From NCBI GenBank assembly GCA_002269645.1, contig NIVC01002090.1:10781-74780 (forward strand): a stretch of DNA of 64,000 nt, written 5' to 3'. Of the stretch, positions 1-64,000 are shown piece after piece (within the stretch, counting starts at the first letter, position 1; the number at the start of each line of letters is the position of its first letter). A program made the position numbers and the translations under genes. Origin of the DNA: Macrostomum lignano. Taxonomy: Eukaryota. The notes beneath the pieces were generated by a model. That model was not told the DNA's origin. It was given only the letters and a program-made list of their open reading frames with translations, and did no database searches.

Positions 1-641
1 ACTTTGTATATTATATAAAGCAATTTTTATTTTATATTTCTTTTATTTATTGTTTTGTTCATTAGTTGTATTGTCTGACTTAATATATTATACAATATAT
101 ACTTTTGTAGCAAAAAGTGCAAAATATAAAAGACTTGATATAAAATATAAATTAGCTAGCAGTTTAAATGTTTTGTCTATTCAACAATTGTTTCTTAGTG
201 TCTCAACATTCAATCTATTAAGTATATATCATTGACTAGCAAAAAACATACATGTATATTGCTAAACTGACTTATTTAATTAACTTATTGCCAAACTGAC
301 TATTACTGAATGAACCTATCATTAAATGAATTGGTTCCTATCTAAACCTCCCAGCTTTAGAGAGTTTGAAAGGACCTGATTGGATAAACTGTGCCAACCC
401 CTATGCTAGAATTTTGTGTTTTTGTGTTGCATGATATCTAATAGGAATTTCGGCATGGTGGAGAACTAGCATAATGTATTTTTTACCAGAGAGCCTCATC
501 AGATTACTGCATATGTTTAAATTATCCGCTCAGCTGTCTGAATAACTGCTTATGTAGTTGCAGTTAGGTAATTGGCCCATATGTGGATTAGTCTATTCAA
601 ACTTTCGCATCCTTCAAATATTTGACTTGTTATTTTTTTAG

Positions 642-746
642 TTTGAAACCGCATACGACTTCTTTAAAAGTCTGTTCGATGCATTCAAACTTGCGCCAAC
701 TAAATATGACAGAGAGCTGGCTGAGCAGGTCATGTTCGTCTCGCAG
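642..746 (+). CDS. SDA1: SDA1 homolog, first exon identified in window (FETAYDFFKSLFDAFKLAPTKYDRELAEQVMFVSQ)
   Basis: Manual translation between ttttttag| (641) and |gtgacg (747); 35 codons resembling the SDAD1 N-terminus as I recall it ([21 protein letters not shown]). The upstream start exon was not found. Confidence 0.85.
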
Positions 747-842
747 GTGACGTAGCGTAATGATTTGCAAGTTGTTTTTATTGAATTAAAACAAACGATT
801 GTGGAAGAAGAAAACTGTTCAAACTTTTCGCTTCTTCTACAG

Positions 843-941
843 GTGTCTCATTGCTATCGGGACAAAGTGGCGGACTTTCCGCTTATGCTCATATCGCTGC
901 TTAAACAGAGCGCCAGTCTTATGGACTCCGAGATGCGAATG
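843..941 (+). CDS. SDA1: SDA1 exon (VSHCYRDKVADFPLMLISLLKQSASLMDSEMRM)
   Basis: cttctacag| acceptor and |gtgagt donor, phase 0; matches the SDAD1 segment ISHCY...LDPDLRM. Confidence 0.92.
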
Positions 942-1091
942 GTGAGTTTATATATTCATCGTGTTGAAACGTGTCCATAGGCTCTGACAGGGTGTACAGC
1001 AGTGGCCCTGAACTTCTCGTCGCTAGGCAGTGCAAAAGTTCGAGGACTGCTAATTTAGTAGAAATAAGTCAACATAAATTTCTTACCTCAG

Positions 1092-1274
1092 GCCTTCTGC
1101 AAAGCCCTCATCCTGATGCGCAACAAAGGCTTGGTGACTCCTCTAGACATTATGCAGCTATTCTGTCGCCTATTCAAATGCCAGGACAAACTGCTTCGCC
1201 GAACCCTATCTAGCTATATTGTGCAGGACGTGAAAAATGTCAACGCCAAGCATAAGAATGCCAAGCTGAACTCT
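1092..1274 (+). CDS. SDA1: SDA1 exon ([15 protein letters not shown]...DKLLRRTL...[15 protein letters not shown])
   Basis: cctcag| acceptor and |gtaagt donor, 61 codons, in a frame not listed in the ORF track; strong match to SDAD1 TFCKALILLRNK...DIKNINAKHKNNK. Confidence 0.95.
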
Positions 1275-1542
1275 GTAAGTAGTTCATCTTAATTTATAAT
1301 TGATGCAATGGTGTCGAGACCATGTGGCGATTCAATAATTCAGTAGGGATATATGATTTTTATAGCACACTTGAGACTGCTGTGCACAGCTCTCTGATCT
1401 GCTACCCCTATGACCCCCATGTACCTGATCTTCTTACAGCTGAATTCTTCTGGCCCAAATTTCCTCTTAATATCGGTGCTGTGTTCACATTAGTAGAGAA
1501 TGAGATCACGAAAGCCAAAACATCTAGTTCTGCAGACACACA

Positions 1543-2575
1543 GATCCTCTGATGCTGGGCCAGCCTCCCAGATCCTCAGTTGCTGGGCCAGCCTCCCTGA
1601 TCCTCAGTTGCTGGGCTAGCCTCCCAGATCCTCAGTTGCTGGGCCAGCCTTCCAGATCATCAGTTGCTGGGCCAGCCTCCCAGATCATCAGTTGCTGGGC
1701 CAGCCTTCCAGATCATCAGTTGCTGGGCCAGCCTCCCAGATCCTCAGTTGCTGGGCCAGCCTCCCAGATCCTCAGTTGCTGGGCCAATCTCCCAGAGTGT
1801 CAGTTGCTGGGCCAGCCTTCCACATCCTCAGTTACTGGACCAGTCTCCCATGCAGATCCTTAGTTGCGGGGCCAGCCTCCCAGATCCTCAGTTGCTGGGC
1901 CAGCCTCCCAGATCCTCAGTTGCTGGGCCAGTCTCCTAGAGTGTCAGTTGCTAGGCCAGCCTTCCACATCCTCAGTTGCTGGGCCAGCCTTCCAGATCCT
2001 CAGTTGCTGGACCAGTCTCCCATGCAGATCCTTAGTTGCGGGGCCAGCCTCCCAGAGTGTCAGTTGCTGGGCCAGCCTCCCAGATTCTCAGTTGCTGGGC
2101 CAGTCTCCCAGATACTCAGTTGCTGGGCCAGCCTCCCAGATCCTCTGTTGCTGGGCCAGTCTCCCAGATCCTCAGTTGCGGGGCCAGCCTCCCAGATCCT
2201 CAGTTGCTGGGCCAGCCTCCCAGATCCTCAGTTGCTGGGCCAGCCTTCCAGATCCTCAGTTGCTGGACCAGTCTCCCATGCAGATCCTTAGTTGCGGGGC
2301 CAGCTTCCCAGAGTGTCAGTTGCTGGGCCAGCCTCCCAGATTCTCAGTTGCTGGGCCAGTCTCCCAGATACTCAGTTGCTGGGCCAGCCTCCCAGATCCT
2401 CTGTTGCTGGGCCAGTCTCCCAGATCCTCAGTTGCGGGGCCAGCCTCCCAGATCCTCAGTTGCTGGGCCAGCCTCCCAGATCCTCAGTTGCTGGGCCAGC
2501 CTTCCAGATCCTCTGTTTCTGGGCCAGCCTCTCAGATCCTCAGTTACTGGGCCATCGTCACTTTCCCAGATCCTC
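1543..2575 (+). repeat. 28-bp minisatellite (GCTGGGCCAGCCTCCCAGATCCTCAGTT)n in an SDA1 intron
   Basis: Direct tandem periodicity; the ORF translations repeat every 28 aa, which equals three units. Confidence 0.95.
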
Positions 2576-2651
2576 ATTCTACGTAGTGTGACTGTCAAAT
2601 CGGAAAAATGCACTTATTGCTTCATCAAATCTGCCTGGAAAAACTCCACAG

Positions 2652-3101
2652 AGCCTGCAGAACCACATGCTAGCCGTCATCCAGGAGGACAGCATCGCCT
2701 CAAAGAAATGCGCCGAAATCATGGTTGAACTTTACCGCCGCGGTGTCTGGCGCGACGCCAAGACTGTCAACTTCATCGGCACCTGTTGCTTCTCTAAAGT
2801 GACAAAAATTCTCGTTACTGGATTAAGATTCTTCTGCTCAGCTAGCGAAGGAGACGGCGGCGGCGCCAGCTCGGACGACGACAGCGACATCGACGAGGAG
2901 TCGTACAAGCGACAGTCGAAGGGCGCCGCGCTGGCCCACCGTGTCGGGCCGAAAACTAACAAGCGCAAGAAGCGATTAGAACGACAGCTGCAGGCGTTGA
3001 AGAAGCACAAGAAGAAGAAGCGCCGTGTTGACGCGTTCGACACTGCGGCATTGCATCTGCTGCACGATCCGCAGACATTCGCTGAGAAACTGCTCAAGCA
3101 G
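2652..3101 (+). CDS. SDA1: SDA1 exon (SLQNHMLAVIQ...ELYRRGVWRDAKTVN...HLLHDPQTFAEKLLKQ)
   Basis: ccacag| acceptor and |gtttgt donor; overlaps ORF 2667..3110; SDA1 motifs ELYRR.W.DAKTVN, CFSKVTKIL and HDPQ.FAEKLLKQ. Confidence 0.95.
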
Positions 3102-3119
3102 GTTTGTTGATTCACTGTA

Positions 3120-3965
3120 GAGTCACTCAGTTGAGTCACTCTTTGGGTGTCAGTTGTCACTTTGAGTGTCAGTTGAGTCACTTTGGGTGTCAGTTGAGTC
3201 ACTCTTTGGGTGTCAGTTGAGTCACTCTGGGTGTCAGTTGAGTCACGTTGGGTGTCAGTTGAGTCACGTTGGGTGTCAGTTGAGTCACTCTTTGGGTGTC
3301 AGTTGAGTCACTCTGGGTGTCAGTTGAGTCACGTTGGGTGTCAGTTAAGTCACTTTGAGTGTCTGTTGGGTCACTCTGGGTGTCAGTTGAGTCACGTTGG
3401 GTGTCAGTTGAGTCACTCTTTGGGTGTCAGTTGAGTCACTTTGGGTGTCAGTTGAGTCACTCTTTGGGTGTCAGTTGAGTCACTTTGGGTGTCAGTTGAG
3501 TCATTTTTTGGGTGTCAGTTGAGTCACTCTTTGGGTGTCAGTTGAGTCACTCTGGGTGTCAGTTGAGTCACGTTGGGTGTCAGTTAAGTCACTTTGAGTG
3601 TCTGTTGGGTCACTCTTTGGGTGTCAGTTGAGTCACTTTGGGTGTCAGTTGAGTCACTCTTTGGGTGTCAGTTGAGTCATTTTTTGGGTGTCAGTTGAGT
3701 CACTCTTTGGGTGTCAGTTGAGTCATTTTTTGGGTGTCAGTTGAGTCACTCTTTGGGTGTCAGTTGAGTCACTTTGGGTGTCAGTTGAGTCACTCTTTGG
3801 GTGTCAGTTGAGTCACTCTTTGGGTGTCAGTTGAGTCACTTTGGGTGTCAGTTGAGTCACTCTTTGGGTGTCAGTTGAGTCACTCTTTGGGTGTCAGTTG
3901 AGTCACTTTGGGTGTCAGTTGAGTCACTCTTTGGGTGTCAGTTGAGTCACTTTGGGTGTTAGTTA
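3120..3965 (+). repeat. 20-22-bp minisatellite (TGGGTGTCAGTTGAGTCACTCTT)n in an SDA1 intron
   Basis: Direct tandem periodicity, with length variants in the T run. Confidence 0.95.
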
Positions 3966-4236
3966 GGCCGTTTTGAAATATCATCATAGCGTTATTTAGT
4001 ATGTCATTTTCAGCGTTAATGATGACGTCATTTTGGTAGTTCTTGTTAGTTTGTAATTCATTTTGGAATTTAACGTATTATATTTATGGTTTTAATTGTA
4101 TCCGAAAAAAATTCTACGGGTTTTTAATTTCCGTGAATTTTCATGCATCTGTAAGTCAACTATGTGCTAGAACGATTGTTTAAAGTAGCCTGATTAGAAA
4201 ACTGTTCCACTTTTATGCGAATTCTGCAAATTGTAG

Positions 4237-4704
4237 GTGGAAACGACAAGCGAACCGTTTGAAATTCGCCTACTAATGCTGGACCTGTGCTCTCGTCTGG
4301 TTGGCGTGCACAAGCTGCAAGTGCTGGGCCTGTACCCTCTGTTGCAGCGCTTCCTGACTCCCAGGCAGTCGGACGTCACCAGGCTATTATTATTCGCTGC
4401 CCAGGCTTCGCACAGTATGGTTCCGCCTGACTGCCTCGAGCCCATGGTTCGCACCATAGCTGACAACTTTGTGACTGATCGGGCCAGCGCCGAGGCTATC
4501 GCTGTTGGCCTGAACTCAATTAGAGAGATTTGCTCCAGGGCGCCCTACGCTGTCACCGAGGAGCTGCTTGGCGACCTTGTACAGTACAGATCCTATCGGG
4601 ATAAGAATGTTAGCAGTGCGGCTAAGAGCTTGATCCAGCTGTATAGGGAAGCTAATCCCGCTATGCTGCACAGGCGAGATCGGGGTCGGCCTACTGCCGC
4701 TCAG
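4237..4704 (+). CDS. SDA1: SDA1 exon (VETTSEPFEIRLLM...LLFAAQASH...NFVTDR...RGRPTAAQ)
   Basis: ttgtag| acceptor and |gtgagc donor; ORF 4237..4755; conserved LLFAAQASH, ANNFVTD-like and TEELL.DL.QY motifs. Confidence 0.95.
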
Positions 4705-5265
4705 GTGAGCACAGTTCTCCTTTTTGGTGTACTTTGGCATCTAGTTAGTATCTAGGGTTCGCAGGAGTTATAAAGGTAGCTGAAATGACTATCATAAGTT
4801 TAGAAGCCAAGCTTGCAGGCGTAAACAACTTGCTAATTGGTTCAGCAATAATGTACATTAGTCAGTCCACTGAGATGTACATGGCAGCTTTAGGCTGGAA
4901 TTATGAGAAAGGCAAAAAAATTGGGGCGGGGCGGGAGCTAGTGTGGAAAGGCGCGGTTGGAGGGTTTAAGCTGGGGGCGGGGGGAGTAAGAGCCAATAAC
5001 TGAGCCTTGGCTTTAAAAATACATTAAAATGCTTCAGTTTAACTTACTACTGAACTGAAAGTAGCTTACACGCAAATGTGCTGAGTGGCCCATCTTGCTC
5101 GTAGTTATTCTAGTATCTGGGGCCATAGCCGGTTTTCAGAGTTTCTAAAGCTGGTCATAACCGCTTAAACCGGTGCGCAACGTTATTAGGAAATTTGCTT
5201 CAAATATTTTTATCTCACTACTACTCGCCAGTAAGCCATCTCTTATGCTGTTTTTTTTTATGCAG

Positions 5266-6063
5266 GCGGAAGCGGCGGCTACCAGCGGCTCCGCCCTCGC
5301 TCAGTTCGGCCAGTCGGACGTCAAGGACTACTTGCCCGGCGCCGAGACCCTTGAACTCATGGATGGCGGCGAAGGCGGCAACGACGACGATGACTGGGGG
5401 GAAGAAGAAGAAGAAGAAGACAGCGACGATGGCAGCGGCGAGTGGGTGGACATTCCACAGTCGGATGACGAGGATGTTGCCAGCAAGACTGGCTCTGCTG
5501 CTGCTGGCGACGCAGCGGCGACCGCGTTGGACCCGACGGCGGCCCGACTGCGCGCCCAGGCGGTGGCCACCTCCCGGATACTGTCGCAGCGGGATTTCAA
5601 ACGGCTGGAACAGGCGCAGGCTTTGAAACGGATTCAAGCGACAACTTCGGGTAGGAAGCGGCGTCTGGCAGAAGCCGCCGCCGCCACCGCAGCCGCTGGC
5701 AAAGACAACAATAACGACGATAATGAGATCTCTATCTCGGCTGGCGATTCCGGACACCCGTCCGGTCTGGCTCAACTGTCCGACATTACTCGTCTGGCTA
5801 AGCGTCCGAAAATGTCCCGCTTGGAACGAATGGAATCGGCCGCCGAAGGTCGGCGCAACGATCCGGACAGTAAAAAGTACGGCTTCCAGGTGCGCAGGAT
5901 GAACCCGCACGCTAGTAGTACAAATGCGGAGAAGCGCAAATCCAAGGCCTTCTCAATGGTGAAGCACAAGGCCAGAGGCAAGACAGGCACTAGGAGCTTT
6001 CGAGACAAGCAGATCGCATTCAGGGACGCCCTGTTGAAACGGATGCGAAAGTCCAAGCGATAA
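5266..6063 (+). CDS. SDA1: SDA1 terminal exon (KDYLPGAE, acidic tract, GEWVDI, TSRILSQRDF, NPHASSTNAEK...RSFRDKQIAFRDALLKRMRKSKR-stop)
   Basis: ttttatgcag| acceptor in frame with ORF 5173..6063; matches the SDA1 C-terminal domain; TAA at 6061-6063. Confidence 0.95.
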   Translation, partial: AEAAATSGSALAQFGQSDVKDYLPGAETLELMDGGEGGNDDDDWGEEEEEEDSDDGSGEWVDIPQSDDEDVASKTGSAAAGDAAATALDPTAARLRAQAVATSRILSQRDFKRLEQAQALKRIQATTSGRKRRLAEAAAATAAAGKDNNNDDNEISISAGDSGHPSGLAQLSDITRLAKRPKMSRLERMESAAEGRRNDPDSKKYGFQVRRMNPHASSTNAEKRKSKAFSMVKHKARGKTGTRSFRDKQIAFRDALLKRMRKSKR

Positions 6064-6207
6064 TATTATAAAGTTCATTTGGTACTTTTTATTCAAATGA
6101 TATTTTGGGCATTTTCTCTCTGCGTCTCCCAGGCTCTTGAGCACTTTAATACCAGTTCTGATTGATGTATTGTAACCTGGTTGCTAATGGCTGGCATTGT
6201 TTGGAAA

Positions 6208-6213
6208 AATAAA
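6208..6213 (+). terminator. Candidate polyadenylation signal for SDA1
   Basis: AATAAA about 145 nt after the SDA1 stop codon; position is plausible but unverified. Confidence 0.3.
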
Positions 6214-6396
6214 AACTTATTTCTGATACGACGAGTGAAGTCGTTTCTGTAATTTTTGGATTTAAATCTTTGTTTAGCCTTTGATCTCTTGTGACTTTTC
6301 TTTTTACTGTATGTATAAATTATCTGTTGTTGTTGTTGATGTGTAGTGTCTTTTACATACGTCTTTAGATTAGACTTGCTCTTTCCCTTATTCATA

Positions 6397-7385
6397 ATCC
6401 CCTTGTGCACCCCTGCCACTGCACCCACAATCCCCTTGTGCACCCCTGCCACTGCACCCACAGGCCCCTTGTGTACCCCTGCCACTGCACCCACAATCCC
6501 CTTGTGTACCCCTGCCACTCCACCCACAATCCCCTTGTGCACCCCTGCCACTGCACCCACAATCCCCTTGTGCACCCCTGCCACTGCACCCACAATCCCC
6601 TTGTGCACCCCTGCCACTGCACCCACAGGCCCCTTGTGTACCCCTGCCACTGCACCCACAATCCCCTTGTGTACCCCTGCCACTCCACCCACAATCCCCT
6701 TGTGCACCCCTGCCACTGCACCCACAATCCCCTTGTGTACCCCTGCCACTCCACCCACAATCCCCTTGTGTACCCCTGCCACTGCACCCACAGGCCCCTT
6801 GTGCACCCCTGCCACTGCACCCACAATCCCCTTGTGTACCCCTGCCACTGCACCCACAATCCCCTTGTGCACCCCTGCCACTGCACCCACAATCCCCTTG
6901 TGCACCCCTTCCACTGCACCCACAATCCCCTTGTGCACCCCTTCCACTGCACCCACAATCCCCTTGTGCACCCCTGCCACTGCACCCACAATCCCCTTGT
7001 GCACCCCTTCCACTGCACCCACAATCCCCTTGTGCACCCCTGCCACTCCACCCACAATCCCCTTGTGCACCCCTGCCACTGCACCCACAATCCCCTTGTG
7101 CACCCCTTCCACTGCACCCACAATCCCCTTGTGCACCCCTTCTACTCCACCCACAATCCCCTTGTGCACCCCTTCCACTGCACCCACAATCCCCTTGTGC
7201 ACCCCTTCCACTGCACCCACAATCCCCTTGTGCACCCCTTCTACTCCACCCACAATCCCCTTGTGCACCCCTTCTACTCCACCCACAATCCCCTTGTGCA
7301 CCCCTGCCACTGCACCCACAATCCCCTTGTGTACCCCTGCCACTGCACCCACAGTCCCCTTGTGCACCCCTGCCACTCCATCCGC
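6397..7385 (+). repeat. 33-bp minisatellite (ACAATCCCCTTGTGCACCCCTGCCACTGCACCC)n
   Basis: 11-aa periodicity in four overlapping ORFs; about 30 units by length. Confidence 0.95.
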
Positions 7386-7589
7386 AGTAACTCCCAAGCG
7401 CCGCCCCATCTAAGCTGTCGTAAGTAAGTAATAAAATGACCTTAAATGTGCCTTTGCTTCAAACAACTAGCTGTTGTGTTTCTGGCATGCTTTTAAATAC
7501 AAACTTGGGCACGCCGGACTTGTGTCGCAGTGCCTATAAAACTAAGGATTGGCTAGCATAATCACACTAAGAAGATTTCAACCCAAATA

Positions 7590-7665
7590 AATGGCGCAGG
7601 ACAGCTTTCGCCATTCGCCGTTCGTCGAGTCTGACTCGCCTATCGCCGGTTCGAATCCTGTTTTT
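7590..7665 (+). mobile_element. Possible tRNA-derived SINE head fragment
   Basis: Perfect B-box GGTTCGAATCC at 7648-7658, preceded by GTCTGACT as in the other SINE-like heads; no full cloverleaf. Confidence 0.3.
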
Positions 7666-7711
7666 AGTGACGCTTCGGAAAATAATAGTGAGTCATATCG
7701 CCCTTTGTCAC

Positions 7712-7872
7712 TTGCGTGGGTTGCTGGGTAATTCAAGTGGGTTGCTGGGTTCTTCAAATGAGTTGCTGGGTCATTCAAATGAGTCGCTGGGTCTTTCAAA
7801 TGAGTTGCTGGGTCCTTCAAGTGGGTTGCTGGGTCATTAAAGTGGGTTGCTGGGTCATTCAAGTGGGTTACC
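7712..7872 (+). repeat. 21-bp minisatellite (TGGGTTGCTGGGTCATTCAAG)n
   Basis: 7-aa periodicity (NDPATHL) in the minus-strand ORF. Confidence 0.9.
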
Positions 7873-8411
7873 TAATCATTCAGGGTTGCTGTTTCTTCAT
7901 AGGGCTTCTTATTTTCATTGAGTCACTGAGTCTCAGTTATTTTTCAGGTACTCTTTGCTTAGAGCGTCAATATTACTGGCCCCCATTTATGAGCCGTATT
8001 GTAATCTAATCATTTCAACAGGCCAATCTGTCCTATTTTGTTACATCTGCGCTCTATTTTCACCGCAATAACAAACTAGAAATTTTTAGCACCCTACTCA
8101 TAGTACTAGTGCAAGCATATGAATGCGTTGGAGAAGAAGAAGGTTTCAAATAACAATTGAGTAGCAGAAGCACCCTGAGGTTCATCTGCTAGGATTTTCT
8201 TGAATTCAATCTATATATTCTATGCCTGTGTTTTTTGTTTCTTTTAATTGCATTTTCTTGTCTTCTTTTGCTATTCTAAGCCTACAGCTTACGATGAAGC
8301 AGATATTTGATAGCACGCCTGTCTTGCTGCGCAGTTTCTGATAAGCAACGGCAACCCCGCATTCCGCAGCTGGTCGCCTGCCAGTCCCCAGGATTAAGCT
8401 TGATCGACTTT

Positions 8412-8413
<2 letters not shown>

Positions 8414-8468
<55 letters not shown>
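8414..8468. repeat. (CT)n microsatellite
   Basis: Visible directly. Confidence 0.95.
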
Positions 8469-8470
<2 letters not shown>

Positions 8471-9260
8471 CTCGGCGCTGTAATCCATTCCTTGAGCACC
8501 CGGCCTAGCCCAGGACTGAAGGACTATATCCCAGCTGTCTAAACCTCAGCTCTCACTGTCTTACTCTCCATCAGCCAGCCACCTAGCTGAAGTCCAATTT
8601 GTTTGACAGTTCGTTCGAGATGCGGGAGAAAAAGAGACAGACGGGCGGCCAGATTTGAGCAGAACTACTCACTTTGCGGGATAAGCAGATCCCCTCTCTA
8701 GATGTGTGTGTGTGTGTCGCTGCGTCGATTCCCTAAAAATCCTCATTTCATTTCGATCCCCTAGCCTGCGGACCAATCGTATAGCATCCCTAGCTGTCCC
8801 CCGCCCCCCTACCCACACCTCCATGGCCAGGATCCTCTCTGATCCCGAATTTGTTTCATGAACCCCTTTCTTCCCACCTCATCTGGTTTTTATTTTTTGC
8901 AACTACCGTAGCGCTAGCCTGGCCTGAGATCGCATAGGTTTCTACCCCCCCGTTCTCTCCTTTGCAATCAACCAAGCGAAATAGGAAACAGATACGCGCA
9001 GATACAGAAAGCAGGCGCTGTGAGAAGGGAGAAAAATCCCTTACTAACTAACAACTGAAGGCGCAGAGAGCGCGCTCGCGCAAGAAAAGATTGCGTATAT
9101 GTTAGAAAGAAATACAGACACACACACGGGGAGAGACACGCGCTCAATACTTAATCATCGAATCCTGGGTGTTTCCTCCTAGTGTATTTATTCTGCTACT
9201 AGAAGACGCACGAGTATAGGCGGCAGACAAGACAGAGATATACAAATAATAGCAGCACCG

Positions 9261-9381
9261 ATGCTGTCAGAAGCCGACAGCTGCGAGGAATTATTGTCCA
9301 TCGACGCCGTCGTCACCGAGGTTGGCGAGTCCTTTAAGCAGCAACGGCGTCGGCCGCCGCATGGCAGGCGGTTCGCCTACG
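9261..9381 (+). CDS. dlg5: Probable first coding exon of the DLG5-like gene (MLSEADSCEELLSIDAVVTEVGESFKQQRRRPPHGRRFAY+G)
   Basis: GC-rich stop-free stretch from ATG 9261 to a strong donor G|GTGAGT (9382). The phase-1 end completes codon G|AC (Asp) with the exon at 46324. No homology support; based on splice compatibility only. Confidence 0.55.
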
Positions 9382-9508
9382 GTGAGTCTCCATCTGGCCA
9401 AAGAGCCCCCGACCCCTTTGGATTCTTTTGAGTGGCTCCAGGGTTACCGGTAGGGATGTTTTTTCTGCACTAAAATTGCTCTCTGTTGAATATTCTAATC
9501 ATAATTCG

Positions 9509-10440
9509 GCACATCTATGACAGTCATCTGATCACCTTTGGACACATCTATGACAGTCATCTGATCACCTTTGGACACATCTATGACAGTCATCTGATCA
9601 CCTTTGGACACATGACAGTCATCTGAACACTTTGGGAACATCTATGACAGTCATCTGATCACCTTTGGACACATCTATGACAGTCATCTGATCACCTTTG
9701 GCACATCTATGACAGTCATCTGATCACCTTTGGACACATCTTCGACAGTCATCTGATCACCTTTGGACACATCTTCGACAGTCATCTGATCACCTTTGGA
9801 CACATCTATGACAGTCATCTGATCACCTTTGGGAACATCTATGACAGTCATCTGATCACCTATGACAGTCATCTGATCACCTTTGGACACATCTATGACA
9901 GTCATCTGATCACCTTTGGACACATCTATGACTGTCATCTGATCACCTTTGGGAACATCTATGACAGTCATCTGATCACCTTTGGACACATCTATGACAG
10001 TCATCTGAACACTTTGGGAACATCTATGACAGTCATCTGATCACCTTTGGACACATCTATGACAGTCATCTGATCACCTTTGGACACATCTATGACAGTC
10101 ATCTGATCACCTTTGGACACATCTTCGACAGTCATCTGATCACCTTTGGACACATCTATGACAGTCATCTGATCACCTTTGGCACATCTATGACAGTCAT
10201 CTGATCAACTTTGGACACATCTTCGACAGTCATCTGATCACCTTTGGACACATCTATGACAGTCATCTGATCACCTTTGGCACATCTATGACAGTCATCT
10301 GATCACATTTGGACACATCTATGACAGTCATCTGATCACCTTTGGCACATCTATGACAGTCATCTGAACACCTTTGGGAACATCTATGACAGTCATCTGA
10401 TCACCTTCGGCACATCTAAGACAATCATCTGATCACCTTC
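9509..10440 (+). repeat. 33-bp minisatellite (GACAGTCATCTGATCACCTTTGGACACATCTAT)n
   Basis: Direct periodicity; minus-strand ORF shows MTVIDVSKGDQ repeats. Confidence 0.95.
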
Positions 10441-10764
10441 CAATTAAAAGCCACCTATTCACCCACTGGTTTCTTGGAGGTTTGAACCGCCCGTCTCTTT
10501 TCTTATTTATCAATAATAATTTGGACACGAAAAGTAATATTTTTCGAGCCGAAGCCGCACTTCCTTTTGCCGTCCGGTCCCGACTGTCGGGTTTGCTTAT
10601 TTAGTGCTTTTTTATTTTATCTCCCTGTCTGTCTGCCTGTCTGTCGCTTTAAGCAGTCAAACACATTTTAAGCAGATTGCAAAACCGTGTAAACCTGTTT
10701 CCGGGTACTCAAAGTCGCTGGCCTTGTTTTCTCAGTTCATGAAAACTTTATTGCAGCCTTCTAA

Positions 10765-10766
<2 letters not shown>

Positions 10767-10811
<45 letters not shown>
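10767..10811. repeat. (TC)n microsatellite
   Basis: Visible directly. Confidence 0.95.
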
Positions 10812-10813
<2 letters not shown>

Positions 10814-11430
10814 TTGGTTAAGCAAATCGTCAAAAGAATCCCTCGAAAAAGTTTTGCCTCTAAAGAGGCGTCGGAACTGCATGTACTCGTAAGCATTAGG
10901 CTTATGCCTGAGTTGAAGAGTTCGAGTAGGCAGCACTTGGTCTCGCATCATGCACTTGCTTCATACGAGCGTACCTCCTACGAGTATCTCTCTCTGGTTG
11001 TTACGCATGGCTTCACACTGCCCCGTGGCCCTCCCCCTTCCCATCTAACAGTTCTCTCTCTACAACACATGCTTTTGTCAGTAACTGTCATGTGACCCGA
11101 AGATAGGCAGCTAAGGTAGAGAAAGCTACCGAGTGTGCGTGGGATTCACCCCAACCCACCCATCTCAAAGCCGATTTACTGGCGGCTGGCTACGTGTACA
11201 ACAGGTGAAAATATGGGCAAGATTTTTTTGGAGTCATTAGTACTCCCCTCTATTTGCTGAGGGTAGTTGGGGTAAATGAGAGAAGCTGCTGGGAGGCTGC
11301 TGTTGTAGATAGATGCAAACGAGCGTATTTTGGAGACCAGTGTTGAGTAGCCTGTGTTTTACTGATTGACAACTGTATACTGAAGGTATTATTCAAGCTT
11401 TTAAAGATAAATTTTATGAGGTGTTGGTCA

Positions 11431-11490
11431 GAGCATCTCGGCGGTAAACACGTCTGACTCTCGCGCCACGACCCCTGATTTGATTCCGTG
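11431..11490 (+). mobile_element. tRNA-derived SINE head (degenerate)
   Basis: gagcatctcggcggtaaacacgtctgactctcgcgccacg...gatttgattccg aligns by eye with 49649-49720, which has clearer A- and B-boxes. Confidence 0.5.
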
Positions 11491-11498
11491 CAGTGATC

Positions 11499-12170
11499 TT
11501 GTAGCTTGTCGTGCCTGTAGCTTGTCGTGCCTGTAGGTTGTCGTGCCTGTAGCTTGTCGTGCCTGTAGCTTGTCGTGCCTGTAGCTTGTCGTGCCTGTAG
11601 GTTGTCGTGCCTGTAGCTTGTCGTGCCTGTAGGTTGTCGTGCCTGTAGCTTGTCGTGCCTGTAGCTTGTCGTGCCTGTAGCTTGTCGTGCCTGTAGCTTG
11701 TCGTGCCTGTAGCTTGTCGTGCCTGTAGCTTGTCGTGCCTGTAGGTTGTCGTGCCTGTAGCTTGTCGTGCCTGTAGGTTGTCGTGCCTGTAGCTTGTCGT
11801 GCCTGTAGGTTGTCGTGCCTGTAGCTTGTCGTGCCTGTAGCTTGTCGTGCCTGTAGCTTGTCGTGCCTGTAGCTTGTCGTGCCTGTAGGTTGTCGTGCCT
11901 GTAGGTTGTCGTGCCTGTAGGTTGTCGTGCCTGTAGGTTGTCGTGCCTGTAGCTTGTCGTGCCTGTAGGTTGTCGTGCCTGTAGGTTGTCGTGCCTGTAG
12001 GTTGTCGTGCCTGTAGCTTGTCGTGCCTGTAGGTTGTCGTGCCTGTAGGTTGTCGTGCCTGTAGCTTGTCGTGCCTGTAGGTTGTCGTGCCTGTAGGTTG
12101 TCGTGCCTGTAGGTTGTCGTGCCTGTAGGTTGTCGTGCCTGTAGGTTGTCGTGCCTGTAGGTTGTCGTGC
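11499..12170 (+). repeat. 16-bp minisatellite ((C/G)TTGTCGTGCCTGTAG)n
   Basis: Direct periodicity; essentially two variants differing at one base. Confidence 0.95.
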
Positions 12171-12389
12171 CAACCCCCAAGGCACATGCCAGGTACATGT
12201 GTACATGCCAGGCGATTAGAAAGTCAGGGCCGCTGTACACCCTGTGTGAGCGTGTGTAAAAGTGCGTGCTTGCGTACAGCATTGGCGCGCTTGTATGTGC
12301 TCAGGAGTCAGCGTTGAAATCGTTGCACCATGGTGGCCGCTGGCCATACATTTCAAGATGACGACGAGGCATTTAGTACTAAATATCAC

Positions 12390-12720
12390 CTTAAAGAGTC
12401 ATAGTTACTCCAGCCAAGTACTAAAGATTTAGGGTATTTTGAATTCTAAAATCTCAAGTTTCCATCGGCCATCCATCCGACTATCGTAATCTTTAGTTTG
12501 CAGCTCGTGCCTGTCTGTGATCGATGCAACTGGAGACACCAGTCTCCGAGAAATGATGAAGACTATTTATTATAAGACACAGAAGATGCGCTAAATAAGA
12601 ATAAATAGGTGTTATGAGGCTACTCGGCTTAAAGATTTGGATCGGGGATGGATGGGGGACTGGGAGACTGCCGGATCGAGACGACTTGTCATCAACTGGA
12701 AGCCGGAGATGAGGAGAGAA
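12390..12720 (+). mobile_element. Degenerate CR1/L2-like LINE reverse-transcriptase C-terminal relic
   Basis: Manual translation gives TKDLG (compare EKDLGV), then CYEATRLKDLD (compare SYEERLKEL) and RDDL (compare RGDLI), in the expected order with stops and frameshifts. Confidence 0.3.
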
Positions 12721-13895
12721 AAGGAGGAAGCGAAAAAAATTGGGAAGCTGAGGCAGTAGCGATAAGCCTGGCACGCGAGATGCTGCTAAAGGCACACTAG
12801 TGAAAGACCCCGTTGGCCTATCCAGATTAACGCGAACAGTTTGAGCATGGATACGTGTGGCTGCTACAGCGGGGGGGGCTTCTCAAACTCCTGCCTGCCT
12901 TCTCTTGGCCAGACTCGCCAACAGTCTGGCTTACTGCTAGGGGGGAGGGCGATTCGCGGAAATTTCCGCCTGCTCTCCCACTCTCACTCTCACCCTCCCC
13001 CGTTTTGTCGTGACGCCTAATAAACGTTGAAATGAAGTGAGCTTCAGAGTAGCAAAGCGATGCTGAGAGGAAAATTAAACGAAACAGATAAGATATTCCA
13101 TCTGCTGCTCTGTTGTCTAACAACTGCGTAGACTCGGACTGTCTGTCGGGCTGTGCTCTACTCTAATCTGCATCTATTTTGCTTCATCTTCTGTCTGGCT
13201 CTCTGTCCGCTGGCGCTCTCTCTCTATCTTCCTCTATATGGTTGATTCTCTCGGCAACAACACCTCAGTGTCGTTCAGTATTTAATAACCGGCTCTATAT
13301 TGTATTATACTTGTACGCAATTAACTACGAACTACGGGAACACACGATGACGATTCTCTCGTAATCATAAGAAGTAAGATAATAAAAGATAATACATATA
13401 TAATATAATCGGCACTTTAGCCAGCAGAGTGAGCAGATATCGAATAGCCCCTGCCTGGACTCGACTCGAAAAGCTGTATAAGATGGTGAAGCTGGAACTG
13501 ACAGATTAAAGGCTCTCTCTCTCGCTCTTAACTCTGGTCTGCTGCTTTCATATCCGCCTCTGCCGTCCTCCAGCAGGAGAATAATCTAATTACCAACTCA
13601 ATTGGCAATTTTCGCGCCTTGACCAGCTCTCCCCCCTCCTCAGTTCCCTACCGGAGCAATTTTGGTCATCTTATTCTTTCTCTTTCCCCTCTCTCCCTCT
13701 CTCTGGTTTCTTAGTTCGTTCTATTTCATTCTAGCTACCAAAGAGGATTATTCGAACATCAGATAATCTGTTGCTAAGATCAATTGCTGAGTCACTGCAG
13801 TTTTCTATCCTTATAACGTGCTCGAGGTCGAGGCACTCGAGGTCATTTGTTGAGGCAATTCCATGGCAATCGACGCATAGTATTAACTACGAGAG

Positions 13896-13967
13896 GTTGT
13901 CACTGCAGGCAGTTGTCACTGCAGGCAGTTGTCACTGCAGGCAGTTGTCACTGCAGGCAGCTGTCAG
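13896..13967 (+). repeat. 16-bp tandem repeat (GTTGTCACTGCAGGCA) x about 4.5
   Basis: Visible directly. Confidence 0.9.
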
Positions 13968-15299
13968 TGGCGTGAGACTTATCCAATCCATATAGTTAGG
14001 CCTTACATGTAGGTGCTTTGTAAATTTCAGTCTATGTTGTTAATACTGTAGTACTCGTAAAATGTCAAAATCACGGCGTTCATTAATTTACTCGATCCTA
14101 TCTAAACAGTAATAGCGAGTTCGGCTTTTCTCTTCTAGTACTCTACTTTCGTACAGCAATATTTTGCACCGTGTAAGCCAGTCTATAGCGAGTTTAGCTG
14201 TCCCCAGCGAGTATAGGGGGTATGGGGTTAGGATATTTTATGAGCCGTTGCGTGCTTCATCACAGATTGACTCGCGTGTCTTGTTGAACGTCTCTCCCAC
14301 TAGGATTTCTCCCTTACGGCTCTCCTCTCCCCTCTCTGTAGCAACAGTCTACAGTCCATCGGGACTCGCTTAGTTACTAAATGCACATAAAAAATATTCG
14401 CATTCCAGCGCCAGAATTCGGGGAAGACTGGACTTGTTGCTGTGTCCTCGTCCCCGGGACTCCCCGCCCTCTGCCTTGCGTGCTAGGACGTAGTTATAAG
14501 CTAATCTTCCTCCTGCGACTGGCGTAATCGGCAAATCACTCACCCCACTCCCTACTCCTCCTCATCGTAGGCTCCCCCCTCCCCCAAAGACTGGGCACAA
14601 ATTCCACGCAACCCGTATTTCCTCTAGCTGCCTCTGCTGCTCACGTATCCCAATCTATTCCCTTCCATCTCTTTCCCCATCCAAGCTCTTCCATTCATGC
14701 TTGAATAGACTTGCTCCACCGTTGGATTGGCTTGCAGTTAAACTTGATTTTTTTACTTTAACAAATATCTTTGTAGACCAGTATATTTTTAATCTGTTAG
14801 GTTATATGAAGTTCGAATTTAGTTTAGTTTGTAATTGCGCACTCGTCGTCAACAACGGAAAACTTTTCTAGCAGTTATAACTGTCTTATCATAATATTTT
14901 TTTGTTTATTCCTACTAAACATACAGTCAGTGTATCTTAGTGCATTCCAGATGCATTAAATCCCATTGCAGTGACCGATCATTTAGGATGATATGATGAT
15001 GATTATATTTTTTCTCCAGCTAAAAACCGTTCCTGTCTGACTGCCTGTCCATCTATGCAGATTCATTAATTCCTTTAAATCTGGGTGGTTGGCTCCAAGT
15101 CACTCTTGGACTCGACTGTCTGTCGTTTTTCTCTTCCGACAGCGCATCTCCTTCAGTTATTCCGTGCACACTTAACCCCAAACCAAATTAAAACTATTAG
15201 CAGACTTTTGCCACTGCGGTGGATTTCGTAATTTAGATTTACTATTTATTATATTCAATTGATTGAATGATTAATCACTGCATCGAGCTACTATTTAAA

Positions 15300-15550
15300 G
15301 ACTTCACTGCATCAAAAGCCAGCAAAAATGGGGCTCACTTGCACCAGCTCGGAACTCCACAAGCTGGAGACTTCAGTGCATCATAAAATAAAGAATTTGG
15401 CTCACTTGCACCAGCTCGGAACTCCACAAGCTGGAGACTTCAGTGCATCATAAAATAAAGAATGTGGCTCACTTGCACCACAAGCTGGAGACTTCAGTGC
15501 ATCATAAAATAAAGAATGTGGCTCACTTGCACCAGTTCGGAGCTCCACAC
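15300..15550 (+). repeat. 67-bp tandem repeat, about 3.5 copies
   Basis: cttcagtgcatcataaaataaagaat...ggctcacttgcaccagctcggaactccacaagctggaga recurs at 15371 and 15438, with partial copies on either side. Confidence 0.85.
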
Positions 15551-17364
15551 TTTTAAAACTAAAAGCGAAATAACATGGCAACTTTTACTTGATGATACTT
15601 AAAGATAGAGCTTAAAAAACGGCCCATCTTGACCCCTTGTCCCCCGGGTCTATGACGTTACTGTCCTTAACTATTAAGCTGCAGTCCTATGGCCTTAGGT
15701 TAGATCATTAGTAGCAGATTATATTAGTTAAACTAAATGATAGAATTTACTGTAGATACAGATTGATCGAGCGAACTCCTGGCAGTTGATTGGTAACGGC
15801 TATCTCTCCTTCTTTCCATCCCTGACTTCATTAGCCCTAGTCCCGCTGGGTCACGTCCGCCTTCCTAAATTGAAGCCGTTTAGAAAGCTTCATAAGAAGA
15901 GAAAAAGGAGAGAGAGAGAGAGAGAGAGAGAGAGAAGCAGAGTAGAGTAAGGAGATGAAGCTGGCAGTTTTTCTTCAATCTTTCCTGCTATATATCGGTG
16001 CCTCTCTGCACAACACATAGTCTAGTCGGTAGGTAGGTAGGTAGCTCTCGTGCACGATTCCCCAAACAACTATGGAGTGGGTGGAGCAGTATACAATTAG
16101 GGCGGAAAGGCTTTTTCCTAGAAAAAACCTCCCCGCGATCTGAAGAGAGAAGAAGGTCGTGGAAGACTGGAGAGAGGAAGTGAGGAGATGAGTAGCGGGG
16201 CGAAGGTTAGTCTTGGCGATGCGGCTTGGTTTAAGGCGAAGGGCTAATATAATAAAAGTAATGGTCATGATGAGATGACAGAAAACTTCCTTAGATAAGT
16301 GAGTACCCCCACAGTTAGAGGCAGACTGTATCCGGGATCGCTGATGAAGCTTATGGGGAGCTTTCAACATTGAAACATATAAAGTTTCCATTCTGTAGTT
16401 TTATGATTGTGATATCTGTATATCCCAGCTCGCTACTTTTCAATGCCTTTCACTTTTCTGCGTCGGTATCTACTGCTTAATACTGAAACTACTGCATTGT
16501 GTTTCTCAGCACGCGCAGATTATTTATTCGCAGGGTGTGGCTAATGGCTAAGATAATCCTTAGGATACATTTTCCCTCTAGTGTTTTTTAATTTTAATGC
16601 CCGGGTGCACCAATGCACGCGGGAGTTTACTTTCTACTAGGATCGATATCATCTCTGTCCTCGCATTCGCATGGGATCGCAATGCAATCATATTCAGTTC
16701 TCAGCGCAATAATAATATTGACCCGACATTGTCCCCAATAATGCCTCTAGCGAAAAATCTTTCTTGTCAAATTCTCATGCATACTACTTATCGTATTTAA
16801 CAGTAGTCTAACTCTATGTGTATTGTGTTATTATTTTGTGCGAAGAAACATTCTAAAGTAATTTAGATTCAGTTTAACCATTGCTCTAATACAAAGGTGG
16901 AAAACTGAACGTAGCTTTTATGATTTCTTTTAGTTTATAGTCAGTTTATAGTGTTAATAGCCAGTTTATAGTTAGTTTATAGTCGATTTATAGTCACGAT
17001 CTATATAGCCATCAATGGTGAGTAGGTAAGCTACAGACCCGAATATTATAACAAAGTTATCCAAGCTTGAAATAAAATAAGCCAAGGTTAAAAACAGTTA
17101 ATTCATCTGCATATAGTGTCGCATCTAGTTATAGTTTATTACTAGCAATCTACGCCCCCCGTTGGGGAGCCAAAGAAATGCTATACACGTTTTTTTAATA
17201 AGCTACATGTATCCTTGAAATCTTAAAAAATCTCCTGTCAAACCTTGTAAGCCTTGACATGTCAGTAATTCCCCCCCCCCCAGCTTTAACATATCAACTT
17301 CCCCCTTGACATCTCAGCAATGCCCCCAATAAGCCTTGGAAATCTAAAAATATCTGTCAACCTT

Positions 17365-17408
17365 CTAACCCTAACCCTAACCCTAACCCTAACCCTAACC
17401 TAACCCTA
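17365..17408 (+). repeat. Interstitial telomeric tract (CCCTAA)n in Helitron A; also at 20863-20906 and 32745-32788
   Basis: About 7 hexamers each, visible directly. Confidence 0.9.
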
Positions 17409-18189
17409 AAGCATTGAAATTTCAGTAATTCTCTCTAAGAGTCATTATAGCACTACTACAGCATTATAGCGATAAGCTTCTTTCATTTTTTACATAACGC
17501 TTTTTTTATCAGCGATCCCTCGCCTGAGGAGGCATCAAATAATGTAATAAAAAGTTTTCAATAAACTACATGTAGCTTCTGACTTTAGCCTTGAAATCTC
17601 ATTTATACCCCCGTGAGCCTTGACATCTCAGCTATTCCCCCCCCGTCCGTAAGCTTTGACATGTCAGCGATGGCCCCCATAAACCTTGAAATCTAAAAAA
17701 TCCACTGTTAACCTTGAAACCCGATAAAATATAACCCTCAACCCACACCTGACCTAAACCTAACTTTAACCCAACCTAAAGCCTTGAAATCTCAGCAATT
17801 CTTCTCCCCTAAGCCTTGACATTTTAGTGATTCCTTCTTTAAGAATCACAGCACTATAACGATTTCCACCAAGCTTTGACATCGTAGCAATTCCCAAATG
17901 AATCTTTTAACTTCGACATGACTTGTCTTTTATGTATACATAGTGCTACTTTTATTTTTTACATGACTCTTCTTCTATCAGCACCCCCCCCATGGCGAGC
18001 CAACAAAGAATGCAATAAAAAATTGAGTAAAGTACATGAACTTTGAAGTAGCTTCTGACTTTTGCTTTGAGATCCCAGAAACAACCCCCCCCCCTCGTAA
18101 TCTCAGTTATTCTCTGAGAGCCTTTACGTCTCAGTTTTTCTTCCCAGCACAGCATTATAGCTGCATTTCATTTTTACATGACATCCTTC

Positions 18190-20010
18190 ATGTCTGACAT
18201 GACGCTTCTTTTGATTTTTACATTACACTTCTTTTATTCTTCCATGATGCTTCTTAATTTTTTAAATGATGCTTTCATTAGTTTTTAAATGAGGCTTCTA
18301 TGATTTTTTCATGACGCTTCTATGATTGTTTACATGACGCTTCTATGCTTTTTACATGACGCTTCTATGCTTTTTACATGACGCTTCTATGATTATTTCA
18401 TGACGCTTCGATGATTGTTTACATGACGCTTCTATGATTGTTTACATGATGCTTCTACGAATTCTGCAGGATGCTTCTATGATTTTTACATGATGCTTCT
18501 ATGATTTTTTCATGACGCTCCTATGATTTTTTCATGACGCTTCTATGATTTTTTCATGACGCTTCCATGATTTTTTACATGAAGCTACTATGATTTTTAC
18601 ATGACGCTTCCATGATTTTTTACATGACGCTTCTATGATTTTTTACATGACGCTTCCATGATTTTTTACATGACACTTCTATGATTTTTACATGACGCTT
18701 CTATGCTTTTTACATGACGCTTCCATGATTTTTTACATGACACTTCTATGATTTTTACATGATGCTTCCATGATTTTTTCATGACGCTTCTGTGATTGTT
18801 TATATGACGCTTCTATGCTTTTTGTATGACGCTTCCATGATTTTTTACATGACACTTCTATGATTTATACATGACGCTTCTATGATTTTTTCATGACGCT
18901 TCTGTGATTGTTTATATGATGCTTCTATGCTTTTTATATGACGCTTCTATGATTGTTTACATGACGCTTCTATGCTTTTTATATGACGATTCTATGATTT
19001 TTACATGACGCTTCTATGATTTTTACATGACGTTTCTATGATTTTTTCATGACGCTCCTATGTTTTTTTCATGACGCTTCTATGATTTTTTCATGATGCT
19101 TCTATGATTTTTACATGACGCTACTATAATTTTTACATGACGCTTCCATGATTTTTTACATGACGCTTCTATGCTTTTTACATGACGCTTCAATGATTAT
19201 TTCATGACGCTTCTACGATATCTGCAGGACGCTTCTATGATTGTTTACATGACGCTTCTATGATTTTTACATGACGCTTCTATGATTTTTTCAGGACGCT
19301 CCTATGTTTTTTTCATGACGCTTCTATGATTTTTTCATGACGCTTCCATGATTTTTTACATGACGCTTCTATGATTTTTTACATGACGCTTCCATGATTT
19401 TTTACATGACACTTCTATGATTTTTACATGACGCTTCCATGATTTTTTTTCATGACGCTTCCATGATTTTTTACATGACGCTTCCATGATTTTTTTCATG
19501 ACGCTTCTATGATTTTTACATGACGCTTCCATGATTTTTTACATGGCACTTCTATGATTTTTTGCATGACGCTTCTATGATTGTTTACATGACGCTTCTA
19601 TGATTTTTTACATGACGCTTCTATGATTGTTTACATGACACTTCTATGATTTTTTACATGACGCTTCTATGATTGTTTACATGACGCTTCTATGATTGTT
19701 TACATGACGCTTCTATGATTGTTTACATGACGCTTCTATGATTTTTTACATGACGCTTCTATGATATTTTCATGACGCTTCCACAATTTTTTACATGACG
19801 CTTCTATGAATTTACATGATGCTTCTACGATTTCTGCAGGACGCTTCTATGATTTTTACATGATGCTTCTATGATTTTTTCATGACGCTCCTATGATTTT
19901 TTCATGACGCTTCCATGATTTTTTACATGACGCTTCTATGATTTTTTACATAACGCTTCTATGATTTTTACATGACGCTTCTATGATTTTTTACATGACG
20001 CTTCTATGAT
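18190..20010 (+). repeat. About 21-bp minisatellite (CATGACGCTTCTATGATTTTTTA)n inside Helitron A; also at 21750-23390, 23894-24370, 33630-35275 and 35775-36250
   Basis: Direct periodicity; variants ATTGTTTA, ATTTTTTA and ATTTTTA. Confidence 0.95.
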
Positions 20011-23000
20011 TTTTTAGTTTTCTTTTTGGTGTTAAAAAGCTTTAATTAAAAAAATTCCACTCTCTAAAAATTCGAACCATCGTCCCTGCATTTAGCAGTC
20101 AGTCTGTTTACCTCTAGGCTAGCTCTCATCGTTTTGATAATATGAATTTTAGCACTTATAATTATAAGTTTCAAAACTCCAAGCATGGAGTAAATCACAC
20201 GAGGCAGTTATGACATAATCAATTTCTCAGTCAGTCAGTATCAGTTAACAATATGGTTACGCAATCTAAATCACGTCTGGTGTTTCGCTTCCACACTGCA
20301 TTTTCAATACTGTGACGCAATTCAAGTCGGAGTTACAATTCAGTTATGATGCAATCTATTTTAGAATCAGAATTCAACCAGTCAATTTTTTTCTAGCATT
20401 CTTACAATGCATTTCAAGTCGAAAAGTTTGCTTGACCTTTGCAAAAAAGCATGTTTTTCGAGTATTTAATGCCTTTAGCATCGAGCAATTTCTTAGCCAA
20501 GACACATGTACCGTCACGGGAAAATTTCTGATCGAACAGTGCAAGTCTCATGAAAATCGGTTAAGCCATTTTTTCTCTAATCGATTACAAGCAAGCAAGC
20601 AAGCAAGCAAGCAAGATTTTCATTTTTAGTATATAGGACTAGCAATCTACGCCCCCCGTTGGGGAGCCAAAGAAATGCAATACACGTTTTTTTAATAAGC
20701 TACATGTATCCTTGAAATCTTAAAAAATCTCCTGTCAAACCTTGTAAGCCTTGACATGTCAGTAATTCCCCCCCCACAAGCTTTAACATATCAACTTCCC
20801 CCCTTGACATCTCAGCAATGCCCCCAATAAGCCTTGGAAATCTAAAAATATCTGTCAACCTTCTAACCCTAACCCTAGCCTAACCCTAACCCTAACCCTA
20901 ACCCTAAAGCATTGAAATTTCAGTAATTCTCTCTAAGAGTCATTATAGCACTACTACAGCATTATAGCGATTCCTTGCAAGCCTCAACATCGTAGGGATT
21001 CCCAAATGAATCTCTTAACTTTGACATGAAGCTTCTTTTATTTTTTACATTACGCTTTTTTATCAGCGATCCCTCCCCTGAGGAGGCATCAAATAATGTA
21101 ATAAAAAGTTTTCAATAAACTACATGTAGCTTCTGACTTTAGCCTTGAAATCTCATTTATACCCCCGTGAGCCTTGACATCTCAGCTATTCCCCCCGTAA
21201 GCCTTAACATGTCAGCGATGGCCCCCATAAACCTTGAAATCTGAAAAATCCCCTGCTAACCTTGAAACCCGATAAAATATAACCCTCAACCCACACCTGA
21301 CCTAAACCTAACTTTAACCCAACCTAAAGCCTTGAAATCTCAGCAATTCTTCTCCCCTAAGCCTTGACATTTTAGTGATTCCTTCTTTAAGAATCACAGC
21401 ACTATAACGATTTCCACCTAGCTTTGACATCGTAGCAATTCCCAAATGAATCTTTTAACTTCGACATGACTTTTCTTTTATGTATACATAGTGCTACTTT
21501 TATTTTTTACATGACTCTTCTTCTATCAGCGCCCCCCCCCGTGACGAGCCAACAAAGAATGCAATAAAAAATGGAGTAAAGTACATGAACTTTGAAGTAG
21601 CTTCTGACTTTTGCTTTGACATCTCAGAAACCCCCCCCCCGTAATCTCAGTTATTCTCTGAGAGCCTTTACGTCTCAGTTTTTCTCCCCAGCACAGCATT
21701 ATAGTTGCATTTAATTTTTACATGAACCCTTCATGTCTGACATGACGTTTCTTTTATTCTACCATGACGCTTCTAATTTTTTAAATGACACTTTCATTAG
21801 TTTTAAATGAGGCTTCTATGATTTTTTCTTGACGCTTCTATGATTTTTACATGATGCTTCTATGATTTTTATATGACGTTTCTATATTGTTTACATGACG
21901 CTTCTATGATTGTTTACATGACGCTTCTATGATTGCTTACATGACGCTTCTATGATTTTTTACATGACGCTTCTATGATTGTTTACATGACGCTTCTACG
22001 ATTTTTTACATGACGCTTCTATGATTGTTTACATGACGCTTCTACGATTTTTACATGACGCTTCTATGATTGTTTACATGACGCTTCTATGATTTTTAAA
22101 TGACGCTTCTATGATTTTTACATGACGCTTCTATGATTTTTATATGACGTTTCTATGATTGTTTACATGACGCTTCTATGATTGTTTACATGACGCTTCT
22201 ATGATTGCTTACATGACGCTTCTATGATTTTTTACATAACGCTTCTATGATTGTTTACATGACGCTTCTACGATTTTTTACATGACGCTTCTATGATTTT
22301 TACATGACGCTTCTACGATTTTTTACATGACGCTTCTATGATTGTTTACATGACGCTTCTATGATTGTTTACATGACGCTTCTATGATTGTTTACATGAC
22401 GCTTCTACGATTTTTTACATGACGCTTCTATGATTGTTTACATGACGCTTCTATGTTTGTTTACATGACGCTTCTATGATTGTTTACATGACGCTTCTAT
22501 GATTTTTTACATGACGCTTCTATGATTGTTTACATGACGCTTCTATGATTGTTTACATGACGCTTCTATGATTGTTTACATGACGCTTCTACGATTTTTT
22601 ACATGACGCTTCTATGATTGTTTACATGACGCTTCTATGATTTTTACATGACGCTTCTATGATTGTTTACATGACGCTTCTATGATTTATATGACGTTTC
22701 TATGATTGTTTACATGACGCTTCTATGATTGTTTACTTGACGCTTCTATGATTGCTTACATGACGCTTCTATGATTTTTTACATAACGCTTCTATGATTG
22801 TTTACATGACGCTTCTACGATTTTTTACATGACGCTTCTATGATTGTTTACATGACGCTTCTACGATTTTTTACATGACGCTTCTATGATTGTTTACATG
22901 ACGCTTCTATGATTGTTTACATGACGCTTCTATGATTGTTTACATGACGCTTCTATGATTTTTACATGACGCTTGAATGATTGTTTACATGACGCTTCTA

Positions 23001-25129
23001 TGTTTGTTTACATGACGCTTCTATGATTGTTTACATGACGCTTCTATGACTTTTTAAATGACGCATCTATGATTTTTATATGACGCTTCTATGATTTTTT
23101 ACATGACGCTTCTATGATTGTTTACATGACGCTTCTATGATTTTTTACATGACGCTTCTATGATTTTTTACATGACGCTTCTATGATTGTTTTTATGACG
23201 CTTCTATGATTGTTTACATGACGCTTCTATGATTGTTTACATGACGCTTCTATGATTTTTTTAAATTACGCTTCTATGATTTTTTTTAGATAACGCTTCT
23301 TTGATTTTTAAATGACGCTTCTACGATTTTTTACATGACGCTTCTATGATTGTTTACATGACGCTTCTATGATTTTTACATGACGCTTCTTTTTAAAAAG
23401 TCTTTTAGTTTTCCTGATGTTGAAAAGCTTTAATTAAAAAAATTATACTCTATGAAAATTCGAACCAATTCGAACCAAACTGCATTTAGCAGTTCAGTTT
23501 GTTCACCTCTAGGCTAGCTCTCATCGTTTTGATAACATCAAATTTTTCACTTATATAATTCAACACTTTAAAATCCAAGCATAGAGTAAATTACACGAAG
23601 CAGTTATGACATAATCAGTTTCTCAGTCAGTCAGTATCAGTTAACAATATGGTTACGCAATTTAAATCAAGTTTGGTGCTACGCTTCCACACTGAGTTAC
23701 AATTCAGTTATGATGCAATCTATTTCAGAATCAGAATTCAACCAGTCAGTTTTTTCTCTAGCATTCTTACAATGCATTTCAAGTCGAAAAGTTTGCTTGA
23801 CCTTTGCAAAAAAGCATGTTTTTCGAATATTTAATGCCTTTAGCATCGAGCAATTTCTTAGCCACGATGCATGTACCGTCACGGGAAAATTTGTTTCACA
23901 TGACGCTTCTATGATTGTTTACTTGACGCTTCTATGATTGCTTACATGACGCTTCTATGATTTTTTACATAACGCTTCTATGATTGTTTACATGACGCTT
24001 CTACGATTTTTTACATGACGCTTCTATGATTGTTTACATGACGCTTCTACGATTTTTTACATGACGCTTCTATGATTGTTTACATGACGCTTCTATGATT
24101 GTTTACATGACGCTTCTATGATTGTTTACATGACGCTTCTATGATTTTTACATGACGCTTCTATGATTGTTTACATGACGCTTCTATGTTTGTTTACATG
24201 ACGCTTCTATGATTGTTTACATGACACTTCTATGATTTTTTACATGACGCTTCTATGATTGTTTACATGACGCTTCTATGATTGTTTACATGACGCTTCT
24301 ATGATTGTTTACATGACGCTTCTATGATTTTTTACATGACGCTTCTATGACTTTTTAAATGACGCTTCTTTTTAAAAAGTCTTTTAGTTTTCCTGATGTT
24401 GAAAAGCTTTAATTAAAAAAATTATACTCTATGAAAATTCGAACCAATTCGAACCAAACTGCATTTAGCAGTTCAGTTTGTTCACCTCTAGGCTAGCTCT
24501 CATCGTTTTGATAACATCAAATTTTTCACTTATATAATTCAACACTTTAAAATCCAAGCATAGAGTAAATTACACGAAGCAGTTATGACATAATCAGTTT
24601 CTCAGTCAGTCAGTATCAGTTAACAATATGGTTACGCAATTTAAATCAAGTCTGGTGCTACGCTTCCACACTGAGTTACAATTCAGTTATGATGCAATCT
24701 ATTTCAGAATCAGAATTCAACCAGTCAGTTTTTTCTCTAGCATTCTTACAATGCATTTCAAGCCGAAAAGTTTGCTTGACCTTTGCAAAAAAGCATGTTT
24801 TTCGAATATTTAATGCCTTTAGCATCGAGCAATTTCTTAGCCACGATGCATGTACCGTCACGGGAAAATTTCTGATCGAACAGTGCAAGTTCGAACAAAA
24901 TCGGTCCAGCCATTTTTTCTCTAATCGATCACATAGACACAGACAGACAATTTTTAGTATATACGAGTGGAACTCCTCCTTCGGAGGAGAAAGGGGAAGA
25001 ACTCCCATCACCGGAATTCTATTCCCTGAAATATCCATCAACTGAAATTCCATGTCTTTAACCCTATCTTCCAAATCGTCTCCAAATTCTTTACAAAATC
25101 TTTCAGAGACCATAGCTCAAAGACTCTCA

Positions 25130-25835
25130 AGTCTCTCATATCTCCTCTCTCCTCTCTCTCATCTCATCTCTACCCCTGCTCCCTTATTTATCTCTTCTCC
25201 CTCGTCTTTCGTCTGTACCTTCTCCTGTCTTCTGTCTCCTCTCTTCACTCTTATCTCTCCCTCTTCTCTCCTCTCTCATATGTCATCTCTACTCACTTAT
25301 CTATCGTCTCTCTTAACCCTCTCTCTCTCTTCTCTTTTCTCTTCTCTCTGCTCTCATTTCTCATATTTCATATACGCTCTGACACTACTTTCTTGTCTCC
25401 CATCTTTCTTCCTCCTTTTCACTATCCCCTGTCTCTTCTCTTCTCTCTTTTCTATTCTCTCCATTCTCTCTTTTCTCCTTTCCTTGCTCCTTTCATCTCT
25501 CTCCTCTCTCCTCACTCTCTTCTCCTTTCGCTTCTCTCTCCTCTCTCTCCTCTCATCTTTACTACCTTATTTATATCTTCTCCCTAGTCTTTCGTCTGTA
25601 CTCTCTCCTGTCTCCTCTCTCCCCTCCTCTCTCATCCCTCATCTCCTCATCTCACTCTTTCTTTCTCCTCTACTCTCCCCTCTCTTCTATTGCCTCTGTA
25701 CGCTCTTATCCCTCATCTATTCTCTCTCCTATCATCTCCAATCTGTCATGTCTAATCTCTCCACTCAATTATACTCTGTTTTCTATCATCTCTTCTCTCT
25801 TCTCTTTTCAGTCTTCTCTTTACTCTCTTCTCTGA
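25130..25835 (+). repeat. Polypyrimidine (CT-rich) low-complexity tract in B1; related tracts at 29610-30320, 37010-37720 and 43265-43975
   Basis: Source of the spurious Leu/Ser-rich ORFs. Confidence 0.9.
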
Positions 25836-25859
25836 CTGATTGAAGATGCCAAATCCATC

Positions 25860-26200
25860 AAGATCCTCTCCGCGAAGAAAAATCCTGTCTGTGCAACTAA
25901 AAACCATCGAAATCCTCTCAGTGAAACTGGACTCCTTCGAAATCCTCTCCTTGAAACTTAAATCCATCAAAATTGTTTCCATAAAACAGAAATCAATCAT
26001 AAATTATCTCCGCGAAACAGAAAGCCTCTCCGTGAAGCTGAACATGATCGAAATCCTCTCCGTGAAACTGAACACCATGGAAATCCTTTCGTGAAACTGA
26101 ACATCATCGAAATCCTCTCCACGAAACAGAAATCTTCTCCGTCAGAATTTAAACATTGAAATCGTCTCCGCTAAACTTGACTTAATCGAATTTTTTCCGT
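25860..26200 (+). repeat. Degenerate 30-bp subrepeat (GAAATCCTCTCCGTGAAACTGAACACCATC) in family B
   Basis: IEILSVKLNT-type 10-aa periodicity; present in every B copy before the TTAGGG tract. Confidence 0.85.
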
Positions 26201-26225
26201 CAAACAACTCAACTCGCCAGATTCA

Positions 26226-26259
26226 TTAGGGTTAGGGTTAGGGTTAGGGTTAGGGTTAG
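26226..26259 (+). repeat. Interstitial telomeric tract (TTAGGG)n in family B; also at about 27415, 28465, 30479, 38110, 39299, 40349, 41632 and 44132
   Basis: 3-6 hexamers, always directly after ATTCATT(GG). Confidence 0.9.
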
Positions 26260-29200
26260 AACTACGCACAGCTTCGTGTTAAAAGGCACAGATAAAAATA
26301 TTGAACTAATTGTATCAATTCATTGCGCAACCGATTTCACAGTCAGTCAGTATCAGCCTCAGGTAAAGTTAACAAAAACATTGCGCAATCTAAATCGACC
26401 CTCCAATACACAGCAGCAGTGAGAAGTTGAACCCTCCCCCCAACAATCTTTGCAGATTAAAGTACAATCTTTGCAGAAAGTTAAAGCTGTGCTTTTTCTT
26501 TTCATATTTAAAGCAAACAACTTATATCCCCGAACTCAGCGTTGCAAGATCTTGCCAGCAATATAAGTTTCTCCTCTCAAAGTTTAAAACTCGAGGAACA
26601 GTTAGCGTTTGAAACTGTCTGATTTATAGCATTGAAGTATCGAGTGTACGTTCACTGCCTGCTTGAAAGTTGATGCATTGAATTTCAATGTCCAACAAAT
26701 ACACAGGACTGCCCATTGAAAGGCAGGAAAACTTATCAGTAGCCATATCATTGCGCAATTATCTATAAAGTCAGCCAGTGAGCCAGGGTCCAAGTGTACA
26801 CACGCAGCCACTGAGAACGCTCCCACCCCCCACTGGAAAGAAAATACACTACAGAGATAGGGAAAAGTTGTGGCGCAATCACTAAAAATTCATGCATTTT
26901 TCAGCTCCAAGCAGAAAGAGGGGACAATTAAGATTATTAAAGGTCAAGACCGCCGTTTTCTGCTTTTTTGAGGATCTTAGAAATTAAAATTTCAGAATTA
27001 AAATAGCCTATAGCCGACCTCGGATAATTTCCAATCTTCCCATATAAGTTTCAACGCTGAGTTGGCACTATTCAAGGAGGAGTTGTCGAAATGACAGACA
27101 GACATACAGACAGACATACAGACAGACAAACAACGCGTCAACTTTAGTATATACGAGGCCAACTCCTCCTTCGGAGAAGAAAGGGGAAGAACTCCAATCA
27201 GCGGAATTCCATTCCCTGAACTCCATCAGCGGAATCCCATTTTCCAACACCTCTCCGCGCAACAGAAATCGTCTCCGTGAAACTGAACACTATCGAAATC
27301 CTCTCCGTGAAACTGAACACCATCGAAATATTCTCCGCGAAATAGAAATCCTCTCCGTGAAACTGGACTAAATCGAAATTTCTACGTCAAACAGCCCAGC
27401 TCTCAGAATTCATTGGTTAGGGTTAGGGTTAGAGCTACACACAGCTGCGTGTTGAAAGGCGCCGTAAAAACATTGAACCAATTAAATTGCGCAACTTATT
27501 TCTCAGGCAGTCAGTATCAGCCTCAGTTAAAGTTAACAAAAAGATTGCGCAATCTAAATCAACCCTCAAATACACAGCAACCGACCCCCCTTCCAATACG
27601 CAGTGCAGCTAGAAATTGAACCCCCCCCACCAACTATTGGGGGGTCGGTCGAACCCCCATAGAACTCCAAAATGAGCACAATCTTTGCAGAAAGCTTAAA
27701 GTATGAAAATCTTTTCTTGAATGCTGTGAATTTAATTTTCATATTTAAAGCAAAAAACTTATATCCCCGAACTCATCGCAGCAAGATCTTTCCAGCAATA
27801 TAAGTCTCTCCTCTCTAAGTTCAAAACTCGAGCAACAGTTAGTGTTTGAAACTTTCTGATTTTAAGCATTGAAATATCGAGTGTACCTTCACTGCCTGCT
27901 AAAGATGCTCGCGAGTTTATGCATTAAAATGCACTGAATTTCACTGTGCAAAAAATACACAGGGCTTCCTGTTAAAAAACAGAACACAAATAGTTGCGCA
28001 ATTGTCTATAAAGTCAGCCAGTGAGCCAGGGTCCAATTGTACACACGCCGCCAATGAGAACGCGCCCATTCCCCCACAGGAGAGAAAATGCACTGGCGAC
28101 ATAGGAAAAAGTTGTGGCGTAATCACTCAAAATTTATGCAAATTTTCAGCTCCGAGCAGAAAAAGTGTCCAGAGAAGGTTAGGAAATCAGATTTCTGCTT
28201 TTTTAGGGATCTTAAAATTAAAAAATGAAAGATTAAAACAGCCTAAAGCCGATTCCGGAAAATTTGCAGTATTCCCATATAAGTTTCAACGCTGAGTTGC
28301 ACGTAGTCTAGGAGGAGATATCCTACAAACAAACAGACAAACAAACAAACAAACAACGCACCAACTTTAGTATTAAAATATTCTCCGCGAAATAGAAATC
28401 CTCTCCGTGAAACTGGACTAAATCGAAATTTCTACGTCAAATAGCCCAGCTCTCAGAATTCATTGGTTAGGGTTAGGGTTAGGGTTGACAGCTGCGTGTT
28501 GAAAGGCGCCGTAAAAACATTGAACCAATTAAATTGCGCAACTTATTTCTCAGGCAGTCAGTATCAGCCTCAGTTAAAGTTAACAAAAAGATTGCGCAAT
28601 CTAAATCAACCCTCAAATACACAGCAACCGACCCCCCTTCCAATACGCAGTGCAGCTAGAAATTGAACCCCCCCACCAACTATTGGGGGGTCGGTCGAAC
28701 CCCCATAGAACTCCAAAATGAGCACAATCTTTGCAGAAAGCTAAAAGTATGAAAATCTTTTCTTGAATGCTGTGAATTTAATTTTCATATTTAAAGCAAA
28801 AAACTTATATCCCCGAACTCATTGCAGCAAGATCTTTCCAGCAATATAAGTCTCTCCTCTCTAAGTTCAAAACTCGAGCAACAGTTAGTGTTTGAAACTT
28901 TCTGATTTTAAGCATTGAAATATCGAGTGTACGTTCACTGCCTGCTAAAGATGCTCGCAAGTTTATGCATTAAAATGCACTGAATTTCACTGTGCAAAAA
29001 ATACACAGGGCTTCCTGTTAAAAAACAGAACACAAATAGTTGCGCAATTGTCTATAAAGTCAGTCAGTGAGCCAGGGTTCAAGTGTACACACGCAGCCAC
29101 TGAGAACGCGACCATCCCCCACTTGAGAGAAAATACACTGCCAAGATAGAAAAATTTTATGGCGCAATCACTAAAATTGATACAAATTTTCAGCTCCAAG

Positions 29201-32200
29201 CAGAAAGAGGGGACAATTAAGATTATCAAAGGTCAAGACCGCCATTTTCTGCTTTTTTAGGGATCTTAAAAATTGAAAATGAAAGATTAAAATAGCCTAA
29301 AGCCATCCTCGGAAAATTTGCAGTTTTCCCATATAAGTTTCAACGCTGACTTGCAAGTATTCTAGGAGGAGTTATCCAACAAACACACACACACACAGAC
29401 AAACAACGCACCAACTTTAGTATTAAGATAAGAAAGAAAAGACGAGTGGAACTCCTCCTTCGGAGGAGAAAGGGGAAGAACTCTCATCACCGGAATTCCA
29501 TTCCCTGAAATATCCATCAACTGAAATTCCATGTCTTGAACCCTATCTTCCAAATCGTCTCCAAATTCTTTACAAAACCTTTCAAAGACCATAGCTCAAA
29601 GACTTTCACGTCTCTCATATTTCCTCTCTCCTCTCTTTGCAATTTTCGTGACTCTACTCTCTCTCCTCTCTCTCATCTCATCTCTACCCGTACTCCCTTA
29701 TTTATGTTTTCTCCCTCATCTTTCGTCTGTACCTTCTCTTGTCTCTTGTCTCCTCTCTTCTCTCATATCTCTCCTCTTCACTTCTGTCTCCTGTCTCCTC
29801 TCTTCTCTCTTATCTCTCCCTCTTCTCTCCTCTCTCATATGTCATCTCTACTCACTTATCTATCGTATCTCTTAACCCTCTCTCTCTCTTCTCTTTTCTC
29901 TTCTCTCTGCTCTCATTTCTCATATCTCATATACGCTCTCACACTCTACTTTCTTGTCTCCCATCTTTCTTTCCTCCTTTCCACTATCCCCTGTCTCTTC
30001 TCTTCTCTCTTTTCTGTCCTCTCCATTCTCTCTTTTCTCCTCTCCTTGCTCCTTTCTTCTTCTCCCCTCTCTTCTCTAATGTCCTATCTCTTCTCTCTTA
30101 TGTTCTCACTCATCTCTTCTCATTGCATCTCTCATCTCTCCTCTCCTCACTACTTTCCTCTCTACACTCTCTCATCTCTGATCTTTCATCTCTCTCCTCT
30201 CTCCTCTCTCCTCCCATCTCTACTACCTTATTTATATCTTCTTGGTCTTTCGTCTCTACTCTCTCCTGTCTCCTTTCTCCCGTCTTTTCTCCTCTCTTCT
30301 CTCTCCCCTCCTCTCTCATCTGGACTCATCTGAAACTGGACTCCTTCGAAATCCTCTCCGTGAAACTGAGGACCATCGAAATCCTCTCCGTGAAACTGAA
30401 AACCATCGAAATTCTTTCTTTTAAACTGAACTCAATCGAAATTTTCTCCGTCAAAAAGAATAAATATCAGGATTCATTGGTTAGGGTTATTGTTAGGGTT
30501 AGGGTTAGGGTTAGAGCTACACACAGCTGCGTGTTCAAATAAAAAATGAACCAATTGAATCAATTGATTGCGCAACCGATTTCACAGTCAGTCAGTATCA
30601 GTCTCAGTTAAAATTAACAAAAAGATTGCGCAATTTAAATCAACCCTCCTGTACACAGAGACCGACCCCTTTTCAATACGCAGTAGCAGTTAGAAATTGA
30701 ACCCCCATCTGTTGGGGCATTGAACCAAAAAATGAGTACAATCTTTGCATAAAGCTAAAAGTATGGAAATAGTTTTTTTGATGCTGCTCTTTTAGTCTTT
30801 ATATTTATAGCAAACAATTTATATCCTCGAACTCAGCGTTGCAAGATCTTTTCAGCAGTATAAGTATCTTCTCTTAAAGTTTAGAACTCGAAGAGCAGTT
30901 AGCGTTTGAAAGTTCCCGTTTTAAGGCATTGAAATATCGCGTGTACGTTCACTGCCTGCCAAAGAGGCTCGCAAATTTATTCATTCATTACACAGGCTGG
31001 CTATTACACAGGGCAGCCTATTGAAAGGCACAGATAATTAAAAAAATTGATGGCGCAACCGATTTCACAGTCAGTCAGTATCAGTCTCAGTTAAAGTTAA
31101 GAAAAACATTGCGCAATCTAAATCAACCCTCCAATACACAGCAGCAGTAAGAAGTTGAACCCTCCCCCCAACTTTATCTGTTACGTCTCGCAAAACTGAG
31201 TACAATTTTTGCAGAAAGTTAAAAGTATGGAAATAGTTTTTTCAATGCTGTGCTTTTTCTTTTCATATTTAAAGCAAACAATTTATATCCCTGAAATCAG
31301 CTTTGCAAGTTCTTTCCAGCAATATTAATTTTTTCTCTCAAAGTTAAAAACTCGAGCAACAGTTTGCGTTTGAAACTTTCTGATTTAAAGCATTGAAATA
31401 TCAATTGTACGTTCACTGCCTGCTAAAGAGGCCCGCAAGTTGATGCATTGAATTTCAATGTCCAACAAATACACAGGACTGCCCATTGAAAGGCAGGAAA
31501 ACTTATCAGTAGCCATATCATTGCGCAATTATCTATAAAGTCAGCCAGTGAGCCAGGGTCCAAGTGTACACACGCAGCCACTGAGAACGCTCCCACCCCC
31601 CACTGGAAAGAAAATACACTACAGAGATAGGGAAAAGTTGTGGCGCAATCACTAAAAATTCATGCATTTTTCAGCTCCAAGCAGAAAGAGGGGACAATTA
31701 AGATTATTAAAGGTCAAGACCGCCGTTTTCTGCTTTTTTGAGGATCTTAGAAATTAAAATTTCAGAATTAAAATAGCCTATAGCCGACCTCGGATAATTT
31801 CCAATCTTCCCATATAAGTTTCAACGCTGAGTTGCCACTATTCAAGGAGGAGTTGTCGAAATGACAGACACACAGACAGACAGACAGACAGACAAACAAC
31901 GCGTCAACTTTAGTATATATAGATAGATAGATAGATAGAGGATCTAAAAATTCGAACCATCGTCCCTGCATTTAGCAGTCAGTCTGTTTACCTCTAGGCT
32001 AGCTCTCATCGTTTTGATAATATGAATTTTAGCACTTATAATTATAAGTTTCAAAACTCCAAGCATGGAGTAAATCACACGAGGCAGTTATGACATAATC
32101 AATTTCTCAGTCAGTCAGTATCAGTTAACAATATGGTTACGCAATCTAAATCACGTCTGGTGTTTCGCTTCCACACTGCATTTTCAATACTGTGACGCAA

Positions 32201-32518
32201 TTCAAGTCGGAGTTACAATTCAGTTATGATGCAATCTATTTTAGAATCAGAATTCAACCAGTCAATTTTTTTCTAGCATTCTTACAATGCATTTCAAGTC
32301 GAAAAGTTTGCTTGACCTTTGCAAAAAAGCATGTTTTTCGAGTATTTAATGCCTTTAGCATCGAGCAATTTCTTAGCCAAGACACATGTACCGTCACGGG
32401 AAAATTTCTGATCGAACAGTGCAAGTCTCATGAAAATCGGTTAAGCCATTTTTTCTCTAATCGATTACAAGCAAGCAAGCAAGCAAGCAAGCAAGATTTT
32501 CATTTTTAGTATATAGGA

Positions 32519-35500
32519 CTAGCAATCTACGCCCCCCGTTGGGGAGCCAAAGAAATGCAATACACGTTTTTTTAATAAGCTACATGTATCCTTGAAATCT
32601 TAAAAAATCTCCTGTCAAACCTTGTAAGCCTTGACATGTCAGTAATTCCCCCCCCCCACAAGCTTTAACATATCAACTTCCCCCCTTGACATCTCAGCAA
32701 TGCCCCCAATAAGCCTTGGAAATCTAAAAATATCTGTCAACCTTCTAACCCTAACCCTAGCCTAACCCTAACCCTAACCCTAACCCTAAAGCATTGAAAT
32801 TTCAGTAATTCTCTCTAAGAGTCATTATAGCACTACTACAGCATTATAGCGATTCCTTGCAAGCCTCAACATCGTAGGGATTCCCAAATGAATCTCTTAA
32901 CTTTGACATGAAGCTTCTTTTATTTTTTACATTACGCTTTTTTATCAGCGATCCCTCCCCTGAGGAGGCATCAAATAATGTAATAAAAAGTTTTCAATAA
33001 ACTACATGTAGCTTCTGACTTTAGCCTTGAAATCTCATTTATACCCCCGTGAGCCTTGACATCTCAGCTATTCCCCCCGTAAGCCTTAACATGTCAGCGA
33101 TGGCCCCCATAAACCTTGAAATCTGAAAAATCCCCTGCTAACCTTGAAACCCGATAAAATATAACCCTCAACCCACACCTGACCTAAACCTAACTTTAAC
33201 CCAACCTAAAGCCTTGAAATCTCAGCAATTCTTCTCCCCTAAGCCTTGACATTTTAGTGATTCCTTCTTTAAGAATCACAGCACTATAACGATTTCCACC
33301 TAGCTTTGACATCGTAGCAATTCCCAAATGAATCTTTTAACTTCGACATGACTTTTCTTTTATGTATACATAGTGCTACTTTTATTTTTTACATGACTCT
33401 TCTTCTATCAGCGCCCCCCCCGTGACGAGCCAACAAAGAATGCAATAAAAAATGGAGTAAAGTACATGAACTTTGAAGTAGCTTCTGACTTTTGCTTTGA
33501 CATCTCAGAAACCCCCCCCCCGTAATCTCAGTTATTCTCTGAGAGCCTTTACGTCTCAGTTTTTCTCCCCAGCACAGCATTATAGTTGCATTTAATTTTT
33601 ACATGAACCCTTCATGTCTGACATGACGTTTCTTTTATTCTACCATGACGCTTCCTAATTTTTTAAATGACACTTTCATTAGTTTTAAATGAGGCTTCTA
33701 TGATTTTTTCTTGACGCTTCTATGATTTTTACATGATGCTTCTATGATTTTTATATGACGTTTCTATAATTGTTTACATGACGCTTCTATGATTGTTTAC
33801 ATGACGCTTCTATGATTGCTTACATGACGCTTCTATGATTTTTTACATGACGCTTCTATGATTGTTTACATGACGCTTCTACGATTTTTTACATGACGCT
33901 TCTATGATTGTTTACATGACGCTTCTACGATTTTTACATGACGCTTCTATGATTGTTTACATGACGCTTCTATGATTTTTAAATGACGCTTCTATGATTT
34001 TTACATGACGCTTCTATGATTTTTATATGACGTTTCTATGATTGTTTACATGACGCTTCTATGATTGTTTACATGACGCTTCTATGATTGCTTACATGAC
34101 GCTTCTATGATTTTTTACATAACGCTTCTATGATTGTTTACATGACGCTTCTACGATTTTTTACATGACGCTTCTATGATTTTTACATGACGCTTCTACG
34201 ATTTTTTCCATGACGCTTCTATGATTGTTTACATGACGCTTCTATGATTGTTTACATGACGCTTCTATGATTGTTTACATGACGCTTCTACGATTTTTTA
34301 CATGACGCTTCTATGATTGTTTACATGACGCTTCTATGTTTGTTTACATGACGCTTCTATGATTGTTTACATGACGCTTCTATGATTTTTTACATGACGC
34401 TTCTATGATTGTTTACATGACGCTTCTATGATTGTTTACATGACGCTTCTATGATTGTTTACATGACGCTTCTACGATTTTTTACATGACGCTTCTATGA
34501 TTGTTTACATGACGCTTCTACGATTTTTACATGACGCTTCTATGATTGTTTACATGACGCTTCTATGATTTATATGACGTTTCTATGATTGTTTACATGA
34601 CGCTTCTATGATTGTTTACTTGACGCTTCTATGATTGCTTACATGACGCTTCTATGATTTTTTACATAACGCTTCTATGATTGTTTACATGACGCTTCTA
34701 CGATTTTTTACATGACGCTTCTATGATTGTTTACATGACGCTTCTACGATTTTTTACATGACGCTTCTATGATTGTTTACATGACGCTTCTATGATTGTT
34801 TACATGACGCTTCTATGATTGTTTACATGACGCTTCTATGATTTTTACATGACGCTTGAATGATTGTTTACATGACGCTTCTATGTTTGTTTACATGACG
34901 CTTCTATGATTGTTTACATGACGCTTCTATGACTTTTTAAATGACGCATCTATGATTTTTATATGACGCTTCTATGATTTTTTACATGACGCTTCTATGA
35001 TTGTTTACATGACGCTTCTATGATTTTTTACATGACGCTTCTATGATTTTTTACATGACGCTTCTATGATTGTTTTTATGACGCTTCTATGATTGTTTAC
35101 ATGACGCTTCTATGATTGTTTACATGACGCTTCTATGATTTTTTTAAATTACGCTTCTATGATTTTTTTTAGATAACGCTTCTTTGATTTTTAAATGACG
35201 CTTCTACGATTTTTTACATGACGCTTCTATGATTGTTTACATGACGCTTCTATGATTTTTACATGACGCTTCTTTTTAAAAAGTCTTTTAGTTTTCCTGA
35301 TGTTGAAAAGCTTTAATTAAAAAAATTATACTCTATGAAAATTCGAACCAATTCGAACCAAACTGCATTTAGCAGTTCAGTTTGTTCACCTCTAGGCTAG
35401 CTCTCATCGTTTTGATAACATCAAATTTTTCACTTATATAATTCAACACTTTAAAATCCAAGCATAGAGTAAATTACACGAAGCAGTTATGACATAATCA

Positions 35501-38500
35501 GTTTCTCAGTCAGTCAGTATCAGTTAACAATATGGTTACGCAATTTAAATCAAGTCTGGTGCTACGCTTCCACACTGAGTTACAATTCAGTTATGATGCA
35601 ATCTATTTCAGAATCAGAATTCAACCAGTCAGTTTTTTCTCTAGCATTCTTACAATGCATTTCAAGTCGAAAAGTTTGCTTGACCTTTGCAAAAAAGCAT
35701 GTTTTTCGAATATTTAATGCCTTTAGCATCGAGCAATTTCTTAGCCACGATGCATGTACCGTCACGGGAAAATTTGTTTCACATGACGCTTCTATGATTG
35801 TTTACTTGACGCTTCTATGATTGCTTACATGACGCTTCTATGATTTTTTACATAACGCTTCTATGATTGTTTACATGACGCTTCTACGATTTTTTACATG
35901 ACGCTTCTATGATTGTTTACATGACGCTTCTACGATTTTTTACATGACGCTTCTATGATTGTTTACATGACGCTTCTATGATTGTTTACATGACGCTTCT
36001 ATGATTGTTTACATGACGCTTCTATGATTTTTACATGACGCTTCTATGATTGTTTACATGACGCTTCTATGTTTGTTTACATGACGCTTCTATGATTGTT
36101 TACATGACACTTCTATGATTTTTTACATGACGCTTCTATGATTGTTTACATGACGCTTCTATGATTGTTTACATGACGCTTCTATGATTGTTTACATGAC
36201 GCTTCTATGATTTTTTACATGACGCTTCTATGACTTTTTAAATGACGCTTCTTTTTAAAAAGTCTTTTAGTTTTCCTGATGTTGAAAAGCTTTAATTAAA
36301 AAAATTATACTCTATGAAAATTCGAACCAATTCGAACCAAACTGCATTTAGCAGTTCAGTTTGTTCACCTCTAGGCTAGCTCTCATCGTTTTGATAACAT
36401 CAAATTTTTCACTTATATAATTCAACACTTTAAAATCCAAGCATAGAGTAAATTACACGAAGCAGTTATGACATAATCAGTTTCTCAGTCAGTCAGTATC
36501 AGTTAACAATATGGTTACGCAATTTAAATCAAGTCTGGTGCTACGCTTCCACACTGAGTTACAATTCAGTTATGATGCAATCTATTTCAGAATCAGAATT
36601 CAACCAGTCAGTTTTTTCTCTAGCATTCTTACAATGCATTTCAAGTCGAAAAGTTTGCTTGACCTTTGCAAAAAAGCATGTTTTTCGAATATTTAATGCC
36701 TTTAGCATCGAGCAATTTCTTAGCCACGATGCATGTACCGTCACGGGAAAATTTCTGATCGAACAGTGCAAGTTCGAACAAAATCGGTCCAGCCATTTTT
36801 TCTCTAATCGATCACATAGACACAGACAGACAATTTTTAGTATATACGAGTGGAACTCCTCCTTCGGAGGAGAAAGGGGAAGAACTCCCATCACCGGAAT
36901 TCTATTCCCTGAAATATCCATCAACTGAAATTCCATGTCTTTAACCCTATCTTCCAAATCGTCTCCAAATTCTTTACAAAATCTTTCAGAGACCATAGCT
37001 CAAAGACTCTCAAGTCTCTCATATCTCCTCTCTCCTCTCTCTCATCTCATCTCTACCCCTGCTCCCTTCTTTATCTCTTCTCCCTCGTCTTTCGTCTGTA
37101 CCTTCTCCTGTCTTCTGTCTCCTCTCTTCACTCTTATCTCTCCCTCTTCTCTCCTCTCTCATATGTCATCTCTACTCACTTATCTATCGTCTCTCTTAAC
37201 CCTCTCTCTCTCTTCTCTTTTCTCTTCTCTCTGCTCTCATTTCTCATATTTCATATACGCTCTGACACTACTTTCTTGTCTCCCATCTTTCTTCCTCCTT
37301 TTCACTATCCCCTGTCTCTTCTCTTCTCTCTTTTCTATTCTCTCCATTCTCTCTTTTCTCCTTTCCTTGCTCCTTTCATCTCTCTCCTCTCTCCTCACTC
37401 TCTTCTCCTTTCGCTTCTCTCTCCTCTCTCTCCTCTCATCTTTACTACCTTATTTATATCTTCTCCCTAGTCTTTCGTCTGTACTCTCTCCTGTCTCCTC
37501 TCTCCCCTCCTCTCTCATCCCTCATCTCCTCATCTCACTCTTTCTTTCTCCTCTACTCTCCCCTCTCTTCTATTGCCTCTGTACGCTCTTATCCCTCATC
37601 TATTCTCTCTCCTATCATCTCCAATCTGTCATGTCTAATCTCTCCACTCAATTATACTCTGTTTTCTATCATCTCTTCTCTCTTCTCTTTTCAGTCTTCT
37701 CTTTACTCTCTTCTCTGACTGATTGAAGATGCCAAATCCATCAAGATCCTCTCCGCGAAGCAGAAATCCTGTCCGTGCAACTGAAAACCATCGAAATCCT
37801 CTCCGTGAAACTGGACTCCTTCGAAATCCTCTCCTTGAAACTTAAATCCATCAAAATCGTCTCCATAAAACAGAAATCAATCATAACTTATCTCCGCGAA
37901 ACAGAAAGCCTCTCCGTGAAGCTGAACATGATCGAAATCCTCTCCGTGAAACTGAACACCATGGAAATCCTTTCGTGAAACTGAACATCATCGAAATCCT
38001 CTCCACGAAACAGAAATCTTCTCCGTCAGAATTTAAACATTGAAATCGTCTCCGCTAAACTTGACTTAATCGAATTTTTTCCGTCAAACAACTCAACTCG
38101 CCAGATTCATTAGGGTTAGGGTTAGGGTTAGGGTTAGGGTTAGAACTACGCACAGCTTCGTGTTAAAAGGCACAGATAAAAATATTGAACTAATTGTATC
38201 AATTCATTGCGCAACCGATTTCACAGTCAGTCAGTATCAGCCTCAGGTAAAGTTAACAAAAACATTGCGCAATCTAAATCGACCCTCCAATACACAGCAG
38301 CAGTGAGAAGTTGAACCCTCCCCCCAACAATCTTTGCAGATTAAAGTACAATCTTTGCAGAAAGTTAAAGCTGTGCTTTTTCTTTTCATATTTAAAGCAA
38401 ACAACTTATATCCCCGAACTCAGCGTTGCAAGATCTTGCCAGCAATATAAGTTTCTCCTCTCAAAGTTTAAAACTCGAGGAACAGTTAGCGTTTGAAACT

Positions 38501-41500
38501 GTCTGATTTATAGCATTGAAGTATCGAGTGTACGTTCACTGCCTGCTTGAAAGTTGATGCATTGAATTTCAATGTCCAACAAATACACAGGACTGCCCAT
38601 TGAAAGGCAGGAAAACTTATCAGTAGCCATATTATTGCGCAATTATCTATAAAGTCAGCCAGTGAGCCAGGGTCCAAGTGTACACACGCAGCCACTGAGA
38701 ACGCTCCCACCCCCCACTGGAAAGAAAATACACTACAGAGATAGGGAAAAGTTGTGGCGCAATCACTAAAAATTCATGCATTTTTCAGCTCCAAGCAGAA
38801 AGAGGGGACAATTAAGATTATTAAAGGTCAAGACCGCCGTTTTCTGCTTTTTTGAGGATCTTAGAAATTAAAATTTCAGAATTAAAATAGCCTATAGCCG
38901 ACCTCGGATAATTTCCAATCTTCCCATATAAGTTTCAACGCTGAGTTGGCACTATTCAAGGAGGAGTTGTCGAAATGACAGACAGACATACAGACAGACA
39001 TACAGACAGACAAACAACGCGTCAACTTTAGTATATACGAGGCCAACTCCTCCTTCGGAGAAGAAAGGGGAAGAACTCCAATCAGCGGAATTCCATTCCC
39101 TGAACTCCATCAGCGGAATCCCATTTTCCAACACCTCTCCGCGCAACAGAAATCGTCTCCGTGAAACTGAACACTATCGAAATCCTCTCCGTGAAACTGA
39201 ACACCATCGAAATATTCTCCGCGAAATAGAAATCCTCTCCGTGAAACTGGACTAAATCGAAATTTCTACGTCAAACAGCCCAGCTCTCAGAATTCATTGG
39301 TTAGGGTTAGGGTTAGAGCTACACACAGCTGCGTGTTGAAAGGCGCCGTAAAAACATTGAACCAATTAAATTGCGCAACTTATTTCTCAGGCAGTCAGTA
39401 TCAGCCTCAGTTAAAGTTAACAAAAAGATTGCGCAATCTAAATCAACCCTCAAATACACAGCAACCGACCCCCCTTCCAATACGCAGTGCAGCTAGAAAT
39501 TGAACCCCCCCCACCAACTATTGGGGGGTCGGTCGAACCCCCATTGAACTCCAAAATGAGCACAATCTTTGCAGAAAGCTTAAAGTATGAAAATCTTTTC
39601 TTGAATGCTGTGAATTTAATTTTCATATTTAAAGCAAAAAACTTATATCCCCGAACTCATCGCAGCAAGATCTTTCCAGCAATATAAGTCTCTCCTCTCT
39701 AAGTTCAAAACTCGAGCAACAGTTAGTGTTTGAAACTTTCTGATTTTAAGCATTGAAATATCGAGTGTACCTTCACTGCCTGCTAAAGATGCTCGCGAGT
39801 TTATGCATTAAAATGCACTGAATTTCACTGTGCAAAAAATACACAGGGCTTCCTGTTAAAAAACAGAACACAAATAGTTGCGCAATTGTCTATAAAGTCA
39901 GCCAGTGAGCCAGGGTCCAATTGTACACACGCCGCCAATGAGAACGCGCCCATTCCCCCACAGGAGAGAAAATGCACTGGCGACATAGGAAAAAGTTGTG
40001 GCGTAATCACTCAAAATTTATGCAAATTTTCAGCTCCGAGCAGAAAAAGTGTCCAGAGAAGGTTAGGAAATCAGATTTCTGCTTTTTTAGGGATCTTAAA
40101 ATTAAAAAATGAAAGATTAAAACAGCCTAAAGCCGATTCCGGAAAATTTGCAGTATTCCCATATAAGTTTCAACGCTGAGTTGCACGTAGTCTAGGAGGA
40201 GATATCCTACAAACAAACAGACAAACAAACAAACAAACAACGCACCAACTTTAGTATTAAAATATTCTCCGCGAAATAGAAATCCTCTCCGTGAAACTGG
40301 ACTAAATCGAAATTTCTACGTCAAATAGCCCAGCTCTCAGAATTCATTGGTTAGGGTTAGGGTTAGGGTTGACAGCTGCGTGTTGAAAGGCGCCGTAAAA
40401 ACATTGAACCAATTAAATTGCGCAACTTATTTCTCAGGCAGTCAGTATCAGCCTCAGTTAAAGTTAACAAAAAGATTGCGCAATCTAAATCAACCCTCAA
40501 ATACACAGCAACCGACCCCCCTTCCAATACGCAGTGCAGCTAGAAATTGAACTCCCCCCACCAACTATTGGGGGTCGGTCGAACCCCCATAGAACTCCAA
40601 AATGAGCACAATCTTTGCAGAAAGCTAAAAGTATGAAAATCTTTTCTTGAATGCTGTGAATTTAATTTTCATATTTAAAGCAAAAAACTTATATCCCCGA
40701 ACTCATTGCAGCAAGATCTTTCCAGCAATATAAGTCTCTCCTCTCTAAGTTCAAAACTCGAGCAACAGTTAGTGTTTGAAACTTTCTGATTTTAAGCATT
40801 GAAATATCGAGTGTACGTTCACTGCCTGCTAAAGATGCTCGCAAGTTTATGCATTAAAATGCACTGAATTTCACTGTGCAAAAAATACACAGGGCTTCCT
40901 GTTAAAAAACAGAACACAAATAGTTGCGCAATTGTCTATAAAGTCAGTCAGTGAGCCAGGGTTCAAGTGTACACACGCAGCCACTGAGAACGCGACCATC
41001 CCCCCACTTGAGAGAAAATACACTGCCAAGATAGAAAAATTTTATGGCGCAATCACTAAAATTGATACAAATTTTCAGCTCCAAGCAGAAAGAGGGGACA
41101 ATTAAGATTATCAAAGGTCAAGACCGCCATTTTCTGCTTTTTTAGGGATCTTAAAAATTGAAAATGAAAGATTAAAATAGCCTAAAGCCATCCTCGGAAA
41201 ATTTGCAGTTTTCCCATATAAGTTTCAACGCTGACTTGCAAGTATTCTAGGAGGAGTTATCCAACAAACACACACACACACAGACAAACAACGCACCAAC
41301 TTTAGTATTAACGAGGCCAACTCCTCCTCTGGAGGAGAAAGGGGAAGAATTCCCATCACCGGTACTCCATTCCCTGAAATGCCATTCCCTGAATCCCATC
41401 ATCCAACTCCTCTCCGCGAAACTGAACATCATCGAAATCTTCTCCGTAAAAGAGAACTCCATCAAACACCTCTCCGTGAAACTGACATTCATCAAAATCC

Positions 41501-44500
41501 CCTCCGAGAAATAGAAATCCTCTCCACCAAACAGAAATCCTCTCCGTCAAAATTAAAACATTGAAATCGTCTCCGCTAAACTGGACTCAATCGATTTTTT
41601 CCGTCAAACAACTCAACTCTCCAGATTCATTGGTTAGGGTTAGGGTTAGGGTTAGGGTTAGAACTACGCACAGCTTCGTGTTAAAAGGCACTGATAAAAA
41701 TATTGAACTAATTGAATCAATTCATTGCGCAACCGATTTCTCAGTCAGTCAGTATCAGTCTCAGTTAAAGTTAACAAAAACATTGCGCAATCTAAATCAA
41801 CCCTCCAATACACAGCAGCAGTGAGAAGTTGAACCCTCCCCCCCAACTTTATCTATTACGTCTCGCAAAACTGAGAACAATTTTTGCAGAAAATTAAAAG
41901 CATGGAAATAGTTTTTTTTAAATGCTGTGCTTTTTCTTTTCATATTTAAAGATAACAAATTATATCCCCGAACTCAGCGTTGCAAGATCTTTCCAGCAAT
42001 ATAAGTTTCTCCTATCAAAGTTAGAAACTCGAGCAACAGTTTGCGTTTGAAACTTTCTGATTTAAAGCATTGAAATATCGAGTGTACGTTCACTGCCTGC
42101 TAAAGAGGCTCGCAAGTTTATGCATTGAATTTCAATGTCCAAAACTTCACAGGGCAGCCTATTGAAAGGCACAGATAATAAAACAAATTGATGGCGCAAC
42201 CGATTTCACAGTCAGTCAGTATCAGTCTCAGTTCAAGTTAACAAAAAGTTTGCGCAATCTAAATCAACCCTCCAGTACACAGCGCCCGACCCCCTTCCAC
42301 TACGCAGTGGCAGTTAGAAATTGAACCCCCAACTGTTGGGGGTCGGTCGAACGCCCATTGAACCCCAAAATGAGTACAATCTTTGCAGAAAGCTAAAAGT
42401 CTGGAAATAGTTTTTTTGATGCTGTGCTTTTAGTTTTTCTATTTAAAGCAAACAATTTATATCCTCGAACTCAGTGTTGCAAGATCTATTCAGCAGTATA
42501 AGTCTCTTCTCTTAACATTTAGAACTCGAAGAGCAGTTAGCGTTTGAAACTGTCTGATTTATAGCATTGAAGTATCGAGTGTACGTTAACTACCTGCTTG
42601 CTAGCTGATGCATTGAATTTCAATGTCCAACAAATACACAGGGCTGCCCATTGAGAGGCAAGAAAACTTATCAGTAGCCAAATCATTGCGCAATTATCTA
42701 TACAGTCAGCCAGTGAGCCAGGGTCCAAGTGTACACACGCCGCCACTGAGAACGCCCCCATCCCCCACTGGAGAGAAAATACACTGCCGAGATAGGAAAA
42801 AGTTGTTGCGTAATCACTCAAAATTCATGCAAATTTTCAGCTCCGAGCGGAAAGAGAGGACAATTAAGATTATCAAAGGTCAGAATTGCCGTTTTCTGCT
42901 TTTTTAGGGATCTTAAAATGTAAAAATAAAAGATTAAAATAGCCTAAAGCCATCCTCGGAAAATTTGCAGTTTTCCCACATAAGTTTCAACGCTGACTTG
43001 CAAGTATTCTAGGAGGAGATATCCAACAAACACACACACACACAGACAAACAACGCACCAGTTTTAGTATTAACGAGAGAAGAGAAGAAAGAAAGACGAG
43101 TGGAACTCCTCCTTCGGAGGAGAAAGGGGAAGAACTCCCATCACCGGAATTCCATTCCCTGAAATATCCATCAACTGAAATTCCATGTCTTGAACCCTAT
43201 CTTCCAAATCGTCTCCAAATTCTTTACAAAACCTTTCAAAGACCATAGCTCAAAGACTTTCACGTCTCTCATATTTCCTCTCTCCTCTCTTTGCAATTTT
43301 CGTGACTCTACTCTCTCTCCTCTCTCTCATCTCATCTCTACCCGTACTCCCTTATTTATGTTTTCTCCCTCATCTTTCGTCTGTACCTTCTCTTGTCTCT
43401 TGTCTCCTCTCTTCTCTCATATCTCTCCTCTTCACTTCTGTCTCCTGTCTCCTCTCTTCTCTCTTATCTCTCCCTCTTCTCTCCTCTCTCATATGTCATC
43501 TCTACTCACTTATCTATCGTATCTCTTAACCCTCTCTCTCTCTTCTCTTTTCTCTTCTCTCTGCTCTCATTTCTCATATCTCATATACGCTCTCACACTC
43601 TACTTTCTTGTCTCCCATCTTTCTTTCCTCCTTTCCACTATCCCCTGTCTCTTCTCTTCTCTCTTTTCTGTCCTCTCCATTCTCTCTTTTCTCCTCTCCT
43701 TGCTCCTTTCTTCTTCTCCCTCTCTTCTCTAATGTCCTATCTCTTCTCTCTTATGTTCTCACTCATCTCTTCTCATTGCATCTCTCATCTCTCCTCTCCT
43801 CACTACTTTCCTCTCTACACTCTCTCATCTCTGATCTTTCATCTCTCTCCTCTCTCCTCTCTCCTCCCATCTCTACTACCTTATTTATATCTTCTTGGTC
43901 TTTCGTCTCTACTCTCTCCTGTCTCCTTTCTCCCGTCTTTTCTCCTCTCTTCTCTCTCCCCTCCTCTCTCATCTGGACTCATCTGAAACTGGACTCCTTC
44001 GAAATCCTCTCCGTGAAACTGAGGACCATCGAAATCCTCTCCGTGAAACTGAAAACCATCGAAATTCTTTCTTTTAAACTGAACTCAATCGAAATTTTCT
44101 CCGTCAAAAAGAATAAATATCAGGATTCATTGGTTAGGGTTATTGTTAGGGTTAGGGTTAGGGTTAGAGCTACACACAGCTGCGTGTTCAAATAAAAAAT
44201 GAACCAATTGAATCAATTGATTGCGCAACCGATTTCACAGTCAGTCAGTATCAGTCTCAGTTAAAATTAACAAAAAGATTGCGCAATTTAAATCAACCCT
44301 CCTGTACACAGAGACCGACCCCTTTTCAATACGCAGTAGCAGTTAGAAATTGAACCCCCATCTGTTGGGGGCATTGAACCAAAAAATGAGTACAATCTTT
44401 GCATAAAGCTAAAAGTATGGAAATAGTTTTTTTGATGCTGCTCTTTTAGTCTTTATATTTATAGCAAACAATTTATATCCTCGAACTCAGCGTTGCAAGA

Positions 44501-46168
44501 TCTTTTCAGCAGTATAAGTATCTTCTCTTAAAGTTTAGAACTCGAAGAGCAGTTAGCGTTTGAAAGTTCCCGTTTTAAGGCATTGAAATATCGCGTGTAC
44601 GTTCACTGCCTGCCAAAGAGGCTCGCAAATTTATTCATTCATTACACAGGCTGGCTATTACACAGGGCAGCCTATTGAAAGGCACAGATAATTAAAAAAA
44701 TTGATGGCGCAACCGATTTCACAGTCAGTCAGTATCAGTCTCAGTTAAAGTTAAGAAAAACATTGCGCAATCTAAATCAACCCTCCAATACACAGCAGCA
44801 GTAAGAAGTTGAACCCTCCCCCCAACTTTATCTGTTACGTCTCGCAAAACTGAGTACAATTTTTGCAGAAAGTTAAAAGTATGGAAATAGTTTTTTCAAT
44901 GCTGTGCTTTTTCTTTTCATATTTAAAGCAAACAATTTATATCCCTGAAATCAGCTTTGCAAGTTCTTTCCAGCAATATTAATTTTTTCTCTCAAAGTTA
45001 AAAACTCGAGCAACAGTTTGCGTTTGAAACTTTCTGATTTAAAGCATTGAAATATCAATTGTACGTTCACTGCCTGCTAAAGAGGCCCGCAAGTTGATGC
45101 ATTGAATTTCAATGTCCAACAAATACACAGGACTGCCCATTGAAAGGCAGGAAAACTTATCAGTAGCCATATCATTGCGCAATTATCTATAAAGTCAGCC
45201 AGTGAGCCAGGGTCCAAGTGTACACACGCAGCCACTGAGAACGCTCCCACCCCCCACTGGAAAGAAAATACACTACAGAGATAGGGAAAAGTTGTGGCGC
45301 AATCACTAAAAATTCATGCATTTTTCAGCTCCAAGCAGAAAGAGGGGACAATTAAGATTATTAAAGGTCAAGACCGCCGTTTTCTGCTTTTTTGAGGATC
45401 TTAGAAATTAAAATTTCAGAATTAAAATAGCCTATAGCCGACCTCGGATAATTTCCAATCTTCCCATATAAGTTTCAACGCTGAGTTGCCACTATTCAAG
45501 GAGGAGTTGTCGAAATGACAGACACACAGACAGACAGACAGACAGACAAACAACGCGTCAACTTTAGTATATATAGATAGATAGATAGATAGAGGATCTA
45601 AAAATTCGAACCATCGTCCCTGCATTTAGCAGTCAGTCTGTTTACCTCTAGGCTAGCTCTCATCGTTTTGATAATATGAATTTTAGCACTTATAATTATA
45701 AGTTTCAAAACTCCAAGCATGGAGTAAATCACACGAGGCAGTTATGACATAATCAATTTCTCAGTCAGTCAGTATCAGTTAACAATATGGTTACGCAATC
45801 TAAATCACGTCTGGTGTTTCGCTTCCACACTGCATTTTCAATACTGTGACGCAATTCAAGTCGGAGTTACAATTCAGTTATGATGCAATCTATTTTAGAA
45901 TCAGAATTCAACCAGTCAATTTTTTTCTAGCATTCTTACAATGCATTTCAAGTCGAAAAGTTTGCTTGACCTTTGCAAAAAAGCATGTTTTTCGAGTATT
46001 TAATGCCTTTAGCATCGAGCAATTTCTTAGCCAAGACACATGTACCGTCACGGGAAAATTTCTGATCGAACAGTGCAAGTCTCATGAAAATCGGTTAAGC
46101 CATTTTTTCTCTAATCGATTACAAGCAAGCAAGCAAGCAAGCAAGATTTTCATTTTTAGTATATAGGA
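32519..46168 (-). mobile_element. Composite Helitron unit 3 (13,650 bp): near-identical to unit 2 plus one extra family-B copy
   Basis: ORF-track entries recur at an offset of about 11,880-11,884 up to about 41310 and about 13,654 afterwards; extra segment at about 41312-43072. Confidence 0.8.
36847..45596 (-). mobile_element. Second train of family B elements (B1' 36847, B2' 39038, B3' 40260, extra B5 41312-43072, B4' 43097-45596)
   Basis: Same termini and modules as 24964-31942; B5 has the hairpin variant CTCCTCC-TCT-GGAGGAG. Confidence 0.7.
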
Positions 46169-46323
46169 TTCAATTATTATTAAGTAGTTTTTACTGAACT
46201 TCGAGTACCTCAAATGTAATACAATATAATAGGCTCATCCGTAAGGTTTTTATTGAGCAATTAATCAAGCTTAAATTAGTTGACCTCAGTTGACCCTAAA
46301 CTCCGTATTCCTATCTTCTTTAG

Positions 46324-46902
46324 ACGAGCGGCATCCGAGCGCTCTGCCCAGTCCGTACACCAAGTCTATTCACCGGCGCGCTGGCTACTCGCCTTCGCCT
46401 TCGCCGCCGCCGCCGCCGCCACCACCACCGCCGCCAACGCAGTTGCAGCTAATTGACGATGAAGCTCCCAGTTTCATGCCGACATCCAGCACCACGGACT
46501 CGGGCTTCCCGACGGCCGAACTGGACCAGCTGGACGCCGGCTCTGATGGCGGCCGGTCGTGCACTCCGGTGTCCTCCGCTGCTACTGCCGCTACTACTGC
46601 CGATAGCACTACTGATAGTAGAGCGGAGCGGACTCGATTAGTCAATAGTTTTCCTATTTCTTCGCCGCCAATTCGCGAGACCGATCTGCTTAGCGAAGCT
46701 GGCGCTGACTCTGTCACTGCGGCTACTAATGGCAACAGTTCCAGTAACCATGGCAACTACAGCGACGCCGATAATCAACAACAAATCATGCTGTCGGCTC
46801 GTTGCGCCGCATTGGAACGCGAAGCCGAGTATTATAAACAGCAGCAGGGCACCACAATGGAAGAGTTGGACAAGTCTGACCGGCTTAACGATCGGCTTAA
46901 AG
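46324..46902 (+). CDS. dlg5: DLG5-like exon (DERHPSALPSPY...poly-Pro...ALEREAEYYKQQQGTTMEELDKSDRLNDRLK)
   Basis: cttctttag| acceptor and G|GTGAGC donor, both phase 1; inside ORF 46290..46925. Its coiled coil continues into the exon at 59522 (RLK-AEIAFLRAQ). Confidence 0.75.
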
Positions 46903-46943
46903 GTGAGCGAGCTCTAGTGCTCTAATTGTGATAATAAGGAAAT

Positions 46944-47475
46944 CGTATGCACTCGTATGACCAATGATAGATCTTATGCACTCGTATGACCAATGATAGA
47001 CCATATACACTCGTATGACCAATGGTAGACCATATGCAGTCGTATGACTATTGATAGATTATATACGCTTCTATGACCAAGGCTAGATCATAAACACTCC
47101 CATGACCAATGGTAGATCATATACGTTCCTATGACCAATGATAGACCATATACACTCGTATGACCAATCATAAATCTTATACACTCGTATGACCAATCAT
47201 AACCTTATACAATCGTATGACCGATCATAAATCTTATACACTCGTAGACCAATGATAGATCATACACACTCCTATGACCAATGATAGATCATATACGCTC
47301 CTATGACCAATGATAGATCATATACGCTCCTATGACCAAGAATGACGTAGACCGTAGATCGTATACGCTTCTATGACCTATGATGGATAAAATACGCTCC
47401 TATGACCAATGATACATCATATACACTCCTATGTCCAAGGCTATGATCATATACGAGCGTATACTCGCATGACCT
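46944..47475 (+). repeat. About 29-bp minisatellite (CACTCGTATGACCAATGATAGACCATATA)n
   Basis: Degenerate tandem periodicity. Confidence 0.85.
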
Positions 47476-47799
47476 AAGATGACACTCCCAAAAAATCGAA
47501 TGTAAAAGAAGGCTCATAGGTTGCTGAAAGGTTCTTTTAAGCTACTTAGTTAAGATTTAAAAAATGAAAAAAACTCTTTACACTCGTAGCAGTCGATACG
47601 TGACACGATTTTTTTCTACTACTCTTAGAATCGTCTGGAAATTCTCTTTCTCTCTTCTCTCTCTGATATCCGTGATATTATGTCATCTTTTTACAATAAC
47701 AAGCCCAGCCAGAACCCTCTGTAAACCTGTTGCTGTCATTTCCAATTAGAATAGAGCCAGAGAGTCAATAACAACATGCGAAATTAATATTCAACATTA

Positions 47800-48165
47800 T
47801 CTGGGTATTAGTAACAAGGAGATTTTCCAATAATCTATGAGAAAATGTTGCAAGATATGAAACCCGATCCTACTTGCTCAGGTGTATGGAATATTCCATT
47901 AGATTTTGCTACCGTTGTTTAAAGATATGCTTGGCTCAGGACGGGAGGCATACCTGTCTATATATGAGTATGTAGCCTTCACCTGTTGGATGAAAGGTAG
48001 GCTCCTCAGAATCCGGTTGACCAGCTGGGACACTGCAGCTAAGGTAAGGTAGCTGTCACACCTGTCCTGCCTTCTCTCATTAATATTTTCACTGCGATGC
48101 CTTGTTATTAAAAGCTGGCTGGCTTTGGATAATATGAGTCGCTGATATAATGTGAGCTGATGCAT
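47800..48165 (-). mobile_element. Possible decayed LINE RT C-terminal fragment
   Basis: ORF 47899..48165 contains LLITRHR and VNRILRSL...VKATYSYIDRYAS, loosely like ITRKR and ANR.LG.L...VK..Y..LVRP.LEYAS; spacing is shorter than expected. Confidence 0.2.
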
Positions 48166-48299
48166 GGCCAGCCAGTGATGGGGCTGAGCATCTCAAAATC
48201 CATCAATTCGCTTTCACTCGGCGATATCAGAGCCTGTTTTGGGCGAGGGGGGTCTTTTTTGGCGAACCCATTGCTTTAAGAAGGAATCGTCTCGGGTCC

Positions 48300-48990
48300 C
48301 CCCACTCTTGCTCTTCTTACATCTTTCTGCCCCCTCCCTTTGGCTTCTCCCATCTCTTCACTCTCTCCCTACACCCTGCCTTCTTTTTTAAACTAAACTA
48401 TCTTCCCTTTTCTCTCCCTCTCTTCTCCCCCTCTTCTCCCTCTTCTCCCCCCTCTTCTCTCCTCTTCCCCTGTTCTCCCCCTCTTCTCTCCCTGTTCTCC
48501 CTCTTCTCTCCTCTCTTCTCTCCCTCTTCTCCTTCTTCTCTTCCTCTTCTCCCTCTCTCTCTTCTCCCCCTCTTCTCCCCCTCTTCTCTCCCCTCTTCTC
48601 TCCCCTCTTCTCTCCCTCTTCTCTCCCCTCTTCTCTCCTCTTCCCCTGTTCTCCCCCCTCTTCTCTCCCTGTTCTCCCTCTTCTCTCCTCTCTTCTCTCC
48701 CTCTTCTCTCCCTCTTCTCTCCCTCTCTCTCTTCTCTCCCCTCTTCTCCCCCTCTTCTCTCCCCTCTTCTCTCCCCCTCTTCTCTCCCATCTTCTCTCCC
48801 TCTTCTCTTCCCTTCTTTTTCTTCTCTTCTCTCCCCCTCCGCTCTCCTTTCTCCCCATATTCTCTTCCCGTCTCTCTCTCCATTCTCCCTTCCTCTTCTC
48901 TCTTCTCTTCTCTTCTTTATCTTCCATTCCTCCTCGTTATCTTCATTTCTTTTCTCCCCTCACCTCTTTTGTCTCTCACTCTTTTCTCCA
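48300..48990 (+). repeat. CT-rich low-complexity tract
   Basis: Nearly pure pyrimidine on +; source of the spurious E/R/G/K-rich minus-strand ORFs. Confidence 0.9.
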
Positions 48991-49648
48991 GTCTTTCAGT
49001 CTCCAGTCAAAATGTTGGCTTTTTTACTGCATGGATTATTATTCTTCCTGCACGGTCGCTATTCGTATCAGAGGCAAATTATTCATTTGCAGAGGCCAGT
49101 AGAACATTTTACTAGCGATTTACATGTACTAACTATAATCCTTCCGATTATATTCATCGTCACGTTTTTTTCCTGCCCTGGCCTTGCATTTTGTTCAATC
49201 AATCCTTTCTTCCCTAAGAAGTGAAAGTTCTAGCTCGTAAAAGATCAAAAAGCCCAGGCAGTTCAACAATTGACGGCAGCCTGGCGGCTTCTATAGCCAT
49301 GCCTTTGTTTTGCAACTCGCGGGGGTTGCTCTATTGCTCCCCTCTTCTGCTCTCGGTTTTCTCTGTGCTTAATTTCGGACAAAACTGGCTTTCTTTCACT
49401 GCGACGGCGGCGGCGGCGGCTGTCGAGAGGTTAAAAATGGATTTCCTGGGTTGCTTGACATTTCTCTCTCACTATGAATTAGCAACTGCAGATCGAGTTG
49501 CATTTAGGCTGTGGCCCAGCTTCTGGAGTAGAGAGGGGGGCTTCGACACAGGGACCTCTTCTTTGATACTTGGACTGTTAAATAATCTTTTACCGCTAGT
49601 TAAGAGCTACGAGTACACAAGAGAAGTAGCTTGCGCACCTTGATTACA

Positions 49649-49720
49649 GAGCAGCTCAGTGGTTAAACTGGTCTGACTCTCGTGCCACAGTGCCCTGGCC
49701 CCGGGCTCGATTCCGTCCGG
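49649..49720 (+). mobile_element. tRNA-derived SINE head
   Basis: AGCTCAGTGGTTAA (A-box/D-arm-like), GTCTGACTCTCG, and GGGCTCGATTCC (B-box-like); followed by a (TAAC)n tail. Confidence 0.6.
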
Positions 49721-49745
49721 AGTCACATCATTTGGGACCTGGGAC

Positions 49746-50395
<650 letters not shown>

Positions 50396-51269
50396 ACAAA
50401 TTAACTAACTAATTAATAAATTAACCAAATAAAAGACAGCCTTTTTAACTAAATATCGTATTAATTAATAAATTTACTAAGCAAAACTGTACAAATTTTA
50501 GTGAAACCACCCTTTAAATTTGAATGTCGCTTCCAGTCCATATATACAAGAGGTCCCTGTCTCTCTGTGTTGGTGTTTTTGATAGGCCCACTGCGGCCTT
50601 GTGAATGGACTGCCAACTGGGTCAACTTGCACCCAAGCCTCTGAAACTGTGCCAGGAAAGTTTATATTATAGCGGAAGCTTGAATTGTTCGACATCAAAT
50701 GTGTGCGCATAATTTTTGTGTGTATAACAGCATCTTTATGAGAAAAGGAACTTCTAAGAAACAACACAATCATGGATTACGGACATTCCAGTTGCCTACT
50801 AATAGGTCAACGCTCCACGGTTTTGTGTGAGTCTTTTTCATTTTTTAACTGGACGACTGGCCAATCGATTTGACCTGTTTGTGGTTTTCAAGTTCTGACA
50901 GATCTGCTCTTTCGTCACACAGGCATTGTCCATTCATCACGTATTCAGGCAGGCCAAGTGCGCTTTGATGGATGCCTCGTCAGTCAAACAGGGCCTGCGG
51001 TAGGACAGAACAAGCCAGTTGCCGGCTGGCAGCCGCGATCTAACAAAAGAAGCTTTTATCCTCCCCTCCCCCCAAGCACTGAAGCTATAGTATGGGTCTC
51101 TGATTGTCGGGAGCACTTTTTGCGGCTGTTTTATAGATGAATGCTGCTGCTGAATTTCTAACTGGGTGTCGTGAATGGGATGTTGGGGGATCTGATTTTT
51201 TTAGCACCCTCTGCTGCTTGCTTTCGGATGCAGTCTTTGAGGTTTGGCGCTTCCTTTCTTTGCATTTGA

Positions 51270-54065
51270 GCTCTGGCATCACCTAACTCAAATATGACGT
51301 CTGGCATCATAGAAATCTTATGTATTTAGGGTTTGACATCATCTCCCTGCAATGTATTTGGGGTCTGGCATCATCTCCCTGCAATGTATTTGAGGTTTGG
51401 CATCACCTAACTCATATATGGCGTCTGGCATCATAGAATTCTTATGTATTTAGGGTTTGACATCATCTCCCTGCAATGTATTTGGGGTCTGGCATCATCT
51501 CCCTGCAATGTATTTGAGGTTTGGCATCACCTAACTCATATATGGCGTCTGGCATCATAGAATTCTTATGTATTTAGGGTTTGACATCATCTCCCTGCCA
51601 TGTATTTGGGGTCTGTTATCTGCCTTCCTCCCATTTGTATTCGAGGTCTGGCATCATCTCCCTCCCATGTATTTGGGGTCTGGCAAAATTGCCCTGCCAT
51701 GTATTTGGGGTCTGGCATCATCTCCCTGCCATGTATTTGAGGTCTGGCATCATCTCCCTCCCATGTATTTGAGGTCTGACATCTCCTTCCCATGTATTCG
51801 AGGTCTGGCATCATCTCCCTCCCATGTATTTGGGGTCTGGCAAAATTGCCCTGCCATGTATTTGGGGTCTGGCATCATCTCCCTGCCATGTATTTGAGGT
51901 CTGGCATCATCTCCCTCCCATGTATTTGAGGTCTGACATCTCCTTCCCATGTATTTGAGGCCTGGCATCATCTCCCTGCCATGTATTCGAGGTCTGACAT
52001 CATCTCCTTCCCATGTATTTGAGGCCTGGCATCATCTCCCTGCCATGTATTTGGGGTCTGGCATCATCTCCCTGCCATGTATTTGGGGTCTGGCATCATC
52101 TCCTTCCCATGTATTTGGGGTCTGGCATCAACTCCCTGCCATGTATTTGAGGTCTGACATCATCTCCTGTCTATGTATTTGAGGCCTGGCATCAACTCCC
52201 TGCCATGTATTTGAGGTCTGACATCATCTCCTTCCTATGTATTTGAGGCCTGGCATCATCTCCCTGCCATGTATTTAGGGTCTGGCATCATCTCCCTGCC
52301 ATGTATTTGAGGTCTGGCATCATCTCCCCATGTATTTGAGGTCTGGCATCATCTCCCTGCCATGTATTTAGGGTCTGGCATCATCTCCCTGCCATGTATT
52401 TGGGGTCTGGCATCATCTCCTTCCCATGTATTTGGGGTCTGGCATCAACTCCCTGCCATGTATTTGAGGTCTGACATCATCTCCTTCCTATGTATTTGAG
52501 GCCTGGCATCATCTCCCTGTCATGTATTTGGGGTCTGGCATCAACTCCCTGCCATGTATTTGAGGTCTGACATCATCTCCTTCCTATGTATTTGAGGCCT
52601 GGCATCATCTCCCTGCCATGTATTTAGGGTCTGGCATCATCTCCCTCCCATGTATTTGAGGTCTGGCATCATCTCCCCATGTATTTGAGGTCTGGCATCA
52701 ACTCCCTCCCATGTATTTGAGGTCTGGCATCATCTCCCCATGTATTTAAGGTCTGGCATCAACTCCCTGCCATGTATTTGGGGTCTAGCATCATCTCCCT
52801 CCCATATATTTGAGGTCTGGCATCATCTCCTTCCCATGCATTTGAGGTCTGGCATCAACTCCCTGCCATGTATTTGAGGTCTGGCATCATCTCCCTGCCA
52901 TGTATTTGGGGTCTGGCATCATCTCCCTCCCATGTATTTGAGGTCTGACATCTCCTTCCCATGTATTTGAGGCCTGGCATCATCTCCCTGCCATGTATTC
53001 GAGGTCTGACATCATCTCCTTCCCATGTATTTGAGGTCTGGCATCATCTCCCTGCCATGTATTTGAGGTCTGGCATCATCTCCCTCCCATATATTTGAGG
53101 TCTGGCATCATCTCCCTCCCATATATTTGAGGTCTGGCATCATCTCCCTCCCATATATTTGAGGTCTGGCATCATCTCTCTCCCATATATTTGAGGTCTG
53201 GCATCATCTCCCTCCCATATATTTGAGGTCTGGCATCATCTCCCTCCCATATATTTGAGGTCTGGCATCATCTCCCTCCCATATATTTGAGGTCTGGCAT
53301 CATCTCCCTCCCATATATTTGAGGTCTGGCATCATCTCCCTCCCATATATTTGAGGTCTGGCATCATCTCCCTCCCATATATTTGAGGTCTGGCATCATC
53401 TCCCTCCCATATATTTGAGGTCTGGCATCTCCTTCCCATGTATTTGAGGCCTGGTATCATCTCCCTGCCATGTATTTGAGGTCTGACATCATCTCCTTCC
53501 CATGTATTTGAGGCCTGGCATCATCTCCCTGCCATGTATTTAGGGTCTGGCATCATCTCCCTGCCATGTATTTGGGGTCTGGCATCATCTCCTGTCTATG
53601 TATTTGGGGTCTGGCATCAACTCCCTGCCATGTATTTGAGGTCTGACATCATCTCCTTCCTATGTATTTGAGGCCTGGCATCATCTCCCTGTCATGTATT
53701 TGGGGTCTGGCATCAACTCCCTGCCATGTATTTGAGGTCTGACATCATCTCCTTCCTATGTATTTGAGGCCTGGCATCATCTCCCTGTCATGTATTTGGG
53801 GTCTGGCATCAACTCCCTGCCATGTATTTGAGGTCTGACATCATCTCCTTCCTATGTATTTGAGGCCTGGCATCATCTCCCTGCCATGTATTTAGGGTCT
53901 GGCATCATCTCCCTCCTATGTATTTGGGGTCTGGCATCATCTCCTGTCTATGTATTTGGGGTCTGGCATCAACTCCCTGCCATGTATTTGAGGTCTGACA
54001 TCATCTCCCTTCCATGTATTTGAGGTCTGGCATCATCTCCCTCCCATGTATTTGGGTTCTGTTAT
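51270..54065 (+). repeat. 32-bp minisatellite (GGTCTGGCATCATCTCCCTGCCATGTATTTGA)n
   Basis: Direct periodicity over about 2.8 kb. Confidence 0.95.
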
Positions 54066-54640
54066 CTGCCTCCGATCTCTTTAAAAGGTCCTAAAAGATC
54101 CTTAATCCGTTATGCATTCTTTTTTCTCTCTCTTCATCTGCCTCTTCTGCCTGCAATGCGCCTCTCATGCACCCGTTTCAGACCCTTTGCCGGTCATTTT
54201 ACCCATCTATTATGCAACTGCTGCACCTGATGCCAGTGTGGATTTTCTTACGTACTAAAGAGAATAGTTTGTAGAATTTGGTCTTGCATCCGGTTGGGCT
54301 TAAGCCCCCAAAGCTCCAGGCTATGCCTACTCATCCTACTCATGAGTGGAATTAGTGTATGCAGCTCTTTGCTTTGTTTCCCCGTGTCCTATTCACCGCT
54401 GCGTCTCTGTAGCCCAGGCTCTTTGCCTATCAATAATCTGCCTATTACTGCTATGTAGCATCATTATTTATACTACTTGAATGAATCTATAATGAAACTC
54501 AATGCGCTCTGGGGCGCCATTAGGAAAAATGCGCGCACAGCATTATGAGTCGATCGCCTTCTGACTCATGCTGCGTACTTTTCGATTAGGACAGCTCTGC
54601 TCCGCATAGGCATGTCTGTCATTTTGATCCTCTCTCCTTC

Positions 54641-54651
54641 CTGTCTGTCTT

Positions 54652-54689
<38 letters not shown>

Positions 54690-54697
54690 CATCTGTC

Positions 54698-54780
<83 letters not shown>

Positions 54781-54804
54781 GCCGTCTGTCTGTCTGTCTG
54801 TCCA

Positions 54805-54847
<43 letters not shown>

Positions 54848-54854
54848 GCCTGCC

Positions 54855-54913
<59 letters not shown>

Positions 54914-55035
54914 TTTTTAGTGTCAGTCTGTCTGTCTGTCTGTCTGTCTGTCTGCCTGTCTGTCTGTCTGCATGTTTATCTGTCTGTGTGTGTCTGTCTG
55001 TCTTAGTGTCTGTCTCTGTCTTGGTGTCTGTCTAT
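54641..55035. repeat. (CTGT)n microsatellite
   Basis: Visible directly. Confidence 0.95.
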
Positions 55036-56180
55036 CTGTTTTTTTCAGTCTAATTTTTAAGGTTAATCGAAGTAAAAAAAACTTGTCCCCAATTTGACTA
55101 CCGAATAAACTGTATTAAGGCAAAAAGTATATGCTGAGAGATTGGCTCTGTCAGATTGAATCCCTTTAATCTATTCTCCATCCAGATCATGGTCAAGCCT
55201 ACTACTTCTTTTGCGACTCTAAAAGTCTTTTGATCTTCTTAATCTATTATCTCTTTAACTCTTTCTCATTCTCTTTATCCACCTATGCTACACTCGATCA
55301 CTGCCCCCTCTCGCCCCCTCTGACTTTGGTACTGAATCGCCACGTGACTGATTGGGGCATTGGGTGAGAGAGCTGGAGCGAGCCAGAAAATCTCCTTTGG
55401 AATTGCTGCTTTATTCAGTCCCGTGTGTCCCCGCTGTGTCTTAATCTCGGTCGAATCTTTCGCGTCAGCTCGCTTGTCTTCTCCGGCCCCAATCCCTTGC
55501 AAGCTCTCCGGCGTCTCGGTCTTTAAAATGAATTTCCCCTTCTCCCCCTCTCTCTTCCCCTACTAGCTCCTAAGCATAGCTTTATAGTGCTCGCTGGACT
55601 GGACGCCACGCCGCTCTGTGACTGGCCAGGGACAGCTGCTGCTCAGCTCGTTCTCCCGTTAGCCCCACCTCTGCCTACCTACAGTACCTACTTACCTACC
55701 CATCTACTGGGCGCGAGCGATCCTTTGCGTTCCTTCTCCCCTTTCTATACCTACCAGATCAGTGGTTAGCCTACATAGCTGTTCCTTTAGTAGCTTATTT
55801 CTTTATTACTTTAGAGACAGATGTTTGTCGCTTACAGCATCGGCGGCAGCGGCGGTGAAAGTCCTTGCCCTAGTTAAATCCCCTGTTGATTAATAAATCA
55901 ATCATAACCAGATTCGAGTCGTCTGCTCTCCCGGAGAACAAACTCATCTGCATATTGTTTCTTTAGGTTCAGCTATTATATATATATAGAAACCTGTTAA
56001 GGTAGAATTATGTTTTCCTCCTATTGCGACGAGTATACGCTGATGAATACTTATAGAGCCTCTTATGCAACTGCGGCCGCTGAGACCTGCCAATGTAAGT
56101 CTAACGACGCTCCGAGTCTGTTTAATGAGGTTACAACAATCATAACTGCCATTCACTGGCACTAGTAGACGTTGCTAAAG

Positions 56181-56470
56181 TTCTCAATTGTGTCCCTAGG
56201 TACTCATTTCTGTATCCCTAGGTTTTCATTTCTGTGTCCTTAGGTTCTCATTTCTGTCCCTAGGTTCTCATTTCTGTGTCCCTAGGTACTCATTTCTGTG
56301 TCCCTAGGTTCTCATGTCTGTGTCCCTTGGTTCTCATTTCTGTGTCCCTTGGTTCTCATTTCTGTGTCCCTAGGTTCTCATGTCTGTGTCCCTAGGTACT
56401 CATTTCTGTGTCCCTAGGTTCTCATGTCTGTGTCCCTAGGTTTTTATGTGTGTTTCTAGGTTCCCTAGGT
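56181..56470 (+). repeat. About 22-bp minisatellite (CCTAGGTTCTCATTTCTGTGTC)n
   Basis: Direct periodicity. Confidence 0.9.
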
Positions 56471-57102
56471 GTTATGGTTACCATCTGGCTCTCACGTTAG
56501 AGAGGACCTAAGGATCTTTTTTTTAGAAACGATGAGAACCCAGAGCATATTTTTTCCATCTCTAAACGCCATCCCGAGACTACATCAATGAGTTTACTCT
56601 CACGCAGGCTTAGAAAATTTAGGCTCCATCTCTGGAGGAGTCTGGACTCGATCGAAGAGCAATGGCGCGAGTATGATGAGGCACGCCACCGTTGAGGAGT
56701 CTGGGAGAGAAAGAATTGCCAGGCTCTATTTGGCTTAGAGAGGAGAAATATTGTCATTTCAGGCCGTCCCCTCAGCATCTCCAGCCAGAGAGAAAAACTA
56801 CGATGATGAACCAGATTGACAGAGCGGGCACAATCGGTCCGATGGTCCTTATCGATTTCTCTGCCTCTCTGCCTGCTGTGCAAGTCTTTTTACTACTCTA
56901 TATGCTTAACCTACTCATTCTAATATCCTTGGACGCTTGAATCCGGGTCAATCGAGGCAAAGTTCTGTAGTTAATGTAATTTCTACTTTATGTTGCAAAA
57001 TGCATTCAAATCACAGTGTCTGTAGATAAGGAATCCGCATCAGGAGCTCTTTTTGAAAGTAAATTTGCTCTGTCATATCCACTTTTGTTTTCGGTGTGTG
57101 TA

Positions 57103-57457
57103 GTATTGCTTTTGTCAGCCTAACTGAGAATAAAGCCATCCAAAGTGAGAATCCTGCCTACGCTGACTGCGAAGGGCCTGGCTGCGTGCAGCCTTAGTCT
57201 ATGGGCCATAGACAATAAAGGACAAGCAAAGTGATAAAAAGCCATCCAATGTGAGAATCGATTGGTCTATGCGTCGTATTCTTTTATTTTTATACCTTCT
57301 GAGCTTCTGAGCCATATGACTAGCCAATCCTAGCTTATCCTTTATAGTCTATGGCCCATAGACTAAGGCTGCACGCAGCCAGGCCCTTCGCAGTCAGCGT
57401 AGGCAGGATTCTCACTTTGGATGGCTTTATTCTCAGTTAGGCTGACAAAACCAATAG
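57103..57457. mobile_element. MITE with about 120-bp terminal inverted repeats and flanking TA
   Basis: 57110-57222 is the reverse complement of 57338-57450 with about one mismatch, extendable outward with two mismatches; TA at 57101-57102 and 57458-57459. Confidence 0.75.
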
Positions 57458-58014
57458 TAGGCCCATTAGTAATCGGAATGCTCACAGCTGTCGCTACTCA
57501 ATGTAACTTGCGGAAAAGCCTTCAGAGTTGGAAAATCAATGTTACCCATTATATTCAAAGCATCATCGCGAGCTGGCCAGCAGTGTGTTCTTGCTTTTGC
57601 TTCTGCTTTTGCTTTGCCTGCTTGTCAAATGCCAGTTGATTTAAGTCGTCAGGCACGCGGCTAGATCACAAGGTCGATCGATGGGCCAATGGAAAATTGG
57701 AGGGGAGGCGGGGAATAAGAGAGGAGAATTGGGAATTTCAGAGAGAGAGGGGGACTTCTGTTGTCCTGCGCCCCGTTCCCTCGGGAAATCTAGAAAAATC
57801 TCTTTAAAGATGTAAACAGTAGCGAGAGAAAGAAAGCTAGTGTACTTACTATATAGGACCGCTGGCAGTTAAAAAACATTTTCTGGGTCTTTTTTAAAAC
57901 GGGCACTCAGCAAAGCTTATCAGATGGGTCATAAAATACCAGATAAATTTCGATTAACTAATCAAACCACTTCTATAGTTCAGGCGGTGAGAAAACTCTC
58001 AATTTGCTGTCAAC

Positions 58015-58675
58015 CATCAGACACAGACACCGTCAGGCACAGAAACTGTCAGACACAGACACCGTCAGACACAAAAGCCGTCAGACAGAAACTGTCAGAC
58101 ACAGACACCGTCAGACACAGACACAAAAGCCGTCAGACAGAAACTGTCAGACACAGACACCGTCAGACACAGACACCGTCAGACACAAAAGCCGTCAGAC
58201 AGAAACTGTCAGACACAGACACCGTCAGACACAGACACAAAAGCCGGCAGACAGAAACTGTCAGACACAGACACTGTCAGACACAAAAGCCGGCAGACAG
58301 AAACTGTCAGACACAGACACCGTCAGACACAAAAGCCGTCAGACAGAAACTGTCAGACACAGACACCGTCAGACACAGACACAAAAGCCGGCAGACAGAA
58401 ACTGTCAGACACAGACACCGTCTGACACAGACACAAAAGCCGGCAGACAGAAACTGTCAGACACAGACACCGTCAGACACAAAAGCCGTCAGACAGAAAC
58501 TGTCAGACACAGACACCGTCAGACACAGACACAAAAGCCGTCAGACAGAAACTGTCAGACACAGACACCGTCAGACACAAAAGCCGGCAGACACAAACTG
58601 TCAGATACAGACACCGTCAGACACAAAAACCGTCAGACACAAAAGCCGTCAGACGCAGAAACTGTCAGACAGAGA
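58015..58675 (+). repeat. Composite minisatellite of CAGACACAGACACCGT, CAGACACAAAAGCCGT and CAGACAGAAACTGT subunits
   Basis: Visible directly; source of spurious ORFs 57924..58871 and 58004..58714. Confidence 0.9.
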
Positions 58676-59521
58676 AACCGTGCAATTTCTACTTTCTGCT
58701 TCGTCCAGCGCTGAGGCTGTAACTGAAAGCGACAGCCAGATGAAGAAATATGGCTGCGACAGAAAAATGAAAGCTTTCGGGCTAATAATTATCTTTTTTT
58801 CAGACTGTACGCATACACAGGGTAGCTGTGCTGTCCTCTTCTCCATCCGTTGCTTTGACGTCTATATTTGAGTCCAACACATCAAGGCTGACCCGTGCTC
58901 GTATGCATTTGATGAAACGTTAGAAGAGTAAAAAAATAGCGTCTAAGCTGGTCCTGAGCTGTACGCAAAACCCTTTCGTATTCTCTTCAATTTCTTTTGC
59001 CAAAGCTTTTTCCCGCCTTCGTCTCTTCTTCTTCCGCTCAATTAACTGCCGCCTTGAACGGCTAATCCGCCCTGCCCTCCCTTCCCCATCTACCGCCCGT
59101 TGGCGACCAGGCGTCTCGCCAGTCGAATTCCCATAGTTGCCAGTCGCATCTTCCCTTACCCTTATTTTCTAATGCTGCTCAGTGCTCTCACCCCCCCCCC
59201 TATCTGGCTTCTCAGCTTGATCAGCCCTGGAGAGCTATGGAGATATTTCCCGCTGATCTTGCTCTCCCCCTGCCATCCCCACACTGCCTTCCATAATAAT
59301 AATAATAATAATATGTCGGTAGTATTATCCACCAACCCAGTCCGCTGCCTCGCTGCCCCCCCCCCCTACGCCGCTTCTTTCGAATATGCCTCAACTGGTC
59401 GGGAATATATGGTGAAGAACTCGTGGGATAAAAGAACGGGATGTATAAGCTAGTCTTGCGCTGGGCGCTCCAGCTCGCACAACCGCTCACTCTATGCTAT
59501 TGAATTGAATTCCATTTCCAG

Positions 59522-59573
59522 CCGAGATTGCTTTCCTGAGAGCCCAGCAGCAGCAGCAGCATCAACTAGAGCA

Positions 59574-59606
<33 letters not shown>

Positions 59607-60051
59607 CGACAGGCAGCACTCAGCCAGCAGCGGCGGCGGCGGCAGCAACGGTAGCTTTGGCTACGCCGACTCAAATTATCACGTAATTTACACGGGAACT
59701 CGAGTTCCAGCCTCTTCAGCTTATCCTATGCCTCATCATCAGCAGCAGCAGCATCATCAGCAAGTGCTGCACAATCGTCTTCAGCAGCAGCCGACTCCGC
59801 CGCCTTCGACATCTTCTTTAACGAATGCTTCAGCGTCCGCGTCGCCCGCTGCGCCGGCTGGTGCTGGCCACCGCTGCCAGTCCTGCGAGGCCCTGCAGTC
59901 GATGTGCGCAGCTCTGCATCGCAAACAGTCGGAGGCTGCTAGCGGACTGCGCGCCTCCGAGCAGGAGAAAACTACCCTGCGAATGCAGCTTGATCAGCTG
60001 GCGGCGGAGGCGCGCAGTCTGGCTGACGACCGGCTGACCCTGCTGAGACAG
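59522..60051 (+). CDS. dlg5: DLG5-like exon (AEIAFLRA, poly-Q, ...HRCQSCEALQSMCAALHRKQ...LADDRLTLLRQ)
   Basis: ccatttccag| acceptor (phase 1) and |gtaggc donor (phase 0); stop-free and in frame with ORF 59728..60069. Confidence 0.8.
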
Positions 60052-60546
60052 GTAGGCTGGGGCGATTAGCAACGACTGACGATATGTAGCGATATGTTAT
60101 GTAGGTAGAATCCGGCTAATCCGCCAAGCAAGACTGTCAATGGATAGAGCCAACTGATTACCGTGATTACCGATATGTAGCGACAGTAATCTAAATCTAG
60201 AATCAGACTTTTCAGTTACAATTTGCAACGACTACCGATATGTAGCGATAACAGTGTAAGAAGAATCTGGTTTAAAAGATCAGGATTTTGAGTTCAGCAT
60301 TGTTGTCAAAAAAGGGTTTAATAGCATTGATTAGCTATATGTAGCACTATCTAGTACAAATTAAGCCAATTGTTTGCTATAAGCAAGAACTAACGATATG
60401 TAGCGACAACAATCTAGATCTATATAACCAGGCTATGCAGCTATAATTAAAAATACAATGGCTACCGATATGTAGCGACATTAATATAGGAAAAAGAATT
60501 TGCTCATGTGTGGAATCGTCATCCTGATTACTCTTCCGGCTGTCAG

Positions 60547-61155
60547 GTTAGCGACCTGCGAGTGGCTCTCTACCGCGAGCAGGAGAACGCCCAGGCCGTG
60601 TCAACCGAATGGCGCAAAGTCATGTCCGAGCGTGCCGACGTTCACGAAGAGATTCGCCAATTAACTAGCCGCGGCGAACTGGCCGAAGATCGTCTGCGAG
60701 CCGTTGAAGCCCAACGCGACGAAGCTCTAGAAGCCTGTCGTCAGCGTCGATGCTGCGGCGGTGGCGAAGCGGCTGCCGAATTGGCCAAACTGCGCGAGGA
60801 GGCCGGCGACCTGCGCCAGCTGCAGGCCACGGCCAGGTCGCAGCGCGACTGGGCTCTGCAGCAGCGGGCTAGCGCGCTAGAGGAGCGCGAGGCGTTGCGC
60901 AACCTGTGCGAGCAGCTGCGCGCCGAACGGGACCAGGCGGTGTCGCGGCACGCCGACACGATGCAGCGATGCGACCTGCTGGAGGCGGAGAAACGCCAGC
61001 TGGCCAATCAGCTGCAGGAGGCTGCGGCCGCCGCCAACCAGTTTGCGGAAGCGGTTTCGGAGTCAAAGGATGCCGGCGAGACTGCGAAACCCGCTGTTCG
61101 GGACGGCCTGGTCAATGTTGATATTGGCCCCATTGGCAAGAACATCGGCTTCCAG
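60547..61155 (+). CDS. dlg5: DLG5 coiled-coil exon, ending in the first strands of PDZ1
   Basis: tgtcag| acceptor and |gtaggg donor. EWRKVMSERADVHEEIRQL...ELAEDRL and RDWALQQR...LCEQLRAERDQAVS match the DLG5 coiled coil as I recall it (EYKLIMSERDQVISEL...ELAESKL; RDWAFQER...LCDNLRRERDRAVS). Confidence 0.92.
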
Positions 61156-61264
61156 GTAGGGGCATCGGGCAACTTTTCACCTAGCTGTATGCGCTTCTAA
61201 CTTCATGCTTGGTTTTAGCTGGCTTCTGACTTAATGATTGGGTCTTCAGTAAGCCGACACGTCC

Positions 61265-62055
61265 TAGATCCTCAGTGTCTGGGCCAGCCTCCCAGATCCT
61301 CGGTGTCTGGGCCAGCCTCCCAGATCCTCGGTGTCTGGGCCAGCTCCCAGATCATCAGTTGCTGGGCCAGCCTCCCATGCAGGTCCTCAGTTGCTGGGCC
61401 AGCCTCCCATGCAGGTCCTTAGTTGCTGGGCCAGCCTCCCAGATCCTCAGTTGCTGGGCCAGCCTCCCAGATCCTCAGTTGCTGGGCCAGCCTTCCAGAG
61501 TGTCAGTTGCTGGGCCAGCCTGCCATGCAGGTCCTTAGTTGCGGGCCAGCCTCCCAGATCCTCAGATGCTGGGCCAGACTCCAGATCCTAAGTTGCTAGG
61601 GCCAGCCTCCCAGATCCTCAGTTGCTGGGCCAGCCTCCCAGATCCTCAGTTGCTAGGGCCAGCCTCCCAGATCCTCAGTTGCTGGGCCAGACTCCCAGAT
61701 CCTCAGATGCTGGGCCAGACTCCCAGATCCTCAGTTGCTGGGCCAGCCTCCCAGATCCTCAGTTGCTGGGCCAGCCTCCCAGATCCTCAGTTGCTGGGCC
61801 AGACTCCCAGATCCTCAGATGCTGGGCCAGACTCCCAGATCCTCAGTTGCTGGGCCAGCCTCCCAGATCCTCAGTTGCTGGGCCAGCCTCCCAGATCCTC
61901 AGTTGCTGGCCAGCCTCCCAGAGTGTCAGTTGTTGGGCCAGCCTCCCAGATCCTCAGTTGCTGGGCCAGCCTCCCAGATCATCAGTTGCTGGGCCAGCCT
62001 CCCAGAGTGTCAGTTTCTGGGCCAGCCTCCCAGATCCTCAGTTACTGGGCCATTT
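61265..62055 (+). repeat. 28-bp minisatellite, same family as 1543-2575
   Basis: Same consensus and orientation. Confidence 0.95.
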
Positions 62056-62117
62056 TACCATTTATTTTTAGCCATGCATGCCCCGCACTAAAAATATCCC
62101 TCTTACTTCCTGTTCAG

Positions 62118-63329
62118 GTCACCGGCGGTCCCCACCAGCCCCTGGCCGTGAATGACACCTCCCTCTACGTGCTCAACGTGATCCCGGGCAGCCAGGCCGA
62201 CGGTAAGCTGCGCGTCAACGACCAGATCTGCCGGGTGAACGGAGCCAACGTTGTCGGCCGGTCAGCCGAAGAGGTGTACGCCGCTCTGCAGGCCTGCTCC
62301 GGCTCGGCCAGCTGCGTGCTGACAGTCCGGCGCAGGCGAGTCCACTGGCGGACGCATCCGGTCTGCGTCCGGCTGTCCGGCGCCCGGCCAGCCGACTTGA
62401 TCCAGCTGGACGCCGGGTTCTACGTGAAGCGAGTGCTGCAGCGACCGCCCGGCTGCCGACCCGTCTCGTTCGACGACGACAACGCCGATGACAATGTCGA
62501 CGGCGGCAACAGCGGCGGAGACGGAGACGGCGGTTGCGGCGGCATCGCAATCGGCGATCGAGTTCTGTCTATCGACGGTCGCCAACTAGACGGCCTGAGT
62601 CTGGCCGAGGCGCGCCAGGTGCTTGCCGAGTGTCGGACAGGTGGCAGCAGCGGGCCCTGCCAGCTGCTGATCTGTCCCTACAGGGCCTACGCCAGCCGCG
62701 ACGAGGTCAGAGCCGGCCCGCCGTCCGATGTTTCCGTCGCAGATCCTTTAATTGACAGCGGCGTCACTGCCGCCACGGGAAGCGCCCAGTCGCCCGATTC
62801 TGCTCTGAGCTCGATGACAAAGTCTCCTACGGGGCACTGGAGCACGGAGACGGCCGAGTCCGAGTCCTCCGTGGCCGGAAGCGGCTCCGGTAACGGTCAC
62901 CGGAAGGACTCGGTGCTCGACCGGCTAATTAATCGTTTCCGATCAGCAGGCGGCGGAGGCGGCAGCAAAGCCAAGAAGTCGAGTTCCGGTGCCAACGCCG
63001 CCGCCGCCTCCGACTGCATCGCCGAGCGAGAGGAGGTCGCCGCCATTGACGAGTTGGACTCCATGCTTCGCGGCTACGACCGGCGTAGAGGCGGCGGCGG
63101 CGGTGGCAGCGGCATCAGCGGCGGAGGCAACGGCAAAAAGTTCGCCACGGTGCACGGCGATCATTTCGTTGACAGCTCCGGCGGCTCAGGGCCTGGCTGC
63201 GTCAACACCGACAAGGAGATTGGCGCCAAACGGAAAGAGCGACCACCGCTGCCGTTCGTGTTTCCAACAGCTGGCGGCGCCGCTGGCAACCGACTGTCGC
63301 CGATGTCGCCAACGCTGCCTGTTTTTGAT

Positions 63330-63371
<42 letters not shown>

Positions 63372-63548
63372 CGGTACTCCAGCGGCTCGTACCATCAGAA
63401 TCTTCAACAACCGACTCCACCACCGCAGCTGCAGCCGCCGCAGCCTCGCTTAGGCGTTTTATCAACGTCAATGGCTAATGGCAGTTTGTCGCCCGAACCG
63501 GGACCAGTTGTTAGAAGCGATGAAACCATAGTCAGATCGCATTATGAG
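62118..63548 (+). CDS. dlg5: DLG5 exon with PDZ1 remainder, PDZ2 and a low-complexity linker; gene continues past the window
   Basis: tgttcag| acceptor and GAG|GTAAGC donor, in frame with ORF 61539..63623. GSQADGKLRVNDQICRVNG matches DLG5 GSIADGRLRVNDWLLRIND; IAIGDRVLSIDG marks PDZ2. Confidence 0.92.
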
Positions 63549-63629
63549 GTAAGCCTCTCATTTGTGTCATGTACAGTGTGTGTATCATCTGCTTTGCATC
63601 ACAAAATTTGTGTACAGCTGTAGCGGCGC

Positions 63630-64000
63630 GATACTGTAACAGCACCCGTCACTGATATTGTAACAGCACCCGTCACTGATACTGTAACAGCACCCCGCCA
63701 CTGGTACTGTAACAGAACCCCGTCACTGATGCTGTAACAGCACCCCGCCACTGGTACTGTAACAGCACCCCGCCACTGGTACTGTAACAGAACCCCGTCA
63801 CTGATGCTGTAACAGCACCCTGTCACAGATACTGTAACATCACCCCGTCACAGATGCTGTAACATCACCCGTCACAGATGCTGTAACATCACCCCGTCAC
63901 AGATGCTGTAACAGCACCCGTCACAGATACTGTAACAGCACCGTCACTGATATTGTAACAGCACCCGTCACTGATACTGTAACAGCACCCGTCACTGTAC
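63630..64000 (+). repeat. 24-25-bp minisatellite (GATACTGTAACAGCACCCGTCACT)n, truncated by the window end
   Basis: Direct periodicity. Confidence 0.95.

What the first reader, a model, noticed from the sequence alone, without database searches (positions are those of the whole stretch)
17142..46168. 29-kb non-coding Helitron concatemer with complete canonical termini in one AT target
What looks like a mess of satellites is one bounded structure. The minus strand starts A|TCCTATATACT (46168) and ends with a GC hairpin, 8 nt, then CTAG|T (17142). Removing it restores ...agtttattA|Ttcaattatt... with no TSD, the established Helitron signature. It has three units of 3,497, 11,880 and 13,650 bp and no RepHel ORF, so it would need a transposase in trans. 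It looks like a rolling-circle system that assembles and moves multi-kilobase satellite cassettes.
Basis: partly seen in the sequence, partly recalled or inferred. Interest (0 to 1): 0.85.

Follow-up and report, generated by a model that had tools for sequence, protein, structure and literature searches.

The report
Head-to-tail array of non-autonomous Helitrons
The 29-kb "mess of satellites" is three non-coding Helitron-type rolling-circle transposons joined head to tail in one A|T site between two animal genes, a real and tidy example of a kind of array already described in plants, bats, flies and frogs.

Summary
On the minus strand, 46168..17142 consists of exactly three whole units of 13,650, 11,880 and 3,497 bp. 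Each starts TCCTATATACTAAAAATG and ends with a GC hairpin, 8 nt, then CTAG. The units are joined CTAG|TC with nothing between them. A host A and T flank the array in a 73% AT site, with no target duplication. No unit has coding capacity.

- The units are not copies of one circle. The small unit is a simple element: leader, 23-bp satellite and 3' modules.
- The two large units are composites. Each has the same 575-bp leader, four or five older sub-elements of 1-2.5 kb, and an older diverged copy of the simple element that supplies the CTAG end.
- The sub-elements are joined by a second, non-CTRR hairpin|TCGTATATACTAAA junction.
- The two large units are 99.85% identical. They differ by exactly one sub-element, and the breakpoint is a recombinant hybrid.

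So at least one junction needs Helitron chemistry. The last duplication is explained as well by unequal homologous recombination. Movement of the 29 kb as one piece is not shown. No other copy, empty site or RepHel partner could be found with the collections available. Tandem Helitron arrays and satellite-carrying Helitrons/Helentrons are already published, so this is a new member of a known kind.

The parts
17142..46168 (-). Whole array: three complete head-to-tail non-autonomous Helitron-type units. Flanked by host A (46169, complement) and host T (17141, complement).
32519..46168 (-). Unit 3, 13,650 bp, composite: leader A + (TCTA)n + sub-elements B1-B5 + element D.
20639..32518 (-). Unit 2, 11,880 bp. 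Same composite as unit 3 but lacking one B sub-element. 18 mismatches in 11,851 aligned positions against unit 3.
17142..20638 (-). Unit 1, 3,497 bp, the simple element: 576-bp leader, 23-bp satellite array, three paralogous 3'-end modules, with the CTAG terminus on the last.
46151..46168 (-). 5' terminus TCCTATATACTAAAAATG of unit 3. Identical copies at 32501-32518 and 20621-20638. Followed by a (CTTG)n microsatellite.
17142..17169 (-). 3' terminus of unit 1: hairpin GCTCCCC-AAC-GGGGGGC, 8 nt, CTAG. Identical copies at 20639-20666 and 32519-32546.
45594..46168 (-). Leader A of unit 3 (575 bp). Identical to the leaders of unit 2 (31940-32518) and unit 1, apart from a 4-bp microsatellite indel. 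Breaks off at ...TTTTTAG, where unit 1 continues collinearly with D.
43100..45573 (-). Sub-element B1 of unit 3 (2,474 bp). Starts TATATACTAAAGTTGACGCG + (GTCT)n and ends with hairpin CTCCTCC-GAA-GGAGGAG + TTCCAC. Counterpart in unit 2 at about 29446-31919.
41315..43099 (-). Sub-element B2 of unit 3 (1,785 bp). This is the piece absent from unit 2. Unit 2 instead carries a hybrid with a B2 start and a B3 body at about 28377-29445.
40261..41314 (-). Sub-element B3 of unit 3 (1,054 bp). Starts TCGTTAATACTAAAGTTGG and lacks a 3' hairpin.
39041..40260 (-). Sub-element B4 of unit 3 (1,220 bp), 92.8% identical to B3. Counterpart in unit 2 at 27157-28376.
36850..39040 (-). Sub-element B5 of unit 3 (2,191 bp). 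Starts TCGTATATACTAAAGTTG and ends with hairpin + TTCCAC. Counterpart in unit 2 at 24967-27156.
32519..36849 (-). Element D of unit 3 (4,331 bp), an older full copy of the unit-1 type: TCGTATATACTAAAAATT + (GTCT)n, a leader 87-95% identical to leader A, 23-bp satellite arrays, and 3' modules ending in the CTAG terminus. Counterpart in unit 2 at 20639-24966.
18197..20016 (-). 23-bp satellite array (about 81 copies) in unit 1. Related arrays at 21763-23390, 23891-24369, 33644-35273 and 35774-36252. Short-period tandem repeats make up about 8.3 kb (29%) of the 29 kb.
   Evidence: satellite-like monomers follow each internal 3'-end-like module
17369..17398 (-). (TTAGGG)5 block inside the 3' module. 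Ten blocks of 3-5 telomere-type repeats lie in the window, all inside the array and in both orientations.

Best explanation
This is a tandem array of non-autonomous, Helitron-type rolling-circle transposons in a single AT-rich intergenic A|T site. It lies about 120 bp upstream of an ORF that is probably the first exon of the downstream gene.

How such elements move (established for Helraiser, inferred here): a RepHel transposase supplied in trans nicks at the 5' TC, unwinds 5' to 3', and uses the 3' hairpin plus CTAG as terminator. It joins CTAG to TC in a circle and integrates that circle between A and T.

Proposed history (inferred):
1. A simple 3.5-kb element of the unit-1 type is the currently or recently active form.
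2. A 12-14-kb chimeric element arose when the 575-bp leader of such an element became fused to an older, same-orientation array. That array held B-type sub-elements and an older copy (D). Transposition then ran through to D's CTAG terminator, which is end bypass or read-through capture.
3. The composite and the simple element became joined CTAG|TC. This could happen by insertion of one element exactly at the A|T formed by the host A and the T of the resident 5' TC. It could also happen by homologous integration of a joined-end circle, or by read-through at a donor locus.
4. The composite was then duplicated very recently. The most economical route is unequal sister-chromatid exchange between the identical 576-bp leaders of units 2 and 1.
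5. One B sub-element was then lost or gained by the same kind of recombination.
For: Shown:
- Exact canonical termini occur three times, with precise CTAG|TC junctions.
- The hairpin lies 8 nt from CTAG.
- Flanks are A and T with no target duplication, in a 73% AT site.
- The array holds a whole number of units and its boundaries coincide with the motifs. The flanks share nothing with the element.
- There is no coding capacity.
- Unit 1 is collinear with D across the point where leader A breaks off in units 2 and 3.
- All three leaders are identical over 576 bp, while D's leader is only 87-95% identical.
- Units 2 and 3 differ by 18 substitutions and one 1.77-kb indel equal to one B period. 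The junction in unit 2 is a hybrid of a B2 start and a B3 body.

From the literature:
- Helraiser makes circles with the 5'-TC joined precisely to the CTAG-3'. The hairpin acts as terminator, and its loss causes capture of flanking DNA. Head-to-tail junctions and tandem Helitron arrays are known in plants and bats (PMC5876387).
- Tandem Helitron copies occur on a Drosophila Y chromosome.
- Xenopus has Helitron-derived tandem arrays and Helitrons filled with minisatellites.
Against: - No second locus, empty site or autonomous partner could be examined. Mobility of any unit is inferred only from its termini.
- The order of events is not resolved by the sequence. The leaders are identical in all three units, so they carry no phylogenetic signal.
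- The internal B-type junctions end in ...TTCCAC or ...TTGGCC, not CTRR. The older parts are therefore not canonical Helitrons.
- The overall layout (subterminal palindromic GTATATAC, (GTCT)n microsatellite, central tandem repeats, 3' palindrome) resembles Helentron-associated HINE/DINE-1 elements.
- A false tandem duplication of units 2 and 3 by the assembler cannot be excluded from the sequence alone.
Confidence: 0.75

Rival explanations
1. One reading: the whole 29-kb trimer is one mobile entity. It was made as a rolling-circle concatemer or by read-through across three elements at a donor locus, and was inserted in a single event into this A|T site.
For: There is one A|T site and one pair of outer termini. 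The inner junctions are exactly those of a joined-end circle or concatemer. Helraiser can bypass a 3' end (PMC5876387).
Against: The units are heterogeneous (3.5 kb against 12-14 kb), so they are not successive laps of one circle. A donor locus with the same trimer would itself still need explaining. The difference between units 2 and 3 is a recombinational indel, which shows local recombination after or instead of transposition. No second copy of the trimer is available.
Confidence: 0.12
2. The elements belong to the Helentron/Helitron2 lineage (HINE, DINE-1-like) rather than to canonical Helitrons. Under this reading the real target is T|T, using the one-base ambiguity at the junction, and the TC/CTAG ends are a look-alike.
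For: The architecture matches published HINEs: a palindromic motif (GTATATAC) 2-3 nt from the 5' end, a (GTCT)n or (CTTG)n microsatellite directly after it, central tandem repeats, and a 3' palindrome 8-35 nt from the end (PMC4067079; PMC7492417). A weak inverted match to the 5' end (GTGTATAGCA, 8 of 10) lies 38-47 nt from the 3' end, where a 3' subTIR would sit. The B-type junctions lack CTRR.
Against: SubTIRs of 11 bp or more are a defining feature and are absent. The 8-of-10 match is at chance level (about 0.2 expected in 400 nt) and drops to 7 of 10 in units 2 and 3. There are no T-runs at the boundaries. A T|T parse leaves an unexplained extra T at each internal junction, whereas the TC/CTAG parse explains them exactly.
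Confidence: 0.15
3. The duplication of units 2 and 3 is an assembly artefact. Two haplotypes that differ by the 1.8-kb B2 indel were laid in tandem through the identical 576-bp leader, and the true locus is a dimer.
For: The units are 99.85% identical, with differences of the kind seen between alleles: one repeat-unit indel, single satellite monomers and a microsatellite step. The 576-bp leader is an exact repeat at both places where the path would branch.
Against: The window carries many long arrays assembled without breaks, which points to long reads that would span 576 bp. The junction is base-perfect. There is nothing in the sequence, such as N runs or abrupt ends, to suggest a join.
Confidence: 0.1
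4. This is an ordinary satellite or segmental tandem duplication, and the Helitron-like ends are coincidental.
For: The whole window is unusually rich in minisatellites unrelated to the element. Unequal recombination is demonstrably active inside the array.
Against: An array made by slippage or unequal exchange has arbitrary phase and partial end units. This one has exactly three whole units. Their phase coincides with TC, hairpin + CTAG and A|T flanks; a rough joint chance is about 1e-6 (my estimate). Two structurally different units share a base-perfect junction, which homology-driven exchange cannot create.
Confidence: 0.03

Closest known systems
Helibat1 / Helraiser (canonical animal Helitron; PMC5876387)
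   Same: 5'-TC and CTAG-3' ends, a palindrome a few nt upstream of the 3' end, an A|T target and no target duplication. The joined-end product CTAG|TC is identical to the internal junctions here.
   Different: Helraiser is autonomous, encoding RepHel. The elements here are non-coding, full of tandem repeats, and found as a heterogeneous array. From memory only, not tested: the first nine bases, TCCTATATA, resemble the Helibat 5' end.
Tandem Helitron arrays: centromeric Helitrons of plants (Xiong, Dooner & Du 2016, cited in PMC5876387), bat Helitrons, Helitron-1_DPe on the Drosophila pseudoobscura Y (10.1101/2021.06.02.446622), Xenopus Helitron-derived arrays (PMC12001565)
   Same: Head-to-tail junctions of the last bases fused to the first bases. 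The arrays are attributed to rolling-circle replication. Non-autonomous copies dominate.
   Different: Those arrays are mostly repeats of one element type. Here a 3.5-kb element abuts two 12-14-kb chimeras that themselves contain an older array with a different 3' end.
HINE / DINE-1-like non-autonomous Helentrons, for example Cg_HINE of Crassostrea gigas (PMC7492417) and HINE-Mo and DINE-1 (PMC4067079)
   Same: A short 5' module followed by a (GTCY)n-type microsatellite, a central satellite-like array, a 3' palindrome and no coding capacity. These elements are carriers that spread tandem repeats.
   Different: HINEs have 11-15-bp subterminal inverted repeats, T-runs at the ends and a TT target. 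Here no subTIR is present, the ends are TC/CTAG and the flanks are A and T. No significant sequence similarity to an oyster Cg170-type repeat was found.
Chimeric or gene-capturing Helitrons formed by 3'-end bypass (Helraiser experiments summarised in PMC5876387)
   Same: A 5' end of one element is combined with downstream foreign DNA and the next usable terminator. This is the proposed origin of the 12-14-kb units.
   Different: The captured material here is not host genes. It is an older same-orientation array of related rolling-circle elements.

Membership tests
Canonical Helitron (Helitron1 type), non-autonomous | 5' terminus TC | tested here: met
   All three units begin TCCTATATAC.
Canonical Helitron (Helitron1 type), non-autonomous | 3' terminus CTRR | tested here: met
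   All three units end CTAG. The internal B-type junctions end CCAC or GGCC and do not meet it.
Canonical Helitron (Helitron1 type), non-autonomous | [quoted passage not shown] | tested here: met
   A 7-bp stem with a 3-nt loop lies 8 nt before CTAG; dG -8.6 kcal/mol, z -2.8.
Canonical Helitron (Helitron1 type), non-autonomous | Inserted between host A and T, no target-site duplication | tested here: met
   Flanks are A (46169, complement) and T (17141, complement), with no flanking direct repeat. One base of ambiguity remains at the 3' side.
Canonical Helitron (Helitron1 type), non-autonomous | An empty site exists (allele or paralogue without the element) | not testable with these tools
   The source genome is not in any collection searched.
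Canonical Helitron (Helitron1 type), non-autonomous | No terminal inverted repeats | tested here: met
   No inverted copy of the first 14 nt occurs anywhere in the units at 2 mismatches or fewer.
Canonical Helitron (Helitron1 type), non-autonomous | Dispersed copies at other loci, and an autonomous RepHel element with the same ends | not testable with these tools
   No RepHel is present in the window. External searches found no relatives.
Helentron / HINE (DINE-1-like) | Subterminal inverted repeats of 11-15 bp (5' subTIR 2-4 nt from the end, 3' subTIR upstream of the palindrome) | tested here: not met
   The best inverted match is 8 of 10 (7 of 10 in units 2 and 3), which is chance level. Definition from PMC4067079.
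Helentron / HINE (DINE-1-like) | TT target, with T-runs at the element boundaries | tested here: inconclusive
   There are no T-runs. The flanks read A and T under the TC/CTAG parse. A T|T parse is possible only by giving the first T to the host, which leaves an extra T at each internal junction.
Helentron / HINE (DINE-1-like) | 5' microsatellite, central tandem repeats, 3' palindrome 8-35 bp from the end | tested here: met
   (CTTG)n, (GTCT)n or (GT)n follows every 5' motif. Central arrays of 23 bp and 30 bp are present. The palindrome ends 12 nt (main type) or 6 nt (B type) from the end.
Plain satellite DNA / segmental tandem duplication | Array phase arbitrary with respect to any transposon signal; partial units at the edges; units homologous throughout | tested here: not met
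   The array holds exactly three whole units, its phase falls on TC/CTAG, and unit 1 differs structurally from units 2 and 3.

The most novel reading that the evidence does not exclude
The 12-14-kb composite is itself an active transposition unit. A young Helitron 5' end would have taken over a whole older head-to-tail array of HINE-like sub-elements with non-CTRR ends, and would mobilise it using a distant CTAG terminator. If so, one family bridges canonical Helitron termini and the Helentron/HINE body plan, and rolling-circle read-through would be a direct way of packaging and spreading kilobase-scale higher-order repeat arrays together with interstitial telomere repeats.
Probability: 0.2. 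Interest if true: 0.55.

Novelty: new member of a known kind. Interest (0 to 1): 0.3.

Why it matters
The locus is a clean textbook case. It shows three things side by side: joined-end Helitron junctions, a chimeric element apparently built by end bypass, and later remodelling by unequal recombination. Its value is for annotation. Nearly half of this window would otherwise be masked as unrelated satellites, when it is one structured insertion next to a gene start. It is also a starting point for finding the family and its autonomous partner in the source genome. It does not open a new question about how Helitrons work. Tandem Helitron arrays and repeat-carrying Helitrons and Helentrons are already documented in several phyla.

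Tried and rejected
- Metagenome scan with a conserved 20-mer of the leader: 14 loci, all 20-23-nt chance matches on alignment.
- Protein-space search with the 145-aa chance ORF that spans an internal junction, meant to pull out other copies from public assemblies: nothing.
- Exact-pattern scans of genome contigs and viral contigs with a leader 24-mer and the 3' terminus: nothing.
- Organism identification with an SDA1 exon: the best hit is 72% to a cestode. The host is probably an animal, and its own proteins are not in the database.
- Rfam and tRNA scans of the window: nothing, so no ribozyme or retrozyme explanation.
- Full-text search for TCCTATATA: only unrelated primers.
- Comparison with an oyster Cg170/CL1 repeat taken from a supplement: only short matches in inconsistent orientation, E >= 0.07. 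Rejected.
- Idea that the 23-bp satellite derives from the CTAG|TC junction: rejected, since the local alignment is no better than shuffles (p about 0.3). Satellite-like monomers do follow each of the two degenerate internal 3'-end modules (p < 0.002).
- Asymmetric terminal inverted repeats: only a chance-level 8-of-10 match.
Full report
**What is at the coordinates**

Read on the minus strand, the region 46168..17142 is three complete units laid head to tail.
- Unit 3 is 46168-32519 (13,650 bp), unit 2 is 32518-20639 (11,880 bp) and unit 1 is 20638-17142 (3,497 bp).
- Each unit starts with the same 18 nt, TCCTATATACTAAAAATG. There are 3 exact copies against 0.11 expected by chance.
- Each unit ends with the same 28 nt, CTCCCCAACGGGGGGCGTAGATTGCTAG. 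There are 3 exact copies against 0 expected.
- The end of one unit touches the start of the next, as ...GATTGCTAG|TCCTATATAC..., with no base between.
- The 3' end folds into a 7-bp GC stem with a 3-nt loop, followed by 8 nt and CTAG. The fold has dG -8.6 kcal/mol and z -2.8 against shuffles.
- The array is flanked by A on the 5' side and T on the 3' side. Joining the flanks gives agtttattA|Ttcaattatt in a 73% AT context, with no flanking direct repeat.
- Nothing inside the array resembles either flank. The outer boundaries are therefore defined independently of the motifs, yet they fall exactly on them.
- One base is ambiguous: the T after the last CTAG could be host T or element T.

**Coding capacity and context**

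- The longest ORF inside is 267 aa of low-complexity sequence from a (TCTCTTC)n tract.
- Ten internal ORFs have no Pfam match, so there is no RepHel.
- Rfam and tRNA scans are empty.
- The window is eukaryotic. Exons of an SDA1 homologue lie at 2.7-6.1 kb, and a coiled-coil/PDZ gene lies at 60.5-63.6 kb.
- The best available relative of the SDA1 exon is a cestode protein at 72% identity. The host is therefore probably an animal whose own proteins are not in the database.
- The array sits between the two genes, about 120 bp upstream of a 211-aa ORF (46290-46925) that may be a first exon.

**Anatomy: the units are not alike**

Unit 1 is a simple element with three parts:
- a 576-bp leader, made of the 5' end, a (CTTG)n microsatellite and unique sequence;
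- an array of about 81 copies of a 23-bp satellite;
- three paralogous 3' modules of about 400-470 bp, of which only the last keeps an intact hairpin and CTAG.

The two degenerate 3' modules are each followed by one or two satellite-like monomers.

Units 2 and 3 are composites.
- Each carries the same leader, identical over 575 bp apart from a 4-bp microsatellite step.
- The leader breaks off at ...TTTTTAG and is followed by a (TCTA)n tract.
- Then come B-type sub-elements of 1.05-2.5 kb: five in unit 3 (B1-B5) and four in unit 2.
- Last comes element D, 4.3 kb.

D is an older full copy of the unit-1 type. It starts TCGTATATACTAAAAATT + (GTCT)n. Its leader is 87-95% identical to leader A. It carries the same 23-bp satellite, and it provides the CTAG terminus of the whole composite. 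Unit 1 is collinear with D across the point where leader A breaks off.

The B sub-elements and D are joined by a second junction grammar...CTCCTCC-GAA-GGAGGAG-TTCCAC or -TTGGCC | TCGTATATACTAAA + microsatellite. The logic is the same as at the main junctions (hairpin, a few nt, then a homologous 5' motif), but the 3' end is not CTRR.

Short-period tandem repeats make up about 8.3 kb (29%) of the 29 kb. All ten (TTAGGG)3-5 blocks in the window lie inside the array.

**How the array was probably built**

A base-perfect junction between two structurally different elements (unit 2 | unit 1) cannot come from homology-driven exchange. It also carries the exact joined-end signature CTAG|TC that Helraiser produces in its circular intermediates (PMC5876387). 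That junction therefore needs Helitron chemistry. Three routes fit:
- insertion of a new copy at the A|T formed by the host A and the T of the resident TC;
- homologous integration of a circle;
- read-through at a donor locus.

The composite units look like the product of end bypass. A young 5' end was fused to an older same-orientation array and terminated at the next good terminator (D's). This matches the experimentally shown role of the hairpin as terminator and the capture that follows its loss.

The third unit needs no transposase.
- Units 2 and 3 differ by 18 substitutions in 11,851 aligned positions.
- They also differ by two single satellite monomers, one microsatellite step and one 1.77-kb indel.
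- The indel equals one B period, and the junction in unit 2 is a hybrid of a B2 start and a B3 body. This is the footprint of unequal homologous recombination.
- The same process, acting between the identical 576-bp leaders of units 2 and 1, would generate exactly the observed u3-u2-u1 arrangement.

I therefore prefer stepwise assembly: Helitron-specific joining once or twice, then recombination. I rate a single 29-kb rolling-circle product as less likely. The identical leaders carry no signal that could order the events, so this part is inference.

**Family assignment**

All sequence-level hallmarks of a canonical Helitron are met for the three outer units: TC, CTAG, a subterminal hairpin, A|T flanks, no target duplication and no terminal inverted repeats (definitions in PMC5876387 and PMC13085455).

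The body plan is that of Helentron-associated HINE/DINE-1 elements (PMC4067079; PMC7492417). It has a palindromic GTATATAC 2-3 nt from the 5' end, a (GTCT)n-type microsatellite, central tandem repeats and a 3' palindrome. However, the defining subTIRs of 11-15 bp are absent. The best match is 8 of 10, at chance level. There are no terminal T-runs.

Without the autonomous partner, the lineage (Helitron1 against Helitron2/Helentron) cannot be settled. I give the Helentron reading about 0.15.

**What could not be done**

- The metagenome scan returned only chance 20-mers.
- The protein-space search for other copies was empty.
- The genome and viral scans were empty.
- An assembly artefact for the near-identical units 2 and 3 remains possible, at about 0.1.

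**Novelty**

- Head-to-tail Helitron junctions and tandem arrays are reported from plants and bats, a Drosophila Y chromosome and Xenopus.
- Satellite arrays carried and spread by non-autonomous Helentrons are described in oysters.
- Helitrons full of satellites and next to telomeric repeats are described in Paramecium.

This locus is a well-preserved new member of that kind. The less usual traits are the heterogeneity of the array, the chimeric 12-14-kb units that contain an older array with non-CTRR junctions, and the telomere-type repeats in every sub-element. Interest is modest, at 0.3.

Noticed in passing
window 1541-2554 and 61262-62052: The same 28-bp minisatellite (CAGATCCTCAGTTGCTGGGCCAGCCTCC, 36 and 28 copies, 86-92% identical between the two sites, same orientation) lies next to exons of two different genes, 59 kb apart on either side of the Helitron array. 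Both arrays are open in several frames and run into long ORFs.
   Followed up: no
window 3127-3964, 6396-7377, 9508-10439, 11500-12171, 46942-47455, 51320-54061, 58012-58681, 63630-63997: The flanks are also unusually dense in unrelated minisatellites (units of 16-33 bp, up to 86 copies), some of them inside introns of the SDA1-like gene. The 'mess of satellites' is therefore a property of the whole region, not only of the Helitron array.
   Followed up: partly
window 17369, 20884, 26226, 28467, 30493, 32766, 38110, 40351, 41634, 44146: Ten blocks of 3-5 telomere-type repeats (TTAGGG/CCCTAA) are present. All lie inside the array, in one orientation in the CTAG-type 3' modules and the opposite orientation in the B-type sub-elements. 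It is not known whether they are cargo, targets or chance derivatives.
   Followed up: partly
window 17505-18040 (minus strand): Unit 1 contains two degenerate internal copies of the 3'-end module (...GGCTCGCCATGGGGGGGTGCTGATAG and ...GCCTCCTCAGGCGAGGGATCGCTGATAA). Each is followed at once by 23-bp-satellite-like monomers. This suggests the satellite expanded from a motif lying just downstream of an old 3' end.
   Followed up: partly
window 49747-50416 and 54641-55039: Two very long tetranucleotide microsatellites lie in the right flank: (ACTA) with about 167 copies and (CTGT) with about 101 copies.
   Followed up: no
window 46290-46925 (+): A 211-aa ORF starts about 120 bp from the array's 5' boundary. 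It has a poly-proline tract and a coiled-coil tail, and no Pfam match. It may be the first exon of the downstream coiled-coil/PDZ gene (60.5-63.6 kb), which would put the array in that gene's promoter region.
   Followed up: partly
window 1-64000: There is a sharp compositional contrast: 33-42% GC inside the array against 43-61% GC in the gene-bearing flanks. GC skew is persistently negative across the array.
   Followed up: no
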